DNA from: a virus
Reading direction: 5' to 3' (one strand)
Virus record (IMG/VR): IMGVR_UViG_3300032053_000003
Coordinates: 30,392 to 94,391 of that record
DNA: 64,000 nucleotides
Below are positions 1 to 64,000 of the stretch, one piece after another. Under the pieces are notes generated by a model. The model worked only from the letters and a program-made list of their open reading frames with translations, was not told the origin of the DNA and did no database searches. A program made the position numbers and the translations under genes. Every line of letters begins with the position of its first letter. Positions within the stretch are counted from its first letter, which is position 1.

Positions 1-167
1 AATACCTTCATGAGTGACTACTGGGTATCCATTTATCGGATCTTCATCTGCCTTGGTAAGACCAGTAGATTTCCATTCCACATTACCAAGAGTCAATGCT
101 TCTGTTATGGGATTATAGGTTTTGTCTTCTTCCTGTGCCTGAACAACTATACCCTTCTTTTCCTCAT
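1..167 (-). CDS. hypothetical protein, 3' end cut by window edge (N-term MDEEKKGIVVQAQEEDKTYNPITEAL)
   Basis: ATG at 167 on minus strand preceded by GAGAGGGG SD; frame stays open to position 1; 3 nt from stop of upstream gene. Confidence 0.45.
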
Positions 168-170
168 CCA

Positions 171-1262
171 TTATAACCCCTCTCTGGCAAACCTCTTTAT
201 GTAGACATTTACTTCATCATTTGACATTATATCAGGGAGTGTTGCAGTGAATGCATCGATGTTCTTGTCCATCTTGAGTTCCTCCAGGTGGATAAGAACA
301 TCGGTCTCTGTCTCAAAGAGAGCACCATCCTCCAGAACCTTGAAGGCTTTGATCTTTACATAAGCCTTGCCATTACTCTTGGGGAAGGATGCTCTTATGA
401 CTTTGTTGACTGCTGCTTGAGCTGCTATGCCGTTTTTTGCAAAGGTGTCTAACCCAAGCTTATGGCTTAACTCAGGATCAAGAGAGGTACCTATTTCCAC
501 ATTATAGAAGTCAGCTATATCCTCTTTTTTCAGCAGTTTGTTCCTGATAAGATACCTGGCTATCCTTGTCAATATACTCTTTTTGGTCTTACCTTCCTGT
601 ACACAGAGCTTGAACTTAGCAGCTAACTGCTCACTTCTTATGAGATCATCAATGATGGAAGGTCTGATTTCTCTCATAAAGTTACTCATCATCGTTCTCC
701 TACCCTGGTACCTGCCCCCATCAGTTCCCTTAATCCTTTCAAACATATCATTTTCAGATATCCATGGGTGCTCTTTCCTCATATGTTTTTCAATAATACC
801 CATGTATACCTTAGCCAAGACTCTGGAGCCTTTTATGGTGGGTCTTGTAGAAGGCTCAACTACCTTGTTCGTTCCCAAATACTCTCTAATAGAGGTCAGA
901 CTGCCAGGGTAACCTCTCCCACGGATGACCTTAAATACTTCTGCAGCTTTTACATTTGGGAACATAGATAACAAGGAATCTATGTCATCAAAGTAAGGTT
1001 TAATCAGACCAAACTTTTTGACATGTGTGTTTCGTATGGGGGTAGGATCTGCTTTGGCCCTCTGTAATATATCTTCCTCTGGCATCTTACATATCTTCTC
1101 AACCGTCTCATGGGCATGACCTGTTTTTTGTGCTATCTGGTTGAAGTTTATGCCTTCTCCGTGATGCAAGTTCCATATAACAAGCATCTTTTTTCCTGGG
1201 ATCATATTAACCCTCCATTGTAGAACTTTGTCTAACTTAGCTTTTGTTCTTATTCCAAGCAA
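171..1262 (-). CDS. hypothetical DNA-binding protein with tandem helix-turn-helix-like segments (INFNQIAQKTGHAHETVEKI; AAEVFKVIRGRGYPGSLTSIREYL)
   Basis: 363-aa ORF, codirectional packing; HTH-like patterns by eye only. Confidence 0.5.
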   Translation of the reverse strand: MLGIRTKAKLDKVLQWRVNMIPGKKMLVIWNLHHGEGINFNQIAQKTGHAHETVEKICKMPEEDILQRAKADPTPIRNTHVKKFGLIKPYFDDIDSLLSMFPNVKAAEVFKVIRGRGYPGSLTSIREYLGTNKVVEPSTRPTIKGSRVLAKVYMGIIEKHMRKEHPWISENDMFERIKGTDGGRYQGRRTMMSNFMREIRPSIIDDLIRSEQLAAKFKLCVQEGKTKKSILTRIARYLIRNKLLKKEDIADFYNVEIGTSLDPELSHKLGLDTFAKNGIAAQAAVNKVIRASFPKSNGKAYVKIKAFKVLEDGALFETETDVLIHLEELKMDKNIDAFTATLPDIMSNDEVNVYIKRFAREGL

Positions 1263-1476
1263 GGAACTTAAGTACTGTAGGTACTAATCTCTCGTCCAGG
1301 CTGTAATGCTCAGGCATCTCCAGCCTTTTATAAATGACCTTCCATTCAAAGTCTTCAGTCAGTACTTGCAGCACCTGCCACTGACCTTTGCCTGGACGGT
1401 AGGGTATGTTCCTCTCATCACAGAATCTCTTAAAATCTTCCAGCTTATCTTTCTGTAGAAAGTTTCTACTTGCCAT
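1237..1476 (-). CDS. hypothetical protein
   Basis: 79-aa ORF tightly packed in minus block. Confidence 0.4.
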   Translation of the reverse strand: MASRNFLQKDKLEDFKRFCDERNIPYRPGKGQWQVLQVLTEDFEWKVIYKRLEMPEHYSLDERLVPTVLKFLAWNKNKS

Positions 1477-2425
1477 TGTTCCTCTTTTTGGTTCTCTTAG
1501 TCAACAGTGTAGGGAACCCCTTTTCCTTGTTGTAGATCTTAAGCTGGGTCGGTTCATCTTTCATAAAGGCGTTCCACGCAACATAGATCTTATGCCTCAC
1601 TTCATCAGTAGTTACCAGCTTTTTATCCCCTCCAGAACGAGTTCCCTGTCCAAGCTTAACAGTTCTCAGATACTCTCTTACCGTCCAGGTAGCATCCTTC
1701 ATGGTAAGCTTTTCTCCATCCCTGGCTTCTAACCAGAACATTACAGCTTCTTCAGGGTTTGCTTCAAAGGTGTCTATTATAGCACAAATTACAGCTGCTT
1801 TCTCCAAGTGTCTGCCAGTTTTGCCTTTCCCTAAGAGTACATGCAGAAAGTCACCTTCGGGTATGTACTCCTCCATGAGTTCTACTTTTCTGTCTTTTGT
1901 AGCTGCAAATAAATTTTCCTTTATCACAGCTCCGCTAATAAGGAGAGAGCAGACCCTGTCAGTCCAGTCAACACCAATACCTTCTTTTCCAGCTCTTGCC
2001 ATATCTCTCAAAGTTCTAGAGTCAGTATCAAACTGCTGATAAAGCAGAGAGGCTTCCATTTCGTTACTACAATAGACCTCTATAACAAGTGCTGAAATGG
2101 GTATACCTGTTGCAATGATCATTGCAGCCTGATGCTGTCCGTTAAACAGAACCCTCAGGTTGTTTTTATAACCGAGGATAGCTATGCAGATGAACCCTAC
2201 ATGGAATTTACCTTCCATCTGTTTCTGTATGAGGATCATCAACTTAGCTGCTTTGAAGGGTCGCTGACCTTCATATGTGTTTATGGACTTTAAGTATTCA
2301 GCAACTTCCACAGTTATGTTATTCTGTTCCTTTAAGTTTGTTTTGACTACCTTAAACATTGATGCCTGGGTGACTTTTTTAACTTCCATGAGTTCCTCCT
2401 CTTTGATTAAGTAGTTGTAAATCAT
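1466..2425 (-). CDS. ParB/DndB-like (DGQHR-like motif LFNGQHQAAMII) protein
   Basis: 319-aa ORF; NGQHQ resembles the DGQHR motif of the DndB/ParB-like nuclease superfamily. Confidence 0.45.
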   Translation of the reverse strand: MIYNYLIKEEELMEVKKVTQASMFKVVKTNLKEQNNITVEVAEYLKSINTYEGQRPFKAAKLMILIQKQMEGKFHVGFICIAILGYKNNLRVLFNGQHQAAMIIATGIPISALVIEVYCSNEMEASLLYQQFDTDSRTLRDMARAGKEGIGVDWTDRVCSLLISGAVIKENLFAATKDRKVELMEEYIPEGDFLHVLLGKGKTGRHLEKAAVICAIIDTFEANPEEAVMFWLEARDGEKLTMKDATWTVREYLRTVKLGQGTRSGGDKKLVTTDEVRHKIYVAWNAFMKDEPTQLKIYNKEKGFPTLLTKRTKKRNNGK

Positions 2426-2487
2426 TTGTAAACTGTTTGTATATATTACCCTACGTTTGTAAAGTAACCCCCTTTATATTAGTGTGT

Positions 2488-3018
2488 TTATTTAAGCCCT
2501 GCTACATCTTTGAGGATCTTAACACGTTTAATAGCTTCTTTTTTGGAGGTAGTAGTCCACCCCTCTTTCTTGGTATCTTCTATTTTCTGGTAGAATATTT
2601 CAAAGGCTTCTTTATACTCACAGTTCATATCATCATAATTATATTTTTTAGGTATTCCATCTATAATACCATAGAGGTTTTCAATTGAGCTTAAAACAGT
2701 TTCCTTGGAAATAGTTACCCATCCTTTTACTTTGGCATTTCTTACCTGCCATTTAAGTACATTCCACACTTCTTTGAATTCAAGGCTAAGTAGTGTCTTA
2801 GATTTACTTTTTGGTTTCTCTGTATTTATATCTATGTCGAAGGAGTTAACATGAAGACCATTGGGTGTCCTCTCTCCATATATTAACAATTTTTGGAGTA
2901 TAGCATTCCCAAATTTATCTAGGGTGTGTTTTAAATATGCTGCTTCTTTTTTAAAGTGTTCTCTAAGTTCAGGTGAAGAATGAAATCTTATTCTGTCTTT
3001 GCTACCTCTATTAGACAT
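2488..3018 (-). CDS. hypothetical protein
   Basis: 176-aa ORF. Confidence 0.5.
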   Translation of the reverse strand: MSNRGSKDRIRFHSSPELREHFKKEAAYLKHTLDKFGNAILQKLLIYGERTPNGLHVNSFDIDINTEKPKSKSKTLLSLEFKEVWNVLKWQVRNAKVKGWVTISKETVLSSIENLYGIIDGIPKKYNYDDMNCEYKEAFEIFYQKIEDTKKEGWTTTSKKEAIKRVKILKDVAGLK

Positions 3019-3090
3019 TATAATCCCTTGTTGTCAGTGTATTATGTTGATCTACTGCTTATTTCTTATTCTATTAAGATTGTCAAGGGT

Positions 3091-3129
3091 AAAAACAGGA
3101 ACTAGCTAATTTTATGAGTTCCTGTTTTT
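3091..3129. terminator. bidirectional rho-independent terminator hairpin
   Basis: perfect 13-bp stem AAAAACAGGAACT / AGTTCCTGTTTTT with 13-nt loop; A-run and T-run flank so it reads as stem+U-tract on both strands; sits after stop of 3138..4073. Confidence 0.6.
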
Positions 3130-3137
3130 GAGATAGA

Positions 3138-4073
3138 TTAGTAGCCTCTGTCTTTTGGGTAGGGTAAAATCTTATTTTTGCTCTCAAAAAGGTTACGTAA
3201 ATATTTAGTCTCTTTAACTGTATTACCCAAGATATATGCATACTTGTGTTTAGGTTCTATCTTTCTTTTTTCGCTGCATTTTTGGTAGTACTTAGACATT
3301 CGTTTTAACTTTAGGCTTACCCGTTCTGGCATTTTGTTGAAGTGAATCCTATCACCAGTTTGCCATGTATCATCCCAGGGAATGTTGCACTCTTTGGCAA
3401 TCCTTTTGTACATAGACCTGCTTCTAAAGGATCTATCTGATGTCCATTTTCCATTAACTTTGTATTGGAATTCAGCTCCTGACTTTTTGCCAATGTAGTA
3501 AAAGTTGCAAGCTTGATATATAGTTCCAAGTTCTTTAGCTTCAGTGTCACTATAACAGGTGAACAGCCTGAATCGAGTATTCTTAACCATCCATTTAATT
3601 GAAAACATTACTAATTTACTACCTAAATTTTTTGGTGACCAGCTAATGCAAGCACCTCTTGATATCAATCTTTCCAGTTTTCTGGTGGCTATCACTTTGG
3701 TATCTTCAGTGCTTATCTTTAACTCTTCAATGGTAAAAGGGGCCAGGCTACTAGTCTCTATATTGTCACCAAGCAATTTTGAGAATGCAGTAGGCATGTC
3801 CATAATAACAACACCAGCTAAAATGCCTTTGTACCTAGCAGTAAAAAAATTGGTTGGATACAAAGACATCTTACCTAGCCACTCATGCCTCTCTATAAAA
3901 GCTTTTATTTCTTTGTAGGCTTCAGGTTCATGTTGTAGCTGAAAATCCTCACATCTTAGGTCTTTAACCTCTTCATATAAAAGTCCTTCAAATTCTAAGT
4001 CTTCTTTTAAATTTTTTAGCCTGATATCATACTGCCAACAATGGTTCTCTTCATAAGTTGAGAATCTATCCAC
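3138..4073 (-). CDS. hypothetical protein; possible Mom-like GNAT-fold acyltransferase (motif CYSDTEAKELGTIYQACNFYYIGK)
   Basis: 311-aa ORF; C-terminal SD...GTIYxAxNfYYiG pattern recalls Mom-family DNA-modification acyltransferases (recollection, unverified). Confidence 0.5.
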   Translation of the reverse strand: MDRFSTYEENHCWQYDIRLKNLKEDLEFEGLLYEEVKDLRCEDFQLQHEPEAYKEIKAFIERHEWLGKMSLYPTNFFTARYKGILAGVVIMDMPTAFSKLLGDNIETSSLAPFTIEELKISTEDTKVIATRKLERLISRGACISWSPKNLGSKLVMFSIKWMVKNTRFRLFTCYSDTEAKELGTIYQACNFYYIGKKSGAEFQYKVNGKWTSDRSFRSRSMYKRIAKECNIPWDDTWQTGDRIHFNKMPERVSLKLKRMSKYYQKCSEKRKIEPKHKYAYILGNTVKETKYLRNLFESKNKILPYPKDRGY

Positions 4074-4136
4074 ATCATTTCCTTTCTGGGAGTGGTAAAG
4101 GTTTTATCAGGATATCGGTCAATGGTACATGCCAAG

Positions 4137-4565
4137 TCATATCCTCAGCTCCTCTCTCACCTTCATCAATATCTTACCCAGGTGATTGTTACCTACTCCG
4201 TTGCAGACTCCCCAGTATTGATCATGCCAGTAATTACCTTCTATCAGCTTACTATATCCTGTGGCAAGCAACCTCTTTCTGATATAGTCATTTTGTTTGA
4301 ATTTGTTGAGTACACCAGTGTACATGATGTCAAGCTTAACCTCTTCCCAGTCTGGTCTGAGTTCGATCTCAGGGCTGTTGCCTATTCTCTTTGCCACCAT
4401 GCCGTTCTTACACAGACGGATAGTCTCATAGATAAGATGATCTAAGGTCTTGTTGGCTTGATACCAGTGTTCTACGGATATATAGAGTTTTCGGTCTATG
4501 TAGAAGAGAGCTTTGTACATATTAGACAGAAATCTGTAGTCACCCTTGAATTCTAATATATCCAT
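4137..4565 (-). CDS. NADAR (YbiA/DUF1768) domain protein, putative ADP-ribose N-glycosidase
   Basis: DYRFLSNMY...EHWYQA...LLATG...LIEGNYWHDQYWGVCNGVGNNHLGKILMKVR matches NADAR hallmarks. Confidence 0.8.
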   Translation of the reverse strand: MDILEFKGDYRFLSNMYKALFYIDRKLYISVEHWYQANKTLDHLIYETIRLCKNGMVAKRIGNSPEIELRPDWEEVKLDIMYTGVLNKFKQNDYIRKRLLATGYSKLIEGNYWHDQYWGVCNGVGNNHLGKILMKVREELRI

Positions 4566-4784
4566 TACATATCCCTAATGTGATTACTTCCAAGTAAAAG
4601 AGGATTTGAAATGTATTCTATTCCATATGTATCTGACTGTCATGCATAGAATTAACAATAGCTGTATCGATCATGTATCTGAAGGGCTCTATAACCAAGA
4701 TATATATGGGTATGTAACCCCAATAAGCAAGATGGACCAGGATACTTAGTATAAAGTTTATACCTACTCTGATCTTTTTCATAA

Positions 4785-5153
4785 CTAGTTACCCTTAGAT
4801 AGGAATTGTTTTCTCTGTTCCAACAGCTCGTTGTAGTATGTAAATACTGTCTTGGTGTCCTCTTTATTGAGCTTCTGACAGCTGATAAACATGGGATATC
4901 CATTGATACTTCTTGGCCCTGCCTTTGAGTGGTATTCAAAGATCATACCAGCATCTTTTACCCATTCTTGAGCATGATCCCATAGTGATAAAGCCATGAA
5001 GATGCTAAGTAATGTCTTACTTTCACTTTTAGGTACATGTCTGTCAGAGAAGATCTTACCATCAGCCAGATCCAAGGCTATTTGACGGAGTTCCTGGTCA
5101 GTCTTTATAGGATCTGGAGGCAACTCTTTCTCTTTACTTCTTGCTTTTGTCAT
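4785..5153 (-). CDS. hypothetical protein
   Basis: 122-aa ORF. Confidence 0.45.
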   Translation of the reverse strand: MTKARSKEKELPPDPIKTDQELRQIALDLADGKIFSDRHVPKSESKTLLSIFMALSLWDHAQEWVKDAGMIFEYHSKAGPRSINGYPMFISCQKLNKEDTKTVFTYYNELLEQRKQFLSKGN

Positions 5154-5943
5154 GTTTGGGGTCTCCCAGCAGTTTGATCTTATTTTCTATAGCTTGTTGA
5201 AGATTCTTTTCATCCTTGAAGAAATTATCGAGTTTAAGAGCTAAGCTACATAAGGATATCATGGCTTCATAGAAGAATCGAGCTGCATCCTCAGTATATT
5301 CCATTTCCTTGGTCTGATCTGAATCAGGACGTATATTAATCCCCACAAAGGCATTGAGCATCTCCATATAGTTTCTGGTAGGCTCTTCTGCATGGGCTAT
5401 TAAATACTCTTGACGATGTTTTCCTGTTCCTATTTTAGGTTTATATGTGGTTTTATCATATACTGCAGCAGCTAATCCTATGGAAAACACAGGTTTATCA
5501 TGTAGATACTGAACCGCATTACCTCCTCTCCACTTACCTTTATTACCTTCTGATCCATCTGGGTGGAGAGTACTATTCAGGCTTTCCCATATATTATAGT
5601 CTGTTTGGACCCTGTAGACAATGACTCTCTTAATCTCCTTCTCACAATCCATCTTGTATTTGATCAGCTCTCTTATGTACTTTGTACAGTTTTCAAGAGT
5701 ATTACCTGAAACTCTATGTTGGGATTTACCTGCTCCACGATGTACATAGAGGTTGATGTTGAACTTTTGAGGGCTGGGAACATCTTTATCAAAGATTGTG
5801 AAGGATTTGGTTATTTCATAGAGATCATCAGGGATTTGTAAAGTGAACAGACCTGAAGTATCAACAAAGCAAGGAGATCTGTATTCGTAGATCTCACCAG
5901 CATTGTTCTGATGTCTTATGTTTATATCCTTTATCTTTGGCAT
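5134..5943 (-). CDS. hypothetical protein
   Basis: 269-aa ORF. Confidence 0.5.
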   Translation of the reverse strand: MPKIKDINIRHQNNAGEIYEYRSPCFVDTSGLFTLQIPDDLYEITKSFTIFDKDVPSPQKFNINLYVHRGAGKSQHRVSGNTLENCTKYIRELIKYKMDCEKEIKRVIVYRVQTDYNIWESLNSTLHPDGSEGNKGKWRGGNAVQYLHDKPVFSIGLAAAVYDKTTYKPKIGTGKHRQEYLIAHAEEPTRNYMEMLNAFVGINIRPDSDQTKEMEYTEDAARFFYEAMISLCSLALKLDNFFKDEKNLQQAIENKIKLLGDPKHDKSKK

Positions 5944-6009
5944 TATTTGAACCTTATCTGACCATTTAGTCTTTTAAGCTCTGCAGAGATTTCTCTAAGA
6001 ACCACTAAG

Positions 6010-6093
6010 GTTTCATTGATCTTTAAGTACCAGCAGGTGATCTCCCTACAGATCAACATGATCACGAAAAATATCAGTAGTGCAGCTAAGGCT
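6010..6093 (-). CDS. possible 27-aa hydrophobic peptide (METALAALLIFFVIMLICREIHLLVLKDQ)
   Basis: ATG 6 nt downstream of AAGGAAA SD; single predicted TM helix; below ORF-track size cutoff. Confidence 0.25.
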
Positions 6094-6102
6094 GTTTCCA
6101 TA

Positions 6103-6432
6103 TCATTTCCTTTTTAGAAACCTTATTCCTTCTCGTGTGAGGATCACCACATGACTGTCATCTGCCCAGGCATCACTTACCTCAATATCAGGGTAGGTTA
6201 GGTACTGTAGGCATCCTGAGTGAAGTATAGGGTTATCTATCTGACTGTCATCAGTAACCCTTTCTACGTGATCTCCATTCAGACCACCTACTTTGGCAAG
6301 CATCTGGTAAAGGTAGACATTCGTTTTTCTGAGCCCCTTAACAGCTTCCTCAAACTTCTTCCAGGCTTTTTTCTGTGCAGGATTAAGCTCTATAGCCTTG
6401 TCATATTCTTCTTTGGTGAAGTCATCATTCAT
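6103..6432 (-). CDS. hypothetical protein
   Basis: 109-aa ORF. Confidence 0.45.
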   Translation of the reverse strand: MNDDFTKEEYDKAIELNPAQKKAWKKFEEAVKGLRKTNVYLYQMLAKVGGLNGDHVERVTDDSQIDNPILHSGCLQYLTYPDIEVSDAWADDSHVVILTREGIRFLKRK

Positions 6433-6628
6433 CGATTTCCACCATCTCTATAAAGGCTCTTACCTTTACTTTTTTATTACGTAGCCAGTTACATTTTGAG
6501 ATCAAACCCTGGCTTATCATGGTTTTTATAATAGGATCATAGGCATCATGATTATAAACCATAGTAGCTGCATCAATGAACCCTTCAACCTCTATTGTAG
6601 ACAATAGAACCCTTTTACCTTCAGCCAT
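6425..6628 (-). CDS. hypothetical protein
   Basis: 67-aa ORF overlapping neighbours by 8 nt. Confidence 0.4.
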   Translation of the reverse strand: MAEGKRVLLSTIEVEGFIDAATMVYNHDAYDPIIKTMISQGLISKCNWLRNKKVKVRAFIEMVEIDE

Positions 6629-6636
6629 GGTGTCTC

Positions 6637-7218
6637 CTAACCAAAGCTCTCACGAGCATCAGATTCATTGTCAAATAGTTGGCAACCCCAGTAGGACATT
6701 TCCTTTTTATTAAAGTACTCAGCAAAATTTGGATTATTAGAGGCAAAGGTGATCACAGCTTTTTTGAAAGTAGTTCCATATTCTTTTCCGTGAAGGGTTG
6801 CACCACCACTGTCTCCAGTTGCCCTAAAGCCTTCTGACCAGATCTCCCACAGAAGAACTGGGTTTCTTTTAGAGGTATCCTTTATCTCATGGAATACGTA
6901 ATTTTCAGTTTTAGTATCAATTTTCCTTCTCTTATTTTCTCTCTTAAGGGAATCTTCCTCACCCTGCTGCATGCCTCTCCTGTAAGCAAGCTCCATACTA
7001 CCTATGACATGAGGGATAAAAGAGTAGAGCATCCCAAGTAGCCCTGCATCACCTTCATGTTTACCTACCAGCAGGTTTCTTGCTCCCTCAGGTATGTCTT
7101 TCCTCATCTTTACATAGGTCCTTAGAGCTATGTGGACATGAAGCATAGTGAGCTTTCCTGTGTTGAGGTCACCCAGGAGCTGATCAAATTTGTTGATAGC
7201 CATATTACCCCAGTCCAA
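6637..7218 (-). CDS. hypothetical protein (alt start 7203)
   Basis: 193-aa ORF. Confidence 0.5.
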   Translation of the reverse strand: MDWGNMAINKFDQLLGDLNTGKLTMLHVHIALRTYVKMRKDIPEGARNLLVGKHEGDAGLLGMLYSFIPHVIGSMELAYRRGMQQGEEDSLKRENKRRKIDTKTENYVFHEIKDTSKRNPVLLWEIWSEGFRATGDSGGATLHGKEYGTTFKKAVITFASNNPNFAEYFNKKEMSYWGCQLFDNESDARESFG

Positions 7219-7455
7219 GCTCTTGACGAGTCTTGGTAGTCATAATCTCACACATACGGATCTCCCATTCCTTACTGGGTTGCCTCCCATCGAGTATGTC
7301 CCTCAGGACATCTCTCAGAGCTGCCCAGCTTTCATACATGATTTCAGGAGCCCTGAAGGTGGAATCATAGCTGACCCTCTCAAGACTCTCCCTGGCATGT
7401 TTAAGATCTGGGGACTACTTCCATGATCTGTTTTATTACTTCGGTAATTTTTCTG

Positions 7456-7935
7456 TCAGACATCTTCACGATCCTTTAAAAGTTTCTCTCCCTCTTCAGA
7501 AGCAGGATCAATCTCTACTATCTTGTCAGGGACTCTGCTTGTAGCACCAATACCACCAAGATAGATTCCAGCACCACCTGTTGGAATACCATCACTACCA
7601 GGAAAAGCATCACTACCTGGGATACCCTGTTCCTGTTCTTCCAGCTTTTCCTTTACCAGTCGGGTAGTCAGATCTTCCTCCATGGTCTTTGCTTCCTGAC
7701 GAAGTCTGGCTATGATTGTTTTTACCCTTTCTGTCTCAACAGCTTTCCAATCAATAGCTGCCTGGGCAATCTTGTGTTCATTAACATCCTCAGTTATCAA
7801 ACCAAGCCTTTCACCTACTGTCTTCATCCACCAGAGAACCCAAGACCCTATCTGTGTGGTTGTGAACCTGTCCAGTATGTGGACTAGTTCCAGAGGCATA
7901 TCTTCCGGTCTGGTGTCTATCAACTCTTGTGACAT
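7456..7935 (-). CDS. hypothetical protein
   Basis: 159-aa ORF. Confidence 0.5.
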   Translation of the reverse strand: MSQELIDTRPEDMPLELVHILDRFTTTQIGSWVLWWMKTVGERLGLITEDVNEHKIAQAAIDWKAVETERVKTIIARLRQEAKTMEEDLTTRLVKEKLEEQEQGIPGSDAFPGSDGIPTGGAGIYLGGIGATSRVPDKIVEIDPASEEGEKLLKDREDV

Positions 7936-8279
7936 TACTTACCCTCCATGGGCTCATACCCGAATTTCTCTTTGTTTAGTGCATTGGCTTTGTCTGTACA
8001 CTTTGGACACACCATCCATCCACCACCTCCATTTCCTGTATAGAGAGATCCTCCAGGTTCATGCCCACCAAAGTTATGTTTACATATAGGGCATGGTAAC
8101 CAGAAGAATCTTCCCCATACTGACCATACCCAGTTGAAAAACCGTGGACGATATGGAAGCTTTCTTCCCAGGTCTGCTACGTTACGGTAGTCCAGCAGAA
8201 GCATCATAGGTATGGTTACAGGGAAGGTAAGGAAAATGAAGGCTATCTCTTTGAGTTCGTTTTTAAATTCAGCTTCCAC
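7935..8279 (-). CDS. hypothetical protein with hydrophobic N-terminal half and Cys-rich C-terminus
   Basis: 114-aa ORF. Confidence 0.45.
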   Translation of the reverse strand: MEAEFKNELKEIAFIFLTFPVTIPMMLLLDYRNVADLGRKLPYRPRFFNWVWSVWGRFFWLPCPICKHNFGGHEPGGSLYTGNGGGGWMVCPKCTDKANALNKEKFGYEPMEGK

Positions 8280-8351
8280 TGGTGCCCCCTGATCCGCAAT
8301 TACGAATTATATCAATAGATACTAGCATAATTTATAGTATGAGATCCAGCA

Positions 8352-8603
8352 CTAAATTAAATTGATAACACATCTGCCTTCAAACCACTCACTGTCATCT
8401 CTGACACTGAAAGGTTTGGTGTAAAGGGTATGGGATTTGAACTGTTTCATAGCTTCAGGAGGTCCGTCCCACTCATGCCAGTACTCATTGAAGCCATACA
8501 GAGAAGAATTGGCTAATTGAGCAGCTTCCTTTTTGTTGTAGGCAAGAATAAGACCTTCCCTTCTTCCATCATAATTGCCTCTGTAACATTTAAGCTTTCT
8601 CAT
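8352..8603 (-). CDS. hypothetical protein
   Basis: 83-aa ORF. Confidence 0.4.
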   Translation of the reverse strand: MRKLKCYRGNYDGRREGLILAYNKKEAAQLANSSLYGFNEYWHEWDGPPEAMKQFKSHTLYTKPFSVRDDSEWFEGRCVINLI

Positions 8604-8925
8604 GGTTCTCCATTATCTTGTCCATAAGGGTATTGGTCTTTTCCACATACTCCATTAGTACAGCTTTAGGGACATAACCGTACTCTGTTCTTTTGTCCTC
8701 TTCCCAGCATTTTGCTCTGTTCCGGAAAGGGAAGGTTTTGAGATTCATGTACTGAGGGTGTCTCTTGCACTCAGGAGGCTCAGGGTAGAGATCTTCGAAG
8801 CCACGGTAGGAAGGCACATACCACCAGCAGCCTCTGCAGCCATTGGGACGTGGAGGCTTAAAACCATCCAAGGACTTTACAAGATTATGAAAGATACTAC
8901 TCATCCTTCTTTTTGGCCTCTTCAT
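8590..8925 (-). CDS. hypothetical Cys-rich protein
   Basis: 111-aa ORF. Confidence 0.45.
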   Translation of the reverse strand: MKRPKRRMSSIFHNLVKSLDGFKPPRPNGCRGCWWYVPSYRGFEDLYPEPPECKRHPQYMNLKTFPFRNRAKCWEEDKRTEYGYVPKAVLMEYVEKTNTLMDKIMENHEKA

Positions 8926-9379
8926 AAGCTTCTTTGAGGTTACTTAGAAGCTCTATTGCCTCACCCTTTGATCTCTGCTGATAATTCATTCTCATCTGAT
9001 GAGGGCAGTCATCTACCAGTTTCCGGAGAGCTTCATACAGCTCTACTACAGCTTTTTTGAAATCACCGGTTTTCATTTTGTGCAGCTCCTCTACAAGATC
9101 GTAACCTTTTATCCTGGAATCAGTGTCTACTCTCTTATGCAGCAGCTTGATCTCTTCCTCATTCATTCCTCTAGCAACCATCTTCATACCTGCAGGATTA
9201 CCCCATACCGGACAGTTCTTCTGAGTGCAGGAGTACCCTTCAGCTCCCATCTCAAAATGGAAGTGTTCATTATGAAACTTTGAATCAGCAGTGGCCTGAC
9301 TGATCTCATGATGGACACAGTTCTCAGACCACAGTACAAAGTCTTTAGTGCCTCTCCTACCAGTGCCCAGCCGGTTCAT
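8897..9379 (-). CDS. hypothetical protein
   Basis: 160-aa ORF. Confidence 0.5.
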   Translation of the reverse strand: MNRLGTGRRGTKDFVLWSENCVHHEISQATADSKFHNEHFHFEMGAEGYSCTQKNCPVWGNPAGMKMVARGMNEEEIKLLHKRVDTDSRIKGYDLVEELHKMKTGDFKKAVVELYEALRKLVDDCPHQMRMNYQQRSKGEAIELLSNLKEAYEEAKKKDE

Positions 9380-9657
9380 TCGGATAGCATCCTTGTAAGA
9401 GTATCCATGTCTGATTTGACATATGCCAGGATCATTTTGATAGCCTCTTCCTTGGCTTTGTCTATGTCATCTGATCTTCTTAATTTATTCAGGACCTGTA
9501 TATCAATATATGGATCACATCTGATGACCCACTTACCAGGGTAGTCTATATGCCTGGTAACAACCAGCCTTATACCTGATGCCAGTGTAAGTAACCAGCT
9601 CTTGGGGGTTCGGTCTACATCATTTCTAGAGAAGGAGGTAACATCGTTCCACTTCAT
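9376..9657 (-). CDS. hypothetical protein
   Basis: 93-aa ORF, 4-nt overlaps both sides. Confidence 0.45.
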   Translation of the reverse strand: MKWNDVTSFSRNDVDRTPKSWLLTLASGIRLVVTRHIDYPGKWVIRCDPYIDIQVLNKLRRSDDIDKAKEEAIKMILAYVKSDMDTLTRMLSE

Positions 9658-10157
9658 TTAACACTCTCCGTTATCTTTTTAAGTACAGGCTCAAGGAGTT
9701 CTTGTAGCTTTTTAACTCTTGGGTCTTCTAAGGCATTAGAGGAGTTAAGAACAGCCATGATCTCCTTGTGCTTCTCCTGAGGGGATAGAGCTGCATTCAG
9801 TCCCTCTGTGAGTTGTTTGAACTCTTCAGGGACACTGAAATGGAATAAAGCATAGGTAGAATCATAGCTATCATCCTCATCCTTTATGTACCCAGGAAGC
9901 TTTCTGAGATCTTCATTCCAGGGACCACGAGGAGGATCATCCTCTCCTTTGAAATATTCAGGGTAGTTCTCTTTGCAGCACTGTCTACTTTCGTAGTATT
10001 TACGATTACCACCACCAGTCCTGGTGTAGATAACTATTTGACTACCATCCCAATAACAGTCCCTGTACCTGGGGATCTGATCTTTGGTAGTACCCAGGAT
10101 GAACAGTAGCATGTTTGCAAAGCTGTTCTCTCCGTGAAACAGATTATACATGCTCAT
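9654..10157 (-). CDS. hypothetical protein (immediately downstream of rtcB)
   Basis: 167-aa ORF. Confidence 0.5.
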   Translation of the reverse strand: MSMYNLFHGENSFANMLLFILGTTKDQIPRYRDCYWDGSQIVIYTRTGGGNRKYYESRQCCKENYPEYFKGEDDPPRGPWNEDLRKLPGYIKDEDDSYDSTYALFHFSVPEEFKQLTEGLNAALSPQEKHKEIMAVLNSSNALEDPRVKKLQELLEPVLKKITESVK

Positions 10158-10299
10158 GGTTTTCCTTCTTACCTTTTCTGTAAGCAGTGTCTTCAGTGCT
10201 CTTGTAGTTGTAAATAGGAATTATCCTTTCCTTAATATATACAGTGTCTCCTATGTTGGTGATGCTTACAAACCTATTGAGGAAATTTTAGCTAGGTAT

Positions 10300-11391
10300 C
10301 TACACTACTTCTGTCAAAAAGACTTTCATCAAGAGTACTGCATCCTTCATTTCTTGCTCAAACTTTTCCATCGACAGTGTTCTCTTAGCTTCTCCTCTGC
10401 TCATAGTTCTACCGGCACCATGAGGAGCTGAGTAATTCCAGTCTTCATTGCCTTTGCCAACACACAGGAGACTACCATCTCTCATGTTGATAGGGATGAT
10501 CAGCTCTTCACCAGCCTGAGCACTTACAGCACCCTTTCTGAGAATACTATTCTGAACATCTACGTAGTTGTGAGTGGTAGTAAAAGCTTCCTTGATGCTT
10601 ATCTTCATGGATTTGGTAATTTCAGCTGCAATAGCTTCACGGTTGCATTTGGCATATGTCTCAAGGATCAGCATGTCATTGAGGTAATCCTTGGTATCCT
10701 GACCCTCAAGGTAAGCCAGTTCCTTGGGAACCTTCGGGACTACGTTCTTGAGTTTCTGAAGTTCTTCTTCGATCATATTAGCTTTTCCAGCAGCTTTTAG
10801 ATTTTTTATGGTTTTCTGAATAGTTTCCTTGGAGAAATGCAGGTTGGTATAAGCTAGATCTTGATAGTACTCACAGACCTGTTTACCTAAATACCTGCTG
10901 CCAGAATGGATCAAAAGGTACAGGTTGCCTTCACTACCCTTGTCTACTTCGATAAAGTGGTTACCACCACCCAAGGTACCAACACTCATTATGGCTCTGT
11001 TGAGGTCTATGTGTTTCTTACATTTGAGATCACTATAGTTGATCAGCTCATTGAAAGTATGAGCCTCGGATCTGATACTGGTGCCTGAAGGAATATGTTC
11101 ATGGATGAAATCATCCAGATGCTTTAGGTTGATTGTCTTATCGATGAGCCTGACAACAAGGATGCCACAGTTGATATCGACACCAACTAAGGAAGGAGTT
11201 ATTTGACTTCCTATAGTCATAGTTAGACCTATAGTGCATCCTGTACCTGTATGTACATCTGGCATTACTCTTATTTTACTTCCTTTAACAAATTCTTGAT
11301 TACATAAGGTTATTATTTGAGCTTGAGCTGATGATTCAACATCATTAGTAAATATCTTAGTAGTGTTGTATTTGCCCACCAGTATCATCAT
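10300..11391 (-). CDS. rtcB: RNA-splicing ligase RtcB (3'-phosphate/5'-OH RNA ligase)
   Basis: Motifs MPDVHTGTGCTIG, GGGNHFIEV, HSGSRYLG, NYSAPHGAGR are the canonical RtcB metal- and GTP-binding blocks. Confidence 0.85.
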   Translation of the reverse strand: MMILVGKYNTTKIFTNDVESSAQAQIITLCNQEFVKGSKIRVMPDVHTGTGCTIGLTMTIGSQITPSLVGVDINCGILVVRLIDKTINLKHLDDFIHEHIPSGTSIRSEAHTFNELINYSDLKCKKHIDLNRAIMSVGTLGGGNHFIEVDKGSEGNLYLLIHSGSRYLGKQVCEYYQDLAYTNLHFSKETIQKTIKNLKAAGKANMIEEELQKLKNVVPKVPKELAYLEGQDTKDYLNDMLILETYAKCNREAIAAEITKSMKISIKEAFTTTHNYVDVQNSILRKGAVSAQAGEELIIPINMRDGSLLCVGKGNEDWNYSAPHGAGRTMSRGEAKRTLSMEKFEQEMKDAVLLMKVFLTEVV

Positions 11392-11402
11392 ATCAAATCT
11401 CC

Positions 11403-12623
11403 CTATATGTTGCTTAAGTACTCTTGTGCATTGTGAAGTTCTTCTGCCAGCTTATCAGACAGTTCTTTCAACTTCAGGTATCTGTTATATGCATCCTTAT
11501 GTTTCTCAGCACCCAGTTCAATAATACGTTTTTCTTCTTCAAGAAGTTTAATGCTGCTTTCGATATCTTTGATCTTAGCATCAAAGATACCTTTAAGATC
11601 ATTAATTTTATCCTTAAGGATACGTTTTTCTTCTTCAGTATCATTCTTGAGGTTACTGATCTTGGCATCAATGCTGGCAACATTCCTGGTTATATTAGTA
11701 AACTTGTCTGCTCTTACTTTAAGAGAGTCAAGGATACTATTATCTACCTTAACAGGAGTCTTCATAGGAGTAGCAGTAGCACCCTTGCTTATGCTTGTAG
11801 TCTCTTCAGCTATAACTCTGTCATAAGATTTTCTGGTAGCAGATCTGATTATATCTTCCTCACTAATCGTGATTGGGGGACCCTCACTGAGTCCACTAAT
11901 CCTGGTTGGCCTGATTGGAGACTCTACAGCTTGATGGGTAGGAGCTTTAGTCCAATTTATTTTGAGTATGCCTCTTTTACTCTTTTGCACCTCTATCAGG
12001 TCTCTCCTCAAAAGGAAATTGTGGATGTGGGTAGATGGGCACTCCAGCTTTTGTGCCTCTATGATGTCTATCAGGTCTTTTCTTGGAATCTCGTTGTTTA
12101 CTGTTTTCTCACAGATGTACTCCATTAAGACTGATAAGGTAACAGGGTCCATAACTTCCTGTATTGGTCGTACCACAATTTCTTGTACTTTTGGAAGATT
12201 TGTCTTCACGATAGGCCAGGATAGTGGGTTGTAAGGTTTCTTAATGATATCACTAATGGGTACTTTTAGTGAAGGAGATTGCTCTCGTTCTTTTGTTGGA
12301 TACATTAAACTGATTGCTGTCTTGACTTTAATGTAAAAGCTATCCAGGGTTTCTTCCTTAGGTGGAAATATATAGACTTTATGTCGTGATGAGTTGTCAT
12401 CAGGTTTTATATTTAGTTCAAAACTTCCTCGTGATGTTTTAGGTCCCAAGGCAAATACAGGACTCTCCGAGCATGCTTTTATGCGTTCTCCTAGTATTAC
12501 ACCTATGACATCATCTGACCGATACCCAACTTTATAAAATAGTTTTTGTAGCAAAAGGGTAATATTCCTTGGGGTGTTAGTTGAGTGCTTACCTTTCTTA
12601 AGAATGATCGCAGGGTAATCCAT
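11403..12623 (-). CDS. hypothetical protein with C-terminal coiled coil
   Basis: 406-aa ORF; heptad-like EEEKRILKDKINDLKGIFDAKIKDIESSIKLLEEEKRIIE region. Confidence 0.5.
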   Translation of the reverse strand: MDYPAIILKKGKHSTNTPRNITLLLQKLFYKVGYRSDDVIGVILGERIKACSESPVFALGPKTSRGSFELNIKPDDNSSRHKVYIFPPKEETLDSFYIKVKTAISLMYPTKEREQSPSLKVPISDIIKKPYNPLSWPIVKTNLPKVQEIVVRPIQEVMDPVTLSVLMEYICEKTVNNEIPRKDLIDIIEAQKLECPSTHIHNFLLRRDLIEVQKSKRGILKINWTKAPTHQAVESPIRPTRISGLSEGPPITISEEDIIRSATRKSYDRVIAEETTSISKGATATPMKTPVKVDNSILDSLKVRADKFTNITRNVASIDAKISNLKNDTEEEKRILKDKINDLKGIFDAKIKDIESSIKLLEEEKRIIELGAEKHKDAYNRYLKLKELSDKLAEELHNAQEYLSNI

Positions 12624-12634
12624 AAATCCTCCTT

Positions 12635-12934
12635 TTATGCATCCATGTATTTTGGTGTGGCTTCTTTGATCTTTTCTAGGATACTTATAGTTAAATCCTT
12701 CCCCTGTAATATTTTTAAAGCATCTGGTCTATCCAGTAAAATAAAGACAAATTTACTTACAATCTTTTCCGAGTAACCGAGTATAGGATCAGTAATCAGT
12801 TGCTCCTTGAAAAATTCAATATCCTCTGGGGTCACAACACGAGTAAAACCGCAGATGTGCTCAATAGCTATACCAGAAGGGTAATGGCTAATAGCTGCTA
12901 TGAAGGATATAAATTCTTCAGGTAGATGATTCAC
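12635..12934 (-). CDS. hypothetical protein
   Basis: 99-aa ORF. Confidence 0.45.
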   Translation of the reverse strand: MNHLPEEFISFIAAISHYPSGIAIEHICGFTRVVTPEDIEFFKEQLITDPILGYSEKIVSKFVFILLDRPDALKILQGKDLTISILEKIKEATPKYMDA

Positions 12935-13377
12935 TGAGGCTCCACCTTCTTCAGACCAAAGAGCTTGGGTTCTTCCAGAGGTAACTTGACAGGTTTTATC
13001 TCTATGTGCTCAAGAATGAGGTCCAGCAGTTTGTTCATAGGGATGTAGTCTCTCCTGTACACTCTTCCTGGTTTGCCAGGTACAGGGGAAGATTGCCAAT
13101 TGGAACAACCAGATGGGTCTGAAGAGCCTGAGGTGCCTCCCACTCCCGACATATAGTAAGGATTAGGAACAGCATCTTCTTCTTCCTTCCAGTCATAGGT
13201 TACCTTATCAGCACCTAAGATGTTGTGATTGGTGGAGTCATTTTTGTGGAGGATTCCGATCTCTTTCCACAACTCTGGTACCTTACCTTTGTTGATCTGC
13301 CTTATAAACAGCTCATTCCTGGCACACCACAGGATCAATGAAAAGATTATAAAGCCTTCTATCCATTCCATGTTCAT
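12931..13377 (-). CDS. hypothetical membrane-anchored protein (N-terminal TM helix)
   Basis: 148-aa ORF; IEGFIIFSLILWCA hydrophobic segment. Confidence 0.5.
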   Translation of the reverse strand: MNMEWIEGFIIFSLILWCARNELFIRQINKGKVPELWKEIGILHKNDSTNHNILGADKVTYDWKEEEDAVPNPYYMSGVGGTSGSSDPSGCSNWQSSPVPGKPGRVYRRDYIPMNKLLDLILEHIEIKPVKLPLEEPKLFGLKKVEPQ

Positions 13378-13439
13378 AGGTTCTCCTTAGGTGTCCTTTT
13401 TTAAGTCATTATATATTTTATTAATGTCTTTTGACTATT

Positions 13440-13837
13440 TCATTTTATTAGATCCACTATATCACCCATAATATTGGCAACCTCATGGAATCCTGAGATC
13501 CCATGTCCACGATCCCATGCATAGGAGAAGGTTTTGTAACGCTTGGGGTGGTCTTCAATTTCATAATACTTGAAGAGGTCTTCTTTGAACTGGTTTATGG
13601 CAATAGCTTCCCTTTTAAGGTAGTCCTGTTTTATTGCCTTATTAGTTTCTAGTATCTTATCTACATTCTCTTTGACATTCTTACCACAGTTGGGACAGAA
13701 ACGGATTGAAGTTGTATGTACTCCATACTTAATTCCACACGGTTCTGGACATTTATAGTAGGTTAGTACCTCTCGGTTAGTACCTCTCCTCTTTTGACTT
13801 CATAAACCCCTTGCCTGATGTTATCAAAAATATCCAT
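13440..13837 (-). pseudogene. zinc-ribbon protein gene frameshifted by a 14-bp tandem duplication (restored product 127 aa: MDIFDNIRQGVYEVKRGEVLTYYKCPEPCGIKYGVHTTSIRFCPNCGKN...)
   Basis: ATG at 13837 with AGAGAGG SD gives a 24-codon ORF ending at 13763. Tandem copies of GGTTAGTACCTCTC lie at 13761-13774 and 13775-13788. Deleting one copy fuses the frame to the start-less 120-codon ORF ending 13440, giving exactly 384 nt. Confidence 0.6.
13761..13788. repeat. perfect 14-bp direct tandem duplication GGTTAGTACCTCTC x2
   Basis: read directly from sequence. Confidence 0.9.
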
Positions 13838-13851
13838 TATTTTACCTCTCT

Positions 13852-14244
13852 TCAGCTGAATTCCTCATCACAAAAGCAGTAACCTTCAGGGTCCTTCCAC
13901 ATCTCTCTTAAACGACTCTCATGGTGTTCCTGGCAGTAATCGTAGTGATTGATCATGCTCTTTCTCTCAGGAGCCTCTACGTTATCTATAAGGTCAGCAA
14001 GAGGCACTTCTGTTCCATACTCATTGAAGATCTTACCTTCTTCTGTTATTAACCAGTCTTTCCAATCCCTCCAAGACAGGATCTTAACCCCCAGATCCAC
14101 TTCTGGATCAGGTAAGCTTAGAAGATTGTCCCTGTACCCACGGAACAGGAACTGCCATCCTGCACTGGACTTTCCAATATGAGCTTCATTATACCTATCA
14201 CATAGGAGGCATATGTTGTATCTCCAATAATAATTAGTGCCCAT
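13852..14244 (-). CDS. hypothetical protein
   Basis: 130-aa ORF. Confidence 0.5.
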   Translation of the reverse strand: MGTNYYWRYNICLLCDRYNEAHIGKSSAGWQFLFRGYRDNLLSLPDPEVDLGVKILSWRDWKDWLITEEGKIFNEYGTEVPLADLIDNVEAPERKSMINHYDYCQEHHESRLREMWKDPEGYCFCDEEFS

Positions 14245-14246
14245 GG

Positions 14247-14435
14247 TTACTCCTTGTATTTTTCTACAACGTCACCGTTAAAGCATTTTCCTGGTATTTC
14301 CAAATTTTTGATAGTGTTATATAATAAAGTAGCTATGATTGGTACTCCCTGTCCTTCATAACCTGTTATTGTAATGTTGATATTCATTGGTGTCTCCTTA
14401 TTTTTTCTGAAGCAATTTTTCAATTTCCAGTGCAT
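14247..14435 (-). CDS. hypothetical protein
   Basis: 62-aa ORF. Confidence 0.35.
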   Translation of the reverse strand: MHWKLKNCFRKNKETPMNINITITGYEGQGVPIIATLLYNTIKNLEIPGKCFNGDVVEKYKE

Positions 14436-14643
14436 CCAGATCAGAAGGGGTGATCAAGCTTATTCTGAAATCAGATGCATTTGTTTCACTACTGTTTCCA
14501 GCATCTTTCACTAAGAAAAAATCTAAAGGTTGATAAGGTAGACGTACATATGGATTACCATCGTTCCAGCAGGTAATCTCATCATTACCCCTTTTTGCCT
14601 TCATCTCTTTCTTTAGGATTTCATATAGTTCTTTTACTATCAA
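14398..14643 (-). CDS. hypothetical protein
   Basis: 81-aa ORF. Confidence 0.4.
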   Translation of the reverse strand: MIVKELYEILKKEMKAKRGNDEITCWNDGNPYVRLPYQPLDFFLVKDAGNSSETNASDFRISLITPSDLDALEIEKLLQKK

Positions 14644-14936
14644 TATGGCCTCTCCTCTTCACCATTTGTTGATACTCTGGTGCCTTGCCATACACCTCTG
14701 TAGGGTACTGCTTCACCATCAATGTAATGAAAGTTCTCCTTCCACCTGCCTTGGATTCTAACCCGATCCAGTCCCAGAGTCATGATCATTCTGGACCCTG
14801 TGGATGCAGTCTGCATGCTCTTCAGCCATTTCTCAACCTGACTAATGGTCATCTTCTTAAACAGGCTTTCGATCTGACTAATGGTCGTTTTGGGGTCTTT
14901 TTTGGGGTCTTTTTTGGGGTCTATCTTATCTTCCAT
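14640..14936 (-). CDS. hypothetical protein with KDPKKDPKKDPK tripeptide-like repeat (start moved to Met at 14936)
   Basis: GGAGG SD 7 nt upstream of ATG at 14936; ORF-track start 15011 would overlap upstream gene by 86 nt. Confidence 0.45.
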   Translation of the reverse strand: MEDKIDPKKDPKKDPKTTISQIESLFKKMTISQVEKWLKSMQTASTGSRMIMTLGLDRVRIQGRWKENFHYIDGEAVPYRGVWQGTRVSTNGEEERPY

Positions 14937-16230
14937 TGGAGACCTCCTTCTGAGCAGCACGTTTCTTCCTGGGCTTTGCAACAATGGGTGGGTGGGTTTC
15001 ATTCGTCTCACGGTTAGGCTGAATCATATTGGGACCTGACTCGTGTGTGTACACAATCTTTTTGTCCCAGTAGAACGGTTCGATGTAGTTGGTATGACCC
15101 AGAACAGTCATGGCATAGGGTTTGGATACAGGGAGACCTGCTATGGACCTTGCAACACACCACCAATGAGAAAGGAAGATCTTACCTACCTCATTTTTGG
15201 CTGCATTTTTGATGTGGTTATCAGGCCACTCAGGACGTTTCTTGGTCTTTTTCTTAATCCTATCCTGGAATACAGCATAGTAAGGGCTGTGTTTGTTTGC
15301 TTCCAAACTGAGTTGGTGCCCTATTGTGTAGGCAACGGTCCTACCTTTTGTGGACCAGTTGTTCTTGATTCCCTTTGCTCTCTTGGGCTTCATCCTGGTT
15401 GTAATCTCAGTCCAAGGAGTCTTACATACAGAACAGCAGACCTCATTTTCTGCCTGTTGGATAGGTTTTTTGTAGGTGCTGCACTTAGGGCAACACTTCA
15501 CAGTATGAAGACCCAGGTAAGCATGCCATTTGGACACATTGGGAAAATCTTTAAGCTCTTGACGGTAGGTTAACAGCCCCTCGTTCTTAGCAGCTTTGCC
15601 ACATTTGCTGCATATCAAGGCACCCTTCTTTCCAGGTCTGCCTTCAAACTCGTCATCATCCAGATCTATCTCTTCCACAGCCTCCATACCTTCCTCGTTC
15701 TTCCTCTTCAGATCCCCACCACAAGTCTTACAGATGGGGATGAACCGATAGTAGAAGAGGATGATAAGGGCTGCAACGGTATTGACTCCAATACCAGGGA
15801 CCTTCTTTGCCCATTCCCAGATATCCCACTTTCCCATTCCCTCAAGGTGCCTTTCGATGTCATCAGTAATACGGCTTATGAGGGTCTTGGTACCAGGACT
15901 TTTCACCTGAATTCTCATACGATGTTGGATGATCTCACCCTTGTATTCAAAGCTGAAATCCACCCACTTCATTATGTTCTTGGACTTCAGGATGTTGTCA
16001 TCGATGTCAGTGAAGATGCTCCCTTCATCATCAGTCTCATCACTGTTTTTAGATTCACTAAGTCCAGGGATCTGATGTTGTCTTTGCAGGATGCCTTTGT
16101 TGCATTTGACATAGCTGTCACGGTTGTTGACCATGTTCTTAAGCAGGACAACATCCTGAGAATTCAGTGGGGGAATCGTGTTTCCGTAGGCATCAGGTTT
16201 TAGTGGGGGTATAGTTCTGTGGTTGTTCAT
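14926..16230 (-). CDS. HhH-motif plus four CxxC zinc-ribbon protein with IS110-family (Transposase_20-like) C-terminal signature
   Basis: WEWAKKVPGIGVNTVAALIILFYYRF resembles the IS110-family HhH block (..IPGIG..TA..LLAEIGD..RF); AYLGLHT resembles AYAGLAP; four CxxC pairs are inserted. No recognisable DEDD N-domain. Confidence 0.5.
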   Translation of the reverse strand: MNNHRTIPPLKPDAYGNTIPPLNSQDVVLLKNMVNNRDSYVKCNKGILQRQHQIPGLSESKNSDETDDEGSIFTDIDDNILKSKNIMKWVDFSFEYKGEIIQHRMRIQVKSPGTKTLISRITDDIERHLEGMGKWDIWEWAKKVPGIGVNTVAALIILFYYRFIPICKTCGGDLKRKNEEGMEAVEEIDLDDDEFEGRPGKKGALICSKCGKAAKNEGLLTYRQELKDFPNVSKWHAYLGLHTVKCCPKCSTYKKPIQQAENEVCCSVCKTPWTEITTRMKPKRAKGIKNNWSTKGRTVAYTIGHQLSLEANKHSPYYAVFQDRIKKKTKKRPEWPDNHIKNAAKNEVGKIFLSHWWCVARSIAGLPVSKPYAMTVLGHTNYIEPFYWDKKIVYTHESGPNMIQPNRETNETHPPIVAKPRKKRAAQKEVSNGR

Positions 16231-16307
16231 TGAAGGATCTCCCTTATATTGTATTTGTAAATCACGTTACATAATACAGGACAGATTTAGTATCTGTCAA
16301 GCATTTA

Positions 16308-16931
16308 TTAAATTTCTATCAGTTTCAAGTTTTTATGTGTCCATTTTGTTCCGATACTCTTTACACCATCTTTTTCAAGGACTATCTGAATACCATAAGC
16401 TCCGAAGAAGGATATAGCATCAAATCCCATGCTGTTGACCTCATCTATGGCTGCTTGGATTCTCTCCTCACCAGCAATCTCAAGAACGTATTGAAGAGTC
16501 AGGCTGGGCATCTTAGAGGTAATCATCAGATTCTCTATTAATACCTTTTTGGTGGGATGGTTCGGACTCACAGCATGTCTACGGTAAGGCAGGATAGTGA
16601 TAATGACCAGGCACCATAAGCCTTTTCGTAAGCTATCAGGTCTGTAGGCCATGACTGCACCCTGTTCAAATTTGGTATCATAGAACAGGAACTCCTGGAT
16701 CTTCTGAGGCTCATTTTGAGTTACATGCCTACAACATTTCTCGTAAAACTTCTTACGGTTCTCAGCACTACCAAGAGGGTGACCAGCTGTAAGGTGTTCA
16801 CGTTCCTCAAAGGAGTGACTGGTTTTGTAGATCTTGATGTCATATTGGGTGCTATAGTATACCTCTGCTTCCAGGGGATAAACTGTTTCTAGAAACTTCA
16901 TGAAGGTGTTTACTTTTTTAACCTTGTCCAT
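16308..16931 (-). CDS. hypothetical protein
   Basis: 207-aa ORF. Confidence 0.5.
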   Translation of the reverse strand: MDKVKKVNTFMKFLETVYPLEAEVYYSTQYDIKIYKTSHSFEEREHLTAGHPLGSAENRKKFYEKCCRHVTQNEPQKIQEFLFYDTKFEQGAVMAYRPDSLRKGLWCLVIITILPYRRHAVSPNHPTKKVLIENLMITSKMPSLTLQYVLEIAGEERIQAAIDEVNSMGFDAISFFGAYGIQIVLEKDGVKSIGTKWTHKNLKLIEI

Positions 16932-16940
16932 TTAGTCTCC

Positions 16941-17150
16941 TTAGTTTTGGTACCATCCTTTTACTTCCTTGAAGAAAAGAATGACGATATTACTTTCTCC
17001 ATTTCTCTCTCGGTTTTCTTTGAATCCCTGGATACCTTCAAGGGAGTCCATATTATATTCGGAAGTATGAGCATTTACTATAATCATATTTCCATTTTCA
17101 ATTTTGGTGTAGACTACAAAGAACGTCTTCATATTGGTTTCTCCAGCCAC
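16941..17150 (-). CDS. hypothetical protein
   Basis: 69-aa ORF. Confidence 0.4.
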   Translation of the reverse strand: MAGETNMKTFFVVYTKIENGNMIIVNAHTSEYNMDSLEGIQGFKENRERNGESNIVILFFKEVKGWYQN

Positions 17151-17470
17151 TTTTTAATAGTAAATCCATGGCATCTTTTGGGAATGCACCAGCATAATAA
17201 GGTGACTTTGTCATACCTGTCAAGGTGACTTTTTATCTGCTTTAGGTAATCCAGTACCTTTGGGTCCCTCAGTCCTACTTCGTAGAACCATACATCATAT
17301 TTTTTACATACCTCATCACGTTGAGCTTCATCATAGAGTACAAAGGGATTACCTACAGGTGTACGTCTATCGATCAAGAAGATCCCATTAACAGGATCAG
17401 GCTTCATCCCATGATGTGCATTGGCTATTATGACTATAAGGTTAGGTTCTTTCATAATTTTCTTATGCAC
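17129..17470 (-). CDS. DUF4326 family protein
   Basis: IDRRTPVGNPF ... LLCWCIPKRCHG matches the DUF4326 pattern (RxTPWGNPF ... CWCxPxxCHG). Confidence 0.6.
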   Translation of the reverse strand: MHKKIMKEPNLIVIIANAHHGMKPDPVNGIFLIDRRTPVGNPFVLYDEAQRDEVCKKYDVWFYEVGLRDPKVLDYLKQIKSHLDRYDKVTLLCWCIPKRCHGFTIKKWLEKPI

Positions 17471-17539
17471 CTGGAGGGACTTGAACCCCCAAACTCCAGC
17501 TTGAAGGGCTGGTGACTTTAACCAATTTGTCTACAGGTG
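17465..17539 (-). tRNA. tRNA, probable anticodon UUC (Glu), unusual C at position 33, no encoded CCA
   Basis: Minus-strand read GCACCTG-TA-GAC-AAATTGGTTAAA-GTC-A-CCAGC-CCTTCAA-GCTGG-AGTTT-GGGGG-TTCAAGT-CCCTC-CAGGTGC-A. Acceptor stem 7/7 bp, anticodon stem 5 bp, T-loop GTTCAAGT. Folded by hand. Confidence 0.6.
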
Positions 17540-17578
17540 CGTGTTGAGTGTAACACAATATTGCTATTAGAATAAGCA

Positions 17579-18046
17579 TTATATTTTTTCTCCTCTCTTC
17601 TTAAGCTCTTCTTCAAAGAGGTCTATGTAACCAAGAGGCTCTGCATCAATTATTCTGGCAAACTCCTGGTCAAATGTATCTAGAGCACCTTCAGCTGTAG
17701 GAGGAGTGCATGTGAGGTAGAATCTTCCTGTCTCTACTCCAATATATCCATTGTCTTTGAGCATGTTCAAAGTATTCCTGATATGCTGGGTAGTCATCTT
17801 TTCTATAGGAATTTGTCTACCATTTTTGGTTGTCCAAATTACTGTATCAGGGCCATTTAAGGAGTTGCTTTTTGTAGATCCTCCTCTTGCAGCAGTAAAT
17901 ATGTTTATGGGGTGGAACACAGTAGGAATGGTATTCTCTACCTTTTTATCTGTCTCGATGTTGGAACAGCATGCAGGGCAGATCATGTCAAAGAATTCTG
18001 AATCCTTTCCGTTGTATCCACAAGTTTTGCAGGTGTAATAGTTCAT
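17579..18046 (-). CDS. hypothetical protein with N-terminal zinc ribbon (CKTCG...CPACC)
   Basis: 155-aa ORF. Confidence 0.5.
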   Translation of the reverse strand: MNYYTCKTCGYNGKDSEFFDMICPACCSNIETDKKVENTIPTVFHPINIFTAARGGSTKSNSLNGPDTVIWTTKNGRQIPIEKMTTQHIRNTLNMLKDNGYIGVETGRFYLTCTPPTAEGALDTFDQEFARIIDAEPLGYIDLFEEELKKRGEKI

Positions 18047-18210
18047 ACAGACTTCCTTTGTTTTTTATATCTCAATTGGAGTGTGAAAATCTCATACTGA
18101 TCATCTTCAGCAGTTTGGGAATTGTAGTCAGCTATGTCCGATTTCAGATCTTCAACAATTCCTTTGATGTTGTCAATAGCTTCTCTTATCCTATCAGCTC
18201 TTGTTGACAT
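18043..18210 (-). CDS. hypothetical small coiled-coil protein (start moved to internal Met; ORF track gives 18354)
   Basis: GAGGA SD 5 nt before ATG at 18210; the long version overlaps the neighbouring 18194..18556 ORF by 161 nt. Confidence 0.35.
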   Translation of the reverse strand: MSTRADRIREAIDNIKGIVEDLKSDIADYNSQTAEDDQYEIFTLQLRYKKQRKSV

Positions 18211-18556
18211 CTTTATCCTCTTCTCTGTCCTTTGCCAGGACCAGTTCCTGTCCATTCCATTCATATTTGAGAACCTGGGCTTTGGTGTTCCATAGCCTTG
18301 GCTCATCTGTATACAGTGCATGCTCACCATCGATGTTCCAGTAAAGCTTCTCATCCTTCCTCTTCCATTGCCTTACCAGCTTGTTAATGGCAGGTGCTAT
18401 CTTCTTTGACCAGTTCTGGAGCCACCAGGGGACCCTACCATTGGGCATCCTGACAACAATAAATGCAGTGCATGCAGAGGGGGGATCAAAGGTTCCGTAG
18501 ACCATGATGTCTACATACTTTTGTCCGTCATAATCGATGAGCTTTCTTTCCATCAC
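18194..18556 (-). CDS. hypothetical protein
   Basis: 120-aa ORF. Confidence 0.45.
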   Translation of the reverse strand: MMERKLIDYDGQKYVDIMVYGTFDPPSACTAFIVVRMPNGRVPWWLQNWSKKIAPAINKLVRQWKRKDEKLYWNIDGEHALYTDEPRLWNTKAQVLKYEWNGQELVLAKDREEDKDVNKS

Positions 18557-18837
18557 AAAGTTCCCTTGCCTTCAGTAGCTCTTTTTGCATCAATGGCATC
18601 CATGGTCTTGAACAGACTTTCCAGCTCCATCTCTCTGTGGCACTTGGCACAATGGACACCACCATCATAACCCAGGTAGAAGCTGGTAGTGGTCTTGTAT
18701 TCAGGGTGATTGATACCAGTAGCCACTGGGTGCTTCTTGGCTTCTTCTTTGGTAATTCCACATCGGTCACAGGTATCCTTGTCATAGTTGTACCCATTGT
18801 GAGGGTGACCTTTGGGGTATAACAGTTTCTTCTTCAT
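18553..18837 (-). CDS. hypothetical Cys/His-rich protein
   Basis: 94-aa ORF with CDRCG and CAKCH pairs. Confidence 0.45.
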   Translation of the reverse strand: MKKKLLYPKGHPHNGYNYDKDTCDRCGITKEEAKKHPVATGINHPEYKTTTSFYLGYDGGVHCAKCHREMELESLFKTMDAIDAKRATEGKGTL

Positions 18838-19106
18838 TACTTATTACCTTTTAAGTACTTCCACTGACTCTTACTCATCAGTGCATCTTTGGTTTGACCT
18901 ACTATCTTACCAGTGATCTTGATGATCCTTCCACACCTATCACAACGGTAAATCTCACTCCAATAGTTATCAGGTTCCACATCTTTTCCGTCTGCATCAC
19001 AAGGGTGAAATCCTTCGGTGTGTGAGGTGTTTCCACAAAGACAGGTCCAGTCTTTATCACCACTAGTTTCATTGATATATAGATCTTCTTTATTTTCCAT
19101 GGTCAT
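18837..19106 (-). CDS. hypothetical zinc-ribbon protein
   Basis: 89-aa ORF, CLCG...CDRCG; GAGAGG SD; motif A upstream. Confidence 0.5.
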   Translation of the reverse strand: MTMENKEDLYINETSGDKDWTCLCGNTSHTEGFHPCDADGKDVEPDNYWSEIYRCDRCGRIIKITGKIVGQTKDALMSKSQWKYLKGNK

Positions 19107-19115
19107 CCTCTCATC

Positions 19116-19149
19116 CCTATAACGGTTTTCACCTTAGCAGTTTGTACAA
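19116..19149 (-). promoter_or_regulatory. conserved promoter-like motif A copy 1 (minus-strand read TTGTACAAACTGCTAAGGTGAAAACCGTTATAGG)
   Basis: Copy 1 of four near-identical 34-bp copies (19116, 20811, 30372, 31538). Each sits about 9-10 nt upstream of the SD/ATG of a minus-strand gene. Confidence 0.5.
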
Positions 19150-19168
19150 ATTTATTCAGCTGCTTTAA

Positions 19169-19525
19169 TTATAATATCTCTCCTGAAATATTTTTAAGAA
19201 ATGCTTTTAGATCTGCAACTTTATCTTTTGGTATTTGAACTGTAACAATAACTGCTGTTTGGGCTTTTTGCCATACCAAGAAAGTCTTTTCAAAGTCTTC
19301 AGTTATGTCTTCATCTGTTACTATGAATCCACCATCAATCTCGATGATGTCAGTATCTTTAAGATTCTCGGTTACATTGACTACAGAGACTCCATTAACT
19401 TTGAATGCTACATCATCGTGGTAGCATCCATTAACCCAGACAAGGGGATCATTATAGAACTTTTTGAATTCGGCACCATTTGTTTTAATCATGACTTCTC
19501 CTTCTTCCATCTTCAATAACCTCAA
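19169..19525 (-). CDS. hypothetical protein
   Basis: 118-aa ORF. Confidence 0.5.
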   Translation of the reverse strand: MRLLKMEEGEVMIKTNGAEFKKFYNDPLVWVNGCYHDDVAFKVNGVSVVNVTENLKDTDIIEIDGGFIVTDEDITEDFEKTFLVWQKAQTAVIVTVQIPKDKVADLKAFLKNISGEIL

Positions 19526-20807
19526 GGCTGGTTACTCTGTTCAGGGTTGTCTCTTTGGTTCCCTGATACTCAGAATGCTTCTTTACAGTAGCCTTTACCT
19601 TAACCACTTCACCAAGCTTGTACCCAGGCTCACCTGAAGCAAACCATACAGCCTTGTCCTTGCCATTCGCTATGAACTTAACAATGGTCTGAAGTCCCCA
19701 GTTACTTTCCTTAGGGTATACACCAATGACTCTTACAATCATCTCTACTCTTTTGCCAACTTCACTGATGTGCTCACTGACACCTGTTACCTGCTCAAGT
19801 CTCTTCTTCTCTTCAAGTCTGTTCTTCTCCCTGAGGTAGCTGTACACCATAGCAGAACCAAGACCAAGGTGACCCATCCCAAATGCTTCTCTCTTTGCCA
19901 GGACCCTGAGGTTGTTCAGGTAGTCACTGGTGGTGTCAGGGTCGATTTGCTTTGCCCACTCAAGGGACTCAGCAGCAGTCTGGGTATCTTCATCAGTAAG
20001 AGGGATCTCTCTACGGAGCTGTTCAGCTGATTTGCCTTTTCCAAAGACATACTCATTTGCTATGTCAGCAGTGGCAGATCCACCACCCATACCCATCTCA
20101 GACTCATTCTTTACCTGGCCTCTGGATTTCCAGCCTAAGGTCCTGATGATAGCAGCAGTCACGGTCATCCAATGTGCTGCTGAGACACTCCAAGAGAAAC
20201 CAATGCCACTACCAAAACCATCAAATTCCTCGGACTCTTTGATCAGGCTCCAAAGGTAAGCACACATCTGAGCTACGTGCTCAGGAGACTCATGACCCAA
20301 GAAGTCTCTGATACAAGAAGAACCAATCCTCTTCTCTGCACCAGACTCCATATGCCTTACGATGTAGGTATTCTTCCTGCTACGGATCTTGTGACAATGA
20401 TCACAGGTATTAGGATCTGTCCTGTACTTCATGTTAAGATCTTCTTCACCAGGAATGGTCTTTATGATGTTGTCTTCACCAAGATGCTCAATAGTAGCAA
20501 CGAACTTCCAACCTGCAAACTTCGGAGGCTGACCCTGGACTTCGATCTCAAAATACTTGATAACCAGGGGGAAGGTAAGCTTTTCATCGGTTATAGGGTG
20601 GTTAGAAAAGGATCTGGTGAACTCTTTAACAACAACATATTCAGGCTGAGTCACACCAAGCTTTACAGCCTTTTTCTGAAGTTTGGCAAAACGAGCTTTG
20701 AACTCTTCCATTCTCCATTCGGGAATAGAGATCGTGGCTACTTTCTCAAGATCTTCGTTCATGTCCACCCAGCCAGTATCGAATTCGTTAGTATTTGTTG
20801 TTACCAT
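19485..20807 (-). CDS. hypothetical protein (440 aa) with CDHCH zinc motif and possible C-terminal OB-like region
   Basis: long ORF; motif A immediately upstream. Confidence 0.55.
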   Translation of the reverse strand: MVTTNTNEFDTGWVDMNEDLEKVATISIPEWRMEEFKARFAKLQKKAVKLGVTQPEYVVVKEFTRSFSNHPITDEKLTFPLVIKYFEIEVQGQPPKFAGWKFVATIEHLGEDNIIKTIPGEEDLNMKYRTDPNTCDHCHKIRSRKNTYIVRHMESGAEKRIGSSCIRDFLGHESPEHVAQMCAYLWSLIKESEEFDGFGSGIGFSWSVSAAHWMTVTAAIIRTLGWKSRGQVKNESEMGMGGGSATADIANEYVFGKGKSAEQLRREIPLTDEDTQTAAESLEWAKQIDPDTTSDYLNNLRVLAKREAFGMGHLGLGSAMVYSYLREKNRLEEKKRLEQVTGVSEHISEVGKRVEMIVRVIGVYPKESNWGLQTIVKFIANGKDKAVWFASGEPGYKLGEVVKVKATVKKHSEYQGTKETTLNRVTSLEVIEDGRRRSHD

Positions 20808-20810
20808 GTA

Positions 20811-20844
20811 CCTATAACGGTTTTCACCCCAGCAGTTTGTACAA
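20811..20844 (-). promoter_or_regulatory. promoter-like motif A copy 2
   Basis: CCTATAACGGTTTTCACCCCAGCAGTTTGTACAA; 31/34 identical to copy 1. Confidence 0.5.
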
Positions 20845-20849
20845 CTATT

Positions 20850-21029
20850 TTACTTTAGTAGTTTCCTTGCCATCCTCTCTATATCAGGATCTAGCCAATC
20901 TCTCTTGGAAGGCAGGGAATCTATGATCTGTCCGAGCACATACTCCAGATCCTTGACCCTCTCACCATAGGTGGCTTCAACAGCTTTTATGATATCGTCC
21001 TTAGTGAGGTTCATTTTATCTCCAGCCAT
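20850..21029 (-). CDS. hypothetical 59-aa protein (MAGDKMNLTKDDIIKAVEATYGERVKDLEYVLGQ...)
   Basis: ATG overlaps the upstream stop as TAATG; fills a gap left by the ORF-track size cutoff. Confidence 0.4.
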   Translation of the reverse strand: MAGDKMNLTKDDIIKAVEATYGERVKDLEYVLGQIIDSLPSKRDWLDPDIERMARKLLK

Positions 21030-21229
21030 TATTTTGCCTCTGTCCTGTAAGGTCGTGGTGTTGTAACCTTCTCTTCAAGCCAGTAAACAAGAACTGAATT
21101 ACATTCTACATTGTATACGGTTCCACATTGTTTACAGGTTACCTTATCAAGAATATGTGGTTCCCAAACAATCCACTTACCACACTTGCACCTATCCCTA
21201 CGTTTCTCCTCACTCATCAGTCTCCTCAC
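21029..21229 (-). CDS. hypothetical zinc-ribbon protein
   Basis: 66-aa ORF, CKCG...CKQCG. Confidence 0.4.
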   Translation of the reverse strand: MRRLMSEEKRRDRCKCGKWIVWEPHILDKVTCKQCGTVYNVECNSVLVYWLEEKVTTPRPYRTEAK

Positions 21230-21446
21230 TTTTTGTTTTTATTGCAATCTTAAGACACAAAGGATGCCTAGCTATCCAACCTTTTTCATTTTCATCCACT
21301 GGTCCGAATAAATAACAATTATTTTTATTATTCAATGACCCTCTGAAGTAGACACAAAAGATCTTTGTATCTGGATTACAACAGGTTGTTTCACCACATA
21401 CTATATCAAAAGATACTTTATATTTCATCACGTTTCTCCAGACCAA
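21210..21446 (-). CDS. hypothetical protein
   Basis: 78-aa ORF. Confidence 0.4.
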   Translation of the reverse strand: MVWRNVMKYKVSFDIVCGETTCCNPDTKIFCVYFRGSLNNKNNCYLFGPVDENEKGWIARHPLCLKIAIKTKSEETDE

Positions 21447-21651
21447 TTTTGACAGCTATGCTCATGCAGTGTTTACAGATGATGCTATGTCTCTTCTGAA
21501 GCTCTATGGCCTCTTTGAAGGTGTGGAGGGTCATAACCTCCAGCCCTTCTTTCAGATGCTGTATATCTTTAACTGAGAGCTTTCTGAGCCACTTCGGTCT
21601 CTTGTCTTTACGCTCCCTTTGTTGCTTTAGAAACTCTTTCCTTGTAAGCAC
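21418..21651 (-). CDS. hypothetical protein
   Basis: 77-aa ORF. Confidence 0.4.
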   Translation of the reverse strand: MLTRKEFLKQQRERKDKRPKWLRKLSVKDIQHLKEGLEVMTLHTFKEAIELQKRHSIICKHCMSIAVKIGLEKRDEI

Positions 21652-21693
21652 TACTTTAGCTCCTTCTTGAGATTGTCATAGAATCCTATGAAG

Positions 21694-21993
21694 TTATGCT
21701 GGCACATCCTGTCCTCTTTCGTAGTAATACTGGCACCTGCCATTGGTATTTACATTGGTGCAGTACTCATCTTTTTGATCAACCTTGCCATTTATACAGT
21801 TGAAGGTAGTTATTAGTTTGCCCCTGCATCGATGGTAATACCACTCAGCATTTTCACGAGATTCGGTGACTCTTTGTTCAAATTGTTCTATGGATTCTGC
21901 CTGAGGTTTACAGGTTAATTGTAAAGAAGTGCAATAGTAGTACTTACACATGATACAAATAGTAGGATCATCTGGTACATCTTTTAAGTCCAT
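21694..21993 (-). CDS. hypothetical Cys-rich protein
   Basis: 99-aa ORF. Confidence 0.45.
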   Translation of the reverse strand: MDLKDVPDDPTICIMCKYYYCTSLQLTCKPQAESIEQFEQRVTESRENAEWYYHRCRGKLITTFNCINGKVDQKDEYCTNVNTNGRCQYYYERGQDVPA

Positions 21994-22296
21994 CTATCGT
22001 TCTCCTTCTTTTTTTGGAACTACTTCTCTATATTTGCCTGTTCCATGACATAAGTGGCAATCCTCAATAGGTTTACCAGGTCTTGTATAATTTAACTGAC
22101 CTCCTATTTGTAAACATATGCAGTTTAATTCTTCCTCTCTCGGTAGGGCATCCCACAAGTCTATTGCAGCCTTCTCAGACAATTGCATAGGACCTCTGAC
22201 ACCACATACACACTGGACAGCAAACATACCTGTAAATAGCTCTGTAACTGCCATTTCATTTGTACATCTGCATACAGTATTTGGACAATTTTTCAT
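21994..22296 (-). CDS. hypothetical Cys-rich protein
   Basis: 100-aa ORF, abuts next gene. Confidence 0.45.
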   Translation of the reverse strand: MKNCPNTVCRCTNEMAVTELFTGMFAVQCVCGVRGPMQLSEKAAIDLWDALPREEELNCICLQIGGQLNYTRPGKPIEDCHLCHGTGKYREVVPKKEGER

Positions 22297-22297
22297 G

Positions 22298-22591
22298 CTA
22301 CTCCTTCAATATGATGTTATTTTTATCAAAATCTTCCAGTTTCTGTATTAAATTTTCGTAACGATTATGAGTAGTAGCTATGTTTTGCAGCAGTCTATTT
22401 CTAACTGCTTTCAAAGCCTCACTGGATGTATCAAAGACTTCTCTATCCTTAGATACCTCTCTGCCTACAGTAGTACTTCTATCAGCACCATGGCTGAAAT
22501 GACGGATAGTACCATCAGAGAAGCACTCTACTTTCAAGATCTGAGTACCTGCAAGAGGCAGCATCCATTTAATAATAGGTTTATCTTCCAT
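22298..22591 (-). CDS. hypothetical protein
   Basis: 97-aa ORF. Confidence 0.45.
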   Translation of the reverse strand: MEDKPIIKWMLPLAGTQILKVECFSDGTIRHFSHGADRSTTVGREVSKDREVFDTSSEALKAVRNRLLQNIATTHNRYENLIQKLEDFDKNNIILKE

Positions 22592-23030
22592 AATTACTCC
22601 TTGCCCTTGCTCTTTCCTCAGGATCTCCTTTTATATAGAAGTACCATATAATGATTGCAATTAATATAAGAGAAAATGCAAATCTTAAAACTAATGCAGT
22701 AAATGCTATAGTTTTAGTAGATCTTAAAGCATCTCTGAGGCAGAGGAAACCATAAATACCTACCCAAAAAACAATAGAGATAGCCATATAGAGCCAATCA
22801 CTATGTGTGTAGTTTACCAAGGCACAAATAAAAGCTATAGCTCCAATGAATGCTGCACTCATGTTATCTATAGAGACTATTTTATGTCCATACAGATTGT
22901 ATGAGTATTCGTGTAAGCACCATAGACCTGCAAAAATACCTACTATACCACCAATAATAGCTAACAATGTTAAGAGTGCCATATCTACTCCTAAGCTTCG
23001 TAGACTGCTAAGCAGCCAGGGTTCTGCCAT
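22581..23030 (-). CDS. hypothetical integral membrane protein (about 4 TM helices)
   Basis: 149-aa ORF with four hydrophobic stretches of about 20 aa. Confidence 0.5.
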   Translation of the reverse strand: MAEPWLLSSLRSLGVDMALLTLLAIIGGIVGIFAGLWCLHEYSYNLYGHKIVSIDNMSAAFIGAIAFICALVNYTHSDWLYMAISIVFWVGIYGFLCLRDALRSTKTIAFTALVLRFAFSLILIAIIIWYFYIKGDPEERARARSNYGR

Positions 23031-23317
23031 TCGATGAATAACCCAAGTTCTCCAGCCCTTTTCTCGATCTTTTCATTGATCCAAGGGTACCCACCACGGA
23101 ATTCACCATAGTAGTCAGCAACACAGGTTTGGCTGTAGCTACACTCAGCAGATATGAACAGTCTGTCTTCTTGCCAGAAAGTAATATCAGGAAGAGTTCC
23201 CTTGAAATTATTGAGGTCACCACCATTTTCCAGCATGAATTTCTTTTCACACTCTATCATGTCCAGGATGATCTTCTGAATGAAATTCTCAAGAGCCTTC
23301 ATCTGTCTTTTAGCCAT
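22991..23317 (-). CDS. hypothetical protein
   Basis: 108-aa ORF; GGAG SD; motif B upstream. Confidence 0.5.
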   Translation of the reverse strand: MAKRQMKALENFIQKIILDMIECEKKFMLENGGDLNNFKGTLPDITFWQEDRLFISAECSYSQTCVADYYGEFRGGYPWINEKIEKRAGELGLFIEWQNPGCLAVYEA

Positions 23318-23336
23318 TTGTTTTGTTCTCCTAATA

Positions 23337-23377
23337 CCTATATGCTTTTCACTTCAACAATTACTACACTTATTTTA
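23337..23377 (-). promoter_or_regulatory. promoter-like motif B copy 1 (ATATGCTTTTCACTTCAACAATTACTACACTTATTTT)
   Basis: Two copies, 36/37 identical (23337 and 23827). Minus-strand core GTGAAAAGCATAT(AGG) resembles motif A core GTGAAAACCGTTATAGG. Confidence 0.45.
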
Positions 23378-23830
23378 CCAAGAGTAATAAAAAACAACAC
23401 TTTCTCCTCTTGGCAGTGTTCCAAGTCTGATTAGGAGTTCAATGATGTCATGATAAGTTAAAGAAATGGCATGGATAGAGTTAGGGAATCTTTCTTCATA
23501 GATACTTTTCCCAAATTTATCTAGAAATTTATTGATATTTACTGGGTTTCCTAAATCTTCCCAAGGATCATATGTGACATACTTGTTGCTGTTTTCGTCT
23601 ATTTTTCTGTACCAAGGTTCATCCAGATATGTGAATATAGAAAAGCACTCTTCTCCCCTCATGTAGCCACATGACCCATCGAGAGCCTTAAAGTCTATTA
23701 CGAGATGTTTCTTTGTTGGGGAATTCCATATTCCCATATGATTAAATTCTAAGCCGGTAAGATCTTCAATCTCGTGCATCATATCTTCTATGTCTATATA
23801 CAAACGATTTTCTGTCTTCATGATATACAT
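23375..23830 (-). CDS. hypothetical protein
   Basis: 151-aa ORF; first gene of minus block; motif B copy 2 spans its start. Confidence 0.5.
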   Translation of the reverse strand: MYIMKTENRLYIDIEDMMHEIEDLTGLEFNHMGIWNSPTKKHLVIDFKALDGSCGYMRGEECFSIFTYLDEPWYRKIDENSNKYVTYDPWEDLGNPVNINKFLDKFGKSIYEERFPNSIHAISLTYHDIIELLIRLGTLPRGESVVFYYSW

Positions 23831-23866
23831 ATGCTTTTCACTTCAACAATTACTACACTTATTTTT
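23827..23866 (-). promoter_or_regulatory. promoter-like motif B copy 2
   Basis: near-identical to 23337..23377; lies in divergent intergenic region. Confidence 0.45.
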
Positions 23867-23923
23867 AGTTTTATTTCCATAAGGCTTGTGTTATAAGGAC
23901 AAATCTTTTGAGGGAGGCTTGTT

Positions 23924-24490
23924 ATGGGTGGTCTGAATTTCTTTAATTTAAGCAATTATCAGTCTGATATACTTATTGAAACAGGTACTGGTGTTGCTCA
24001 TGGTCTGTCATATGCTTTGAAATTTGGTTTTGAAGTATACTTTTCCTGTGAGATTAATGAACAACTGTATACTTCTAATGTAGCAATATTCAAGGGAATA
24101 CCTCATGTTAAACTGTTTAATTGTGATAGTTTGACATTTCTTAATACCATCCTTCCAGTAGTACCCAAGGAAAAGAAGATAGTTTTCTGGTTAGATGCAC
24201 ATTTCCCAGGTGCTGACTTCTTAAATCATGAGAGATCCAGTGAGGATAATAAGATTAATCTACCCCTTACTCATGAAGTAGGTTTGATCTATGAGTATAG
24301 GAAGGGGTGCAAAGATACTATTCTGATAGATGATTTACGTATCTTAATACCCTATGAAAGAGAAAAACTGGAAGAATTAGGTATCTTTTTAAATTATCCA
24401 GGATTGGGCTTCTTGGATTGTTTCAGGGATACACACACCATAAGTGAACATTATGTAGATGAAGGTTATTTGGAGATAGTGCCTATATGA
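23924..24490 (+). CDS. class I SAM-dependent methyltransferase-like protein (Methyltransf_24-like)
   Basis: ILIETGTGVAHG glycine-rich motif I; FWLDAH resembles the LFIDGDH motif of the macrocin/TylF O-MTase family; GAGGGAGG SD. Confidence 0.45.
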   Translation: MGGLNFFNLSNYQSDILIETGTGVAHGLSYALKFGFEVYFSCEINEQLYTSNVAIFKGIPHVKLFNCDSLTFLNTILPVVPKEKKIVFWLDAHFPGADFLNHERSSEDNKINLPLTHEVGLIYEYRKGCKDTILIDDLRILIPYEREKLEELGIFLNYPGLGFLDCFRDTHTISEHYVDEGYLEIVPI

Positions 24491-24993
24491 AAACAAAACA
24501 CATAGAGGTTCTATTTCCTCTTCCAGTAGAGGTTCCACAGGAATTTCACGATAAGTTGGATGTATTATTGAAGCCTCTATCTGAAAGTTCTACTATGGTT
24601 TTTGGAGATCCAGTAAAGAAAAATATCATCACTAAGATAGAGATTACATTCCCTATACCTCTTAATCTCCCTTCTGAGGTTCAGAGGGGCTTAGAAGATC
24701 TCTTACAACCTATCTGTAATAAGTATATGCAGGAACATCCGGATAAGGTGATGTGGTTGTTTGGTAGAGGTTCTAAACCTCTTTGGAGAGAGCCTGAGGA
24801 GCCTGATTGGGATGACTCCATATATTGTATAGAGATTGCTGAGAGGAAAGCTCATCCTAAGGAATTGAAAGCTCACGAGCATCTTCATGTTTGTGCTAAG
24901 TGTAAGGGAGAGGTTGAGGTAATCCCTGAGTCTCAATGTACTGCTGTTTTAAAGTGTAAGAAGTGTGGTCACTGGGATGTGGTGTTATTTTGA
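24487..24993 (+). CDS. hypothetical protein with C-terminal zinc ribbon
   Basis: 168-aa ORF; CAKCKG...CKKCGHW. Confidence 0.5.
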   Translation: MKTKHIEVLFPLPVEVPQEFHDKLDVLLKPLSESSTMVFGDPVKKNIITKIEITFPIPLNLPSEVQRGLEDLLQPICNKYMQEHPDKVMWLFGRGSKPLWREPEEPDWDDSIYCIEIAERKAHPKELKAHEHLHVCAKCKGEVEVIPESQCTAVLKCKKCGHWDVVLF

Positions 24994-25232
24994 AAGGTAC
25001 TGATCATTACCTTCTAAATTTGTTTGTTGTAGGTGATCTTGAGGGAGACTTAATATCTCCTGAAAAATGGCAGGAGCTTTATGCTGAGATGCCTAAAATA
25101 TGTCAAGAGGTAGTAGATCAATCTTCTGATCAATGTATTGGTATAGGAAAAAATGATAAGCTTGGTTGGTTTATTATGGGTTCTGGTCAGGGTCCTGTTT
25201 TATTATGGTCAGAGCATGAGCTAAAGAGATAG
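24963..25232 (+). CDS. hypothetical protein
   Basis: 89-aa ORF. Confidence 0.4.
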   Translation: MWSLGCGVILKGTDHYLLNLFVVGDLEGDLISPEKWQELYAEMPKICQEVVDQSSDQCIGIGKNDKLGWFIMGSGQGPVLLWSEHELKR

Positions 25233-25241
25233 AGGGGATCT

Positions 25242-25517
25242 ATGATACAATCATGTTTGGATCAGTTGAATAAATGGGTAGAAGGTGAGCCTACACACAA
25301 TACTGAAAGAGACGAGTGTTGTCCGGACTTCAGCTGTTGCCATCCTTCAGCCTTTACTAAAGATAAGGTAGAACGTATTAAATTTAGGGATGCTTACCTT
25401 GCAGGGGATACAGAGCTTCAGGAAAAGATGCTGATGATGTTTCTGGCAGGGAGCCTACCAAAGATGACAGATGCCAAGGTTTACATAGCTGGAGATGTAG
25501 ACACTCCTGAAGTGTAA
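25242..25517 (+). CDS. hypothetical protein
   Basis: 91-aa ORF. Confidence 0.45.
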   Translation: MIQSCLDQLNKWVEGEPTHNTERDECCPDFSCCHPSAFTKDKVERIKFRDAYLAGDTELQEKMLMMFLAGSLPKMTDAKVYIAGDVDTPEV

Positions 25518-25520
25518 ATA

Positions 25521-25694
25521 TCAAGGGGCAAGATAGAAGCAGCATACAAGCTGTTTTAGGAGTACTTCCATCTCATTGAACCACTTCTCTTCATCAGGAT
25601 CATGAAGACCTAGAGTGCATTCAGCTTCTTTATAGGCACATTCTTTGAATTTATTTATTATCTCTTTGGCTTCTTGCATTCTAGGATTACCCAT
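25521..25694 (-). CDS. hypothetical 57-aa protein (MGNPRMQEAKEIINKFKECAYKEAECTLGLHDPDEEKW...)
   Basis: AAGGAGAAG SD; ATG overlaps upstream stop as ATGGGTAA; ends 3 nt from the convergent plus-strand gene. Confidence 0.4.
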   Translation of the reverse strand: MGNPRMQEAKEIINKFKECAYKEAECTLGLHDPDEEKWFNEMEVLLKQLVCCFYLAP

Positions 25695-26037
25695 TGTACT
25701 TCTCCTTTAGGAACCTGGTAGCCTCTTTCTCTAAGAAGTCCAGTACTTCAGGAAGCTGCTTGTCTTCCATTTCATCTTTTTTGATGACTGCCTGGAAGAA
25801 TTCTCTGAAGAGTGCTGGGTTCGGAGCTTCATTACAAGGGCATGTTTTATCTTCAGATTCCAGAGCCAAGGATATCAGACCTGCACTGTATCCACGTTTT
25901 TTCATGATGTCATACAGCTGAACCCAGTATCGAGGATTACCTCCTACCAGAGTGTGGAGCACTTTGATCCTGGTTCTCATCTGGCTCTTGAGCTGATCAT
26001 ACCTGTCACAACAGGAACCTCTTTTTGAATAATCCAT
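25687..26037 (-). CDS. hypothetical protein
   Basis: 116-aa ORF. Confidence 0.5.
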   Translation of the reverse strand: MDYSKRGSCCDRYDQLKSQMRTRIKVLHTLVGGNPRYWVQLYDIMKKRGYSAGLISLALESEDKTCPCNEAPNPALFREFFQAVIKKDEMEDKQLPEVLDFLEKEATRFLKEKYNG

Positions 26038-26417
26038 TACTCTACCTCATATGATCTTTCAAGAAGATCATTGTTCTTCTGTTTAGTAATGGCCCTGGAT
26101 ATAACCAGTTCGATAAGGTTAAGGGTACCATCTCTTAGGTAGACATCATGTCCTGTGAGGATCTCATTGATTTTTTCAACAGCTGTTTCTATTATTTTTG
26201 TTTCCTCTTTGGTAAAACCTTCTTTATCATCATATGCTTTGTCCATATAACCCTCCATCCCTTTAGGTAGGTTCTTGCCAGTGATCATTCTGTCAACCGT
26301 GGTTGTGGACAGCCTCAAAGCACGAGCTATCTGAGCTATATTCATATTGGTTGTATGATAGAGATCAAGAGCTGCTTCCCTGTTCTCTTTCCACTTCTTG
26401 ATCTTTTCAGGAGTCAT
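26037..26417 (-). CDS. helix-turn-helix DNA-binding protein
   Basis: NIAQIARALRLSTTTVDRMITGK is a classic HTH. Confidence 0.55.
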   Translation of the reverse strand: MTPEKIKKWKENREAALDLYHTTNMNIAQIARALRLSTTTVDRMITGKNLPKGMEGYMDKAYDDKEGFTKEETKIIETAVEKINEILTGHDVYLRDGTLNLIELVISRAITKQKNNDLLERSYEVE

Positions 26418-26842
26418 TTCTTCAGAGAGATTGAGAAGAGGAAGGTATTGAGGTCCTCAATTAGTTCCTTACATCTTCCAACAGCCTCTTTAACCCTATC
26501 CAGAGACTCACTGGCAACAAGTATTCCCCTGTCATTCCATTTGTCCCAGTAAAGCCTAGAGTAGCCACTATCAGACAGGTAGTACAAATCACCACCTATC
26601 AGCTCCTCAGGAGAGTGAGGCACACATATAAAAGTATGGATGCAGTCACTATAAGGCTTGTTTGTAAGAGCACAATCCAGGAAAGTTATCAGCTCTTTGA
26701 ACTTTTCATTTTTGAACATCTCTACGTTATCAGTAGTCATAGGCTCACCACAAGTTCCACAATTAGCAGGGGTGACCTTGGTTACTGTGAGATCCCTGCA
26801 TCTGTGACATAAATAGGTCTTATCGTGCTTTAATACCTTCAT
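26414..26842 (-). CDS. hypothetical protein with N-terminal zinc ribbon
   Basis: 142-aa ORF; CHRC...CGTCG. Confidence 0.5.
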   Translation of the reverse strand: MKVLKHDKTYLCHRCRDLTVTKVTPANCGTCGEPMTTDNVEMFKNEKFKELITFLDCALTNKPYSDCIHTFICVPHSPEELIGGDLYYLSDSGYSRLYWDKWNDRGILVASESLDRVKEAVGRCKELIEDLNTFLFSISLKK

Positions 26843-27174
26843 GATGTTCTTACCTTTTCCAGGGTAGCATAAATGGAGTGGAGTAAATCACCTTCTGCAT
26901 TCACAATAACAGCCAAGGTGTTCTTCTTTAGCCATACAATTACATCATCTGACAGCATCTCTTCTCTGAGTTTGTTTGATGCTGCATTCATTGCCTGTCT
27001 TTTGGTCATGACAGAGGAGTGCTCCCACATCTTTTTTGAGCTGTCTCTGCTTGTCCTTTCCAGCATAGTTATGTGCCAATTTGCTGGGGACTGCTTAACA
27101 AACTCTATGTGATCACACTCAGAACCACACGGTCTACCTGGGCATGTCTTGGCTGTATGTTGGATTTTTCTCAT
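26839..27174 (-). CDS. hypothetical protein
   Basis: 111-aa ORF. Confidence 0.45.
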   Translation of the reverse strand: MRKIQHTAKTCPGRPCGSECDHIEFVKQSPANWHITMLERTSRDSSKKMWEHSSVMTKRQAMNAASNKLREEMLSDDVIVWLKKNTLAVIVNAEGDLLHSIYATLEKVRTS

Positions 27175-27530
27175 TGCTTCACCATAAAGTCACTGTGATG
27201 ACCTTCTTTATCATTCGGGTACTCTTCATTGTCCATGCCGTGCATCTCACCTTGATCAATCAGATCAATAACCTTGGTACCATCATCCAGTATGTTAGGG
27301 ACTAGTTCACCATACTTTTTATCAATGACCATCCTCACACGTTTAGTGATGAGACTTTTATCAATCATGTGGACTATCTGAACAAGAACATCTTCTTTAT
27401 TGTAGAAATCCTTATCCTCACCTTCTTTGTCAACCTCTCTGGCAAAAAGAAGGATAGGAGTCTCACTGATCACCTGGTAAAGCTTGGTGTGGTGCTGTTT
27501 GAGAGTTATTTTTTCATATGTCTTCATCAT
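27171..27530 (-). CDS. hypothetical protein
   Basis: 119-aa ORF. Confidence 0.45.
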   Translation of the reverse strand: MMKTYEKITLKQHHTKLYQVISETPILLFAREVDKEGEDKDFYNKEDVLVQIVHMIDKSLITKRVRMVIDKKYGELVPNILDDGTKVIDLIDQGEMHGMDNEEYPNDKEGHHSDFMVKQ

Positions 27531-27535
27531 TTTTC

Positions 27536-27862
27536 CTATTCATTAATTTCTATGGAAATGAAATCCTTTCTTGTTTTCTTACAGAGTTTTATAGCTTTAA
27601 TAATGTCTTCATCAGAGACACTCTTCAGATCGTATGCATAGTTGAAATGCCTTATGACACTGCTCAGTTTGCCTTTCTCTTCATATACAGTGGCAAAATT
27701 TCCTGCTGTCCCCATGCTGGAGGCTGTCCATTCTATGACTTTGGTTTCAGAGACTGCCTGATTCATAATCAAATGCTGGGTTTCATTAGGTACTTGATTC
27801 ATAGTCACTCTTTGGGTTTCAACCTTATCTTCATTCATATGTTCCTCGTGGGTTTCAGACAA
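27536..27862 (-). CDS. hypothetical protein
   Basis: 108-aa ORF. Confidence 0.45.
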   Translation of the reverse strand: MSETHEEHMNEDKVETQRVTMNQVPNETQHLIMNQAVSETKVIEWTASSMGTAGNFATVYEEKGKLSSVIRHFNYAYDLKSVSDEDIIKAIKLCKKTRKDFISIEINE

Positions 27863-27903
27863 AAAGGTTTATGAAGGAATTGGGTTTCATTATCCTTGTG
27901 ATT

Positions 27904-28494
27904 TCACTTCATCTGCTCTAATATCCTCCTTGCCTTTGATAAAGGCCAATCCTTAGATACGTGTGCCTTGAGTGCTTCTTCAAGGTCCAGGTCCTCTTCG
28001 ATAACCAACGTGCCATCTGCTACAGCCTGTTTCAGGGTCTCATAGAACTTGCCTGAGAGGATATCCCCAAACGAGGCTGTTACCGAGTTGTTCCCAGCTT
28101 TCAATTCCATCAGAAACAAACCAGAGTTCTTATAAACCTTCTTGGCTCCTTTGAAGGCTCCATCAATCATCTTGTAAGCCCAATCAAAGAGGTTATCTTT
28201 GATCTTCTTACTAAGGGTCCATACTTGCAAGACCCATTCACGTTGCCGATCATACCTTACCCTGATCCATCCTTTCTTAAGCAGGTCTGTCATAACTTGG
28301 TTTCGGGACTTGCCTTCATCCTCAAGCCTATCCCCATGCTCCTTTTCAATAGCCTTGAGGTCATCTAGGGAGTAACCAAACATCTCAGGGTTTTTCATCA
28401 CATAGGCAATATGAGAGTTAGGAATTTCAACCATCTTTCCATTTGGGGAGATCCAGTATCCTTCTAACATTGTTGTCTTCTCCTCAGCCCACAA
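27904..28494 (-). CDS. hypothetical protein
   Basis: 196-aa ORF. Confidence 0.5.
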   Translation of the reverse strand: MWAEEKTTMLEGYWISPNGKMVEIPNSHIAYVMKNPEMFGYSLDDLKAIEKEHGDRLEDEGKSRNQVMTDLLKKGWIRVRYDRQREWVLQVWTLSKKIKDNLFDWAYKMIDGAFKGAKKVYKNSGLFLMELKAGNNSVTASFGDILSGKFYETLKQAVADGTLVIEEDLDLEEALKAHVSKDWPLSKARRILEQMK

Positions 28495-29107
28495 GCTCTT
28501 GGGGACTCTTTTTAGCCAATAGCATCATGCCCCATACCCCAAAACCTGTGGCAGGATAATTAATAACAGATCCGATATCTTCAAAGATGTACGGTCTTCC
28601 TTTAACGTAGCTGGTGTAGATAGGAGAGTCATAACCCAGCCTTCCTTTACTGAAGACTGACTTCTCACCCTTGCCGATCCAGCTGTCTTTGTTGTCACTG
28701 GTTCCTACCAGGTAAGCTTGGGCTTTGTTGTCAATGGCACCCTTGGGGATGAACAAGATGCTGTCTTGGTCGAATTCAACACCGAGATGGATAAGATCCT
28801 TTTCCAGGGTCCCCTGATCCTTGGCATCCACAATAAAGTAGCTCTCTTCCTGTACAGGCTCACCACCCTCAGGATAGGTACCGTGGATACGAGTAAGACT
28901 GTATCCCTTGGACATGAGCTTTGATGCCAGAAGGGTATTACGAGCCTGTTTCTCTTTTTTGCTGTAAGGCTGGGTGTTCCCCTCATCCTTATACCTACGG
29001 AAGGCAGTCATTGCACCACAGTCATGTGCCTGATTGTGTTTCCACAACCTTGACAGGCTGGATTCGTTGACTTCCATGCTATCAATCATTTCCTTTGCTT
29101 TACTCAT
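28484..29107 (-). CDS. hypothetical protein carrying the N-terminal MSKAKEMIDSMEV tag
   Basis: 207-aa ORF; TATAGG-containing motif 30 nt upstream. Confidence 0.5.
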   Translation of the reverse strand: MSKAKEMIDSMEVNESSLSRLWKHNQAHDCGAMTAFRRYKDEGNTQPYSKKEKQARNTLLASKLMSKGYSLTRIHGTYPEGGEPVQEESYFIVDAKDQGTLEKDLIHLGVEFDQDSILFIPKGAIDNKAQAYLVGTSDNKDSWIGKGEKSVFSKGRLGYDSPIYTSYVKGRPYIFEDIGSVINYPATGFGVWGMMLLAKKSPQELVG

Positions 29108-29156
29108 CTCGTACTCCTTATCGGGATATCCTTTAATCCCTATAATACGTTCTTAC

Positions 29157-30353
29157 TTAACCAATCTCAATCAAATACTTGATACTGCACTGGTCGGCAT
29201 CATAAACGATCAGTTCATCATTACGAAGATCAACTCCACCCTCACAAAACAGGGAGTCATACTGTCCCTTGGCCTGGAGAGTGCTGTGGTTACAATTAGA
29301 CATCCATGACTCTCTGCTCTTGGTTCTGTACTCAATGCCTGAATTTACTTCATACAGAGCCAGAAAAGCTTTTCCATCCCTGCCACCTGCCCAATAAGAA
29401 CCAGTGATAGAGGTATAACCCATGCTCTTGGCTGCTTTGTTAGCAAAATATACACCGTTTCCAAACATGGCACCAGTAAGAACAACACCTGAAGGTCTGA
29501 TTAAGAGACCAGTCTTGAGGATGTTCAACCAGTTTTCGTTCCTGGAGCCATGCCACAATAACTTCGTCCAATGCTTATGGGATCTGGTTTTCCTGACTTC
29601 AAGTTTCTTCTGGGTACCATGGTTGACAACCTTGAAAGCCCTCTTGAACTTACCTGCATCAGAACCCATCATCTTTTTGATGGTATCGATATCTTCATTA
29701 GCAGCATGCTCTACTTTGATACCAAGGGCATCTTCAAGAGTCTGGGCACCACTGGTACCATCACTGCCCTGCATGGACACCTGCTGTCTCATGACATCGA
29801 TATTATCCTGTTCTTGGGCAATGAACTTCTTAGCCTCTTTCCTCTGATCTGTAACGTCTCCTGACTGCTCAAGCAGATGATATTGGGTCTTCTTCATTCT
29901 ACGAGGAATGACTGTGTACAACTTGAGGAGCATAGTATTGATTTCATACCCATTCATGTTACAGATATTCAAGGAAAGCTCATCAATGATCCTCTGAGCC
30001 TCATCTACCTGGAGCATGGTGACTTCATTGGCAGACACTGTATATGTTTCGGCAATGTGCTGCTTACTATACTTTTGGAGGGTGTTAAGGAGTTCACGGA
30101 TCTGGGGATCAGTCATATCCTTGAAAGAGGTAGCAACCTTGTCAACCCTGAGAGCCGTGATGTCTTTGTAGCCTTTACGGATCTTTTCGTTGTACTTGGA
30201 GTCCCACTGCTTCATAGGGTAAACCTTTGTAGAAGCTGTGACACCGATCCTGCCCCAAGTGGCTAACCAGTTGCCGTTATCCTGATCTTCCATGTAGTAA
30301 TATTTGTTGTTATTGACATCAGAAACATTAATGAGTTCAACTTTTCGTCCCAT
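29157..30353 (-). CDS. poly(ADP-ribose) polymerase-like ADP-ribosyltransferase (WGR domain + PARP catalytic domain)
   Basis: WGR motif WLATWGRIGV; catalytic blocks LLWHGSRNENWLNILKTGL, GAMFGNGVYFANKAAKS, NDELIVYDADQCSIKYLIEI give an H-Y-E triad. Confidence 0.8.
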   Translation of the reverse strand: MGRKVELINVSDVNNNKYYYMEDQDNGNWLATWGRIGVTASTKVYPMKQWDSKYNEKIRKGYKDITALRVDKVATSFKDMTDPQIRELLNTLQKYSKQHIAETYTVSANEVTMLQVDEAQRIIDELSLNICNMNGYEINTMLLKLYTVIPRRMKKTQYHLLEQSGDVTDQRKEAKKFIAQEQDNIDVMRQQVSMQGSDGTSGAQTLEDALGIKVEHAANEDIDTIKKMMGSDAGKFKRAFKVVNHGTQKKLEVRKTRSHKHWTKLLWHGSRNENWLNILKTGLLIRPSGVVLTGAMFGNGVYFANKAAKSMGYTSITGSYWAGGRDGKAFLALYEVNSGIEYRTKSRESWMSNCNHSTLQAKGQYDSLFCEGGVDLRNDELIVYDADQCSIKYLIEIG

Positions 30354-30371
30354 TTTAGTTAGCTCCCTATC

Positions 30372-30405
30372 CCTATAACGGTTTTCACCTTAGCAGTTTG
30401 TACAA
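30372..30405 (-). promoter_or_regulatory. promoter-like motif A copy 3
   Basis: CCTATAACGGTTTTCACCTTAGCAGTTTGTACAA, identical to copy 1 over 33 nt; upstream of PARP gene. Confidence 0.5.
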
Positions 30406-31194
30406 TTATTTTTTAAGTTTCCAAGAGTTCTTAAAGCCTTTGAATTTCTTGGGTACTACAGTATCTCTGGGTCCCTTTGGCAGTCTCGGTAGAGGTGCAG
30501 TAGGAGTAAATAACTCCAGCTGTTCCAGCTGCTTTACTAAGTGGGAAATAGAAGGATCTCCCTCTGATATCATCTTTTTTATAATAGGTGATGGGCTTAA
30601 GTCAATCTTAGTGCAATGTTTTAAATAAAGACCCAGCCTAACCATATTGACATCCACATGTATCTCTTTCATAAGTTTCCTCTGGTCTTTCAGCCACTGT
30701 TTGTCTTTCTTGTCTGTGTACTTCTTATCCAGTATCTTTTTATCAGCAGAGGATACCGTTAACAGCTCACGATAGATAAAAGTCTGTAAATACCTCTTAC
30801 GAGATGGGTATCTGAGCCTGTTAAGAGCTAGTTTTTCCTTCTGCCTTATTCTCTCCCTGGTGACATTTTGTATTATACCTACCTCTTCTAGTGTCCTTTC
30901 ATCACCTTCATCAAGACCAAATCTCTGGATGATAGTCATAGCCAGGCTGGGAGGTATAGTCTCAAGTACATCAACTATTCCTATAAACAACTCCTTAGCC
31001 ATTAACAGTTCTTCAGGTGTAGGGTCATCAGAGGCCACATGGTCCAGTATGGACATGGAGTCATAGGTTTGATCAATGAGTTCATTCCACAGATCTCTCT
31101 GTAATAGCCAGGCATAGAGACCCTGCTCCCTTCTTATCTTATCCTTCTCTTTGCCCCATCCGAGTCTTTTATTATCAAACTTATCATTCTTCAT
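30406..31194 (-). CDS. RNA polymerase sigma factor, sigma-70 family (regions 3/4) with C-terminal extension
   Basis: LAMTIIQRFGLDEGDERTLEEVGIIQNVTRERIRQKEKLALNRLR is a region-4 HTH; upstream ELLMAKELFIGIVDVLETIPP is region-3-like. Confidence 0.7.
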   Translation of the reverse strand: MKNDKFDNKRLGWGKEKDKIRREQGLYAWLLQRDLWNELIDQTYDSMSILDHVASDDPTPEELLMAKELFIGIVDVLETIPPSLAMTIIQRFGLDEGDERTLEEVGIIQNVTRERIRQKEKLALNRLRYPSRKRYLQTFIYRELLTVSSADKKILDKKYTDKKDKQWLKDQRKLMKEIHVDVNMVRLGLYLKHCTKIDLSPSPIIKKMISEGDPSISHLVKQLEQLELFTPTAPLPRLPKGPRDTVVPKKFKGFKNSWKLKK

Positions 31195-31277
31195 ACTTTA
31201 CATCAATGTTTATTATGATAATCCGTTTTTGTCTAATGTTAAATATGTTTTAGTCCAGTGTTTATTGATGTAATGGG

Positions 31278-31517
31278 TTAGTATTCGTTCTCATAAAACC
31301 TTATATCGGCATTTTTTATCTTATATTCAAATATAGAAGGTGGATCAGGGTAAGAGAGTCCAGGTATGGCTTCATGGTTACTGAGAGCTTTGGTTAGAAC
31401 CTCATCCCTGGTTGCTTTCTTATGCATCCTTACAGATGTTAGAACCTGTTCATTATAATAAAGCCAGTAGGTTCTTTTTATGCTTGTTACATTAGTCATT
31501 GTAGTCACCTGATCCAT
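31278..31517 (-). CDS. hypothetical protein
   Basis: 79-aa ORF; motif A copy 4 upstream. Confidence 0.45.
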   Translation of the reverse strand: MDQVTTMTNVTSIKRTYWLYYNEQVLTSVRMHKKATRDEVLTKALSNHEAIPGLSYPDPPSIFEYKIKNADIRFYENEY

Positions 31518-31537
31518 ATAGTTTTCTCCTTAACATT

Positions 31538-31570
31538 CCTATAACGGTTTTCACCCTACTTGTTTGTACA
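31538..31570 (-). promoter_or_regulatory. promoter-like motif A copy 4 (diverged)
   Basis: CCTATAACGGTTTTCACCCTACTTGTTTGTACAA. Confidence 0.45.
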
Positions 31571-31593
31571 AAATAATTGTATTTGTGGATGAT

Positions 31594-31618
31594 AGGTTTC
31601 GGTTTTCTTAATAGATCA
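31594..31618 (+). promoter_or_regulatory. promoter-like motif C copy 1 (GGTTTCGGTTTTCTTAATAGATCAG)
   Basis: 25/25 identical second copy at 60808..60832; both upstream of plus-strand genes. Confidence 0.45.
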
Positions 31619-31653
31619 GGTTACCTTTTTCTTGAAAATTCTGGAGATACTAA

Positions 31654-32940
31654 ATGAATTATAAACTCAATAAGCTGCTGGAGATATTGAACCTTGTCGA
31701 GGATGACAAGGTTAGGATGGGTACGTTCATTAACAAAGATGTTTTTGGAAATATTTCAGATGAGGAGAGGAAAAAGTGGGCAAGGAAGGCTTCTGAAGCT
31801 GATGATGAGTACCACCAGCTTTATTTTGCTAACAGAGCTTTAGGGTATGATAGGGTCACAGCTCTAAATTATGCTAGGCATCATATTTATAAAGAGACTA
31901 AGAAGATAAAGGGAAAGGGTGGAAAGGAACAACCAAGGCAGGAGAGTGAGCACTCAGTATTCAGGGGACACTCTGGGGAAAAGGAGACTGGAAGTGGGTT
32001 TGAGAAGGCATCAGGACATAAGACAGTATCTGTTGAACGTAAGGAAGCTATAACTAACCTCATTGATAAAGCTAAGACCAAGTTTGAAAAGAACCCTGAT
32101 GCTATAAAGGTTCTGGCTGTCACACTCATTCAACATGGGTTTGATGAGATTATCCCTCCAGCCAAGATTCCTTTTTATGATAATATCATTCAGCTGATAA
32201 AGAAGGCTGAAGCTGATGCTGAAGTTGATACTGGAGCTAAAGGTAAGCGTATGAGAGGGAAGTCCACAGACTTTGCTTTGGTAACTGATGCTCCTCCTAA
32301 TGGTCTCGGTATCACCAGGAGGCTCTACTACGATGTGATGGGCTTCCTTAAGGATAATGCAAAGAGTCTCCAGCACAATGAAGCTTTTATGGCAGGATTG
32401 AAGTCTATCTTTGGTGGGAAGCCCAGTGAGTTCAAACTCTCAAATCTTGAACCTATGATAGATGTCATTAAGAGAGATCTTAATAATAATAAATTCAAGA
32501 GCTATGGTCTTCACCTTCAGGGGGTTACCAAGGAAGAAGGAGAAGATATGCTTAAGGATGTTCCAAGCATCAAACACCAGTATCAGGGTGACGCACTTCT
32601 TATTCCTTTGGAGCCTAAAACCAATTTGAAGTCTGTTCTTAAGAAGGCTATCCCTGGTAAGAAGGTTATCCTGTTTGGTTTTGATTCAAAGCCTCACCCA
32701 CTTCGTAAGGGGTGGGAAGGTTTTCCATATAAGTTGGTCAATAATCCCACTGTTGTTGGGTCTTATTCTCTTTCTACCGAAAGCAAATCCGAGTCCCTTC
32801 TAAAACTCCTTTCTGAAGGTTTTCAGTGTCAGAATTATGATCATTCTACACTATCTTGTGGGCTGAATAGAGAGTGTGGGTGGAAAGGTTTTGCAGGGAT
32901 GGGTGAGGATATGAAGAGAGAGTGTTTAGACTTCAAATGA
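31654..32940 (+). CDS. hypothetical protein (428 aa), first gene of the plus-strand structural block
   Basis: long ORF. Confidence 0.55.
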   Translation: MNYKLNKLLEILNLVEDDKVRMGTFINKDVFGNISDEERKKWARKASEADDEYHQLYFANRALGYDRVTALNYARHHIYKETKKIKGKGGKEQPRQESEHSVFRGHSGEKETGSGFEKASGHKTVSVERKEAITNLIDKAKTKFEKNPDAIKVLAVTLIQHGFDEIIPPAKIPFYDNIIQLIKKAEADAEVDTGAKGKRMRGKSTDFALVTDAPPNGLGITRRLYYDVMGFLKDNAKSLQHNEAFMAGLKSIFGGKPSEFKLSNLEPMIDVIKRDLNNNKFKSYGLHLQGVTKEEGEDMLKDVPSIKHQYQGDALLIPLEPKTNLKSVLKKAIPGKKVILFGFDSKPHPLRKGWEGFPYKLVNNPTVVGSYSLSTESKSESLLKLLSEGFQCQNYDHSTLSCGLNRECGWKGFAGMGEDMKRECLDFK

Positions 32941-33245
32941 TACGTACCAGTTCCTCTGATCTGTGTAGAGTTGTTCTAGTCCACCAGATAGATAGAGGGA
33001 GGTATAAACTAAAGCACCCTATTAAGGTTTGGTATGTAAAAGAGGCTGATGGGTCCTACAGTGGGATTATTCATGAGCTTGAGATTCTTTGTAAGGGTAG
33101 AGATTCTGATGAAGCTCTATACAATGCATTTTCTGAAATGTTAACCCTTTACGAGTTTATAACCAGAGTACCTTTGTCTTATGTATTTAATGATGAGATC
33201 TTGTTTTACAGATATTTTTTGAACAGTCATATCATAAAAATATGA
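32922..33245 (+). CDS. hypothetical protein
   Basis: 107-aa ORF. Confidence 0.45.
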   Translation: MFRLQMIRTSSSDLCRVVLVHQIDRGRYKLKHPIKVWYVKEADGSYSGIIHELEILCKGRDSDEALYNAFSEMLTLYEFITRVPLSYVFNDEILFYRYFLNSHIIKI

Positions 33246-33252
33246 GGTGATC

Positions 33253-33531
33253 ATGTCAAAGGCCAAAAGTTTGATTAGTGTCCTGGAGGTAATACAGGGG
33301 AAAAAAGAGTGGGAAGGGACCACTGATAAAGGACAGGAGGTATCTTACGGGCAGAGAGATAATGGTATGTTCTATGCCCAGCTGAAGGATGATGAGGGTA
33401 ATATTTCGTCTACTATAGGGCAGGTACCCAAAGATATATGGAGCTGGATGTATAACCAGGGGATAAGAAAGATTTCGTGGTCTGATGGAAGAAAAGGTAC
33501 CATCACAGCACTTGGGGGAATTAATATATGA
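33253..33531 (+). CDS. MSKA-tag family small protein (MSKAKSLISVLEV...)
   Basis: ATG at 33253 with GAGGTGA SD; ORF-track start 33247 is a GTG. Confidence 0.5.
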   Translation: MSKAKSLISVLEVIQGKKEWEGTTDKGQEVSYGQRDNGMFYAQLKDDEGNISSTIGQVPKDIWSWMYNQGIRKISWSDGRKGTITALGGINI

Positions 33532-33815
33532 ACTCAAAAGCATCCAAATTCATAACTTTGTTTGAAATGCTGGAGGCACTTGGGTTGGATATGCTCAAGG
33601 CAGACCTGGCTGGTAATCTGAAGAGAGTTGGTTTTTCTCCTGAGGAGGTACAGAAGATCGTTGCTGAGGCTCCTGCTTTTATTGCAGGTGAGGAGGAATG
33701 GACAGAGTTTCTTAAAAAGGTAGGGTTTGAGTGGGGCCTGTCTCGTACCAAAATGCAGACAGATAAGATGAAGAAGCTTTCTTACTTTATGGCTAGGCTT
33801 AAACATCAAGTATGA
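33528..33815 (+). CDS. MSKA-tag family small protein (MNSKASKFITLFEMLE...)
   Basis: 95-aa ORF, 4-nt overlap. Confidence 0.5.
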   Translation: MNSKASKFITLFEMLEALGLDMLKADLAGNLKRVGFSPEEVQKIVAEAPAFIAGEEEWTEFLKKVGFEWGLSRTKMQTDKMKKLSYFMARLKHQV

Positions 33816-34255
33816 GTAGAGCTAAGGCATTCTTACATTTTCTTGAGGGGTATACAATTACTGTAGCCCTTCATAACCCTGGATCTCCTGATCAAAAAGA
33901 ATATTATGTAAACACACATATTTTTAATTTTGAACTTTGGGATGTTCCTTCTGAAGATCCTATTGTTAAAGGCAATAGAAAGGTAACCAGCTATATTGGT
34001 CTGTTCAACAATATAGCTGTTATTAATAAAAAAGACATTCGTAAGTACAACTCAACAAAGCAACGAATCAGTATTGAACGAAGTACAGCAGAGAAGATTT
34101 ATATACCTGACAGTGTTTGGGTGAGGCTCAAGATAACCAATCCTAGAAAAGATCAAGTGTTACTCCTTCAGTGTCTCGACATCCTTTATAAGCAGTATAA
34201 GGTGAGGATCTTTGGGATGGAGGATTCTGCCAACATCATCAAGTTCTGGGATTGA
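33812..34255 (+). CDS. MSKA-tag family protein (MSRAKAFLHFLEG...)
   Basis: 147-aa ORF. Confidence 0.5.
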   Translation: MSRAKAFLHFLEGYTITVALHNPGSPDQKEYYVNTHIFNFELWDVPSEDPIVKGNRKVTSYIGLFNNIAVINKKDIRKYNSTKQRISIERSTAEKIYIPDSVWVRLKITNPRKDQVLLLQCLDILYKQYKVRIFGMEDSANIIKFWD

Positions 34256-34298
34256 TCCGTAGCACATTCCACAGGTTTTAATACAGGAGAAGACCACA

Positions 34299-35759
34299 AT
34301 GTCTAAGTTTATTCCAGTATCTGGACCTTTAACCACTACAAGCCCTACTATCGATTCTCTTGATAATGTGAGGGTTAATGGTGTTCCAGGATATTACCCT
34401 GCTCTACTTGAAGGTGATGCTATCTTCGTTATTACTCCTGATGAAAGAACTTTCACCTATCGGGTAGAAATTAGATCCCCCAAGCCACCTGAAGATGTTC
34501 CTAATGTAATTTACCCTAAGTATTCCTCTGGTAATACTCCATATACTGGCAATATTTGTTTTATTCTTGCTGGTACTTCGGGTGGTACAGGCTCTTCTGG
34601 AACGAGTGGTTCATCTGGAATGGGTACATCAGGTTCTTCGGGCACCTCATTTTCTGGAATTACATCAGGGACTAGTGGTAGCTCAGGGGAGGGTGCAGAT
34701 GGAACTTCTGGTACCTCTGGCAATGGGTCTTCAGGGACTTCTGGGTCTTCAGGATCAAGGGGATCTAGTGGCACTAGTGGATCGTCTGGTATTGGCTCTT
34801 CTGGTACTTCTGGCTCTTCTGGTCTTTCGGGAATAGATGGTTATGATGGTACATCTGGCACCAGTGGCTCAAAAGGTGATGTAGGGTCCAGTGGAACCAG
34901 TGGGTCTTCAGGTTCAAGTGGTTCAAGGGGCACCTCAGGCACTAGTGGTTTAAGCGGTTCCTCAGGCACCAGTGGTACAGGATCTTCGGGGACTAGTGGT
35001 ACAGGATCTTCGGGGACATCAGGATTAAGTGGTTCTTCAGGGACTTCAAGTGTTGGCTCCTCTGGTACATCAGGTAATAGTGGGTCTTCTGGCACCAGTG
35101 GTTCAAGAGGCACTAGTGGGTCTTCAGGAACATCTGGATTAGGGTCTTCAGGAACCAGTGGCTTTGGTACTTCTGGTACGTCAGGCTTTGGAACTTCAGG
35201 TACATCAGGGTCTGGGACTTCAGGAACCTCTGGATCAGGTACCAGTGGAACCTCTGGAGTCAATGGTACTTCTGGGACAAGTAGTACTGGCTCTTCAGGA
35301 ACTAGTGGTTTAAGTGGGTCAAGTGGAACATCTGGTTTTGGTTCATCTGGTACATCAGGTCTCTCACCTCTTAATTATTATAATATTGACTCCACTACTG
35401 GTTATGAAACTCAGGTTTGCGCCACAGGTTCAGGGGTTACAATAAGTAAAGTAGGAAGTCTTTACACTTGGAGTATACCTTCAGGGGTACGTCTCATTTC
35501 TTGTAGCATAAGAGTTCCTGGAAGTTCACTCACTAGTGGTCAGATAATAATGGACTACTCTACTTTGGGGACTATGACCTGGACTAACAGGTTACTGGTA
35601 GGACCCATAAAGGCTTGGAGAGAGGACTCTGGTGCTCAGGTTACTATAACAGTCCAAGATCCAGATATTGAGCTGAATAGATGGTACCTTAGTGGAATGA
35701 GTGTCACTACTACATCATATGATTTGCTCATTTATTTCCATCAGAGAGTAACCTCATAA
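34299..35759 (+). CDS. Ser/Thr-rich Gly-X-Y (collagen-like) repeat fibre protein with C-terminal globular domain
   Basis: about 270 residues of GSS/GTS triplets (GTSGSSGTSGS...) then a non-repetitive C-terminal domain; AGGAGA SD. Confidence 0.7.
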   Translation: MSKFIPVSGPLTTTSPTIDSLDNVRVNGVPGYYPALLEGDAIFVITPDERTFTYRVEIRSPKPPEDVPNVIYPKYSSGNTPYTGNICFILAGTSGGTGSSGTSGSSGMGTSGSSGTSFSGITSGTSGSSGEGADGTSGTSGNGSSGTSGSSGSRGSSGTSGSSGIGSSGTSGSSGLSGIDGYDGTSGTSGSKGDVGSSGTSGSSGSSGSRGTSGTSGLSGSSGTSGTGSSGTSGTGSSGTSGLSGSSGTSSVGSSGTSGNSGSSGTSGSRGTSGSSGTSGLGSSGTSGFGTSGTSGFGTSGTSGSGTSGTSGSGTSGTSGVNGTSGTSSTGSSGTSGLSGSSGTSGFGSSGTSGLSPLNYYNIDSTTGYETQVCATGSGVTISKVGSLYTWSIPSGVRLISCSIRVPGSSLTSGQIIMDYSTLGTMTWTNRLLVGPIKAWREDSGAQVTITVQDPDIELNRWYLSGMSVTTTSYDLLIYFHQRVTS

Positions 35760-35771
35760 GGGGGATATGGC

Positions 35772-38700
35772 ATGTCATTAGCATTTGCTGCCAGGTTAGT
35801 AATAAATAATGTCGTAGACCTGGGGTCCAATATTTATGAAATAACAGGTAGGGTTTACGATTTTTCTATTTCTGGATATCTTGCTTCAGATGTTCAACTT
35901 GGGGATGTTATAATAGATGAGAATTCAGAGACTGGTGTAGTTAATAGGTGGAAGATTACTAATATAGTTTTAGCCAGTATTCGTAATCTTGTTTGTCATG
36001 TCGTATGGGACGATGAAGGTATAGAAGACCCAGCTGGTCCTCAGATTTGCCCAGCTGCTATTTGTAGTACATCTATTAATGTAAAGCTGGCTGAAGTACC
36101 TACTAGTACGTATTCCTTGCTTAGTGAGACCATCCTAACCAGAATTAATAATATCAATAATAGAGTCTTTATTGATCCTGCTATTACAGCAGGAACTAGT
36201 GGGTCCAGTGGTACATCTGGAGAGGGAGGAGGAACCAGTGGTTCTGGGTCGTCCTCTGGGACTAGTGGGATTTCTGGAGCCGATGGCTCCAGTGGTACTA
36301 GTGGTATTGGTCTTGATGGGTCTTCAGGTACGAGTGGAGCCGATGGGTCAAGTGGAACTAGTGGAGCCGATGGGTCAAGTGGAACCAGTGGAGCCGATGG
36401 AGTTGATGGGTCTTCAGGAACCAGTGGTATTGGTCTTGATGGTACATCAGGAACAAGTGGTGATTGGAGAAATGGGGTATATAACGAAATAATATCTGCT
36501 GATTCTGATGATTGTTATGTTACTCCAAATGATTCTGCAATTGATATAGGTCCTAGCCTAGTGGCTATGGGGAAGGGGGAGTTTAGTTTAGGTGCTGGTT
36601 TCAGATGGAATGGTTTGAATATACCGCAAGGTTCTCTTATTACAACTGCTTATGTGTCTTTAACCTCTGCTGATGATATTTCTAATGAAGACTGTATTAT
36701 TCAAATAAAAGGTGAAGCATCTGATAATGCAATTACTTTTTCTACCTATGAAGATTATGCTGCTCGATCTTTAACTGCAGCATCAGTAGCTTTTATTTTT
36801 CCTCCATCTACAGGAGATGTTGTTTATACTACTCCTGAATTAAAAACAATTATTCAAGAGATTGTGAATAGATCTAGTTGGCAAGTAGGGAATTCTATTG
36901 TTTTGTTTTTTGATGATAATGGTTCAACAGCATATGCACAACGAAATGTGTGTGATTTTGGGGCAAATCCTACAAAAGCTGCTAAACTTTATTTGCAATG
37001 GGACTCTTCTAATGGGCCTCAAGGATTACCTGGTGTTGATGGCACCTCAGGTTCAAGTGGGTCTTCAGGTACCAGTGGAGCCGATGGAGCTGATGGGTCA
37101 AGTGGAACCAGTGGGATCGATGGAGCTGATGGGTCTTCGGGAACCAGTGGTATTGGTCTTGATGGGTCTTCAGGAACCAGTGGAGTTGATGGAGCCGATG
37201 GGTCAAGTGGTACATCAGGTTTTGGGTCTTCAGGGACCAGTGGTATTGGTCTTGATGGGTCTTCAGGTACGAGTGGAGCCGATGGCTCCAGTGGGACCAG
37301 TGGTATTGGTCTTGATGGGTCTTCAGGTACGAGTGGAGCCGATGGGTCTTCAGGTACGAGTGGAGCCGATGGGTCAAGTGGAACTAGTGGAGCCGATGGG
37401 TCAAGTGGGACTTCAGGATCTTCAGGTACTTCAGGAGTAGATGCTCAGGCTACTAATTCTGTCTATGTTGATAGGGCTAGGGGTGACACATACACTCCTA
37501 CAGGAAGTGTAACCAAACCTTTTAAGACCCTCCAGGCTGCATTTGATTATATCGGACAGCCAACATTACCAGCTGACTTTAATGATGCTGCTAAATTCGG
37601 TTATAATGTTTATGTAGCTCCTGGGATATATACTGAGACACTAACTATTCCAGCTCGTCCTTCCATTAATGTATTTGTTGATGGTGTAAAAATAGTAGGT
37701 AATGTCACTTGGAATTTTGATGGCACTACGTTAACAGGTGCTTTAACACATCCAGAATTAGCTTTTATTGGTGATAATTTCCGTAATGCCTACAATACAG
37801 ATGGGCATCCTTTGACATGTACTATTGTAGGAAACCTTACAATAACACAGATTGCTGGTAGTTCAGGGAGTGGTGCTAGAGGACCCATTCTTATGCTTCG
37901 TGGTGCAGGTGTTGTTGGTAACATTACTTATAATACTAGTGGTACAGCAACAGGTTATAAATCTTTTACACAAATGCGTGATAGTATCTATACTGGTACT
38001 TTATCTACTGTGGGAGCAGGAGTTTCTAATTTACTGTACATTAGCAATTGTGATACCTCATCTTCCTATGCTGTAGGAGCCATTTCTGGAAATGTTTCTT
38101 TATATGTCCTTAGGAATGTACGGTTAGTTGGTACAGTAGTTTCTACTTCTAATAATGGTGGTAGGTGGTTTAATGTAACTTTTGGTGCTGTTGCTCATGA
38201 TTTTACAAATTGTTCTGGTACATTTAGTTGTGATGCCAATTCATATTCTAGTTTTTATGCTAATGTAACCAATAAGGGAGCAGGGGTATTCACGCTGATA
38301 GATGAAGCTAAAGGTGTGAAGAATGATTCAAATGTAACTGGTGTTTCTGTTAAAGATGCATTGAATAATCTGTTAGCTTTGGTAGGTACAAGTGGAACTT
38401 CAGGTACCTCTGGTTCCAGAGGTGTTGATGGATCAAGTGGGACTTCAGGGGCTGGGTTACCTGGAACTTCAGGTACCAGTGGAGCTGATGGGTCAAGTGG
38501 AACCAGTGGAGCCGATGGAGCTGATGGGTCTTCGGGAACCAGTGGGATCGATGGAGCTGATGGGTCTTCGGGAACCAGTGGTATTGGTCTTGATGGGTCT
38601 TCAGGAACCAGTGGAGTTGATGGAGCCGATGGAGCTGATGGGTCTTCGGGAACCAGTGGTATTGGTCTTGATGGGTCTTCAGGAACCAGTGGTATTGGTC

Positions 38701-40511
38701 TTGATGGGTCTTCAGGAACCAGTGGTATTGGTCTTGATGGGTCTTCAGGTACGAGTGGTATTGGTCTTGATGGGTCTTCAGGTACGAGTGGTATTGGTCT
38801 TGATGGGTCTTCAGGTACGAGTGGTATTGGTCTTGATGGGTCTTCAGGTACGAGTGGTATTGGTCTTGATGGGTCTTCAGGAACCAGTGGAGCTGATGGA
38901 GCCGATGGGTCTTCAGGAACCAGTGGAGCTGATGGGTCTTCAGGAACCAGTGGATTTGGAACTTCTGGTACGTCAGGAATTTCAGGCTCCAGTGGCACCT
39001 CAGCTACTTCTGGAGGAGGGGCAGGGGATGGTACTATTCTTCTTGGAGAACTTCCTTCAGGACAGATCTATGATGGTTTGATAACCCTTACGGAGACTGA
39101 TCAGGTGAATGAATCTATCAATTGGATTAATGAGATGCTTATTCTGATCTCCCCTGCAAAGCCTGAGATGCTCACAGGGGATGCTCTTGTTCTTACTGGT
39201 ACTGCTAAATATAGTGCTAAGGTGCCTTCTGGTCTTGTTGCAGCTTGGTATCTTGGTGGTGTGTCAGCTGGGGATACCATCACTGATTACGTTACAGACA
39301 ATACATTCCGTCTGACAACACCATCAACTTCAACAGAGTTTTATAACGGGATGTATACAGCTCCTGGTGGGACTTTGAATCTGTATGCAGGTGCCTCTAT
39401 TATCGATACCATCTCTACTGCAACAGCTGGCTCTTCTACGATGTTGACAGTATCTGATGTTGCAACTTACAACTCTATCTGGAGCAAAGCTAATGCTTAT
39501 GCAGATATCACTCAGACTGCTGAGGGCTATCTGTATTACAATTTTAATCACTCACTTGCTGGTGTAACAAACAATCTTGTAGTCAGGTATGATGATGTTC
39601 ATTCCACTCCTTCATTCTCATCAGCTCTTTCCATTGCTGAGAATACACCAGTCTGGAAGTATTTGTCAGGCATTCAGTATTATGGTCAGGGAACTACTCT
39701 AAATATTTCTTATACAGCTGCTGCTGGTATATTTACAAAATGTTATCATCCAACAGCAGTGGCAGTTATTTCCCAGAATGCTGTTGCCTTTGCAACCTTC
39801 AACTACAATCCTGCATCAATACCTGCTTATAACGATAACTGGATAGTGACTGGTTACACAGTGACATTGAGTGTGGCAAATAAGTCTTCTAATTCACCTA
39901 CTATTTCAGTAACCTTACAGAAGCCCACAGGTACCCAGGTTGTCTCTACTGCAAGCCTTGCTAAGAAACTTTGTACTTATGGTAACTATTCCACAACAAC
40001 TATAGAGTATTTCTTTGATGAGGCTTACAGGCTTGAGATAGGTACTGACACTGCTTGGACTTCATCAGCTACTTTGATAGATGACAATGCTCAGGTTCGT
40101 AATGGCTTTTTGCAGTGGCCTGATTCAGGGGATTACCCTACTGGGTTCTCAGGTGATCAGGAGTACCAGAGAAAGTTTACAAAAGTATCAGCATCCACTG
40201 GTACTTTAACCTTCTCAGGTATTACTTATTCTCAGATTTCTGCTTACGGTACTGGGGACCTCAATATTCTCCTTTATCTTGATACTGATGCCATATGGTT
40301 TGATCTTGGTCAGCTTGTTGGTTTTGGTGGGAATGGTTCTACACGAGCTTTGGCTATAGGTGCTCAGGGTTCAGGTTCAGGTGGACTTGTTAATTGGTCA
40401 ATAGGTACTTACAGTACAGGACCTTCTGGTTCAGGAAACTTCGGTAAATATAGGCTTGTCATTATCTTTAGGAACACCAACAGAACAATTACCCAGATAG
40501 TGTCTGCATAA
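35772..40511 (+). CDS. giant fibre/tailspike protein (1579 aa): collagen-like GXY blocks + right-handed beta-helix (pectate-lyase-fold-like) domain + C-terminal domains
   Basis: Multiple GSSGTSG[AI]DG blocks. The segment KPFKTLQAAFDYIGQPT...YNVYVAPGIYTETLTIPARPSINVFVDGVKIVGNV matches the N-terminal cap of pectin-lyase-fold depolymerases. Confidence 0.7.
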   Translation: MSLAFAARLVINNVVDLGSNIYEITGRVYDFSISGYLASDVQLGDVIIDENSETGVVNRWKITNIVLASIRNLVCHVVWDDEGIEDPAGPQICPAAICSTSINVKLAEVPTSTYSLLSETILTRINNINNRVFIDPAITAGTSGSSGTSGEGGGTSGSGSSSGTSGISGADGSSGTSGIGLDGSSGTSGADGSSGTSGADGSSGTSGADGVDGSSGTSGIGLDGTSGTSGDWRNGVYNEIISADSDDCYVTPNDSAIDIGPSLVAMGKGEFSLGAGFRWNGLNIPQGSLITTAYVSLTSADDISNEDCIIQIKGEASDNAITFSTYEDYAARSLTAASVAFIFPPSTGDVVYTTPELKTIIQEIVNRSSWQVGNSIVLFFDDNGSTAYAQRNVCDFGANPTKAAKLYLQWDSSNGPQGLPGVDGTSGSSGSSGTSGADGADGSSGTSGIDGADGSSGTSGIGLDGSSGTSGVDGADGSSGTSGFGSSGTSGIGLDGSSGTSGADGSSGTSGIGLDGSSGTSGADGSSGTSGADGSSGTSGADGSSGTSGSSGTSGVDAQATNSVYVDRARGDTYTPTGSVTKPFKTLQAAFDYIGQPTLPADFNDAAKFGYNVYVAPGIYTETLTIPARPSINVFVDGVKIVGNVTWNFDGTTLTGALTHPELAFIGDNFRNAYNTDGHPLTCTIVGNLTITQIAGSSGSGARGPILMLRGAGVVGNITYNTSGTATGYKSFTQMRDSIYTGTLSTVGAGVSNLLYISNCDTSSSYAVGAISGNVSLYVLRNVRLVGTVVSTSNNGGRWFNVTFGAVAHDFTNCSGTFSCDANSYSSFYANVTNKGAGVFTLIDEAKGVKNDSNVTGVSVKDALNNLLALVGTSGTSGTSGSRGVDGSSGTSGAGLPGTSGTSGADGSSGTSGADGADGSSGTSGIDGADGSSGTSGIGLDGSSGTSGVDGADGADGSSGTSGIGLDGSSGTSGIGLDGSSGTSGIGLDGSSGTSGIGLDGSSGTSGIGLDGSSGTSGIGLDGSSGTSGIGLDGSSGTSGADGADGSSGTSGADGSSGTSGFGTSGTSGISGSSGTSATSGGGAGDGTILLGELPSGQIYDGLITLTETDQVNESINWINEMLILISPAKPEMLTGDALVLTGTAKYSAKVPSGLVAAWYLGGVSAGDTITDYVTDNTFRLTTPSTSTEFYNGMYTAPGGTLNLYAGASIIDTISTATAGSSTMLTVSDVATYNSIWSKANAYADITQTAEGYLYYNFNHSLAGVTNNLVVRYDDVHSTPSFSSALSIAENTPVWKYLSGIQYYGQGTTLNISYTAAAGIFTKCYHPTAVAVISQNAVAFATFNYNPASIPAYNDNWIVTGYTVTLSVANKSSNSPTISVTLQKPTGTQVVSTASLAKKLCTYGNYSTTTIEYFFDEAYRLEIGTDTAWTSSATLIDDNAQVRNGFLQWPDSGDYPTGFSGDQEYQRKFTKVSASTGTLTFSGITYSQISAYGTGDLNILLYLDTDAIWFDLGQLVGFGGNGSTRALAIGAQGSGSGGLVNWSIGTYSTGPSGSGNFGKYRLVIIFRNTNRTITQIVSA
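38658..38888 (+). repeat. perfect 33-bp x 7 coding tandem repeat (GIGLDGSSGTS G units)
   Basis: GGTATTGGTCTTGATGGGTCTTCAGG(A/T)AC(C/G)AGT repeated 7 times head to tail. Confidence 0.9.
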
Positions 40512-40512
40512 T

Positions 40513-40845
40513 ATGAGTAAGGCATACCAACTTCTTTTTGAAATATTGAACCCTCACTACCATCTTCGTTTACGAGAGGGGATAGAGGTTAGGAAGGTTC
40601 TTAAATCTACTGATAATGGTAGTTGGGTAGAGAAGGAAGAGATCTGGGGTCTTAATGGTAATACAGATGATGACACCCCAATGATTACTGCATACACTCC
40701 TTCTGGTGATTATCTCGGTGATCCTGATTTTGCTAAAATGTTAGTTAAGAAAGGGATCACTCAGTTTGAGAATACTGAGCCAGATCACTGTGTTTGCTCC
40801 ATAGGTTTTAATCCTGAGAAAAGAATGGAGTGGGTGGAGTCATAG
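40513..40845 (+). CDS. MSKA-tag family protein (MSKAYQLLFEILNP...)
   Basis: 110-aa ORF starting 1 nt after the fibre stop. Confidence 0.5.
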   Translation: MSKAYQLLFEILNPHYHLRLREGIEVRKVLKSTDNGSWVEKEEIWGLNGNTDDDTPMITAYTPSGDYLGDPDFAKMLVKKGITQFENTEPDHCVCSIGFNPEKRMEWVES

Positions 40846-40886
40846 GGCTATATTTTCTTTTGGTATAGGATCAAAAGTTAAAAAAG

Positions 40887-41273
40887 GTGACTGTGGCTAC
40901 ACTCCTGAAAAAGGTGAGTGGGAAGCAAAAACCATTGAAGATGCCAAACTTATGGCTACAGAGTTTGCAAAAGGAGTGTCGTGATATGAGTAAAGCTATT
41001 GGTCTTCTTATGTTGCTTGAGGATGCATCTATTGTAGATAAGTACAAAGACTCCTTAGCCAAACTTAATTCACCCAAAAGAAAAGAGATTATTAAGGCTG
41101 CTTTTGCCAAGGGTGAGAAGTTTGCTGTGAAGCAGGGCTTGATGAAGATGAACAAAGAAGAGCCACTGGACCCTAAAGAGTATAATGCTCTTCTGGACTA
41201 TATGAGTGACCTTGAAAGAAAACCAACTGCTGTTAAGTCAAAGAGTTTTGCAAGTCGTTTCCTGGCCTTTTAA
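40887..41273 (+). CDS. hypothetical protein
   Basis: 128-aa ORF. Confidence 0.45.
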   Translation: MTVATLLKKVSGKQKPLKMPNLWLQSLQKECRDMSKAIGLLMLLEDASIVDKYKDSLAKLNSPKRKEIIKAAFAKGEKFAVKQGLMKMNKEEPLDPKEYNALLDYMSDLERKPTAVKSKSFASRFLAF

Positions 41274-41293
41274 CTAGATCCTGTGAGGCAATA

Positions 41294-41494
41294 ATGAATC
41301 GTTCAAAAAGACTCTTGGTTCTTCTGCGTGAAGAGAACGAAGATAAAGATGGGTGGGTAGGAGTGGATCTTGATTCAACCTTAGCCTTTTATGATGAGTG
41401 GAAAGGTAATGACTATATAGGGAAGCCAATTCCTGAGATGGTCAAGAAAGTTAAGAGTCTTTTGGATCAGGGTAAGCAAGTTAAGATCATATGA
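41294..41494 (+). CDS. hypothetical protein
   Basis: 66-aa ORF. Confidence 0.4.
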   Translation: MNRSKRLLVLLREENEDKDGWVGVDLDSTLAFYDEWKGNDYIGKPIPEMVKKVKSLLDQGKQVKII

Positions 41495-41682
41495 CTGCAC
41501 GAGTTCATCCTGACAATGAAGATGTAGAAGGTATCAGGGAACTTATTCAGAAATGGTGTGAAGAACATCTTGGTCAGGTTCTCCCTGTTACCCATGAGAA
41601 AGACCACAAAATGATTGAACTTTGGGATGACCGATGCAGACAAGTTATTAAAAATACTGGCAGGTTCATTGATGAGGATTAA
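41491..41682 (+). CDS. hypothetical protein
   Basis: 63-aa ORF. Confidence 0.4.
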   Translation: MTARVHPDNEDVEGIRELIQKWCEEHLGQVLPVTHEKDHKMIELWDDRCRQVIKNTGRFIDED

Positions 41683-41720
41683 TCTCTATAGAATTTACCC
41701 TCATATGGAGGATTTTTTAA

Positions 41721-44700
41721 ATGTGGACTAAGGAAGATCGAAGCTTCAAGACCCTGATTAATCGTAGGACAACTGATTCTACAGGTAAATATTGGTATAA
41801 TGAAGTTTCTGATTCTACGTTAAATGTCCATATCAGTGAGATATGGTCTGACACTATCAATGAATCTCCTGCCCAGGCAGTTATTGATGGTGTTGCAGAG
41901 TTAAGAACTCTTTTCACCTTAACTGAAGATACCACAGTACCTCTTCAGTACTGTTACTACGCATACTCTGGTGATAGGCTTAAAGACTGGATTTCTACAA
42001 AATATGGTAGTGGGTACACTGTTCACCTTTTTGACAATAACAATGTAGAGATAGGTCCTACAAATGCTTGTCAGTGGTTTTTTGACAATCAAACTGGAAT
42101 TTTAACCTTCAATGCTTCTGTTGCTGCTTTTGCCAAGCCTTTTAAGATTACTGGTTATAGGTACATAGGAGCCAAAGGTGTGGGCACCTCAGGTGCTGGC
42201 ACATCTGGTACATCGGGTATCAATGGGTCAAGTGGTACATCTGGTATAGGTTTTTCTGGCACCTCAGGTACATCTGGTGTGGGCACTTCTGGAACTTCAA
42301 GTATTGGTGTCGATGGCTCTTCAGGTACATCAGGTCTTAGTGGCTCAAGTGGTACTTCGGGACCAGGGGGGTCAAGTGGAACCTCAGGTTTCAGTGGTAC
42401 AGCAGGACAGGGATTCAGTTGGGAGAGTCAGTGGACAGCAAGTAAAGTTTACCAAGCTTATGATGTTGTAAAGACTGATTACAATTCTTACGTTTGTCAC
42501 TTGGGTCATACATCAACTTATAATGATCAACCTGGTGTAGGTCCTAATTGGGGTAATTACTGGGATACTTTTACTGAGGGTGGAATAGGATCTTCAGGTA
42601 CATCTGGATCAGGATCTTCAGGAACCAGTGGTTCTGGCTCCAGTGGCTCAAGTGGGTCTTCGGGCACAAGTGGCTCTTCAGGCTCTTCAGGAACCTCAGG
42701 TTCAAGTGGATCTTCAGGGACTGGTTTTTACTGGGATGACATGTGGCAGTATGATCATGCCTATGGAGTAAATGCTGTAGTTGAAAGTCTTAAAAGTTGC
42801 TACATTTGTAAGATATCTCATATCTCAACTTATGAAGATGAGCCAGGTGTTGATGCCTCTGGTCATGACTGGGAAACCTATTGGGATCTTATGGTTCCTG
42901 GTGGTGTTGGGTCTTCAGGTACGAGTGGGTCCAGTGGTTCAAGTGGTTCAAATGGTTCTTCAGGATCAAGTGGGACTTCAGGCTCTAGTGGTAAAGGTTT
43001 CATATGGGGAGGGGAATGGTCTACTTATCGTACTTTTTATACTTATAATGTAGTATCTCATTTGCATCATGGTACTTTTGTTTGTATTCAAGATCATATA
43101 TCTGATCCTATGTATCATGCTTATGAGCCTATGGGTAACGAAGATTGGCAGTCTTACTGGCAACCTTTTGCATTAAGTGGTACATCAGGTTCATCGGGTG
43201 CTAATGGGTCTTCAGGAACCTCAGGCTCAAGTGGAAAAGGATTCACATGGACAGGTGCTTGGATCATAAGTCATGTATATGATGAGACTCAAATGGTGGA
43301 GAATGGTTCAGACAGTTATGTCTGTACTGTATCCCATACTTCAGATGCCCTCAATGAACCTGGTAATGAACTTACAGGTAATGATTGGGAAGATTACTGG
43401 GATCGTTTCCTTCCTGGTGGGAATCCTGGATCTTCTGGCTCTAGTGGCTCAAGTGGTACAAGTGGCTCCAGTGGGTCATCAGGAACCTCAGGCTCCAGTG
43501 GTACAGGTGGATTTAAGTGGGCAGGTGGTTGGTATGAATATCCAAGTCATCTTTATCAGGTTCATGATGTAGTATCTCATAATCCGTGGGGAACTTTCGT
43601 ATGTATTCAGCAGCATCTTTCTGAATATAATCATGAGCCAGAGGTAGATGGTGACTGGCAGTCATACTGGCAGTATTTTGCTCCTGCTGGCACATCGGGT
43701 TCATCAGGTGTTAATGGGTCTTCAGGTACAAGTGGAGTTTCACCTGCATTTACTAGTATTCTCAGTCAGGATCTTGATGCCAATGAATGGAGTATTGTCC
43801 ATCTTAATTCTGTATCATGGAATTCAGAGTACAACTATGGTGATGCTGGAACTTCAGCTACTATTAATTGGACAGAAGGTCAGATCCAGAAGGTAATTCT
43901 TACTAAGCCTAGTATCATAAATTTTAGTAATCCTGTAGGTGTTGGGTATTATCTGATCAGGTTGGTTACTGGTGGCTATAATGCAGTATTTCCAAGTGTG
44001 ATTTGGGCAGGTGGTTTAACTCCTACTTTTGGTGCTGAGGCTGTAAACCTAGTTTACATTTATTTTAATGGTGTTACCTATTATGGTCATGTTTGGGGTC
44101 AGGGAGGCACTTCAGGCACGAGTGGGTCTTGTACGTTTACCAGTACTCTTGAGACTGATCTTGATGCAAATAATCACAATATTATTCATCTTAACTCAGT
44201 TTGTTATAATGCAGAGTATAATTATGGGGACTCAGGCTCGATAGCTACTATAGATTGGACAGAAGGTCAGTTACAGAAGATAGATCTCACTGATGATTGT
44301 GAGATTTCTCTCTCTAATCCTAAGGGTGTTGGATATTATCTGATCAGGTTGGTTACAGGACTTGGTTCAGGTTATGGTTACAATGCAACATTCCCTGATG
44401 TAGTTTGGACGGGTCCTACTCCTGTTTTTGGTGATGATCTTGAGAATGTAATCTATTTTTACTTCAACGGTATTAATTATTATGGTCATGTTTGGGGTAC
44501 AGGTGGGACTGGTGGAACCAGTGGTTCTGGCACCAGTGGGACTTCAGGTGTATCTGGGTCTTCAGGGACTAGTGGGGAGGCTGGAACCTCTGGAGTAGCT
44601 GGCACCAGTGGGACTTCTGGTTCCAATGGTTCTTCAGGGACTTCAGGCTTGATTTCAACTTATCAGTACTCAAATACATATTCTGCTTCTACATCCTGGG

Positions 44701-44870
44701 AAGTTGCTCATAATCTTGCAGCTGATCTTGTGATGGTACAGTGTTTCAGTGATGACTCTCCTAAGAAAGTAATAATGCCCTATGATATTACATTGGATAC
44801 TACCAATCAGTGTACTGTTAATTGGGGTGATTCATCTGTTGCTGGTAGTGTTTGTGTTTTGAAGTTTTAG
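41721..44870 (+). CDS. fibre protein with six CBM5/12-like (chitin-binding type 3-like) carbohydrate-binding repeats separated by GSSGTSG linkers, and duplicated C-terminal domains
   Basis: Six copies of W...Y.aYDVV......YVC...HTS....PG....W..YW (e.g. QWTASKVYQAYDVVKTDYNSYVCHLGHTSTYNDQPGVGPNWGNYWDTF). Two approximately 120-aa C-terminal repeats (DLDANEWSIVHLNSV... / DLDANNHNIIHLNSV...). Confidence 0.7.
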   Translation: MWTKEDRSFKTLINRRTTDSTGKYWYNEVSDSTLNVHISEIWSDTINESPAQAVIDGVAELRTLFTLTEDTTVPLQYCYYAYSGDRLKDWISTKYGSGYTVHLFDNNNVEIGPTNACQWFFDNQTGILTFNASVAAFAKPFKITGYRYIGAKGVGTSGAGTSGTSGINGSSGTSGIGFSGTSGTSGVGTSGTSSIGVDGSSGTSGLSGSSGTSGPGGSSGTSGFSGTAGQGFSWESQWTASKVYQAYDVVKTDYNSYVCHLGHTSTYNDQPGVGPNWGNYWDTFTEGGIGSSGTSGSGSSGTSGSGSSGSSGSSGTSGSSGSSGTSGSSGSSGTGFYWDDMWQYDHAYGVNAVVESLKSCYICKISHISTYEDEPGVDASGHDWETYWDLMVPGGVGSSGTSGSSGSSGSNGSSGSSGTSGSSGKGFIWGGEWSTYRTFYTYNVVSHLHHGTFVCIQDHISDPMYHAYEPMGNEDWQSYWQPFALSGTSGSSGANGSSGTSGSSGKGFTWTGAWIISHVYDETQMVENGSDSYVCTVSHTSDALNEPGNELTGNDWEDYWDRFLPGGNPGSSGSSGSSGTSGSSGSSGTSGSSGTGGFKWAGGWYEYPSHLYQVHDVVSHNPWGTFVCIQQHLSEYNHEPEVDGDWQSYWQYFAPAGTSGSSGVNGSSGTSGVSPAFTSILSQDLDANEWSIVHLNSVSWNSEYNYGDAGTSATINWTEGQIQKVILTKPSIINFSNPVGVGYYLIRLVTGGYNAVFPSVIWAGGLTPTFGAEAVNLVYIYFNGVTYYGHVWGQGGTSGTSGSCTFTSTLETDLDANNHNIIHLNSVCYNAEYNYGDSGSIATIDWTEGQLQKIDLTDDCEISLSNPKGVGYYLIRLVTGLGSGYGYNATFPDVVWTGPTPVFGDDLENVIYFYFNGINYYGHVWGTGGTGGTSGSGTSGTSGVSGSSGTSGEAGTSGVAGTSGTSGSNGSSGTSGLISTYQYSNTYSASTSWEVAHNLAADLVMVQCFSDDSPKKVIMPYDITLDTTNQCTVNWGDSSVAGSVCVLKF

Positions 44871-44955
44871 AATTACCTTACTCTTGGATGGTCTAGGGGT
44901 AAGTCACTTAATACCAAACGCATAATTGGTATCTATCAAATAACGAGGTGAAATA

Positions 44956-46413
44956 ATGAGGTACTATGGTGTGGAGATGAAGGGTATCCTTCTAATCCAA
45001 AAGGTAGCTGAAAAGCCAGTGTGGGGAACTTCAGATGAGGGTCGTTTCATATATGATCTGGATACCAAGAAGACCTACTATGGTGATAATACCGATTGGA
45101 AAGAGTGGGGTACTTCGGGTACCTCTGGCTCCAGTGGGTCTTCAGGTACTTCTGGCTCAAGTGGTACCTCTGGCTCCAGTGGGTCTGATGGCTCCAGTGG
45201 TACAAGTGGCTCTAGTGGGTCTTCAGGAACCAGTGGCTCCAGTGGGTCTGATGGCTCATCGGGTACCAGTGGCTCTAGTGGATCTTCAGGTACAAGTGGC
45301 TCAAGTGGGTCTTCAGGTACCAGTGGCTCCAGTGGGTCTGATGGCTCATCGGGTACCAGTGGCTCTAGTGGGTCTTCAGGTACAAGTGGCTCAAGTGGGT
45401 CTTCAGGTACCAGTGGCTCCAGTGGGTCTGATGGCTCATCGGGTACCAGTGGCTCTAGTGGGTCTTCAGGTACAAGTGGCTCAAGTGGGTCTGATGGCTC
45501 ATCGGGTACCAGTGGGTCTTCAGGTACAAGTGGCTCTAGTGGTTCTTCAGGAACCAGTGGGTCTTCAGGTACAAGTGGCTCCAGTGGGTCTTCAGGTACA
45601 AGTGGCTCCAGTGGGTCTTCAGGTACAAGTGGCTCCAGTGGGTCTGATGGCTCATCGGGTACCAGTGGCTCCAGTGGTTCATCGGGTACAAGTGGTTCTA
45701 GTGGGTCTTCAGGTACGAGTGGGTCTGATGGCTCCAGTGGTACAAGTGGCTCAAGTGGGTCTTCAGGAACCAGTGGCTCAAGTGGGTCTGATGGCTCCAG
45801 TGGTACTTCTGGCTCAAGTGGGTCTGATGGCTCAAGTGGTACTTCTGGCTCAAGTGGGTCTTCAGGTACCAGTGGTTCTTCAGGCTCCAGTGGTACAAGT
45901 GGCTCCAGTGGGTCTGATGGTTCTTCAGGTACCAGTGGCTCCAGTGGTACAAGTGGCTCTAGTGGGTCTTCAGGAACCAGTGGCTCCAGTGGGTCTGATG
46001 GCTCATCGGGTACCAGTGGCTCTAGTGGGTCTTCAGGTACAAGTGGCTCAAGTGGGTCTTCAGGAACCAGTGGCTCCAGTGGGTCTGATGGCTCATCGGG
46101 TACCAGTGGCTCTAGTGGGTCTTCAGGTACAAGTGGCTCAAGTGGGTCTAGTGGGTCTTCAGGAACCAGTGGCTCCAGTGGTACTTCTCCTATTGAGACC
46201 TATTCCAATACTTATGCTGCTTCCACTTCATGGACAGTAGAACATGCTCTTAACAGTAGTACTCTTCTGGTGCAGTGTTGGGATGCCTCAACTTCAGGGG
46301 TACAGATGATCATTCCTAACTCAATTGTAATCGATACTGTTAACCAGATCATTGTTAACTGGGGTGATTCGGTGGTGGATGGAAGAGTTTGTGTTATTAA
46401 GCTTCTTCCGTAG
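44956..46413 (+). CDS. collagen-like GXY repeat fibre with conserved N-terminal anchor domain (MRYYGVEMKGILL...)
   Basis: about 360 uninterrupted residues of GSSGTSGSSGSDG; N-terminus paralogous to those of 46503 and 51553 genes; C-terminus similar to that of 41721 gene (NWGDSVVDGRVCVIK vs NWGDSSVAGSVCVLK). Confidence 0.7.
   Translation: MRYYGVEMKGILLIQKVAEKPVWGTSDEGRFIYDLDTKKTYYGDNTDWKEWGTSGTSGSSGSSGTSGSSGTSGSSGSDGSSGTSGSSGSSGTSGSSGSDGSSGTSGSSGSSGTSGSSGSSGTSGSSGSDGSSGTSGSSGSSGTSGSSGSSGTSGSSGSDGSSGTSGSSGSSGTSGSSGSDGSSGTSGSSGTSGSSGSSGTSGSSGTSGSSGSSGTSGSSGSSGTSGSSGSDGSSGTSGSSGSSGTSGSSGSSGTSGSDGSSGTSGSSGSSGTSGSSGSDGSSGTSGSSGSDGSSGTSGSSGSSGTSGSSGSSGTSGSSGSDGSSGTSGSSGTSGSSGSSGTSGSSGSDGSSGTSGSSGSSGTSGSSGSSGTSGSSGSDGSSGTSGSSGSSGTSGSSGSSGSSGTSGSSGTSPIETYSNTYAASTSWTVEHALNSSTLLVQCWDASTSGVQMIIPNSIVIDTVNQIIVNWGDSVVDGRVCVIKLLP
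45115..46190 (+). repeat. about 1.1-kb low-complexity coding tandem array (9/18/90-bp periodicities, GSSGTSGSSGSDG)
   Basis: e.g. 90-bp units at 45241-45330, 45331-45420, 45421-45510 are near-identical. Confidence 0.85.
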
Positions 46414-46434
46414 GTAGTCAACATTTGAAGTACA

Positions 46435-46482
46435 GTGGTGGAGTCTTCGGACTCCACCACATATTCGTCTTTATTCATTCTT
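46435..46482 (+). terminator. rho-independent terminator
   Basis: 11-bp perfect stem GTGGTGGAGTC-TTCG-GACTCCACCAC followed by T-rich tract ATATTCGTCTTTATTCATTCTT. Confidence 0.6.
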
Positions 46483-46502
46483 AAACTTCAGAGGAGTACA
46501 TA

Positions 46503-49500
46503 ATGAAGCATTATGGTATTGACTCTCAATATCTGCTTACAGCTGAAAGTTCTCAGTCTTTGCCTACCTGGGATACCAAATACAAGAGGTCTTTCATCTA
46601 TTCTGAAGGAGATAGTAGAATGTATTATGGTACGAATACTGGGTGGGCTGCATGGGGAACCTCAGGAACCAGTGGTATTAAAGGAGAAGTAGGAACTTCA
46701 GGCACCAGTGGGTTAGCTGGGTCCAGTGGGACTTCAGGGTCAAAAGGAGAAGTAGGAACCTCAGGCACCAGTGGGTTAGCAGGATCTTCAGGTACTTCTC
46801 CTACAAGTGTTGGAGCATGGGCTACTACAACTGCTCTCAATGCCAGCAGGACTCAGTTTGGTGGGTGTGGTTCAATAGCTTCTGCTCTTGCTTTTGGAGG
46901 TCACACAGGTGGTGGTGCAGCCTTAAATACTACTGAAATCTGGACAGGATCTTCCTGGATGACAGCTTCAGCTACTCTGACTCAAAGTAAAACTTATTTG
47001 TTAGGTATAGGTGATTCTTCTTCAGCCTTGTGTGTGGGTGGTAGTACTTCAGTTACTGAAAAGTGGTCTGGTACAGGCTGGTCAACCACAGGTAGCTTCC
47101 CTATGGTTATTCATGGTCTTTCTGGTGGTGGTTCAACAACTGCAGCTATTGCCTTTGGTGGTTATACAAGCAATTATTCAAACCAGACAAGTACCTGGAA
47201 TGGTGTAGCTTGGTCTGCTGCTAATACTCTAAATCAGGTAAGAGGCTATGGTTCTGGTTGTGGTAATACAACAACTGCCTTGGCAATTGGTGGATTCTCA
47301 GGAGCAAATCTTAATACTGTTGAGAAGTGGGGTAACTCTTCTTGGAGTACCACTACAGCTATACCTACGGCTACCTGGGGTGCAGGTGCTGCTGGGGGTG
47401 CTAGTTTAGCCATTATCTTTGGTGGAAATACAGGTTCAGGTGCTGCTGCTTGCATTAGTTCTTCTTATGCATGGAATGGATCAGCATGGTCTATTACAAC
47501 TTCTTTGAATGCTGTAGTGGTTAATAATGGTGGAGTTGGTGATAAATCCAATGCCCTTTCTTTTGGTGGGGACACTCAGGGAAGTGTGGCAAGAATAGGT
47601 ACTGAGAAATGGGTGGATGGTACCTCAATTACCTCAGGATCATCTGGCTCCAGTGGGACTTCTAGCTCCAGTGGTACTTCAGGGAGTAGTGGATCTTCTG
47701 GTAGTGGTTCTTCAGGTACCAGTGGCTCAAGTGGCTTAAGTGGTTCTTCGGGGACTAGTGGCTCCAGTGGTTCTTCAGGAACCAGTGGCTCAAAAGGTGA
47801 TGCAGGTTCTAGTGGAACCAGTGGGTCTAGTGGAACCAGTGGCTCTACTGGTGCTGATGGTGCTTTTTCAGGCTTAATTTTATATTTTGATCATGTGGAT
47901 TCTGATCTTACCTTGCCTTCAATTACATTAAGTACATTGGCTTTTGTAAATTCTAATCCTGATACATTAGTCCGTTCTGATGTTGGTAGTTTTATAACTG
48001 ATGGGTATATACCAGGACAAAAACTTAAAATAACAGGTGGGGTTAATGATGGATTGGAATTTCCAATTTTATCAGTAGTTGCTAAAACGATTACTTTTAT
48101 TTATTCGGCTGCAGTGACTGCCCAGGCAGAAGGTATATCTATAACTTTGTCAGTTCAAAGAGAGACTCTTACAAGGGTACCCGTATCAGGAACACAGGTG
48201 ATTGAAAGTGTTGAAGTAAAGAGTACATCTCCAGAAGATGTTGTGGGTGCAACATTAGATTCTTATGCAACTGTGCTGACCGTACCGGGATCAACACGAG
48301 TTCCTTCTGGTGTTTGGACCTTCAGATTTTGGGCATATGCAAGTAATTTGGGATCTGAATCTTATATACATTTTGTTATTGCTAAAAAATCAACGTCTGG
48401 AATTGTTACTGATCTATTTAGCACAATTGAGGGTAAATCAGTAATGGTGTCTCTTGCAGGGGATTCAAACGATCAAAAGAGGTATATTCAGACACATGTA
48501 GAGCCTACAGAGTATTCACTGGCAACCACAGATAGGATAATAGTAAGGGTTGTTGCTACTGCAAAAACTACGACAAGAACTGTATCGTTTATCTATCAAG
48601 GTACAGCAATGGCATCATTTATTGAGACACCGTTTAGTGTATCAGCTCCATCTGGAACATCAGGTACCAGTGGTTCTTCAGGCTCCAGTGGTTCTTCAGG
48701 CTCCAGTGGTACTTCTGGCTCAAGTGGTACCTCTGGCTCCAGTGGGTCTGATGGCTCCAGTGGTACAAGTGGCTCTAGTGGGTCTTCAGGAACCAGTGGG
48801 TCTTCAGGAACCAGTGGCTCCAGTGGGTCTGATGGCTCATCAGGTACAAGTGGCTCAAGTGGGTCTTCAGGAACCAGTGGGTCTTCAGGAACCAGTGGGT
48901 CTTCAGGAACCAGTGGCTCCAGTGGTTCTGGTACTGATGTTACTAAAACTTTCTCTCAAGCTGTTAATACTACTTATATTGCAAGTGTTAGTACAGGTAT
49001 AGTTGTAACAGATAATGATAATATTGATTTTGGAACTGGAGATTTTACTTTAGTCTGGAGAGGGAGTTTACCTGATTGGACTCCAAGTATTTATGGGCAG
49101 ATTATACGACATTATGACAGTAATTTGGGTGTTGGATGGGTATTTAGTACTGATACTGGAAGTACTGGTAAGTTAAGACTTAGAAGAAGTACTAATGTTG
49201 CAACTTCTACAGTCTTTTCTAATATTGTTGATGGATCAGTAGCAGAAGTAGCTGTTGTGGTAGATTCTACTAATGCTACCTTTTATGTTAACGGAGTACA
49301 ATTAGGAAATGCTGTTGCTTGTGGAGCAGTAGATGTTTCTAATACTGGGATACTTGAAATACTTGGAGATCAGAATGGTGCACAACATGCAGGAATCTGT
49401 TTATTTGCTGCTACTTACAATCGTGCTTTAACATCTACAGAAGTATTAGATTTATATAAAAATGGTATCAATTATGCTGATAAATGGGGAAGTCAGACAG

Positions 49501-50879
49501 CACAGTTATCTGGTACTATGTCAGGAGGAGCGTATGATACAATAGACGAGACGACAACTACAGGGTTTCATGCAGTTAATTTAACTTCACACGGAGGATA
49601 TGCAGGAACTACTGATGCGATGTCTGTTGTTGCGGGGAAGAGGTATCGAATATCTTATATAATAGCTCTATCCAGTGGAACATTACCCCAATCTGTTCAA
49701 TTCAGTGAGTCCTTGGGAGGAGGAAGCGTTATTGGTTTTACTAATGTCCCCGTAAATGGTGTTAATTCCACTGAATTTACAGCCTTGTTAACAGGCACTG
49801 GGGTGTTTTGGTGGTATAATAATTCTGGGGCTGTGGACTATACTGTGTCTAATTTTCTCTTTGTCGAAGTTGGGGCAACTCTTGCCCTCGAATCAGAAGG
49901 AATTCATACTGATAAATGGTATGATTCTTCAATAAATGCTTTAGATGCAACTTATCCAACAACAGGAAGTAGCCTAGTCAGGAATCCTTTTTTACCTATG
50001 ATTGTGGGAGGAGATAAAACAACATCTGATCTTACATTAAAAACTACTATTGGAGTAGGTACAACTGGTGCAGATATGCACTTTTTAGTGGGTAATAATG
50101 GTGCAACTGAGGCTATGACTATTTTAAATAATGGTAATATTGGTATGTTTACAACTGATATTGAAGCCTGGTCTGCTAGTTATTGGGCTATTCAATTTCC
50201 AGTTGGGGCATTACAGATAGCCAAAACAAGTCCTGTTATAGGTGTTACAGATAATTCATATTATACTGCCACTGGGTATAAACGTAGAATAGAAGCAGCA
50301 GCAGCACAATATATAATAAATAGTGGAACACATAGCTTTCGAGTAGTAGCATCAAATACTATTGATAGTGTAATAACTTGGATATCTGCAATGAGGGTTG
50401 ATAATACAGGCAACGTAGGCATTGGGAATTTTGAATTGGGAATAGAACCTGCAACTAAGCTTGATGTAGCAGGTTCAATGCAGGTTTCATCTGCTGTGGC
50501 TCTCAGTTTAGGTGGTTATGTAAGAACATTTGCAGAGGCTACAGGCACTCCTTCTGGTTCAACTACATATTTTGATATAGCTGTTAACGTACCCACTGGA
50601 TGTAAATTATTAGGTTGTCAATTAAGAGTGGATGCTACTCTTGCAACTGGGGAAACCTGGGGAGCTGCCTATATTACTGGCTCTACAACTGTGATAGCAG
50701 CAGCAGGTCAGGCTGTTGCAGCAAATACTAAAGTAAATAAAATGCATCTTGATGAGATAACCTCAGCAACTACTAAAGTAAGGATTACCAGAGATTCAGG
50801 TAATTTTTCAAATGGATATGGGATTATACGAGCAATAGTTTATTATGAAACATTTACGGCAATGGGCAACGCCAATTGA
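46503..50879 (+). CDS. giant fibre protein (1458 aa): N-terminal anchor domain + Kelch-type beta-propeller + GXY linkers + LamG/concanavalin-like lectin domain + C-terminal domains
   Basis: Six repeats of about 50 aa with GG...W...W (ALAFGGHTGGGAALNTTEIWTGSSW...). LamG-like segment DFGTGDFTLVWRGSL...ATFYVNGVQLG...; two GSSGTSG blocks. Confidence 0.7.
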   Translation: MKHYGIDSQYLLTAESSQSLPTWDTKYKRSFIYSEGDSRMYYGTNTGWAAWGTSGTSGIKGEVGTSGTSGLAGSSGTSGSKGEVGTSGTSGLAGSSGTSPTSVGAWATTTALNASRTQFGGCGSIASALAFGGHTGGGAALNTTEIWTGSSWMTASATLTQSKTYLLGIGDSSSALCVGGSTSVTEKWSGTGWSTTGSFPMVIHGLSGGGSTTAAIAFGGYTSNYSNQTSTWNGVAWSAANTLNQVRGYGSGCGNTTTALAIGGFSGANLNTVEKWGNSSWSTTTAIPTATWGAGAAGGASLAIIFGGNTGSGAAACISSSYAWNGSAWSITTSLNAVVVNNGGVGDKSNALSFGGDTQGSVARIGTEKWVDGTSITSGSSGSSGTSSSSGTSGSSGSSGSGSSGTSGSSGLSGSSGTSGSSGSSGTSGSKGDAGSSGTSGSSGTSGSTGADGAFSGLILYFDHVDSDLTLPSITLSTLAFVNSNPDTLVRSDVGSFITDGYIPGQKLKITGGVNDGLEFPILSVVAKTITFIYSAAVTAQAEGISITLSVQRETLTRVPVSGTQVIESVEVKSTSPEDVVGATLDSYATVLTVPGSTRVPSGVWTFRFWAYASNLGSESYIHFVIAKKSTSGIVTDLFSTIEGKSVMVSLAGDSNDQKRYIQTHVEPTEYSLATTDRIIVRVVATAKTTTRTVSFIYQGTAMASFIETPFSVSAPSGTSGTSGSSGSSGSSGSSGTSGSSGTSGSSGSDGSSGTSGSSGSSGTSGSSGTSGSSGSDGSSGTSGSSGSSGTSGSSGTSGSSGTSGSSGSGTDVTKTFSQAVNTTYIASVSTGIVVTDNDNIDFGTGDFTLVWRGSLPDWTPSIYGQIIRHYDSNLGVGWVFSTDTGSTGKLRLRRSTNVATSTVFSNIVDGSVAEVAVVVDSTNATFYVNGVQLGNAVACGAVDVSNTGILEILGDQNGAQHAGICLFAATYNRALTSTEVLDLYKNGINYADKWGSQTAQLSGTMSGGAYDTIDETTTTGFHAVNLTSHGGYAGTTDAMSVVAGKRYRISYIIALSSGTLPQSVQFSESLGGGSVIGFTNVPVNGVNSTEFTALLTGTGVFWWYNNSGAVDYTVSNFLFVEVGATLALESEGIHTDKWYDSSINALDATYPTTGSSLVRNPFLPMIVGGDKTTSDLTLKTTIGVGTTGADMHFLVGNNGATEAMTILNNGNIGMFTTDIEAWSASYWAIQFPVGALQIAKTSPVIGVTDNSYYTATGYKRRIEAAAAQYIINSGTHSFRVVASNTIDSVITWISAMRVDNTGNVGIGNFELGIEPATKLDVAGSMQVSSAVALSLGGYVRTFAEATGTPSGSTTYFDIAVNVPTGCKLLGCQLRVDATLATGETWGAAYITGSTTVIAAAGQAVAANTKVNKMHLDEITSATTKVRITRDSGNFSNGYGIIRAIVYYETFTAMGNAN

Positions 50880-50911
50880 TCTGAATGTAATCTGTAATTT
50901 CTGAGGTATCT

Positions 50912-51535
50912 ATGAACCTTTTTGCACCCAAACCCAAAAGTTTGATTCTTGATCCTTATTCTGGGACACCAGTGGAACTTCAAAATTTCCACATTGAGCC
51001 TTGTGACCTCTTTTTTACCCATGGTGATAAACTTTTTAGTAAGATTATTAGGCTTGGTGAAAAACATCTAGGTGATTGGATCTCTGTTATAAATCATACA
51101 GGGATAGTAGTTGAGCAAGGAACCATAGGGTCTGCTGATGTGATTGAAGCATTGGCTACAGTAAAGAAGCATACTTTATGGGAACAGTATCATGGTCAAT
51201 CAGATCAGGTAGCCGTATTTAGGCCCCTTGGCCTTACTGATGAGCAAAAGAAAATCATTGTTGATAAGGCTATTGATTATGAGGGTAGAACATATGGGTA
51301 TGCAAAGATAGCCACTAATGCTTTAGATTTCTTTACTGGTGGTCATTATATCTTCAGAAGACTAACAAATAGTGATCAGTATCCTATTTGTAGTTGGGTA
51401 GTAGCCCACTCATATTCCAAGGTGGGTCTGACATTCGGTTGTGATCCAGGACAGGCAAATCCAGATGATATATGGGATTACTGCTTGGGTCATCCAGATA
51501 AATATCAACTTATTTTCAGCCTACAAAAAGTATAA
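50912..51535 (+). CDS. putative cell-wall hydrolase, permuted NlpC/P60 (YiiX/DUF830-like) papain-fold peptidase
   Basis: H..G (NHTGIVV) precedes the Cys motif (YPICSWVV), the order typical of permuted NlpC/P60; lies between fibre genes like a tail-associated lysin. Confidence 0.45.
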   Translation: MNLFAPKPKSLILDPYSGTPVELQNFHIEPCDLFFTHGDKLFSKIIRLGEKHLGDWISVINHTGIVVEQGTIGSADVIEALATVKKHTLWEQYHGQSDQVAVFRPLGLTDEQKKIIVDKAIDYEGRTYGYAKIATNALDFFTGGHYIFRRLTNSDQYPICSWVVAHSYSKVGLTFGCDPGQANPDDIWDYCLGHPDKYQLIFSLQKV

Positions 51536-51552
51536 ACAGGAGGTAAGACCAA

Positions 51553-52382
51553 TGAGGCATTATGGTATTGATGATCAATATTTACTGCAAGCGGAGACAT
51601 GTGACCCTCTTCCTTCTTGGGAAGCAAAGTACACCAGGAGCTTCATTTATGACCTTGATACTAAGACAATGTACTATGCTACGGATACAAAGTGGGTAGC
51701 TGTCAGTGCTAACGTACTTGCTGGCTATATTCATCCTCAGGCATCAGCATCAGCAACTTGGAGTGTTGTTCATGATCTGGGTGTCCAGGATGTAAGTGTC
51801 ACCGTCTATGGTGAGGACAACAAGGTCATGATGCCTATCGACATTGAGACAATCAGTGTCAATGCTCTCACAATTACCTTTGGTGAGGCTGTGGCAGGTA
51901 AGGCTGTCATCGTTACAGGTAACCCTGGCACAGTGACCTACAGTCAGCAGAAGGTTACACTTGCCAAAGGGACCTCTCTTGCTGATGGTGATTGGAAGGG
52001 TCTGGCTATTACAGGTGCAGTAGGTGGTTCAATAACCAAGGGAGACCTCTGCTACTGCAAACTTAATTTGGGTGCTTGGAAGTACTATCGTTATGATGCT
52101 GATGCTACTGATAAGCTAATTCTCCCCTCAGCCTTAGCTCTTGATTCTTACATATCAGGGGATGGTAGCTTCTTAATCGATGGTGAGATGAGGAATGATG
52201 CTTGGACAGGGCTTGCTGGGACTGCTGATGCATCAACTACAGTCTATGCAAGTACGGCTACAGGTAACCTTACCATGACTGCCCCAGCTGTCTCAGGTAA
52301 CGAAGTTGTTGTTGTAGGTGTACTCATTGCTGCTTACACCCTTCAGCTAAAGATCGGGTATGCTTGGCTTGAGGTGAAGTAA
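51553..52382 (+). CDS. short fibre protein with conserved N-terminal anchor domain (MRHYGIDDQYLLQAETCDPLPSWEAKYTRSFIY...)
   Basis: GGAGG SD before ATG 51553; N-terminus paralogous to 44956 and 46503 genes. ORF-track start 51441 would overlap the upstream gene. Confidence 0.6.
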
Positions 52383-52406
52383 CCAACAGCTCTAACCTCC
52401 TGGTAT

Positions 52407-52440
52407 AGAGGGAGTCTGTCTTTGGGCTCCCTCTTTGTAC
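52407..52440 (+). terminator. candidate terminator hairpin
   Basis: AGAGGGAGTC-TGTCTTTG-GGCTCCCTCT 10-bp stem (one G-U) followed by TTTG. Confidence 0.4.
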
Positions 52441-52546
52441 CTAAACTTAGAGGTTGAAAAACTTGATATCATTGCTTTAGGGTATTAACATTATGGGGCA
52501 AGAGTGTAGAGAAGAGTGTGATATTCCTATAGATAAGGGGGGTAGT

Positions 52547-54211
52547 ATGCCTGTAATCAGCAAATATGGATCAGATGAGCCTCAGAAGATCCAGGAGTTC
52601 CTAGAAGTATCTAAGCCTTTTGATGTGTCAGAAGTAATTCAAGGGACCTCTCTTTTAAAGTTGGAGGATATAGATTTTCTTAATGAGCATGCTAGTCAAT
52701 TTGAGCAAAGATTTAATGCTAGATCTATATTTAGGTCAAAATTTGAAATGGAAGCTTCTGTTCTTAATGATGATGTTCATCCTACTCCTGATAGCAAATA
52801 TTTCCAGGCAATTGGGGAGCAGAATGTCCACCTTACAGAGTTGATATCTCTTATTTATAATGTAAAAAAAGGTGGTAAGGATATCGAACTGAAAGGGATA
52901 GATCTTGATGAGGTCAACCTTCAGCTCAAACGTCTGCATAGAGAGAATGTTGAGCTGTGTGAGAGGATATCAAAACCTGATGCCGTAGCTTCCAGAGAGG
53001 ATGCTGACAGGTTAGATGAATTGCCTATTCTTATTAATAGGAAAGAAAAAGAGATCGAAAAACTTGAGTTGGAACTTGATGAGCTGAAGTTCAATATCAA
53101 GCAGTCCAATAAGGTAGCTCAGGAGCGTATCCGTGAGGTTAAACAGTGGGAAGCTATTATTGCCAAGCTTGTTCCTCAACTTGAGTTTGGGATCGAAGAC
53201 TTTGAGCTGCATCACCCAAAACGATATGTTCAGAGATATGGTCGTAGGGCTATGCATCTCGATATTCTTAATCCTGAAGATAAGGAGAATGTAGTCAGTC
53301 ATTTCTTATCTTTTGCAGGTCATACAGATAACAAAGAGGAAGCCAAGAAGTTTCTTAAGGATATGGTGACTGTAGGTGGCATGCCAATGAATCATGGATT
53401 GGTTAAGGCTCTTCAGGCATCTATAGGACAACCCAACTTGCAACAGTTGTCAGCTCCTGATGTTAAGAGGCTAGATCAGGATTACCCCAGTAAGGAAATA
53501 GCTAACCTGGATGATCCTGTTGTGAAGAGCTTCTTTATCAGGAAGACTCTCAAGATCTTGGTGTGTTCTCCTCATCGTCTTCCTACAGATAAGATTATTA
53601 TGAATATGTGGGCACTCCAGACACCTGCTGCTTTTGATTGTCAGCTGTGGGAACCTCATGGGATGTCAGTTGCTGAGGCTCGTACCTCATCTATTAAGAA
53701 AGCTATTGCAGAAGGGTACCAGTTCATTCAGTGGATTGATGATGATATGATTCTACCCAGGAATGCCTTAGTGCAGCTTATCAGTCACGTTGCTGACATC
53801 GTAGGTGGTTTCTACTATCGTAAGTATGAGCCTATTGAGTCCTGTGGTATGCATGAGTATGTTATCAACAATGAGATGGTGCCAAGACCTATTAAGGATT
53901 TTAAGATAGGTGAGGTTATTCATCATACTTTGGTTCTTCCCTCTGGTTGTACTCTTCTTAATCTTGATATCTTTAAGAATGAGAAGATGGAGGAGCCTTG
54001 GTATAGGACTGTTACAATAACAGGTGCACCAGCAATTACAGAGGACACCTATTTTTGCCAAAAGGCACGGTTGGCTGGGTATGATGTGCTTACCGATACA
54101 GGTGTTCAATGTATCCATGTTGATCTGGCAAGTAATAGGATCTTCGGGCATCCTGAAGTAGTTGATATGAGTAAGAATATTATTCTTAATCCGTATAATT
54201 ATTGCTTATAA
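52547..54211 (+). CDS. coiled-coil + GT-A fold glycosyltransferase (GT2-like); alt start 52493
   Basis: GGGGGG SD before ATG 52547; C-terminal half has FIQWIDDDMILP (DxD) and GGFYYRKYE typical of GT-A; central ELELDELKFNIKQ coiled coil. Confidence 0.55.
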   Translation: MPVISKYGSDEPQKIQEFLEVSKPFDVSEVIQGTSLLKLEDIDFLNEHASQFEQRFNARSIFRSKFEMEASVLNDDVHPTPDSKYFQAIGEQNVHLTELISLIYNVKKGGKDIELKGIDLDEVNLQLKRLHRENVELCERISKPDAVASREDADRLDELPILINRKEKEIEKLELELDELKFNIKQSNKVAQERIREVKQWEAIIAKLVPQLEFGIEDFELHHPKRYVQRYGRRAMHLDILNPEDKENVVSHFLSFAGHTDNKEEAKKFLKDMVTVGGMPMNHGLVKALQASIGQPNLQQLSAPDVKRLDQDYPSKEIANLDDPVVKSFFIRKTLKILVCSPHRLPTDKIIMNMWALQTPAAFDCQLWEPHGMSVAEARTSSIKKAIAEGYQFIQWIDDDMILPRNALVQLISHVADIVGGFYYRKYEPIESCGMHEYVINNEMVPRPIKDFKIGEVIHHTLVLPSGCTLLNLDIFKNEKMEEPWYRTVTITGAPAITEDTYFCQKARLAGYDVLTDTGVQCIHVDLASNRIFGHPEVVDMSKNIILNPYNYCL

Positions 54212-54252
54212 GCAGTAGAGTAGTATCACATAAACACTACCAAATGTGAGGG

Positions 54253-57200
54253 GTGTGCATGCCTGATAAATTTGAAAATATATTGGCTGTTTGTAGCTTT
54301 CTGGGCACTTCTGGTTATAACTATCATGCTCGTGGGTTTTTTACAGCACTCAATAAGCTTCTCCCTGTAGCTATCAAGAATTGGTCCTATGATGATAATC
54401 CTTATTATCTGACCAATGAGCAAAAGGTTATGATGGCTGCTGCCTCTGGGAAGAGCTTTTCCTTCGGTGAGTGCATTACTGTATGTCTTCACGAATCCAA
54501 TCATGAAGATTGGTATAAACATGCTTACAAGTCACCTAAGATAGCCTTTAATGTATGGGAATCTACCAGACAGACTGAGAGGTTTTTTCAGAAGCTTCTT
54601 GAGTTTGACCAGATCTGGGTCCCCAGTGAATGGCAGAAGAAGTATACGGTTGAACAGGGTGCCCCTGCTGATAAGGTATTTGTTATACCTGAAGGAATAG
54701 ATACAGATCGTTTCAAGGTTACAGAGCCTACTATTAACTACCATTTTGCAGATAAGGATAAGTTTACTTTTACTATTGCAGGTAGGTGGGAATATCGAAA
54801 AGCTACAACAGAGATGATCCGGACATTCAATGAGACTTTTAGAGATGTAGATGATGTTGAGTTACTTATCCTGGTAGATAATCCTTTTGATAGACAGAAA
54901 ATGTCTACAGAGGACAAACTATTACAGAATGGCTTAGGTAATAAAAAGATCAAAATCCTTCATAAACTCTCACAAGAGGATTATGACCAGCTGATATGTG
55001 AAACAAATTGTTTCTTATCTTGTAGTAGGGCTGAGGGCTGGAACCTTCCATTATGTTTTCCAGTAGGTACAGAGATTATTACTCCTAGTGGTTTTAAGCT
55101 TATAGAGACTATTAAACAGGGTGATGATGTATTTTCTCATAAGGGATTATCTAGAAAAGTTAAAGGTGTAATGACCAGGGAGTACAGAGGTGATTTAATT
55201 AATGTTGATATTTATAATAATATAAATACTCTCTCTGCTACTCCTGAACATCCTGTGAGGGTTATTAAACGAAATAGGATGTCTACTATGTATGGTGGTT
55301 CCTTATTGGAGTATATTCAAAAGAGAAAGTTGGAACCTGAGTGGATTCCAATAAAAGAGATAGAAAAAGGGGATCTTCTTGTTCAGGCTATTCCTTGTAC
55401 TTTATTAAAGAATAATATTACTATAGATTTATTGAATTATCTACCAAATATGCAGTTTGATTCTGAATATATTTGGAGCAAATATAGTAATAATCCAAAG
55501 GAAAAGGGGAGTAATGTTAAAAAAGTTAATAGATTTGTTAAGTTAAAGGATCTAACCTTTTTGATAGGTTGGTATCTTGCTGAAGGTAATTCTTATAAAA
55601 CTAGGTTGGACTTTACAGTTAACTCTATTACAGAACAAGGAGTTGCAGCTAGGATTAAGGATGATTTTAATAGGTTGTTTGGTGTTGACTCTGTTTTTAA
55701 GGAAGACTCTGATAAAGATGCATTGCACATAAGGATCAGCTCCTCAATATTGGCTACTTTTTTTAAGCTTTATTGTGGGGGCAAGCAAAGTTTCAGGTTT
55801 ATCCCTAATGAAGTTTTATATGGTAATATTGACATCCTACAAGAAGTCATATCAAATTTATTCTTAGGTGATGGGTGTCATCAGCAGGAGAGGGATAGGA
55901 ATCTACTTACTACATGTTCCGAAGTGCTTGCTAATCAGGTTGTAATAGCATTGCATAGATTAGGTTACAAGGCAGGAACTCAGAAAGTAAAAAGAAATAG
56001 AAAATGTAAGCATTATGTAGTTAGTTTTGCTTATGATTCTTTTAATGGTACACATAGTAACAAACAGTATGTTTTTGAGAAAGAGGTATGGCATTTTGTT
56101 AAAAAAGTAACAAAGACTTCTTATGAGGGCATTGTATACAATTTTGAAGTAGAGAAAGATAATTCGTATCTTACTCATACAGCTTCTGTGCATAATTGTG
56201 AGTTCATGGCTTGTGGAGTCCCTGCTATATGCTCAAACTGGTCAGGTCATCTGGAATTTGCTAAGGATTATGCCAGTCTTGTTAATACAGATTATCTAAA
56301 AGCTGCATGGTCAGAGTTTGGTGACTTTCCTGGAGAGTATGCTGAGCCTGATTTTAAGCATCTTGGTCAGTTGATGTTGGCACACTATGCTGATCATTCA
56401 AACTTTACTACTAGAGCAGTAGAAGGGGCTGAGTACCTAAAGGGCTTTACTTGGGAGAATGCAGCTAAAATAGCTCTGAGTACCATGAAGCCCTTGATGA
56501 TAAGGACTACACCTATAAACATTGTAGAGCCTAAAGGTGAGAAACCTCCTGTTAAGGTTGAGGTTACTGAGCCTATTGTAATCAAAAAGTCTGAGATAAA
56601 GGCTGAGGTCAGTAAGAAGGTGAAAAGTAAGGACATCATCGTTATTGACTGCTTTCCTAATACTGAAAATAAGTTAAAAAAGCTTGTTGACACTATTTAT
56701 TTTGTAAAGAAGTTTGAAAAACCAATAGCACTGGTATCTCATCTTCCTATCCCAGAAAGTGTACAGGTCCTTGTAGATTACTACATCTTTGATGTTGACA
56801 ATACCCTGCCTGATTACAGGTTGCCTATATACTATACCTTCAGTGATTTAAAGTTGTTAGGCAGACTTGATCGTCCTTATCATAGTCTCCCTATTGTGAA
56901 GTCCCTTCAGAATATCTGTAAGATGTTCTCTAATTTTGAGAGGATACACTTCATTGAATACGATATAAACATTGATTTTGAGAAGCACCTTTCAAATGTA
57001 GCAACCCATAAGGACAAGGATCTGGTTAGCTACTTCTATGAGGGCACTGGTATCTATACCAATATCATGACCTTTAAGCCTTCTCTGATGCTTGAGGTTC
57101 TCACAACCCAGACTCTTAATTGGGAAGACTACAAGAAGATGGCTTCTCCTGTGATACTGGAGAGAGATCTCATCTTTGAAAATTGGATGTTCAAGATCCT

Positions 57201-58713
57201 TACCAGTGCTGGAAAGACAGATAACATGGTCGTTCTTAAGTCTGATACTATCAATATGAAGTTAGATGAGTTCAAGGAAATGCCTGTAGTCAACTTTGTG
57301 GTTTGTGAGACAGAGGATGACAAGAATGTCCTGTTTGTAATCCATAGGAATATCGATCCTAAAGAGTTCATATTTGACCCAGCAGGGTTAAAGCTTATCA
57401 GTAATGGTGCTGATCCCTACTCATATGTCATTTTTGACAGAGATATAACAAATGTGACAGTTCACGGTATGGGTAAGACTTTTGATGTCGATGTTGTTAA
57501 TGAATACAAGGGTGAATTCCTCTTCTTTGATGGGTGTCCTGCTGCTGATATCAAATGTAAGAAGTCTGAGTTCTGGAGGGGAATAAGCTCCAAGCACAAT
57601 ATTCAATACAGAAATTTTTTCATTGATGGTGCTTTTATGGAGCTTCTGGGTCCTACTACTGATGATAAGTACAAAGTGACTTTTACTGATCGTCACTCTG
57701 GTCAGATAGTTCATTCAACAGAGATTGGGATCAACTGTTGGACAAAGACCAATAGGAAGTACTACACAGATTGGAACGTAAAGGTCACTTCTAATGATGA
57801 AGAGCTTTACAACCAGGACATATCCTACTTTCAGAGAAGGGTTTTTGTTGTTCTTGACTCTAAGGCTATGGGAGATACCCTAGCTTGGTTCCCCATGGTG
57901 GAAGAATTCAGAAAGAAGCATAATGCTCATGTAATATGTTCCTCCTTCTGGAATAAGTTCTTCAAGTCCAAGTACCCTGAGATAGATTTCATAGAGCCAG
58001 GGCAGTCGGTTCCAGATATCTTTGCTCAGTTCAATGTGGGTTGTTATGATAATGATCTCAATAGGAATAGGTTCAATTGGAGGATCACCCCTCTTCAGAA
58101 GGTGGCTGCTGATATTCTGGGGATTACAAGATATGTGGAGGTTCTTCCTAATGTAGCCTATAAAGTTCTGGATAGACCAATAAAAGAGAAGTATGTGGCT
58201 ATCTCAGAACACTCGACTTTTATGTGTAAATACTGGTTGAATTCTGGAGGGTGGTCTACAGTAATAAACTACCTCAATGATCTGGGTTATGTTGTGGCTG
58301 CTATATCCAAAGAAACTACCCAGCTTCCTGGTATAGTAGACCTCACAGGAAAGCCTATTGAGGAGACCATCAGTAACATCCATCACTCTTCCATGTTCAT
58401 TGGCATGTCCTCTGGTCCTTCATGGCTCTCTTGGGCTCTCAAGAAGCCCCTGGTACTTATCTCAGGATATTCTAAAGAGTGGGCTGAGATGGATTTCAAG
58501 AATCCTCTTGTGAGCAGGGTTATTAACAAGGATGTCTGTCATGGATGCTTTAATGATCCTTCTCTTCCTCTTGAACGTGGTAGTTGGAGATGGTGTCCTC
58601 GTGGAAGGGATTTTGAGTGCAGTAAGATGATCTCCCCTGAGATGGTGATGGAGGGTATCAATAAGTTCTTTGGTATGAATAAGAATAGTGCAGGGTACGG
58701 AAGGTTATTATGA
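54253..58713 (+). CDS. multi-domain glycosyltransferase (1486 aa): N-terminal GT4-like domain interrupted by an intein, central domain of unknown function, C-terminal GT9 (heptosyltransferase-like) domain
   Basis: The two extein halves, AEGWNLPL and CEFMACGVPAICS, join to give the GT4 motif (EGFGLPVLEAMACGVPVIAS-like). C-terminus VVLDSKAMGDTLAWFPMVEEFRKKHNAHVICSS ... GMSSGPSWLSWALKKPLVLISG matches GT9 N- and C-terminal blocks. Confidence 0.7.
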   Translation: MCMPDKFENILAVCSFLGTSGYNYHARGFFTALNKLLPVAIKNWSYDDNPYYLTNEQKVMMAAASGKSFSFGECITVCLHESNHEDWYKHAYKSPKIAFNVWESTRQTERFFQKLLEFDQIWVPSEWQKKYTVEQGAPADKVFVIPEGIDTDRFKVTEPTINYHFADKDKFTFTIAGRWEYRKATTEMIRTFNETFRDVDDVELLILVDNPFDRQKMSTEDKLLQNGLGNKKIKILHKLSQEDYDQLICETNCFLSCSRAEGWNLPLCFPVGTEIITPSGFKLIETIKQGDDVFSHKGLSRKVKGVMTREYRGDLINVDIYNNINTLSATPEHPVRVIKRNRMSTMYGGSLLEYIQKRKLEPEWIPIKEIEKGDLLVQAIPCTLLKNNITIDLLNYLPNMQFDSEYIWSKYSNNPKEKGSNVKKVNRFVKLKDLTFLIGWYLAEGNSYKTRLDFTVNSITEQGVAARIKDDFNRLFGVDSVFKEDSDKDALHIRISSSILATFFKLYCGGKQSFRFIPNEVLYGNIDILQEVISNLFLGDGCHQQERDRNLLTTCSEVLANQVVIALHRLGYKAGTQKVKRNRKCKHYVVSFAYDSFNGTHSNKQYVFEKEVWHFVKKVTKTSYEGIVYNFEVEKDNSYLTHTASVHNCEFMACGVPAICSNWSGHLEFAKDYASLVNTDYLKAAWSEFGDFPGEYAEPDFKHLGQLMLAHYADHSNFTTRAVEGAEYLKGFTWENAAKIALSTMKPLMIRTTPINIVEPKGEKPPVKVEVTEPIVIKKSEIKAEVSKKVKSKDIIVIDCFPNTENKLKKLVDTIYFVKKFEKPIALVSHLPIPESVQVLVDYYIFDVDNTLPDYRLPIYYTFSDLKLLGRLDRPYHSLPIVKSLQNICKMFSNFERIHFIEYDINIDFEKHLSNVATHKDKDLVSYFYEGTGIYTNIMTFKPSLMLEVLTTQTLNWEDYKKMASPVILERDLIFENWMFKILTSAGKTDNMVVLKSDTINMKLDEFKEMPVVNFVVCETEDDKNVLFVIHRNIDPKEFIFDPAGLKLISNGADPYSYVIFDRDITNVTVHGMGKTFDVDVVNEYKGEFLFFDGCPAADIKCKKSEFWRGISSKHNIQYRNFFIDGAFMELLGPTTDDKYKVTFTDRHSGQIVHSTEIGINCWTKTNRKYYTDWNVKVTSNDEELYNQDISYFQRRVFVVLDSKAMGDTLAWFPMVEEFRKKHNAHVICSSFWNKFFKSKYPEIDFIEPGQSVPDIFAQFNVGCYDNDLNRNRFNWRITPLQKVAADILGITRYVEVLPNVAYKVLDRPIKEKYVAISEHSTFMCKYWLNSGGWSTVINYLNDLGYVVAAISKETTQLPGIVDLTGKPIEETISNIHHSSMFIGMSSGPSWLSWALKKPLVLISGYSKEWAEMDFKNPLVSRVINKDVCHGCFNDPSLPLERGSWRWCPRGRDFECSKMISPEMVMEGINKFFGMNKNSAGYGRLL
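55054..56196 (+). other. intein (381 aa) with LAGLIDADG homing-endonuclease domain, inserted in the GT4 catalytic motif
   Basis: Begins at Cys1 (CFPVGTEIITPSGFKLIETIKQGDDVF, Hint block A). LAGLIDADG blocks LIGWYLAEGNS and LFLGDGC. Ends ...ASVHN followed by +1 Cys at 56197. Confidence 0.75.
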
Positions 58714-58907
58714 TTAGTACAATTATTGCCAGGGAAACAGAGTTACTGGATAAAGTTCTGGAGAAAATGAGAGAAGGACAGTCACTATTTCCTATTACTC
58801 CCTTCAATATCAGGGAGGTTACAAAAAAGATGAGGGAAGCTAGTGAGGTATTGGGAGTTGGTATAGACCGATTGCATCAGGAGGCAGATTATGGCAGAGT
58901 TTTATAA
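58710..58907 (+). CDS. hypothetical protein
   Basis: 65-aa ORF, ATGA overlap. Confidence 0.4.
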   Translation: MISTIIARETELLDKVLEKMREGQSLFPITPFNIREVTKKMREASEVLGVGIDRLHQEADYGRVL

Positions 58908-59070
58908 TACTCCTCATACAAGTTGGAAGAACCAGCCTTTGAGTTACTGGATTCCTATTCGGGGTATTGCTCGTGCCTTGGCCTATATCCATACAGTAGT
59001 TGTGAAGGCAGTGCTTAAGGTTGGTAGGAAATGGACTAAATATGATGTCACCAGTGAGAGAGTAGACTAG
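58891..59070 (+). CDS. hypothetical 59-aa protein (MAEFYNTPHTSWKNQPLSYWIPIRGIARALAYIH...)
   Basis: GGAGG SD; fills gap; below track cutoff. Confidence 0.35.
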   Translation: MAEFYNTPHTSWKNQPLSYWIPIRGIARALAYIHTVVVKAVLKVGRKWTKYDVTSERVD

Positions 59071-59793
59071 ATGAAAGAGAAGTTCTGGATTAATCAAGGT
59101 GGTACCCTAACTATTAGGGACCTATTAGGGGAAAGTAGAAATTGGGATCGTGATAGATTTCTCAGGAGAGAAGGTCTCGATCTCTACAACTTTCAATGGG
59201 AAGAGAACATAAACTTCTATGACTTCTCTGCTGGTGGTAGTATGTACGGGGTTGGTGGTCTCAGAGTATCTCCTGGTGACGTTGTAGTAGATATTGGTGC
59301 CAATATTGGGTTGTGGTCACTCATAGCTCTTGATGCTGGTGCTTCTTCTGTACTTAGTTTTGAGCCTGTAAGACTGAATTACATATGTCTTTGCTTGAAT
59401 ACCTTTGGTTCTCATGTTCGTCCATATAACTTGGCTATAGGTGATAGAGTAATTAAATCATCATTGAATATCCATGACAGTATGGGTTTTTTTGATGATA
59501 ACCCTGATGATCCTGCTGAGGATATTCTCACTGTAACAGTGGACTGGCTGTTTGATGTTGGCCTGGTATCTGAGATAGACTTTCTTAAGATCGACATTGA
59601 AGGCTATGAGGATCGTGTGCTTTACAATGTCAGTAAGGATAGGATGGCTAAGATTAATAAAATATCCATGGAGTATCATAACTCTTGTCCAACAGATTAT
59701 GAGGATCTCATAAGATATCTTGCTACTCATGGAATCAAACTCAAATTCAGGTTGGATCTTGTGAATGAGAGAATGTTGACGTTTGAACGATAA
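59071..59793 (+). CDS. FkbM-family SAM-dependent methyltransferase
   Basis: VVDIGANIGLWS (motif I) and DFLKIDIEGYE are the FkbM (Methyltransf_21) hallmarks. Confidence 0.75.
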   Translation: MKEKFWINQGGTLTIRDLLGESRNWDRDRFLRREGLDLYNFQWEENINFYDFSAGGSMYGVGGLRVSPGDVVVDIGANIGLWSLIALDAGASSVLSFEPVRLNYICLCLNTFGSHVRPYNLAIGDRVIKSSLNIHDSMGFFDDNPDDPAEDILTVTVDWLFDVGLVSEIDFLKIDIEGYEDRVLYNVSKDRMAKINKISMEYHNSCPTDYEDLIRYLATHGIKLKFRLDLVNERMLTFER

Positions 59794-59802
59794 GGAGGTT
59801 CC

Positions 59803-60561
59803 ATGTCTTTCCTCAGCTTTTATTGCAGAAATAAGCTTTATGGATGTCTCCTTGGTATGGATGCCTTCCCTAAGCCTCAAACCTTTATAGGGTTTGGAAG
59901 AACTGCACCTGTTGATCCTCCTGGTACTGTTGAAGAGCCTGTTAATGACGATTACAATAGAATCTTTTATACACACTGGAAGATAGCAGGTAGGGACGTA
60001 TCAAATGATACTACCATAACTGCCTATACCAGAACTGACTGGGGGACCCTCACACACTTCCTTATCTGGGATGCTCTTGAAGGTGGAAACCTCTTGGCAT
60101 ATGGTGTTCTTCCTGATCCTGTTGTTGCTCCAAGTGGACGAGTTCTCTCATTCTCAAAGAATAAGCTGCAACTTCAGATCATACCAGGTACAATTACTAA
60201 CTACCTTACTAACAGATTCCTTGAGCATCTCTTTGGGATTGTAACCTTGGCATCCATTCATAGCTACATAGGTCTTTCCTATACCAATCCTGGAGATGCA
60301 GGGACTCCTGTACATCCTATTAGTGCAGATTATCATGATGTGGCTTTTCTGGGATGGGAGATCTCTGATCTTAGTGAGCTTGTAAACATTGCAGCAATCA
60401 ATTTTATTCCTAGAACTGACTGGGGTGCTCTTCCTTATGTGTATGTAAGGGATGCTGAAGGTAGAACCCTCTTTTACTCTGCTTTTGAGAGTCCTATAGT
60501 AGCCGATCAGTATAGTCCTGTGGTTATTGAACCAAACCAGCTTACTATAGTTTTTGATTAA
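59803..60561 (+). CDS. hypothetical protein with internal duplication (TDWGTLTHFLIWDALEGGNLLAYG / TDWGALPYVYVRDAEGRTLFYS)
   Basis: 252-aa ORF; GGAGG SD. Confidence 0.5.
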   Translation: MSFLSFYCRNKLYGCLLGMDAFPKPQTFIGFGRTAPVDPPGTVEEPVNDDYNRIFYTHWKIAGRDVSNDTTITAYTRTDWGTLTHFLIWDALEGGNLLAYGVLPDPVVAPSGRVLSFSKNKLQLQIIPGTITNYLTNRFLEHLFGIVTLASIHSYIGLSYTNPGDAGTPVHPISADYHDVAFLGWEISDLSELVNIAAINFIPRTDWGALPYVYVRDAEGRTLFYSAFESPIVADQYSPVVIEPNQLTIVFD

Positions 60562-60573
60562 GGAGTATGGTCT

Positions 60574-60786
60574 ATGGAGAAGGCAAAATCGTTGTTGAAA
60601 AAGATGGGTAAAAAGATCCTAACTGAGGGGGACCTGAAAGTACTAGCAAAACAGTTTATCACAGAAAATCCTTACCCAAAGGATGAACAGCTCCATGATT
60701 TCTGTGATAAACAAGGCATTTCCCCTCATGATCTTGAGACAGCAGTTTATGCAGTGCTGTCTGATTATATCACAGGTAAGGTGTAA
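60574..60786 (+). CDS. MSKA-tag-like small protein (MEKAKSLLKKMGKK...)
   Basis: 70-aa ORF. Confidence 0.45.
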   Translation: MEKAKSLLKKMGKKILTEGDLKVLAKQFITENPYPKDEQLHDFCDKQGISPHDLETAVYAVLSDYITGKV

Positions 60787-60807
60787 AAATAAGGAAATCT
60801 CTTGTTG

Positions 60808-60832
60808 GGTTTCGGTTTTCTTAATAGATCAG
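60808..60832 (+). promoter_or_regulatory. promoter-like motif C copy 2
   Basis: identical to 31594..31618. Confidence 0.45.
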
Positions 60833-60879
60833 CTATTGTATTTTTAAAGATATAAGCCTATACTTTCTGAGGAGTTCTT

Positions 60880-61233
60880 GTGAAATTCTACGATGATGTT
60901 TACATTGGTAGGGATAACTATATCGCAAGGAGAGTTGAGACATTACTGAATAATGTCACTGTCGATATCTCTAACCTTACCCGATGTACTCTTGAAGCTG
61001 TAGATACCAACCCCCCTTATATCATTGATTCTGATACTGAAGGATATGATGATGTTTTTGATTGGACTACCTACGGTACTCAAGGATTACTAGGTTTAAG
61101 GTTAGGTCTGGTTCAAGATCTTCCTCTTGGTTTTATTACCTTTAAACTAGTAGTATACTCTGATGACTTTCCCAGTGGATTGGATGACCTTAGACCTGTT
61201 TATTTTCGGGTGTGGAATTTATCTAATGGGTAA
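60880..61233 (+). CDS. hypothetical protein
   Basis: 117-aa ORF downstream of motif C. Confidence 0.45.
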   Translation: MKFYDDVYIGRDNYIARRVETLLNNVTVDISNLTRCTLEAVDTNPPYIIDSDTEGYDDVFDWTTYGTQGLLGLRLGLVQDLPLGFITFKLVVYSDDFPSGLDDLRPVYFRVWNLSNG

Positions 61234-61242
61234 ATGGGATAA

Positions 61243-61446
61243 ATGGGGAGTTATAAATCGCTCATATGGAGAAAACCAATGAGGATTATAAGAGAGATAG
61301 TGAGATTCTTAAAAGCTCTCAACAGATGGTTTCCACCTCCACCAATTCCCAGACCTCCAGAGAGACGGATAGGTCACAGGAGATATTGGAGTGATGAAGA
61401 ATGGGGTAAGTTCAAAGAGGATACTCTTAGGAAGCATTCAAAGTAG
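61243..61446 (+). CDS. hypothetical protein
   Basis: 67-aa ORF. Confidence 0.35.
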   Translation: MGSYKSLIWRKPMRIIREIVRFLKALNRWFPPPPIPRPPERRIGHRRYWSDEEWGKFKEDTLRKHSK

Positions 61447-61460
61447 TCGAGGAGAACACT

Positions 61461-62384
61461 ATGGCAAAAGGAAACTGGCAGGGTACTGATGCAGATCTGG
61501 AAACTTCTCTTTTTGAGTATAACTTCGTAGCCAAACAGAGAGCTGAAAAGGATCATCCTGATGAGTGGTTTGTTCTCTACAAGATAAGTAATAATGCTTT
61601 TGGTACAGGTCATATTCGTGAAAGTGAACTGGATGACTTGATCAATGGCAAAGAATGGATGAAAGAGGAAGATATTAAAAAGACCCTTTCTTATGTAGGT
61701 ATGACAAAGGAAGAGTGGCTCAAAGAGAATTTCATCAATAAGCTCAGTGATCTCCTTGGTTATTGGGGATATGAAGAGATAATGGGTAGTGACTATAATC
61801 CTCTGGATAAGAAAGGAGCCCTCAAGATGATGGGTATAGAAAGTGAAGAAAAAGAGAATGAGTCCAAAGCCAGGAGACTTATTGAGGAACTTAAATCCAC
61901 AGAGGGTCCTGAACAGCCTGGTTCCAGTGATATTATCGATGATAAGCTGAATAAAGAAATTACCATCCTTCAGGGTGTTCTTGGAGGTAAGAAGTTAGGT
62001 ACAAATGCTACTTTTCAGACTGCCAATGGTGCCATGGTGAACATCCTTGCTTTGGGTGCCAAAAATGATGAGGTTGCTACAGAACCTAAAACGGATGTTG
62101 CTGTGCCTGGTGGTGAAGTTGCTAAGAAGTCTACAACGGCTGCTGATGTGATCAGTGCTGCTGGTGCTATAGGTGCTACTGAGAGTTACAAGGTTTCCAA
62201 GAAGGAGTTTGATATAGCTCAGAAAATGAAGGCTAAAGGTTACAAATATGCATTGAAGGTACCTGGTGATGAACGGTTACTGACCTTCAAAAGTAGTAAG
62301 GATATGAGTTCCTATCTCTGGGATGAGAAAGGTCTTAAACCTGAGTGGAATGGGAACATTGACGATCTAATTGTAGAAGACTGA
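61461..62384 (+). CDS. hypothetical protein
   Basis: 307-aa ORF. Confidence 0.5.
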   Translation: MAKGNWQGTDADLETSLFEYNFVAKQRAEKDHPDEWFVLYKISNNAFGTGHIRESELDDLINGKEWMKEEDIKKTLSYVGMTKEEWLKENFINKLSDLLGYWGYEEIMGSDYNPLDKKGALKMMGIESEEKENESKARRLIEELKSTEGPEQPGSSDIIDDKLNKEITILQGVLGGKKLGTNATFQTANGAMVNILALGAKNDEVATEPKTDVAVPGGEVAKKSTTAADVISAAGAIGATESYKVSKKEFDIAQKMKAKGYKYALKVPGDERLLTFKSSKDMSSYLWDEKGLKPEWNGNIDDLIVED

Positions 62385-62394
62385 GGAGTAGGAT

Positions 62395-62607
62395 ATGTCG
62401 AAAGCTGCTGAAGTTCTCAAAATGATATCTGAGGCTGCTGGGTTTAGAGGTGTGATTACGAATGACATCTCTCACGCCTATATTCCTTCTCAGATTTTTG
62501 ATACTCGTGAGGAAGCAGCAGCTCAGGCTAAGAAAAATGCTGCAAGCAGGGGCAAGCATTGGAGTGCTTTTGTAGTGGATCTGGATGGGAAATCTTATGA
62601 CATCTAA
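62395..62607 (+). CDS. MSKA-tag family small protein (MSKAAEVLKMISEA...)
   Basis: 70-aa ORF; GGAG SD. Confidence 0.45.
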   Translation: MSKAAEVLKMISEAAGFRGVITNDISHAYIPSQIFDTREEAAAQAKKNAASRGKHWSAFVVDLDGKSYDI

Positions 62608-62830
62608 GGCCCAGTACATAATCCACCTGGTTGAGTGTGATTGTGATTGTGAGGAGGGTGACAAGTGCCCTAAGTGTGGCAAGACCTTTGAAGACAATAC
62701 CCCTCGTGTGATGCAGGGTGCTCAAATGGATATACTTCCAGCAGATGACGATGATGAGGACACTGCAAGACGTTTCAGTAGTGATCAGATTCCTCTCAGA
62801 AATGTGAAGAGTAACAGGTTGGGGTGGTAG
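62585..62830 (+). CDS. hypothetical zinc-ribbon protein (CDCDCEEGDKCPKCG)
   Basis: 81-aa ORF. Confidence 0.4.
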   Translation: MGNLMTSKAQYIIHLVECDCDCEEGDKCPKCGKTFEDNTPRVMQGAQMDILPADDDDEDTARRFSSDQIPLRNVKSNRLGW

Positions 62831-62838
62831 GAGAGTAT

Positions 62839-63225
62839 ATGGGAAAAGCCAGATCACTAATCAATCTTATGGAACAGGAAGATCATTTGCTAAGCTCAGG
62901 TTTGAAGGGTTTCAGCAAAGAGAAGGCTAAGAAAATGGTTAATAAGCTTCTTAGTAGTTCTTCCAAGGGTTTTTTCCGTGATGATGCTTGGCAAGCAGTC
63001 AACCATGTCTGGAAGGAACTGGAAAAAGCCGACATTGAAGCAGTGATCACAGATGCCAAGTATAACGGTAGTATGCCTCCCTCCTCAAAGATGTGGAAGT
63101 TTGAGATCTACTTCACTAATAACAATGGTAGGAGGACTATATTATACGGTGTACTAACGGCAAGTGGGGCTGGAAGTGTAGAAAATCCTCTGGATAAATA
63201 TGATATTATAACCTACGTGGGATAA
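62839..63225 (+). CDS. MSKA-tag family protein (MGKARSLINLMEQ...)
   Basis: GGAGAG SD before ATG 62839; track start 62824. Confidence 0.5.
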   Translation: MGKARSLINLMEQEDHLLSSGLKGFSKEKAKKMVNKLLSSSSKGFFRDDAWQAVNHVWKELEKADIEAVITDAKYNGSMPPSSKMWKFEIYFTNNNGRRTILYGVLTASGAGSVENPLDKYDIITYVG

Positions 63226-63236
63226 AGGAGCTTGAT

Positions 63237-63509
63237 ATGTCAAAAGCCAGCAAGTTTATTAATGAAGCAGAGATGACTGAAGATCAGATCAAGAATGCTT
63301 TTGATCGGTTGAAGGAATCGGTTGCAAGGGATTTTGACAACCTGTTCAAGAAGGCATTGAGATCAGGTGCTCTCGATGTTGAAAGCTATGACAATCCTGT
63401 GGTGTTGGCAAAGGTTATCATGAAGGCTGCTTTGATCGATGAGGCAGATCAGTTTGCAGTTACTGATAAGATGAAGAAAGATGCTAAGAATCTCAGTCTC
63501 AGTCTCTAG
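63237..63509 (+). CDS. MSKA-tag family small protein (MSKASKFINEAEM...)
   Basis: 90-aa ORF; AAGGAG SD. Confidence 0.5.
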   Translation: MSKASKFINEAEMTEDQIKNAFDRLKESVARDFDNLFKKALRSGALDVESYDNPVVLAKVIMKAALIDEADQFAVTDKMKKDAKNLSLSL

Positions 63510-63534
63510 GAAGACTTATTAATAAGGAGCTTAG

Positions 63535-63795
63535 ATGTCAAAAGCCAGACAGTTTATTTCCTTAGTTGAAGCCGATGTTACTAAAGAAGGGCATAGTGTT
63601 AAGTACAAGCCTAATAAGGATCTAAGCAATCACGAGGCTGATGTTTTACACTATGCTGTTGACTCTTATAGCCATGTTCTCGATTCAGGAAGTTATAGCT
63701 ATAAGCAGTTTGCTAATGAGATCTCTCAGGTCTATGATGTTAAGGAACCAAGGAACAAAGCTGTTGTAGACCTGCTTAATAAAATTTCTTCTTAG
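63535..63795 (+). CDS. MSKA-tag family small protein (MSKARQFISLVEA...)
   Basis: 86-aa ORF; AAGGAG SD. Confidence 0.5.
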   Translation: MSKARQFISLVEADVTKEGHSVKYKPNKDLSNHEADVLHYAVDSYSHVLDSGSYSYKQFANEISQVYDVKEPRNKAVVDLLNKISS

Positions 63796-63803
63796 GAGGC
63801 ATT

Positions 63804-64000
63804 ATGTCAAAGGCTGGAAAATTCCTTCAGAATATAAATGAAGATACCAAGAAAGATCGGATGAATACTCAGATTGAGAGGCATGGTAATAACCTCAATA
63901 AGATCTTCAAAACAGATATGGACCCTGTAGCCTTGTCTAAGAAGCTTTTCAGTCTTGAGATCAAAATGAGAAAGGCTGCTATGGATTATAACAATGGGGA
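63804..64000 (+). CDS. MSKA-tag family protein (MSKAGKFLQNINE...), 3' end cut by window edge
   Basis: GGAGG SD; frame open to window end. Confidence 0.45.
   Translation, partial: MSKAGKFLQNINEDTKKDRMNTQIERHGNNLNKIFKTDMDPVALSKKLFSLEIKMRKAAMDYNNG

Follow-up and report, generated by a model that had tools for sequence, protein, structure and literature searches.

An N-terminal peptide shared by otherwise unrelated small proteins of an uncultivated 237-kb phage resembles a capsid-targeting signal

The closest known system is that of the capsid-targeting sequence (CTS) of phage T4. These 10 aa at the N-terminus, MKTYQEFIAE, are the sole common feature of a set of unrelated, non-essential proteins (PMC8442874, PMC9026906, PMC3012670, PMC12373910). 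The T-even internal proteins, which have only the CTS in common, are injected anti-restriction proteins (PMC3012670; PMC12373910). In T4, phiKZ and SPN3US alike, the prohead protease cleaves after Glu, and an Asp at position 10 of the T4 CTS blocks processing (PMC9026906).

Here, we describe an uncultivated phage of 237,444 bp in which at least 27 small, otherwise unrelated proteins share a 12-residue N-terminal peptide (tag), MSKAxx-L/F-I-xx-L-E. The sequence covered, 71,887 bp (~72 kb), comprises the window, i.e. the whole 64,000-nucleotide stretch analysed, and 7.9 kb of L001, a metagenome contig that overlaps the window end and extends beyond it. The window contains 13 tagged genes and the L001 extension 14 more; with these added, the run of 28 consecutive called genes that begins at 60574 includes 21 tagged ones. 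The initial annotation had listed 11 such N-termini, and all 11 were found at their coordinates, each preceded by a Shine-Dalgarno-like AGGAG 6-10 nt upstream. Two of them, at 40513 (Glu at position 10) and 60574 (position 12 not Glu), are weak members, and two window members were added to the list, at 40986 (MSKAIGLLMLLED) and 62597 (MTSKAQYIIHLVE). The bodies behind the tags had been described as unrelated, in agreement with all-against-all blastp from residue 16 to the end, where nothing better than E = 0.026 was obtained. The tagged genes are located within the virion-gene block, where they are interleaved on one strand with genes for tail fibres and other virion proteins.

On the minus strand, the tag MSKAKEMIDSME (encoded at 29072-29107) precedes a SAM-lyase/DUF3293-like body in a protein of 207 aa (28484..29107). 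The remaining tagged genes of the window lie on the plus strand. Three have orphan bodies: 33253..33531 (MSKAKSLISVLE, 92 aa, no match in Pfam or PHROG), 33528..33815 (MNSKASKFITLFE, 95 aa) and 33812..34255 (MSRAKAFLHFLE, 147 aa). The weak member at 40513..40978 (MSKAYQLLFE) has a Tad6-like body (Thoeris inhibitor family) and is frameshifted near 40821-40826. Directly 3' of its end begins 40986..41273 (MSKAIGLLMLLE, 95 aa), the actual start of which is internal to the mechanical ORF 40887-41273. The other weak member is 60574..60786 (MEKAKSLLKKMG, 70 aa, motif score 19.4). It is followed by 62395..62607 (MSKAAEVLKMISE, 70 aa); 62585..62830, with a Cys-rich body and the tag (MGNL)MTSKAQYIIHLVE starting at 62585 or 62597; 62839..63225 (MGKARSLINLME, 128 aa), with a widespread NTF2-like domain; 63237..63509 (MSKASKFINEAE, 90 aa); 63535..63795 (MSKARQFISLVE, 86 aa), for which an identical protein is present on six metagenome contigs; and 63804..64000 (MSKAGKFLQNINE), cut at the window end and 137 aa long in L001, where the tagged cluster goes on. 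Most tagged bodies are orphans of unknown fold.

A regular expression for the tag, [STGNE][KR][AS]xx[FLIVM][ILVF]x(2-3)[LIVMFAST]E, was scanned in six frames over the 71,887 bp and gave 22 matches, versus a mean of 1.36 (maximum 5) in shuffled sequence; a start codon immediately precedes 21 of the 22. Among ORF N-termini, 15 matched against 0.005 expected when residues were shuffled within each ORF. The tag occurs in none of the ~60 minus-strand genes of the early block (1-27000), and therefore the tag does not reflect the general N-terminal or initiation bias that the initial annotation had named as a refuting finding. Over 25 tags, the hydrophobic positions alternate among Leu, Phe, Ile, Val and Met codons, and the synonymous codons are scrambled, with six Ser codons from two codon boxes at position 2 (TCA 5, AGT 5, TCC 3, TCG 2, AGC 2, TCT 1), three Ala codons at position 4 (GCT 10, GCC 7, GCA 7) and both Glu codons at position 12 (GAG 10, GAA 8), so that the constraint lies on the peptide and not on the DNA. 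The tag is thus real and non-random, and it is selected at the protein level.

Conservation at the DNA level, as first reported, was not confirmed, since DNA likeness is confined to a few neighbouring pairs. Some neighbouring tags are 87-92% identical in DNA, adjacent near-duplicates exist (MNRSQQIISLSE beside MNRAQQIISLSE), and an orphan tag remnant of 17 codons lies at L001:5863-5916. The near-identical pairs and the remnant would suit an element acting at the nucleic-acid level, such as a recombination cassette boundary, which had been suggested earlier, or a translation-initiation or regulatory RNA element; in T-even phages, the CTS reportedly may help to shuffle internal-protein genes (Repoila 1994, cited in PMC12373910). 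However, the scrambled synonymous codons contradict a cassette boundary, and largely refute any nucleic-acid element, as the primary cause, and 10-15 scrambled nt of homology would be too short for efficient homologous recombination. We therefore consider this explanation most improbable. Recombination or duplication at the tags seems to take place as a secondary effect, in view of the orphan remnant and the near-identical neighbours.

In the tag, hydrophobic positions 4, 7, 8 and 11 form one helix face, with Lys at positions 3 and 5, and hydrophobic-x-Glu closes the peptide. Of 25 tags, 17 have Glu at position 12 and none has Asp, although the background contains both residues equally often; counting position 13 as well, Glu is found in 21 of 25. 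Three residues before the Glu (P3), 21 of 23 tags have L/I/V/M/F. By sequence, this end agrees with the motif at which T4-type prohead proteases cleave. The hydrophobic face, the two Lys and the helix predicted by AF2 would also be compatible with an amphipathic helix targeting the inner membrane or the cell envelope. Such a role appears very unlikely for a peptide of just 12 residues that is nearly neutral overall and invariably acidic at its end, and in which Ser2-Lys3-Ala4 is conserved although a purely physico-chemical signal would not need it. A hydrophobic core of the Sec/Tat type (at least 10 residues after a basic N-region) is absent from the tag, where at most 2-3 hydrophobic residues are consecutive; a Sec or Tat signal was accordingly rejected, and the secretion reading of the initial annotation was not supported. 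A genuine Sec-like signal occurs within L001:10332-10868 and looks quite unlike the tag.

Homologues of the tagged proteins indicate, at the sequence level, that the tag is a detachable, modular add-on. From residue 20, the product of L001:10871-11233 aligns to residues 4-102 of a 105-aa protein of Bacillus phage SIOphi (40% identity, E = 5e-24) that has no tag and begins exactly at the tag's end. Similarly, residues ~20-127 of the 62839 protein match 407 representative clusters, and every match begins after the tag. Its AF2 model (pLDDT 92 overall, ~60 in the tag, >95 in the core) weakly matched NTF2-like folds in Foldseek. Short homologues of this protein carry an 'E-L-x-K-I-A-K-x-L' helix; the same helix is present on their neighbours in contigs L027, L029 and L030, including an ADP-ribosyltransferase adjoining tail-tube genes. 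In the AF2 model of the 28484 protein, residues 3-10 of the tag are helical (pLDDT 60-68), residues 11-16 form a loop, and the core is modelled with confidence from residue 17 on. In both modelled proteins, the prediction thus sets the tag apart from the folded body. Furthermore, 50 of 117 SAM-lyase-like homologues begin with M-x-x-[FYW]-x-x-hydrophobic-hydrophobic-x-E directly ahead of the conserved core, which in sequence is the T4 CTS pattern. On Tara marine contig L007, the only one examined, which encodes an MKxFKxxLNE homologue, no other genes with such an N-terminus were found. The SAM-lyase and Tad6 families have a native short N-terminal helix or strand, and therefore those two tag cases could be partly coincidental.

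These comparisons also bear on the idea that the helix itself is the working part, in a fast-evolving family binding one host or phage target (RNA polymerase, protease or defence protein). The near-duplicated neighbours and the many orphan bodies of unknown fold fit this idea, but the bodies share no mutual similarity, at least three come from independent, widespread families that exist without the helix, and the AF2 models place the helix apart from complete domains. In addition, the helix sequence varies by phage lineage while the cargo domains are shared. We regard this explanation as improbable.

Searches for relatives of this phage in IMG/VR and among deposited phages found none. On the related contigs L017 and L018, untagged anchor genes are conserved (70-77% identical), and the tagged genes between them, with MTKA/MSKA tags, are non-homologous to those of this phage; by sequence, the tag persists in related phages as the genes that carry it are replaced. 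Contig L019, which encodes a T4 gp32-family gene (97.7 bits), contains a row of at least 12 neighbouring small genes, Lys-rich and starting with MNYKQLLEKVLxE or MNNFKRLLE, one of which is homologous to the N-domain of a 407-aa protein of this phage. As judged from these N-termini, other phage contigs have tag dialects of their own on gene clusters. The dialects are relevant to a further reading, in which, as the initial annotation had also considered, the tag would be an N-terminal degron for a host or phage AAA+ protease, limiting protein lifetime as a degradation or timing signal. ClpX can indeed recognise short peptides at the N-terminus in which hydrophobic residues come after a basic one. 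A signal for a host machine should, however, keep one dialect across phage lineages, neither the conserved terminal Glu nor Ala4 is a known N-degron feature, and a dedicated unfoldase or protease is not encoded in the window, which makes this reading highly unlikely.

Two tagged bodies matched Pfam families. Gene 28484-29107 matches Pfam S-AdoMet_lyase (PF23780) with 37.3 bits against a gathering cutoff of 28, and its body is thus a putative, SAM-lyase-like enzyme. The model's top Foldseek matches, to T3 SAMase (7OCK) and to the SAM lyase of a phage (6ZM9), are weak (E 0.014-0.03); the match to 7OCK has a probability of 0.98, but with E = 0.014 and TM 0.35-0.46 it gives weak fold support. Gene 40513-40978 matches Pfam Tad6 (PF25188) with 48 bits against a cutoff of 27, over profile positions 6-77 of 145 only. 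Its ORF ends at 40845 and the remaining domain continues in the +1 frame up to 40978, as shown by tblastn with the orthologue P0122 (74% identical), so the gene may be a pseudogene or need frameshifting. P0122 retains MSKSYRLLFEVL, the starts of distant homologues differ, and the 40513 peptide coincides in part with the N-terminal strand native to Tad6 proteins. With both matches above the Pfam cutoffs, the cargo identity would fit injected anti-defence proteins.

Tag-like peptides were also observed away from N-termini. On the minus strand, LSKARRILEQMK (27907..27942) forms the C-terminus of a 196-aa protein (27904-28494), and a second C-terminal copy, ESKAKKLISSLLD, occurs at L001:9141-9464 (motif score 22). 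On the plus strand, ESKARRLIEELKS (61860..61898, score 13.7) lies inside a 307-aa protein (61461-62384), and ESKSESLLKLLSE (32779-32817) lies inside a 428-aa protein without Pfam or PHROG match. The latter, the first gene of the plus-strand block (31654..32940), has the N-terminus MNYKLNKLLEILNLVEDD, which resembles the L019 dialect. In the 407-aa protein of L001, the internal tags correspond to the N-terminus of the L018 orthologue, suggesting gene fusion. Such C-terminal and internal copies are not predicted by a purely N-terminal propeptide model. They suit a position-independent docking peptide, that is, a helix that would attach proteins to another phage-encoded hub (a chaperone, the tail or baseplate as for the tail cargo of crAss-like phages, a replication compartment or a multi-protein complex) and need not be cleaved; it would still be an address, though one other than the prohead core. 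Modularity, dialects and co-evolution fit docking equally well, the genes interleaved with the tagged ones are tail-fibre and not head genes, and gene 40986 gave a weak, sub-threshold Pfam match (13.3 bits) to a crassvirus cargo protein 1 domain. The head module (prohead protease, scaffold, portal, major capsid) is absent from the window and L001, ~72 of 237 kb. On the other hand, no candidate hub was identified in the same sequence, hallmarks of nucleus-forming phages are absent, and a sigma-70 region 4 protein is encoded in place of phage RNA polymerases. That Glu is strictly preferred over Asp and that P3 is hydrophobic is best explained by a Glu-specific protease site. Docking to another hub is consequently possible, though rather unlikely.

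Taken together, the tag is most likely a modular address of ~12 residues, an amphipathic N-terminal helix placed on many unrelated accessory proteins of the lineage. The core of the earlier proposal, a targeting or processing tag on unrelated proteins, was upheld by the untagged or otherwise tagged homologues and by the turnover of tagged genes. Its more specific version, in which a scaffold or prohead protease reads the tag as a capsid-packaging signal, is by analogy the best-supported reading, given a Glu that is never Asp, the virion block and the L019 cluster. We see about an even chance that the tag targets proteins to the capsid and marks them for processing in the manner of the T4 CTS, loading cargo for injection. 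Scaffold binding, cleavage, encapsidation and injection of the tagged proteins are steps that we infer from this analogy. The tag helix would dock a newly made protein on the scaffolding core of the assembling prohead, by analogy with MKTYQEFIAE of T4, and the protein would be trapped inside the shell. The prohead protease would then cut after the conserved Glu of hydrophobic-x-Glu, freeing the mature protein within the capsid, from which it would be ejected into the host together with the DNA. At least part of the cargo (the SAM-lyase-like enzyme, perhaps also the Tad6-like protein) might counter host defences ahead of all phage gene expression. If this is true, the injected "effector" set of the phage could be read straight from its sequence.

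Compared with the T4 CTS, both peptides have a hydrophobic pair at positions 7-8 and a hydrophobic-x-Glu end, which in T4 is the prohead protease cut site (PMC9026906). The hyperplastic loci of the T4 internal proteins, with gene turnover between relatives, are also alike. The T4 cargo consists of injected anti-restriction proteins, and here the likeness is by the SAM-lyase and Tad6 family matches, the Tad6 gene being weak and frameshifted. In contrast, there is no sequence identity: the T4 CTS scores -7.1 with the tag matrix, and only the layout is common. The T4 peptide has 10 residues and the present one 12-13; at least 27 genes are tagged here, versus 3 in T4 and about 10 across T-even phages; and T4 internal proteins are uniformly basic, whereas the cargo here is mixed (isoelectric points of 4.3-9.8 for the mature tagged proteins). 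No T4 core gene was found in the 64-kb window and the T4 late promoter TATAAATA is not enriched, so the phage may not be T4-like.

The giant phages phiKZ, 201phi2-1 and SPN3US (proteases gp175 / gp245) likewise have large genomes, and the different proteins that they package number in the dozens (PMC9026906). Many of their inner-body or ejection proteins are matured by a prohead protease cutting after Glu in a short motif (PMC9026906; see also PMC5694885 and PMC10052503). Their propeptides are long and without a shared consensus, whereas here a single 12-residue consensus stands at the extreme N-terminus. Encapsulin cargo-loading peptides are similar in being short, conserved peptides on diverse cargo that bind inside an HK97-fold shell, and they are transferable and may stand at either terminus (see PMC8346489). 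Unlike the tag, they are usually C-terminal, Gly/Ser/Leu-rich, uncleaved and encoded beside the shell gene in a cellular genome. An encapsulin system was rejected here, as neither a shell gene nor a Gly/Ser/Leu-type C-terminal motif was found and the context is one of phage fibre genes. The Dar proteins of phage P1 are also trapped in the capsid at assembly and injected against restriction (see PMC12810830). They differ in having hierarchical loading and no common short tag. The C-terminal targeting tail of the HK97 protease and P22 scaffold fusions also lead to proteins being trapped in the capsid during assembly; those signals serve one protein each, and the tag described here is carried by a family of cargo.

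The N-terminal tag, a peptide of about 12 residues shared by otherwise unrelated small proteins, was recovered at all eleven genes for which the initial annotation had listed it (11/11), each preceded by an upstream AGGAG-type ribosome-binding site; among these, 40513 and 60574 are weak members. Two further members were added within the window, at 62597 (MTSKAQYIIHLVE) and at 40986 (MSKAIGLLMLLE), where the mechanically called ORF begins earlier only through its overlap with the out-of-frame end of the preceding gene. A metagenome contig overlapping the window end (L001, 12,986 bp) carries the window 7.9 kb further and contains 14 more tagged genes. Past 60,574, 21 of 28 consecutive genes are tagged, and the total set comprises at least 27 proteins, mostly orphans. 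The consensus reads M-[S/T/G/N]-[K/R]-A-x-x-[F/L/V/I/M]-[I/L]-x-x-hydrophobic-E. Since the motif score matrix was trained on the members themselves, significance was taken from a simple regular expression and shuffles. Over 71,887 bp, the expression gave 22 six-frame matches versus 1.36 in shuffles, and in 21 of the 22 the match lay directly behind a start codon. Likewise, 15 ORF N-termini matched, against 0.005 expected when residues were shuffled within each ORF. The initial annotation had named a general N-terminal bias of the genome as what would refute its observation; the tag was found in 0 of roughly 60 early genes, so such a bias does not account for it.

The source of the window is a 237-kb uncultivated phage; an identical copy of a window protein was found on a 237,444-bp contig. 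Window genes recur in several metagenome assemblies from sediment and freshwater. Megablast with a 60-64 kb query found no DNA-level relatives among deposited phages, and tblastn with a 440-aa early protein returned distant, widely distributed matches only, the best at 31% identity in a Tunturiibacter phage. IMG/VR scans with the neighbouring 307-aa and 101-aa proteins gave no matches. The genes fall into an early-type block on the minus strand (1-31,500), which includes RtcB, a Mom-like protein, a WGR-PARP protein and a sigma-70 region 4 protein, and a virion-gene block from 31,654 onward, with all genes on the plus strand, which holds the tagged small genes. The plus-strand block encodes five giant collagen-like fibre proteins, a C92 amidase, glycosyltransferases (one with an apparent intein), a methyltransferase and a Gp80-type fibre protein. 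A scan for sigma-70 promoters and terminators over 59.5-64 kb revealed no excess over chance.

Several other features of these blocks were observed. At 29157-31194 (minus), the WGR-PARP-type ADP-ribosyltransferase (398 aa) and the sigma-70 region 4 protein (262 aa) adjoin the tagged SAM-lyase-like gene where the two blocks diverge. Tail-fibre PHROGs match the five very large proteins at 34299-50879 (485-1579 aa), in which long collagen-like Gly-x-x repeats ('SGTSGSSG') occur; opposite these repeats, the antisense frames are open too, which generates many spurious ORFs. Two short ORFs with an ATGA overlap at 41294-41682 (66 and 63 aa) resemble a single HAD-type phosphatase (GVDLDSTL motif) broken in two by a change of frame, and Pfam gave zero matches for either half. 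The 1486-aa glycosyltransferase at 54253-58713 has a GT4/GT1 N-terminal part and a GT9-like C-terminal part; an intein with a LAGLIDADG endonuclease appears to lie at about residues 268-648, where the Pfam Intein_splicing, Hint_2 and LAGLIDADG_3 matches are all under their cutoffs.

Codon usage distinguishes a constraint on the peptide from one on the DNA. Across 25 tags, Ser2 is encoded by all six serine codons (TCA 5, AGT 5, TCC 3, TCG 2, AGC 2, TCT 1), Ala4 by three codons in near-equal use, and Glu12 by GAG (10) or GAA (8). Because synonymous codons vary in this way, selection acts on the peptide; the DNA cassette boundary proposed as an alternative in the initial annotation is thus rejected as the primary cause, and an RNA element is ruled out in the same role. 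With synonymous codons so scrambled, an element acting at the nucleic-acid level is an extremely improbable explanation, although DNA identity is 87-92% between some adjacent tags and an orphan 17-codon ORF (MSKAKEVLKALYETDR, then stop) lies between two genes at L001:5863-5916, about 760 bp past the window end. The DNA of this ORF is 87% identical to the tag of the L001:5326 gene, and it looks like what is left of a tagged gene after duplication or recombination. The near-identical adjacent tags and the orphan remnant indicate that duplication or recombination at tags does happen.

The bodies behind the tag are mutually unrelated, as the initial annotation had held: all-against-all blastp gave a best E of 0.026. 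That the tag is a common functional helix of one gene family is quite improbable. When 25 tagged proteins were compared with deposited phages by concatenated tblastn, homologues were found for one protein only. In three bodies, outside homologues show the tag as an apparently separate module. The protein at L001:10871-11233 begins VVSKAGHFLSITEDVMK and then continues into its body, which from residue 20 aligns with residues 4-102 of a 105-aa Bacillus phage SIOphi protein (40% identity, E = 5e-24), so that the start of the homologue coincides with the end of the tag. In the product of 62839-63225, residues ~20-127 form a widespread domain (407 representative clusters at E <= 1e-3) whose matches always begin after the tag; AF2 predicts a confident NTF2-like core (pLDDT above 95) with a low-confidence helix ahead of it (pLDDT ~60). 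The third body, encoded at 28484-29107 (minus), scores above the Pfam S-AdoMet_lyase cutoff, and its top Foldseek matches are phage SAM lyases, albeit weak. In its AF2 model, the tag forms a short helix (residues 3-10, pLDDT 60-68), followed by a loop and a confident core. Roughly 280 homologues keep this core from ESSLSRLW onward, and each has a short N-terminal peptide of its own. Of 117 homologues, 50 have this peptide in the form M-x-x-[FYW]-x-x-hydrophobic-hydrophobic-x-E (e.g. MKQYKEFINE), the same layout as the T4 capsid-targeting sequence, or CTS (MKTYQEFIAE; PMC8442874). The MKxFKxxLNE N-terminus of a marine SAM-lyase homologue was not shared by its neighbours in the contig L007, nor in an Alishewanella phage.

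Two tagged genes belong to anti-defence families, namely the SAM-lyase gene and a weak, frameshifted member of Tad6, a family of Thoeris inhibitors. In the Tad6-like gene (40513-40978), the frameshift lies near 40821-40826; beyond it, the +1 frame encodes the C-terminal half of the domain up to 40978. Five independent assemblies give the same truncated 110-aa product, so the frameshift is not a one-off assembly error; the gene may be a pseudogene or may depend on programmed frameshifting. Because the SAM-lyase and Tad6 families natively have a short N-terminal element, these two cases are not clean swaps. The other tagged proteins gave no significant matches in Pfam and PHROGs scans. One of 178 aa, at L001:10332-10868, has an internal Sec-like signal peptide (MSKTKKVLAAAVLAAFMMVGSGAAHA) and may represent two fused genes or contain an internal start.

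A metagenome scan with the 407-aa protein encoded at the end of L001 identified two close relatives, L017 and L018 (70-77% identity), in which many small genes carry MTKA/MSKA tags; head genes were not among what the scan brought up. The untagged genes at 67733, 68373 and 70430 (coordinates of the window extended by L001) are conserved and syntenic with these contigs, whereas the tagged genes between them have zero detectable homology to those of this phage; the tag is thus stable while its cargo turns over. In L017 (Ga0247841_10016546), the tagged cluster is interrupted by an IS605/TnpB-like ORF and another large basic ORF (6818-8032; 108-1157). Tag-like peptides were also observed elsewhere in proteins, two of them C-terminal and several internal, and these count against reading the tag as a capsid signal. 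The orthologue of the 407-aa protein in L018 starts with a tag-like helix that is internal in the versions of this phage and L017, which explains internal tag-like peptides as gene fusions. The main rival explanation, in which the tag helix docks onto some other phage-encoded hub, tail cargo included, is unlikely.

The closest known system is the T4 CTS, a 10-residue N-terminal peptide and the sole feature that the diverse internal proteins share. It directs these proteins to the scaffolding core, the prohead protease gp21 cleaves it off, and the mature proteins, once injected, act as inhibitors of restriction systems (PMC3012670; PMC9026906; PMC12373910). In T4, residues 4 and 7 matter most for targeting, and residues 8 and 10 for processing, which Asp at position 10 blocks; the T4, phiKZ and SPN3US proteases all cleave after Glu (PMC9026906). 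The tag described here is similar in its conserved N-terminal S2-K3-A4, hydrophobic pair at positions 7-8 and hydrophobic-x-Glu end. Position 12 is Glu in 17 tags and Asp in 0, despite equal background frequencies, and a hydrophobic residue stands three positions ahead of the Glu in 21 of 23 tags. Such discrimination between Glu and Asp points to a Glu-specific protease site, since a solvent-exposed helix end would not discriminate. A degron and a membrane-targeting helix are both very improbable readings of the tag. By analogy with T4, the most likely mechanism, to which we give an even chance, is a capsid-targeting and processing signal, and we infer that the tag would dock and be cleaved, with the cargo encapsidated and injected.

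Other phage contigs carry N-terminal tags of their own, or dialects. A more distant contig (L019, Ga0224495_10001569) contains a T4 gp32-family gene (97.7 bits) along with NMNAT-Nudix genes. At 5513-10100 it has a run of at least 12 small, Lys-rich genes with MNYKQLLEKVLxE, MNNFKRLLE or similar N-termini, all finishing in [L/I/V]-x-E or L-L-E. One of these genes is homologous to the N-domain of the 407-aa protein, and the cluster adjoins the NMNAT-Nudix and NadR-like genes. Tenacibaculum phage pT24 was considered as a possible relative of this contig, and the comparison gave nothing relevant. Short homologues of the 62839 domain frequently have an x(4-6)-E-L-x-K-I-A-K-x-L N-terminus. In three contigs with such homologues, the ELxKIAKxL helix is also found on neighbouring genes: five genes in L030, where those of this dialect lie at 448-4280, two clear cases in L029 and two in L027. 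One of the two L029 cases, a 410-aa ADP-ribosyltransferase (Pfam ADPrib_exo_Tox, 49 bits), lies beside tail-tube genes at L029:2028-3260 (Ga0172378_10008977). On L031 (IMGVR_UViG_3300022555_001580), two adjacent genes at 10328-12266 share the N-terminus MKI[F/Y]xxxG[T/S]KERL[F/W]EMM; they directly follow a 362-aa protein that carries a homologue of the 62839 cargo domain at its C-terminus, and possibly represent another dialect or merely paralogues. Because L019, L027, L029 and L030 have their own dialects on neighbouring genes, the tagging of diverse accessory proteins with genome-specific N-terminal peptides appears to be general, with the same cargo domains behind different tags.

The dialects (MSKAxxLIxxLE; MNYKQLLEKVLxE / MNNFKRLLE; x(4-6)-ELxKIAKxL) lead us to propose tentatively, at somewhat less than even probability, that in many uncultivated tailed phages beyond T-even, short genome-specific N-terminal address helices load large, fast-changing effector sets into the virion. 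Among the effectors would be anti-defence enzymes, ADP-ribosyltransferases and NTF2-like proteins. If this holds, the tag of each phage would be discoverable de novo from repeated N-termini, the injected effector set could be read from any phage genome, and that of this 237-kb phage would number at least 27 proteins, about ten times as many as in T4. Proteins injected with phage DNA act ahead of any phage gene expression and are prime candidates for counter-defence and host takeover. To our knowledge, except in T4, P1, N4 and a small number of giant phages, identifying them requires virion proteomics on cultured phages. With a recognisable tag, the search for injected effectors would become one of genome reading; here the tag marks at least 27 mostly orphan candidates. 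Like the T4 CTS, the tag peptide might also serve to bring foreign proteins into capsids. The dialects and recurring cargo domains of the other contigs suggest that the address-tag principle is widespread and under-described; in the literature, we found no such tags described beyond the T4 CTS and giant-phage propeptides.

Compared with T4, the capsid-packaging signal favoured in the initial annotation is partly supported, by the CTS-like layout, the Glu-specific end and the location of the tagged genes inside the virion-gene block, but the tag has no sequence in common with the T4 CTS. The cargo, unlike T4 internal proteins, is not uniformly basic, and the T4-like late promoter TATAAATA is not enriched in this phage (5 matches versus 3.8 expected). 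These differences weaken the capsid-signal reading, as do the native N-terminal element of the SAM-lyase and Tad6 families and the failure of the marine SAM-lyase homologue's neighbours to share its N-terminus. The principle itself is already known from T-even phages; in this uncultivated 237-kb phage the peptide is a different one and the tagged genes are about tenfold more numerous, and there is evidence for further dialects elsewhere.

Follow-up and report, generated by a model that had tools for sequence, protein, structure and literature searches.

The window analysed here, a stretch of 64,000 nucleotides, belongs to a large uncultured phage of about 237 kb. It carries a gene module which, judged from sequence comparisons, is probably (with a probability of roughly 0.6) a phage-encoded system for O-glycosylation and methylation of collagen-like virion fibres. 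This view is built on domain identities, catalytic residues, the anatomy of an intein, gene position, and the linkage of a TibC/Aah-type (BAHT) domain with G-[ST]-[SN] repeats, all of which are established here. Glycosylation of Ser/Thr-rich G-X-Y fibres by the adjoining enzymes had been proposed in a sequence-only reading; the TibC/Aah family assignment and the linkage in phages and bacteria support it as a prediction. The open reading frames named there are present in their places, all on the + strand.

The fibre proteins and their neighbours

Five fibre genes contain blocks of G-X-Y triplets, a run being defined as at least four triplets:

34299..35759, +, Fibre protein 1, 486 aa; 8 Gly-Thr/Ser-Ser triplet runs; candidate acceptor
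35772..40511, +, Fibre protein 2, 1579 aa; G-S-S/G-T-S/G-A-D/G-I-D blocks
41721..44870, +, Fibre protein 3, 1049 aa; five Trp/Tyr-rich modules of ~60 aa alternating with GSS/GTS blocks
44956..46413, +, Fibre protein 4, 485 aa; 50-aa N-terminal anchor, GSS/GTS/GSD block, C-terminal knob
46503..50879, +, Fibre protein 5, 1458 aa; four GTS/GSS blocks alongside large globular domains

All five have the triplet blocks attributed to them, yet they are not strictly consecutive because two small ORFs between 40513 and 41273 interrupt the series. Thr and Ser occupy nearly every X position, and Ser most Y positions. The runs cover 189 of 486 residues in Fibre protein 1, 372 of 1579 (15 runs) in Fibre protein 2, 264 of 1049 in Fibre protein 3, and 204 of 1458 in Fibre protein 5. 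Fibre protein 4 has a single unbroken run of 120 triplets (360 of 485 residues; X = 81 Ser/39 Thr, Y = 108 Ser/12 Asp). The blocks were supposed to be free of Pro, which is correct for Fibre proteins 1, 4 and 5; Fibre proteins 2 and 3 have two Pro each within runs. The hundreds of hydroxyl side chains that were anticipated are indeed provided, i.e., 712 Ser and Thr residues inside the runs of the five fibres. The Pfam Collagen model matches every one of the five proteins with E-values from 2e-11 to 7e-54 (Fibre protein 1, 2.3e-12; Fibre protein 2, 2.7e-30; Fibre protein 4, 7.3e-54); matches of Fibre protein 1 to PHROG tail-fibre families come via the repeats. In Fibre protein 2 three block groups set globular domains apart. 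Large Ser/Thr-rich non-collagen domains are present in this and other fibres.

Three further genes adjoin the fibres and enzymes:

50912..51535, +, permuted papain-like (Peptidase_C92/YiiX-like) protein; Pfam PF05708, 26.1 bits, below the cut-off of 27
51549..52382, +, short fibre-like protein without triplet block; PHROG structural-protein matches; a 276-aa gene call in the source contigs
59803..60561, +, Gp80-like fibre protein, 252 aa; Pfam PF23140 (podophage GP4 fibre I gp80), E 2.4e-25

The short fibre-like protein combines the N-terminal anchor of Fibre proteins 4 and 5 (58% identity to the latter over 50 aa) with the C-terminal knob of about 65 aa found in Fibre proteins 3 and 4 (53% identical to each other). 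The YiiX-like protein is conserved next to the module; a 66%-identical homologue occupies the equivalent position in a 147-kb phage contig (L013/L021). The Gp80-like gene has the same neighbours in a 247-kb relative (L107). With this gene at 59803 fibre genes flank the enzymes on both sides, and the enzymes are thus embedded among structural genes. These genes all point the same way at close spacing and may form the single operon that was suggested; a promoter/terminator scan was uninformative on this point.

The enzymes of the module

52493..54211, +, coiled-coil GT-A glycosyltransferase, 572 aa
54253..55053, +, GT4 (GT-B) domain, N-extein, residues 1-267; ends ...AEGWNLPL, the first EX7E half
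55054..56196, +, intein with LAGLIDADG homing-endonuclease domain, 381 aa, residues 268-648
56197..56502, +, GT4 C-extein, residues 649 to ~750; starts C-EFMACGVP, the second EX7E half
56620..57552, +, central domain of the 1486-aa protein, residues ~790-1100; GT-A/nucleotide-diphospho-sugar-transferase-like fold followed by a beta-sandwich
57619..58665, +, TibC/Aah-type (BAHT) protein O-glycosyltransferase domain, residues 1123-1471, C-terminal in the 1486-aa enzyme
59071..59793, +, FkbM-family SAM methyltransferase, 240 aa; PF05050 and TIGR01444

The 1486-aa protein had been described as a GT4/GT9 fusion. Both signals are confirmed, but the GT9-like end is specifically a TibC/Aah-type protein O-heptosyltransferase domain (BAHT), and a 381-aa intein had been missed. 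The BAHT domain scores 246.7 bits with TIGR04414 (cut-off 200), shares 31% identity with TibC, and possesses a beta-barrel, a GT-B core and a four-Cys iron finger; LPS heptosyltransferase models match it poorly (~17-18 bits). TibC/Aah is the sole GT9-related family with characterised members that O-glycosylate protein serines. The window protein and about 122-128 of 128 relatives retain the residues defined in PMC4358343, namely the catalytic base D110, K230, W305, T226 and the iron finger's four Cys. The adenine-contacting Arg286 is replaced by Thr, an Arg being present in only 21 of the 128 relatives, and the position of Pro300 is Ser/Gly. For these two reasons ADP-heptose is only a candidate donor, and the loss of the Arg leaves the donor sugar uncertain. 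Further, the beta-hairpin thumb which builds the TibC dodecamer is shortened (an 11-residue segment vs 20), so a TibC-style dodecamer is doubtful; together with the Arg286 exchange this indicates that quaternary structure and donor may differ from TibC.

The N-extein matches Pfam Glycos_transf_1 and Glyco_transf_4 as well as PHROG 2170 glycosyltransferase (E 2e-22), and is 38% identical to its homologue in Microcystis phage Mel-JY01. The intein is inserted within the EX7E motif of the GT4 domain and displays Cys1, TPEH (block B), GWYLAEG, LFLGDG and a terminal HN followed by Cys+1; the Pfam matches (Intein_splicing, Hint_2, LAGLIDADG_3) are weak and sub-threshold. Its GC content is 32.5%, vs 39-42% in the exteins. 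Mel-JY01 and eight close fusion homologues lack the intein and have a continuous EGW[NG]LP[LG]-x-E-x-[ML]ACG.

The central domain, for which a fold check had been proposed, has a GT-A-like fold and, by fold similarity only, is possibly a further transferase; its hhalign comparison with the GT-A family gave no significant match. PBCV-1 A64R is among the structural matches attributed to it. The coiled-coil GT-A glycosyltransferase predicted downstream of the fibres was borne out: a helical hairpin (residues ~99-229) precedes a GT-A domain (~350-572) with an invariant DD (D417, D418). Its structural neighbours include Mimivirus R699 and the collagen glycosyltransferases LH3 and ColGalT1, and a homologue in a 312-kb phage adjoins G-[YIV]-S fibres and four further glycosyltransferase/methyltransferase genes. 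The FkbM assignment is likewise secure (PF05050, 43.1 bits, cut-off 22.7; TIGR01444, 72.1 bits, cut-off 37.7). For the supposed second SAM methyltransferase at 23924, searches of Pfam, NCBIfam, PHROGs and PDB sequences gave no match, leaving this assignment unsupported. A scan of 51 ORFs beyond the module, most of them in the left half of the window, and of the surroundings of the Mel-JY01 BAHT gene revealed no genes for nucleotide-sugar or heptose synthesis.

We infer acceptor, order of steps, donor sugars and biological effect as follows. The fibre proteins with their long, almost Pro-free (Gly-Ser/Thr-Ser)n blocks would be synthesized in the host cytoplasm, where the C-terminal TibC/Aah-type domain would put a first sugar on Ser/Thr hydroxyls of the blocks. 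Extension of the glycan would fall to GT4, active presumably only once the intein is spliced out and EX7E restored, to the central domain with its GT-A-like fold and to the coiled-coil GT-A enzyme encoded separately, and the FkbM methyltransferase would O-methylate a sugar. The outcome would be fibres bearing a dense brush of methylated glycans which, if real, could make a proline-free triple helix more stable or stiffer, or else shield the fibres or tune them. The label 'mucin-type' for such a modification is only an analogy.

Linkage of BAHT domains and G-X-Y repeats

BAHT relatives are encoded in 540 of 600 pattern-matched IMG/VR stretches, i.e., in at least 540 viral contigs, the best 80 of which were used for linkage counts. 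Ser/Thr-rich G-X-Y runs are present in the flanks of 27 of 41 loci of at least 15 kb compared with 0 of 18 controls (Fisher p ~1e-6), a small set unmatched for structural-gene context. The median distance between BAHT and repeat is 2 kb, and at most about 420 bp in 11 of 39. When viral and genome BAHT sequences are pooled and collapsed at 70% identity the link persists in 44 of 77 clusters. Among the best 80 viral loci, a GT4 lies upstream of BAHT in 29, the central domain is present in 24, and an FkbM gene adjoins the BAHT gene in 17.

Mel-JY01, the only isolate among the phage records searched, has a layout like that of the window: an 805-aa GSS/GTS fibre ORF is located 1.7 kb upstream of a GT4-methyltransferase-BAHT fusion. 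The pairing of BAHT and repeat fibre also exists in the 735-kb phage LR756501 and in contig L013/L021. Chromosomes of Methylobacter and Methylococcales carry two-gene cassettes, flanked by housekeeping genes, of a stand-alone BAHT and a (GTS)n or (GT[SN])n protein with a signal peptide. The link is asymmetric and weak in the reverse direction: a BAHT is in the retrieved stretch of only 7 of 120 viral loci picked by a GTS/GSS-coding DNA pattern (5 of 53 when limited to loci of at least 10 kb). Evidently, such fibres exist without this enzyme nearby.

This absence near most GTS/GSS loci fits an unlikely alternative, in which the triplets are ordinary collagen-like spacers and the enzymes act on other virion proteins, either globular or beta-helical fibre parts or, as in mycobacteriophages, capsid and tail tube. 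Characterised members of the BAHT family recognise their substrate as a folded beta-helix, in which they glycosylate serines of strand-loop-strand repeats, the non-collagen domains of Fibre protein 2 and others are large and Ser/Thr-rich, and the C-termini of capsid and tail-tube subunits are known targets of phage virion glycosylation according to the summary in PMC12619734. However, it is the G-[ST]-[SN] block itself that recurs in phage loci and bacterial cassettes alike, while the non-repeat domains examined vary widely; the bacterial partners, 281 and 293 aa in length, are mostly repeat plus a short tail.

It appears still less probable that the enzymes modify host envelope glycans (LPS core, capsule, exopolysaccharide), e.g., as a block of superinfection, next to fibre genes by coincidence. 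GT4, GT2-like and GT9-like enzymes are typical of LPS/EPS pathways, EpsE, BshA and RfaQ models match weakly, and recent large-phage papers interpret glycosyltransferases as cell-surface or DNA modifiers. Yet these pathway models reach 17-21 bits against cut-offs of 170-467, whereas the protein-O-heptosyltransferase model exceeds its own cut-off. No module protein matches a family related to membrane anchors or lipid carriers, the enzymes sit within the late structural block, and the linkage with Ser/Thr-rich repeat proteins is specific, recurring in bacterial cassettes. DNA-modification or capsule enzymes, set beforehand as the contrary outcome of profile searches, were not found. Glycosylation of phage DNA against restriction, a common task of phage glycosyltransferases (PMC12619734), is highly improbable: the Mom-family protein of the window (3138..4073) is encoded 50 kb from the module on the opposite strand, no search showed similarity to DNA glucosyltransferases, the family assignment is protein O-glycosyltransferase, and the genes lie within the structural block.

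Comparison with known systems

The module, read as a fibre glycosylation system, is closest in its BAHT domain to TibC/TibA and Aah/AIDA-I, of whose family (PMC4358343) this domain is a member by sequence and fold, with the catalytic Asp conserved along with Lys, Trp and Thr as ligand contacts. TibC glycosylates autotransporter-repeat serines in the cytoplasm (PMC4358343). Common to both are a cytoplasmic enzyme, a gene adjoining that of a highly repetitive Ser-rich protein, and hyper-glycosylation on hydroxyls, which is predicted here. The characterised substrates are beta-helical autotransporter repeats rather than triple helices (PMC4358343); the repeats paired with BAHT here belong to collagen-like G-X-Y fibres in phages and to small secreted (GTS)n proteins in bacteria. 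Further, the window domain shares one polypeptide with GT4 and GT-A-like domains, and the context is viral.

The module had been considered to have no described counterpart. The BAHT/GT4 fusion does differ from the known systems compared, but the claim needs softening because SgtA/BclA3 of Clostridioides difficile is known. SgtA, described as an O-GlcNAc transferase whose activity was recapitulated with UDP-GlcNAc, O-glycosylates Thr/Ser in the collagen-like repeats of the adjacently encoded BclA3 (PMC7157674). In both systems a glycosyltransferase gene directly adjoins that of a collagen-like protein. O-linked sugars on Thr (and Ser) within G-X-Y repeats are predicted for the window as well, and the initiating sugar of native BclA3 is later extended and capped, much as proposed for the module. 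Unlike the window domain SgtA is no BAHT enzyme, the BclA3 repeats are Gly-Pro-Thr vs Pro-free G-S/T-S, and the site is the spore surface instead of the virion. BclA of Bacillus anthracis is also an O-glycosylated collagen-like exosporium protein.

According to the summary of Freeman et al. (2023) in PMC12619734, mycobacteriophages glycosylate their capsid and tail-tube subunits at the C-termini. As predicted for the module, the glycosyltransferases are encoded by the phage close to structural genes and act on virion proteins, and a shielding role was proposed; that summary makes no mention of a BAHT domain, a collagen-like acceptor, a methyltransferase or a multi-domain fusion.

Giant viruses offer a further parallel, as they encode multi-domain glycosyltransferase and methyltransferase enzymes with which surface proteins or fibrils of the virion are decorated. 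Chlorovirus PBCV-1 A064R combines two GT domains and a methyltransferase in autonomous glycosylation, and Mimivirus glycosylates fibrils with collagen-like proteins. These viruses differ in having eukaryotic hosts, other enzyme families and no BAHT domain, and the acceptors differ as well, being the major capsid protein or, for collagen glycosyltransferases, hydroxylysine in collagen.

A transferase module behind the fibre genes

Downstream of its five fibre genes the window carries a transferase module which, judged from sequence, probably glycosylates the Gly-X-Y repeats of these fibres; we rate this at about 0.6. The sequence-only reading had proposed a fibre-glycosylation system at this place. 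The proposal is supported and sharpened by a profile match to the TibC/Aah family, by catalytic residues and by a broad linkage of this enzyme type with such repeats. The features are:

34299, 35772, 41721, 44956 and 46503 (start positions), plus strand: fibres 1 to 5, with Ser/Thr-rich G-X-Y blocks
50912..51535, plus strand: permuted papain-like protein (Peptidase_C92/YiiX), between fibres and transferases
52493..54211, plus strand: coiled-coil GT-A glycosyltransferase (ccGT-A)
54253..58713, plus strand: 1486-aa protein with GT4, intein, central and TibC/Aah-type domains
55054..56196, plus strand: LAGLIDADG intein of 381 aa, placed within the catalytic EX7E motif of GT4
59071..59793, plus strand: FkbM-family methyltransferase (TIGR01444 72.1 bits, cut-off 37.7; PF05050 43.1 bits, cut-off 22.7)
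59803..60561, plus strand: Gp80-type fibre protein

As the last of these genes lies past the enzymes, the enzymes are situated inside the structural block. The papain-like protein has a homologue with 66% identity at the equivalent position of a 147-kb relative. The FkbM assignment was made earlier from sequence alone and holds, both family models scoring above cut-off.

The TibC/Aah-type domain

Residues 1123-1471 of the 1486-aa protein score 246.7 bits against TIGR04414, the model of the bacterial autotransporter heptosyltransferases (BAHT; equivalog cut-off 200), and cover positions 16-373 of the 374 in the model. With models of LPS heptosyltransferases the same protein scores no more than about 17-18 bits. 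The homologue from phage Mel-JY01 attains 317 bits on TIGR04414. The fold consists of an N-terminal β-barrel and an atypical GT-B core, as in the crystal structure of TibC. In TibC Asp110 is the catalytic base, Thr226, Lys230, Arg286 and Trp305 contact the ligand, and Cys339/342/358/370 form an iron finger (PMC4358343). The equivalents of Asp110, Thr226, Lys230 and Trp305 are all identical in the window protein. Among this protein and 127 relatives the Asp is present in 128/128, the Lys and the Trp each in 126/128, and Thr or Ser in 125/128. The four-Cys finger (CHGC...WCPR...FEC) matches TibC column for column, with Cys in 122-124 of the 128 sequences, and metal binding is predicted. Because the key residues are near-invariant, inverting O-glycosyl transfer to a protein hydroxyl is well supported as the predicted chemistry.

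Other properties of TibC are not shared. Arg286, whose contact with adenine N1 is the basis of ADP-sugar specificity (PMC4358343), is replaced by Thr in the window protein and is retained in only 21 of the 128 sequences. Pro300, which selects between D,D- and L,D-heptose (PMC4358343), gives way to Ser or Gly; AAH, which takes both heptose epimers, likewise has Ser here. The β-hairpin thumb required for the dodecamer ring (PMC4358343) is shortened from 20 residues (TibC 256-275) to 11, and the Phe265/Val266 tip is missing. Finally, the neighbours of TibC and Aah are strand-loop-strand autotransporters, those of the window protein collagen-like fibres; neither the family matches obtained nor the translations of the module's ORFs included an autotransporter. 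In profile, fold and catalytic residues the C-terminal domain thus belongs to BAHT; since it departs from the family in Arg286, thumb and autotransporter partner, we place it in a divergent subgroup whose predicted acceptors are of another class. An ADP-heptose donor and a ring architecture are not well supported.

Heptose or nucleotide-sugar genes were found neither in a Pfam scan of 51 ORFs outside the module nor beside the Mel-JY01 gene, where a 'cytidylyltransferase-like' gene matches NMN-adenylyltransferases only, and weakly. For this reason heptose is not put forward as the sugar transferred.

The GT4 domain and its intein

The GT4 domain, of a family of retaining GT-B glycosyltransferases, is made up of two segments (residues 1-267 and 649-~750), and in spite of the interruption it scores 27.9 bits on PF00534 (Glycos_transf_1; cut-off 26.4). 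With the intein removed, the E-X7-E motif typical of GT4 enzymes reads E-GWNLPLC-E. The insert has all sequence features of a class 1 intein with a LAGLIDADG homing endonuclease, i.e., C268 (Cys1), TPEH (block B TxxH), GWYLAEG/LFLGDG and H647-N648 followed by C649 (+1), and splicing is predicted. Its GC content is 32.5%, that of the exteins 39-42%. Mel-JY01 and eight close fusion homologues (1057-1105 aa) are uninterrupted at this site, EGW[NG]LP[LG]-x-E-x-[ML]ACG, and define the insertion point exactly. No other glycosyltransferase with an intein, in its active-site motif or elsewhere, is known to us, and no example surfaced in a literature search. An intein inside the active site of a glycosyltransferase is an added curiosity beside the broad linkage described below.

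The central domain, ccGT-A and modularity

Homologues of the ccGT-A protein number 117, and many of them are encoded on phage contigs of 90-312 kb. In the AlphaFold2 model of ccGT-A (pLDDT 88) a long helical hairpin precedes an α/β domain; a GT-A Rossmann-like fold is combined with an acidic DxD-type motif, as in GT2-like enzymes, and D417 and D418 are invariant among the homologues.

The central domain of the 1486-aa protein (residues ~790-1100) is likewise α/β in the AlphaFold2 model. Of its 228 homologues many are stand-alone proteins of about 320 aa; a word-indexed search with the domain alone as query returned a single one. Neither the domain nor ten stand-alone homologues match a Pfam family, and its profile retrieved only noise from PDB sequences. 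An hhalign comparison with the ccGT-A family gave a probability of 0.8%, with HFIEYD aligned to the DDD motif. The domain is tentatively designated GT-A-like, as a putative transferase.

In two fusion homologues of 1120 and 1146 aa (P0127, P0128) a different domain occupies the place of the central one; inspected by eye, its sequence resembles a GT-B glycosyltransferase of the GT4 type. Further, several viral loci encode the central domain by a gene of its own. The module is assembled from exchangeable transferase cassettes.

The fibre proteins

The Ser/Thr-rich triplet blocks noted earlier in the five fibre genes are real and far beyond chance. Gly-X-Y runs account for 189, 372, 264, 360 and 204 residues in fibres 1 to 5, with 712 Ser/Thr in total. 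X is Thr or Ser and Y overwhelmingly Ser, with some Asp or Gly; Pro occurs 0, 2, 2, 0 and 0 times and charged residues are few. The periodicity is uninterrupted as in collagen-like proteins, in runs of up to 120 triplets, fibre 4 (44956..46413) being a single unbroken block of this length. Pfam Collagen scores above threshold in all five proteins, and all five match PHROG tail-fibre families via their repeats. A stable triple helix is usually helped by Pro or Hyp, by charge pairs or by glycosylated Thr.

A 50-aa N-terminal anchor is common to fibre 4, fibre 5 and a short ORF (51549..52382), and a knob of about 65 aa to fibre 3, fibre 4 and the same ORF. Because anchor and knob are shared, the fibres and this ORF look, on sequence, like an interchangeable set. 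In fibre 3 (41721..44870, plus strand) GSS blocks alternate, at residues ~230-660, with five copies of a Trp/Tyr-rich module of about 60 aa (consensus roughly GF.W...W....Y...D.V....Y.C...H.S...PG....W..YW). This module has no Pfam match and resembles small carbohydrate-binding modules.

Linkage of BAHT enzymes with Gly-X-Y repeats

A single BAHT sequence as query in the locus search returned nothing; an alignment of five phage BAHT domains was required. With this alignment, BAHT relatives were detected in at least 540 of 600 pattern-matched IMG/VR stretches. Among the best 80 of these at least 540 loci, 42 contain a G-X-Y run of eight or more triplets, nearly all with Thr or Ser at X and Ser or Asn at Y; a GT4 domain directly upstream of BAHT is present in 29, the central domain in 24 and FkbM in 17 of the 80. 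Loci of at least 15 kb within this best 80 have Ser/Thr-rich runs in 27 of 41 cases, control loci in 0 of 18 (Fisher p ~1e-6). The 18 controls (288 kb) were retrieved with RtcB or ccGT-A, plus one huge-phage locus via the BAHT domain itself; two of them have ordinary collagen runs of the Pro/Gln type. The distance from BAHT to the nearest run has a median of 2 kb and is at most about 420 bp in 11 of 39 cases. Of the 47 BAHT loci from bacterial genomes, 29 likewise have such runs next to the BAHT gene, and when the BAHT sequences of viral and genome loci are pooled and clustered at 70% identity the link is kept in 44 of 77 clusters.

The reverse test is weak. Viral loci picked by a GTS/GSS-coding DNA pattern contain BAHT in 7 of 120 cases (5 of 53 at ≥10 kb), a lower bound since the flanks are short, and still far above the background among 2.9 million contigs. 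Most GSS/GTS fibres have no BAHT nearby. An obligate link between GSS/GTS fibres and BAHT is rejected on the 7/120 figure; either BAHT glycosylation is no general requirement of these repeats or other enzymes substitute.

Individual genomes illustrate the arrangement. A 147-kb contig has all of it, without the intein. In a 735-kb phage (LR756501) a BAHT-containing ORF neighbours one for a GSS/GTS protein of 699 aa. In Mel-JY01 (PP395634) an ORF for an 805-aa GSS/GTS fibre (635..3052, plus strand) precedes a GT4-methyltransferase-BAHT fusion. Two-gene cassettes occur on the chromosome of a Methylobacter sp. (CP197401; L119, 8935..11119) and in a Methylococcales MAG (L146, 9971..12038), the Methylococcales genome contig measuring 2.7 Mb. 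They consist of a stand-alone BAHT and a signal-peptide protein of 281 or 293 aa, mostly (GT[SN])n or (GTS)39, flanked by housekeeping genes (Hsp70, glycolate oxidase, thyA, ppa, phoA). The repeat block is common to all contexts examined in detail, and no other argument for its being the acceptor is as strong.

In the protein encoded by the Mel-JY01 fibre ORF a long GSS/GTS block is framed by an N-terminal and a C-terminal domain. The CDSs annotated here in GenBank (1..651 and 739..2298, both minus strand) translate to PEVP/PLVP repeats; the deposited annotation is probably the antisense of a collagen-like fibre gene. Long antisense ORFs also overlie the fibres of the window, e.g., 38255..38998 (minus strand).

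In a 312-kb phage (JGI 3300032046) a ccGT-A homologue lies beside two paralogous G-[YIV]-S fibres, with a cluster of a GT2-GT2-methyltransferase fusion, a GT1, a GT2 and a GT9 with a Cys cluster. This arrangement lies at 6367..9707 and 13356..21015 of the retrieved locus; the fibres have Gly-Tyr/Ile/Val-Ser triplets, Ser being constant at Y and X hydrophobic.

Setting of the module in the window

Beyond about 31.6 kb every long ORF of the window is on the plus strand. The upstream part is mostly on the minus strand and has functions of the replication and takeover type, including a polymerase-like protein, a sigma factor, RtcB, tRNA-Glu, and Mom, PARP and NADAR domains:

3138..4073, minus strand: Mom-family protein
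10300..11391, minus strand: RtcB RNA ligase (PHROG E 2e-113), early/takeover region
14926..16230, minus strand: transposase-like ORF (PHROG 4285), early/takeover region
17466..17540, minus strand: a single tRNA-Glu(UUC), early/takeover region

The Pfam scan of the 51 ORFs outside the module, mostly from the left half, identified NADAR, PARP catalytic, DUF4326, Mom, sigma-70 region 4 and SAM-lyase domains; PARP catalytic, NADAR, DUF4326 and SAM-lyase occur in one ORF each. A megablast search of 50,697 phage records with the module and the window's first 25 kb gave no match, and hence no close sequenced relative among them; the exact ccGT-A protein recurs in metagenomes, on contigs of 237 kb and 231 kb. 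The window derives from a large uncultured phage.

Two earlier assignments gained no support. A SAM methyltransferase had been placed at 23924; the ORF (23924..24490, plus strand) is without match in Pfam, NCBIfam, PHROGs and PDB sequences, and this identity is rejected, an 'ETGTGVAHG ... LDAHF' pattern being all that is reminiscent of class I methyltransferases. Fibres and enzymes had also been assigned to the same operon. Promoter and terminator scans remained at or below shuffled expectation and do not support an operon structure.

Proposed mechanism and significance

From domain families, conserved catalytic residues, intein anatomy, gene order and conserved linkage, all of them observed, we infer splicing, an acceptor, an order of steps and a sugar methylation as follows. 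The precursor would splice out its intein, which would restore the GT4 active site. In the cytoplasm the BAHT domain would start O-glycosylation at Ser/Thr of the triplet blocks, the glycan would be extended by GT4, the GT-A-like central domain and ccGT-A, and FkbM would methylate a sugar. The product would be fibres under a dense, methylated glycan coat, which may serve helix stabilisation, stiffness, shielding from proteases and antibodies, or tuning of adsorption.

If the module glycosylates the fibres, the modification reaches the receptor-binding structures of large environmental phages, and the TibC/Aah family acquires a second kind of acceptor. Fibre glycans could then influence host range and adsorption as well as particle stability and recognition by antibodies. 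There would also be an explanation for the Pro-free collagen-like repeats, common in phage fibres and so far puzzling. The proposal is testable: the cultured Mel-JY01 shares the arrangement and the bacterial two-gene cassettes offer a minimal reconstitution system.

A wider reading, which we offer tentatively and regard as rather doubtful, is that TibC-like enzymes and Pro-free (Gly-Ser/Thr-Ser/Asn)n repeats are a widespread, unrecognised enzyme-substrate pair, in which dense O-glycosylation of the triplet hydroxyls, methylated in the present case, stabilises or rigidifies a helix devoid of Pro/Hyp. It would cover hundreds of viral contigs as well as the chromosomal two-gene cassettes of bacteria. 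Fibre glycosylation would then be common in large environmental phages and not an actinophage curiosity. Glycosylated (galactosyl-) threonine stabilises the Hyp-poor collagen of the tube-worm Riftia, of which such a pair would be the microbial counterpart.

Comparison with known systems

Multi-domain enzymes combining glycosyltransferases and methyltransferases occur in chloroviruses and mimiviruses. To our knowledge, glycosylation of phage virion proteins has been demonstrated only in mycobacteriophages. There it concerns capsid and tail tube, according to the summary in PMC12619734. In recent large-phage papers, PMC12619734 among them, the many glycosyltransferases are treated generically and ascribed to DNA or cell-wall modification. 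A full-text search, covering few subscription journals, yielded no paper which links collagen-like repeats with TibC-type transferases or a heptosyltransferase, and none which describes this module in phages; Mel-JY01 is not mentioned in the literature searched. What appears to be new is a known family of protein O-glycosyltransferases in viruses, in a new architecture and with a new class of predicted acceptor. The closest functional analogue is the SgtA/BclA3 pair of C. difficile, in which a transferase and collagen-like repeats are likewise encoded side by side and SgtA O-glycosylates Thr/Ser of the BclA3 repeats (PMC7157674).

What the first reader, a model, noticed from the sequence alone, without database searches (positions are those of the whole stretch)
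41721..50879. Modular receptor-binding fibres: six CBM5/12-like repeats, a Kelch propeller, a LamG lectin domain and a beta-helix depolymerase on GXY stalks with a shared N-terminal anchor
The gene at 41721 has six W...Y.aYDVV......YVC...HTS....PG....W..YW units (carbohydrate-binding module 5/12-like), each spaced by GSSGTSG linkers. The gene at 46503 has a six-bladed Kelch-like propeller and a LamG/ConA-like domain. The gene at 35772 has a pectate-lyase-fold cap (KPFKTLQAAFDYIG...VYVAPGIYTETLTI). Three GXY fibre genes (44956, 46503) and one repeat-less short fibre (51553) begin with the same about 50-aa domain (M[RK][HY]YG[IV].....LL.AE....P.W..KY.RSFIY..DT+.MYY..T.W). This is most likely the baseplate or virion attachment module. 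The architecture indicates multivalent polysaccharide recognition. The CBM5/12-like repeats suggest chitin-like, peptidoglycan-like or other beta-glycan receptors.
Basis: partly seen in the sequence, partly recalled or inferred. Interest (0 to 1): 0.55.

Follow-up and report, generated by a model that had tools for sequence, protein, structure and literature searches.

The report
Serine-rich collagen-like phage fibres, probably glycosylated
A large uncultivated phage carries a cluster of long fibre genes in which serine-rich collagen-like stalks alternate with sugar-binding modules, and next to them sits an enzyme of the family that attaches sugars to serines of bacterial adhesins, so the phage may sugar-coat its own fibres.

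Summary
Window 34299-52382 holds six co-oriented fibre genes of a metagenomic phage whose contigs reach 230-237 kb. Five contain Gly-X-Y tracts (463 triplets; Pfam Collagen).

- Gene 41721 has five, not six, divergent CBM5/12 repeats.
- Gene 46503 has a six-bladed Kelch propeller (AlphaFold pLDDT 94; Foldseek E~1e-17) and a LamG domain above Pfam's threshold.
- The 50-residue N-terminal module is shared by three genes: 44956, 46503 and 51552.
- The "beta-helix depolymerase" in gene 35772 is unsupported.

Related contigs show whole modules exchanged between fibre genes, with conserved N-termini and variable distal parts. That is the usual pattern for receptor-binding fibres, and collagen-like phage fibres are already known.

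Two things are unusual. The Gly-X-Y tracts are almost purely Ser/Thr (4 Pro in 463 triplets). And 3.4 kb downstream lies a multidomain glycosyltransferase whose C-terminal domain is a TibC/Aah-type protein O-heptosyltransferase (TIGR04414, 247 bits), with the catalytic Asp and all four iron-finger Cys conserved.

About half of the related viral loci fetched (40 of 80; 29 of 61 after dereplication) carry a Ser/Thr-rich, proline-poor Gly-X-Y gene within 10 kb. No control locus did. Fibre O-glycosylation is therefore a plausible, untested inference.

The parts
34299..35759 (+). Fibre gene g34299 (486 aa): unique N- and C-terminal domains with 63 Gly-X-Y triplets between them
   Evidence: Pfam Collagen E 2.3e-12. 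Triplet count. The C-terminal domain is 40% identical to the C-terminus of L006_3525-4550.
35772..40511 (+). Fibre gene g35772 (1579 aa): N-terminal domain B, four globular segments and 124 Gly-X-Y triplets
   Evidence: Pfam Collagen E 2.7e-30. N-terminal residues 1-123 are 55% identical to the N-terminus of L006_4562-7231, whose body matches g41721.
37434..38396 (+). Segment of g35772 with the KPFKTLQAAFDYIG...VYVAPGIYTETLTI motif; the proposed beta-helix is unverified
   Evidence: No Pfam or PDB sequence match. Only residues 9-73 of the segment match anything: Listeria phage 'pectin lyase fold' tail proteins (E 2e-3) and phrog_4577 'tail protein' (E 1e-4).
41721..44870 (+). Fibre gene g41721 (1049 aa): N-terminal domain A, five CBM5/12-like repeats, two ~120-aa domains and an Ig-like C-terminus, all separated by Gly-X-Y tracts (88 triplets)
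41721..42185 (+). N-terminal domain A of g41721 (aa 1-155)
   Evidence: phrog_9417, E 2.7e-8. It is 80% identical to the N-terminus of L006_3525-4550. Homologues occur in phiCbK-like and Brevundimonas jumbo phages.
42414..43688 (+). Five CBM5/12-like repeats (42414-42578, 42726-42899, 42999-43175, 43242-43415, 43512-43688), each flanked by Gly-X-Y linkers
   Evidence: Alignments A1 and A3. Exactly five profile hits. Direct Pfam CBM_5_12 hits at E 0.003 and 0.006 are below threshold. The best PDB match is the ChiA1 chitin-binding domain 1ED7, E 0.0013. There are 2799 cluster representatives at E<=1e-3, and 10 of 10 top ones pass Pfam's CBM_5_12 threshold. phrog_9851 'tail fiber protein', E 1.3e-5.
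43743..44507 (+). Two copies of a ~120-aa beta-rich domain (43743-44108 and 44133-44507)
   Evidence: The two copies are 63% identical. Weak Pfam hit to STIV_turret_2nd, a galactose-binding-like domain, E 0.0035. The same domain hosts a nested Kelch propeller in L007 and stands alone in L008.
44655..44867 (+). C-terminal Ig-like domain of g41721, shared with the g44956 C-terminus and g51552 aa 53-130
   Evidence: Local HMM search. BLASTP E 5e-10. phrog_21918.
44956..46413 (+). Fibre gene g44956 (485 aa): 52-aa anchor (44956-45111), 120 uninterrupted Gly-X-Y triplets (45109-46188; ~100 nm if triple-helical) and an Ig-like tip (46189-46410)
   Evidence: The orthologue L006_7308-8495 has the same two ends and a shorter stalk.
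46503..50879 (+). Fibre gene g46503 (1458 aa): anchor, Kelch, unknown 260-aa domain, LamG and a ~480-aa distal region, with 68 Gly-X-Y triplets in three tracts
   Evidence: An independent ENA assembly calls the same 1458-aa product.
46815..47660 (+). Six-bladed Kelch-type beta-propeller between two Gly-X-Y tracts
   Evidence: phmmer against PDB finds Kelch proteins at E 4e-5. AlphaFold2 model with pLDDT 94.1. Foldseek matches to Kelch domains at E~1e-17, TM 0.72-0.76.
49062..49445 (+). LamG/concanavalin A-like domain
   Evidence: Pfam Laminin_G_3, E 1.7e-7, 32 bits against a threshold of 27.6.
51552..52382 (+). Short fibre g51552 (276 aa): anchor, Ig-like domain and a C-terminal beta domain, with no Gly-X-Y tract
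   Evidence: AlphaFold2 model with three domains, pLDDT 77. BFVD gives 106 hits at E<=1e-3, and the named ones are tail-fibre-like. The C-terminal domain ends a tail-module protein upstream of the lysis genes in the 56.6-kb contig L013.
50912..51535 (+). Permuted-papain (Peptidase_C92/YiiX-like) gene, directly upstream of the short fibre in the window and in three relatives
   Evidence: Pfam E 1e-5, just below threshold. Synteny in L006, L007 and L008 at 68-79% identity.
52493..54211 (+). 572-aa protein with a GT-A-like C-terminal domain; possible partner of the glycosylation module
   Evidence: phrog_1574 and phrog_12406 'glycosyltransferase'. 84% identical orthologue in L007.
54253..58713 (+). 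Multidomain glycosyltransferase g54253 (1486 aa): GT4 domain interrupted by an intein (55051-56196), a middle region and a C-terminal TibC/Aah-type O-heptosyltransferase domain (57619-58665)
   Evidence: Pfam. NCBIfam TIGR04414, E 3.4e-73, 246.7 bits against a cutoff of 200. TibC 4rb4, E 2e-47, with Asp110 and Cys339/342/358/370 aligned to identical residues.
59071..59793 (+). FkbM-family methyltransferase
   Evidence: Pfam E 6.6e-11. TIGR01444, 72 bits. In Microcystis phage Mel-JY01 the BAHT-like domain is the C-terminus of a single 1226-aa protein that GenBank annotates as 'methyltransferase FkbM'.
59803..60561 (+). Gp80-like protein (podophage GP4 fibre I family)
   Evidence: Pfam PF23140, E 2.4e-25. 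The glycosyltransferase genes therefore sit between fibre-type genes.

Best explanation
Window 34299-52382 is the fibre (adhesin) gene cluster of an uncultivated phage whose contigs reach 230-237 kb.

Five genes encode long, probably homotrimeric fibres. In these, Gly-X-Y (collagen-like) tracts act as trimerising spacers between globular 'beads'. The beads are five CBM5/12 modules, two copies of a ~120-aa beta domain, a Kelch propeller, a LamG domain, Ig-like tips and several unassigned domains. A sixth, short fibre has no stalk.

Each fibre would be fixed to the virion by its N-terminal domain. There are four N-terminal classes, so four docking sites are inferred. One 50-residue class is shared by g44956, g46503 and g51552. 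The distal and in-line modules would give multivalent, low-affinity binding to surface glycans. A trimer of g41721 would display 15 CBM5/12 units.

Shown here: domain identities, repeat counts, the shared anchor, and exchange of whole modules between related phages.

Inferred: trimer formation, virion location, glycan binding, recombination within the repetitive Gly-X-Y DNA as the shuffling mechanism, and O-glycosylation of the Ser/Thr-only stalks by the adjacent TibC-type glycosyltransferase.
For: 1. Collagen: Pfam Collagen is above threshold in five genes, with 463 triplets in runs of at least 4. Gly, Ser and Thr codons vary within the repeats, so the periodicity is kept at the protein level.

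2. Domain folds:
- CBM5/12.
- Kelch.
- LamG.

3. Fibre identity:
- PHROG tail-fibre families.
- BFVD fold hits of g51552 to proteins named tail fibre-like, Mtd_N-containing, S74-chaperone-containing or collagen.
- The g51552 C-terminal domain ends a protein that precedes a double-LamG gene and an endolysin in a 56.6-kb viral contig.
- A Gp80-like fibre gene lies downstream.

4. Conserved N-terminus with variable distal parts, and module exchange (all):
- The g46503 anchor is 80% identical to that of L007_8354, whose remainder is unrelated.
- The g41721 N-terminal domain is 80% identical to L006_3525, which carries the g34299-type C-terminus.
- The g41721 body is 55-68% identical to L006_4562, which carries the g35772-type N-terminus.
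- Stalk length differs between orthologues.
- A Gly-X-Y tract is inserted at a domain junction of the short fibre in L006.

5. The anchor occurs in exactly three window genes and in two genes of each relative locus.
Against: - No recognisable baseplate, sheath or capsid gene lies in the window, so the attachment site is unknown.
- The upstream genes at 31654-34255 match no family.
- The best PDB fold matches of the g51552 model are head-fibre and decoration proteins. They are weak (E 0.1-1).
- The stalks have only 4 Pro and few charged residues among 926 X/Y positions. This is unlike characterised bacterial and phage collagens, so a stable triple helix is not assured.
- Kelch and CBM5/12 are normally monomeric, and their arrangement within a trimeric fibre is untested.
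- No binding data exist.
- The anchor has no sequence match in PDB or Pfam.
Confidence: 0.7

Rival explanations
1. The fibres are head, neck or whisker-type appendages rather than baseplate receptor-binding fibres. They would hold the virion on polysaccharide-rich particles or biofilm matrix where hosts live, instead of recognising the entry receptor.
For: - The Foldseek PDB hits of the g51552 model with the highest probability are the phi29 head-fibre gp8.5 base (prob 0.97, TM 0.54), the YSD1 capsid decoration protein and phage 21 SHP.
- The Ig-like domain recurs in hypothetical proteins of Erwinia and Dickeya jumbo phages and of phage NCTB.
- No baseplate gene was recognised nearby.
- CBM5/12 and Ig-like modules suit adherence to non-host substrates. 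This last point rests on established knowledge of those families.
Against: - Those PDB matches are not significant (E 0.1-1).
- Named BFVD matches are tail-fibre-type.
- The same C-terminal domain sits in a tail-to-lysis module in L013.
- A conserved N-terminus with swapped distal parts is typical of tail fibres, although head fibres are not excluded.
Confidence: 0.2
2. The Gly-[Ser/Thr]-Ser tracts are not collagen triple helices. They would be flexible, possibly glycosylated, mucin-like linkers, and their three-residue periodicity would be a by-product of tandem duplication of 9-bp units.
For: - X is Ser or Thr in 366 of 463 triplets, and Y is Ser in 343 of 463. There are only 4 Pro.
- Gly/Ser-rich sequences are typically flexible (established knowledge).
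- The DNA contains tandem repeats with periods of 18-99 nt, all multiples of 9 except the 24-nt and 33-nt units.
- Several tracts carry register breaks such as GIGLDG.
Against: - Gly is kept at every third position over 120 triplets while codons diverge. Four Gly codons are used, and Ser is encoded by both TCN and AGT.
- Pfam Collagen scores reach 180 bits.
- The same architecture occurs in phage fibres where triple helices were demonstrated (EHEC prophage EPclA, PMC3368898).
- Trimeric fibres are the rule in phages.
Confidence: 0.2
3. The adjacent glycosyltransferase genes have nothing to do with the fibres. They would modify phage DNA, host lipopolysaccharide or host adhesins.
For: - Phage glycosyltransferases are best known for DNA and O-antigen modification (reviewed in PMC12619734).
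- The known substrates of TibC and Aah are autotransporter beta-helices, not collagen (PMC4358343).
- LR756504 has no Gly-X-Y gene within 20 kb of its BAHT-like gene.
- Half of the IMG/VR loci show none within the sequence fetched.
Against: - The family is a protein O-glycosyltransferase family, and the catalytic Asp and iron-finger Cys are conserved.
- 29 of 61 distinct viral loci carry a Ser/Thr-rich Gly-X-Y ORF within 10 kb. Twenty of these are within 3 kb and 24 are on the same strand. In 296 kb of control loci there were none.
- In the 190-kb Mel-JY01 genome, the only two Gly-X-Y ORFs flank the BAHT-like gene.
Confidence: 0.35

Closest known systems
Collagen-like side tail fibre proteins of EHEC prophages (EPclA/EPclB; PfN-PCoil-Col-PfC), PMC3368898
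   Same: Both are phage fibre proteins with an N-terminal virion-attachment domain, a Gly-X-Y triple-helical stalk and a distal globular domain. Both show modular reassortment between phages.
   Different: - Here the stalk is nearly pure Gly-Ser/Thr-Ser with no Pro.
- There is no coiled coil and no PfN, PfC or Pf2 domain.
- The stalk is interrupted repeatedly by in-line globular modules (CBM5/12 x5, Kelch, LamG).
- EPclA was reported as non-glycosylated.
TibC/TibA and Aah/AIDA-I: bacterial autotransporter heptosyltransferases (BAHT), PMC4358343
   Same: The C-terminal domain of g54253 scores above the TIGR04414 equivalog cutoff. It aligns over TibC residues 30-386 and has Asp110 and the four iron-finger cysteines. 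As with tibC-tibA, the enzyme gene lies next to genes for Ser-rich surface adhesins.
   Different: - It is encoded by a virus.
- It is fused to a GT4 domain (with an intein) and a long middle region.
- The neighbouring candidate substrates are collagen-like fibres, not autotransporter beta-helices.
- Donor sugar and oligomeric state are unknown.
BclA, the glycosylated collagen-like exosporium filament of Bacillus anthracis (from my own knowledge, not checked here)
   Same: A prokaryotic Gly-X-Y filament rich in Thr that is O-glycosylated, with a globular distal domain.
   Different: BclA repeats are mostly GPT (Pro-rich). It has a single C1q-like tip, is not viral, and is modified by different glycosyltransferases.
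Mycobacteriophage virion glycosylation (Freeman et al. 2023, as cited in PMC12619734)
   Same: Phage-encoded glycosyltransferases modify the phage's own structural proteins.
   Different: The targets there are the C-termini of the capsid and tail-tube subunits in actinobacteriophages. The enzymes belong to different families, and no collagen-like substrate is involved.
Multi-fibre jumbo phages such as Klebsiella phage phiKp24 (PMC9700779)
   Same: A large phage with many different fibre or spike genes, each with its own N-terminal docking part.
   Different: The phiKp24 fibres are mainly beta-helical depolymerase spikes arranged in a branched assembly. Here the fibres are collagen-like strings of binding modules with no demonstrated enzyme.

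Membership tests
Collagen triple helix repeat (Pfam PF01391) | Uninterrupted Gly-X-Y repeats scoring above the Pfam gathering threshold | tested here: met
   Scores of 44-180 bits against a threshold of 27.2 in five genes. There are 463 triplets in runs of at least 4, including one run of 120.
Collagen triple helix repeat (Pfam PF01391) | Stabilising composition: Pro/Hyp, or charged pairs as in characterised bacterial collagens | tested here: not met
   4 Pro in 926 X/Y positions. X is Ser in 205 and Thr in 161 triplets; Y is Ser in 343 and Asp in 52.
Collagen triple helix repeat (Pfam PF01391) | Forms a homotrimeric triple helix | not testable with these tools
   This needs CD and SEC-MALS on recombinant protein.
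Carbohydrate-binding module family 5/12 (Pfam PF02839) | Direct match above the Pfam gathering threshold | tested here: not met
   Best single-repeat scores are 18.1 and 17.1 bits against a threshold of 26.2 (E 0.003 and 0.006). The full protein gives no hit.
Carbohydrate-binding module family 5/12 (Pfam PF02839) | Homology through intermediates and to a solved member | tested here: met
   The profile of the five repeats has the ChiA1 chitin-binding domain 1ED7 as its best PDB hit (E 0.0013, full length), with the Trp, Tyr, Cys, His, Pro and terminal Trp aligned. All 10 top relatives of the profile pass the CBM_5_12 threshold (32-152 bits).
Carbohydrate-binding module family 5/12 (Pfam PF02839) | Binds chitin, cellulose or another glycan | not testable with these tools
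Kelch-type six-bladed beta-propeller | Closed propeller of six four-stranded blades that superposes on solved Kelch domains | tested here: met
   Model with pLDDT 94.1, pTM 0.90 and 25 strands. Foldseek matches NS1-BP, PfK13, KLHL12 and Keap1 at E 1e-17 to 1e-15, TM 0.70-0.79.
Kelch-type six-bladed beta-propeller | Match to Pfam Kelch repeat models | tested here: not met
   No Pfam hit at E<=5. phmmer against PDB Kelch proteins gives E 4e-5. One of 48 homologues carries PF01344.
LamG / concanavalin A-like (Pfam PF13385 Laminin_G_3) | Match above the gathering threshold | tested here: met
   32.0 bits against 27.6, E 1.7e-7, profile positions 28-150 of 151.
Right-handed beta-helix (pectate lyase fold) depolymerase | Beta-helix fold recognisable by sequence or structure | tested here: inconclusive
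   No Pfam or PDB sequence hit. Only the first ~65 residues resemble the N-cap of Listeria phage 'pectin lyase fold' tail proteins (E 2e-3) and phrog_4577. No structure prediction was run for this segment.
Right-handed beta-helix (pectate lyase fold) depolymerase | Catalytic residues or glycanase activity | not tested
   No homologue with a known active site was found to compare against.
Bacterial autotransporter heptosyltransferase, BAHT (TIGR04414; TibC/Aah) | Score above the NCBIfam equivalog cutoff | tested here: met
   246.7 bits against a cutoff of 200, E 3.4e-73, profile positions 16-373 of 374.
Bacterial autotransporter heptosyltransferase, BAHT (TIGR04414; TibC/Aah) | Catalytic Asp110 and the four iron-finger cysteines (Cys339, 342, 358, 370 of TibC; PMC4358343) | tested here: met
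   The alignment to 4rb4 puts query Asp1208 opposite residue 110, and the VCHGC, WRWCPR and DFECS motifs opposite the four Cys. These residues are invariant in six phage homologues.
Bacterial autotransporter heptosyltransferase, BAHT (TIGR04414; TibC/Aah) | Partnered with an autotransporter adhesin substrate | tested here: not met
   No autotransporter was found among the neighbouring genes that were scanned. The neighbours are Ser/Thr-rich collagen-like fibre genes.
Bacterial autotransporter heptosyltransferase, BAHT (TIGR04414; TibC/Aah) | Transfers heptose from ADP-heptose to protein serine; dodecameric ring | not testable with these tools
   This needs biochemistry.
Phage receptor-binding tail fibre | Conserved virion-proximal N-terminus with exchangeable distal domains | tested here: met
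   Mosaic relationships to L006, L007 and L008. Anchor distribution.
Phage receptor-binding tail fibre | Located on the tail or baseplate and required for adsorption | not testable with these tools
   The phage is uncultivated and has no virion data. The context evidence is indirect.

The most novel reading that the evidence does not exclude
The phage O-glycosylates its own fibres. The TibC/Aah-type domain of g54253 would put a first sugar (heptose or a related sugar) on the serines of the proline-free Gly-Ser/Thr-Ser stalks. The fused GT4 domain, the GT-A-like g52493 and the FkbM methyltransferase would then extend and methylate the glycan. The sugar coat would stabilise or stiffen a triple helix that otherwise lacks stabilising residues, or shield the fibres.

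The pairing of a BAHT-like enzyme gene with a Ser/Thr-only collagen-like fibre gene recurs widely in viral contigs. At least 480 IMG/VR contigs encode the enzyme domain, and about half of the sampled loci show the pairing. If real, this would be an undescribed, widespread viral protein-glycosylation system.
Probability: 0.45. Interest if true: 0.8.

Novelty: new variant of a known kind. Interest (0 to 1): 0.6.

Why it matters
Collagen-like phage fibres and carbohydrate-binding modules on phage adhesins are known, so the fibre cluster itself adds a well-resolved example of module shuffling.

The new element is the link between proline-free, Ser/Thr-only collagen-like stalks and a virus-encoded enzyme of the family that hyperglycosylates bacterial adhesins. 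If the link is functional, three things follow:
- It would explain how such an atypical Gly-X-Y sequence can form a stable fibre.
- It would extend virion glycosylation from mycobacteriophages to many environmental phages, including a cultured Microcystis phage in which it can be tested.
- It would give the BAHT family a second, non-autotransporter class of substrate.

The work also exposes systematic gene-calling errors in collagen-coding DNA, which hide these genes in public records.

Tried and rejected
- Megablast of 30000-42000 against GenBank phages gave no match.
- tblastn of the CBM repeat region against phages gave no match.
- The word-indexed homologue search with the trimmed repeat alignment found no candidate. 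The exhaustive profile search was used instead.
- IMG/VR scans with single proteins found nothing for the beta-helix segment, the anchor and the BAHT domain.
- The anchor profile gave no hit against PDB or Pfam, so the link to Mtd_N rests only on the names of BFVD fold hits.
- PDB sequence searches were empty for four segments: the g46503 middle domain (aa 452-720), the g46503 LamG-plus-distal segment (aa 808-1458), the g35772 C-terminal segment, and the beta-helix segment.
- PHROG scans of isolated unknown domains were mostly empty.
- Promoter and terminator scans showed no enrichment over shuffles.
- Rfam found only one tRNA.
- Sample accessions were not found in the literature.
- A literature search for Kelch domains in phage fibres was checked in only one listed paper, where the 'Kelch' hits were an author's surname. 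I drew no conclusion from it.
- I considered a giant eukaryotic virus because of the collagen-like genes, glycosyltransferases and PARP. I rejected it because of the sigma-70 region 4 protein, Tad6, Mom-like and RtcB genes, the PHROG tail-fibre hits and relatives among jumbo phages.
- I ran no further search on the CBM repeats, because sequence evidence had settled the question. None was left for the beta-helix segment.

Full report
**Context**

The window is 40% G+C. Strand use switches near 31 kb: small minus-strand genes lie to the left and long plus-strand genes to the right.

- The exact product of the short fibre gene occurs on metagenomic contigs of 230,776 and 237,444 bp.
- Neighbouring genes include a sigma-70 region 4 protein, a PARP/WGR protein, a Tad6-like Thoeris inhibitor, RtcB and a Mom-like protein.
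- No deposited phage is close at the DNA level.
- I therefore read this as part of an uncultivated phage whose contigs reach 230-237 kb.
- Host clues are weak. The C-terminal domain of the short fibre is 54% identical to a signal-peptide protein of a Syntrophales MAG, and one Kelch homologue comes from a Syntrophorhabdaceae MAG.

**The observation**

Six co-oriented genes form the cluster: 34299, 35772, 41721, 44956, 46503 and 51552.

Five contain Gly-X-Y tracts that score 44-180 bits against Pfam Collagen. In total there are 463 triplets in runs of at least four.

Gene 44956 consists of a 52-residue N-terminal module, 120 uninterrupted triplets (about 100 nm if triple-helical) and a 75-residue Ig-like tip.

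Tandem-repeat analysis shows imperfect coding repeats with periods of 18-99 nt, all multiples of 9 except the 24-nt and 33-nt units. Codon choice within the repeats is diverse, so the periodicity is maintained at the protein level.

An independent ENA assembly calls the same 1458-residue product for gene 46503. Misassembly is therefore unlikely for that gene.

**CBM5/12 repeats**

Gene 41721 has five repeats, not six. A profile search with filters off finds exactly five, and five again in the orthologue of a related contig.

- Direct Pfam hits are below threshold (18 bits against 26.2).
- A profile of the repeats has the ChiA1 chitin-binding domain 1ED7 as its best PDB match over the whole domain, with the conserved aromatic residues, Cys, His and Pro aligned.
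- An exhaustive profile search finds 2799 cluster representatives, many with 5-29 copies.
- All ten top representatives pass Pfam's CBM_5_12 threshold, and six of the ten also hit Pfam Collagen at E<=0.01, four of them above its threshold.
- Three of the five repeats match phrog_9851, 'tail fiber protein'.

Homology to CBM5/12 is therefore established through intermediates. Ligand specificity is not.

After the repeats come two copies of a ~120-residue beta domain (63% identical to each other) and an Ig-like C-terminus.

**Kelch and LamG**

A 48-sequence alignment of residues 97-386 of gene 46503 gave a model with pLDDT 94.1 and pTM 0.90. It has 25 strands. Its best PDB matches are six-bladed Kelch domains at E about 1e-17 and TM 0.72-0.76.

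Sequence alone gives E 4e-5 against PDB Kelch proteins but no Pfam hit.

The Laminin_G_3 match is above threshold.

The 260-residue middle domain and the ~480-residue distal region remain unassigned.

**Beta-helix claim**

The motif is present. However, the 321-residue segment has no Pfam or PDB sequence match. Only its first ~65 residues resemble the N-cap of Listeria phage proteins annotated as pectin-lyase-fold tail proteins (E 2e-3) and phrog_4577.

'Depolymerase' is unsupported.

**Anchor**

Local HMMs find the 52-residue module in exactly three window genes and in two genes of each related locus. Pairwise BLASTP gives E 1e-14 and 1e-22.

The other fibre genes carry three different N-terminal domains. 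The one in gene 41721 (phrog_9417) has homologues in phiCbK-like and Brevundimonas jumbo phages.

A model of the short fibre (pLDDT 77) shows three domains.

- Its PDB matches are weak, and the top ones are head-fibre and decoration proteins.
- Against predicted viral structures there are 106 hits at E<=1e-3. The named ones are tail-fibre-like, Mtd_N-containing, S74-chaperone-containing or collagen proteins.
- The anchor profile has no PDB or Pfam sequence match.
- In a 56.6-kb viral contig, the short fibre's C-terminal domain ends a protein that is followed by a double-LamG protein and an endolysin. That arrangement is a tail-fibre context.

**Modularity**

BLASTP against three related contigs shows whole-module exchange.

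- The gene 41721 N-terminal domain (80% identity) is joined in L006 to a gene 34299-type C-terminus.
- The gene 41721 body (55-68% identity) is joined in L006 to a gene 35772-type N-terminus.
- The gene 46503 anchor (80% identity) heads a 449-residue fibre in L007 whose distal domain is unrelated.
- The gene 44956 orthologue has the same two ends and a shorter stalk.
- In L007 the Kelch propeller is nested in a loop of the ~120-residue domain that is duplicated in gene 41721.
- In L006 a Gly-X-Y tract is inserted at a domain junction of the short fibre.

This is the pattern expected of receptor-binding fibres. That recombination occurs in the repetitive stalk DNA is my inference. It is consistent with what was proposed for EHEC prophage collagen-like fibres (PMC3368898).

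**The unusual part**

The stalks are almost pure Gly-Ser/Thr-Ser. X is Ser in 205 and Thr in 161 triplets. Y is Ser in 343 and Asp in 52. There are 4 Pro in all.

Downstream of the short fibre lie four genes:
- a GT-A-like protein (52493-54211);
- a 1486-residue glycosyltransferase (54253-58713);
- an FkbM methyltransferase (59071-59793);
- a Gp80-like fibre protein (59803-60561).

The C-terminal domain of the large glycosyltransferase scores 246.7 bits against TIGR04414, the Aah/TibC autotransporter O-heptosyltransferase equivalog, whose cutoff is 200. It aligns to TibC residues 30-386 at E 2e-47. Asp1208 lies opposite the catalytic Asp110, and all four iron-finger cysteines are conserved. 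These features define the family in PMC4358343, and they are invariant in six phage homologues.

TibC and Aah heptosylate serines of adhesins.

Only 4 of 50,697 deposited phage records carry this domain.

- In one of them, Microcystis phage Mel-JY01, the only two ORFs in the 190-kb genome with at least 8 Gly-X-Y triplets flank the enzyme gene.
- The larger of those ORFs is of the same GSSGTSG type. It has anchor-like and Ig-like elements and is hidden under minus-strand 'hypothetical proteins' in the GenBank record.
- The 735-kb phage LR756501 has a similar fibre ORF about 4 kb from its enzyme gene.
- LR756504 has none within 20 kb.

In IMG/VR, 480 contigs encode a relative of the enzyme domain.

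- Of the best 80 loci, 40 carry a Gly-X-Y ORF within 10 kb (29 of 61 after dereplication).
- Every one of those loci has at least one ORF whose tracts are at least 60% Ser/Thr, with no more than 3% Pro.
- Twenty of the 29 lie within 3 kb, nine within 300 bp, and 24 on the same strand.
- Twenty-four of the 61 distinct loci have less than 3 kb of flank on at least one side, so these counts are lower bounds.
- In 296 kb of loci not chosen for either feature there were four Gly-X-Y ORFs, none of them Ser/Thr-rich. This control is small.

I conclude that the enzyme gene and Ser/Thr-only collagen-like fibre genes are genomically coupled. Glycosylation of the fibres is an inference from this coupling.

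**Verdict**

The finding is a real fibre cluster. Most domain calls were correct, one count was wrong and one claim is unsupported.

As modular collagen-like phage fibres it is a variant of a known kind. The probable coupling to a viral TibC-type protein glycosyltransferase is the part worth following up.

Noticed in passing
window 55051-56196 (inside gene 54253-58713): An intein with a LAGLIDADG homing-endonuclease domain interrupts the conserved GT4 motif. The sequence reads ...GWNLPL|CFPVG...SVHN|CEFMACG..., whereas the orthologues in L007 and L008 read GWNLPLHEFMACG and lack the 382-residue insert.
   Followed up: partly
window 40513-40845 (+): A 110-aa protein matches Pfam Tad6, the Type I Thoeris inhibitor (E 1.8e-12, 48 bits against a threshold of 27). 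It sits between two fibre genes.
   Followed up: no
window 41294-41494 and 41491-41682 (+): Two short ORFs overlap by ATGA and together look like one HAD-family phosphatase (VGVDLDSTLA ... KII|TARV). This could be a split gene, a frameshift or a sequencing error. They fill the apparent 450-bp gap upstream of gene 41721.
   Followed up: no
window 29157-30353 (-) and 30406-31194 (-): A PARP catalytic domain with a WGR domain (E 1.9e-23) lies next to a sigma-70 region 4 protein, at the point where strand use switches.
   Followed up: no
window 10300-11391 (-), 3138-4073 (-), 17466-17540 (-): An RtcB RNA ligase homologue (E 1.5e-53), a Mom-like protein (E 2.8e-11) and a tRNA-Glu(TTC).
   Followed up: no
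L007 661-1824, 1832-2986, 2996-4957: In a related contig, Kelch propellers (one gene has two) are nested inside a loop of the ~115-aa domain that is duplicated in gene 41721. L008 4615-4947 encodes that domain alone. This is domain-in-domain insertion within a fibre gene family.
   Followed up: partly
L014 (PP395634.1, Microcystis phage Mel-JY01) 2-3049; L006 7308-8495: Gene callers mis-annotate collagen-coding DNA. In the GenBank record, minus-strand 'hypothetical proteins' (1-651, 739-2298) lie inside a plus-strand ORF of 202 Gly-X-Y triplets that continues across the ends of the linear record (1788 aa when the ends are joined). JGI called a minus-strand gene inside the L006 orthologue of gene 44956. 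The window has similar shadow ORFs at 45035-46240 (+) and 38255-38998 (-).
   Followed up: partly
PP395634.1 146571-147170 and L014 2-3049: Mel-JY01 is annotated with a prolyl 4-hydroxylase, and its collagen-like fibre contains a GPPGPPGPP stretch. This phage may therefore modify its fibre in more than one way.
   Followed up: no
window 50912-51535 (+): A permuted-papain (Peptidase_C92/YiiX-like) gene lies immediately upstream of the short fibre gene in the window and in L006, L007 and L008 (68-79% identity). Its role next to fibre genes is unexplained.
   Followed up: no
L005/L010 (OY764159.1, Syntrophales MAG) 10001-11092 of L005: A bacterial protein with a signal peptide carries the C-terminal domain of the short fibre (54% identity). 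It lies in a region with Amidase_2 and PBECR3 genes, possibly a prophage. This is a weak host clue.
   Followed up: partly
L007 8354-9703; L007 10043-11854; L008 7424-9481: Relatives carry other distal modules on the same anchor and stalk. These include a C-terminal domain that looks C1q/TNF-like by eye, and a 600-685-aa protein whose L008 orthologue carries a Ser/Thr-rich Gly-X-Y tract. None was analysed.
   Followed up: no
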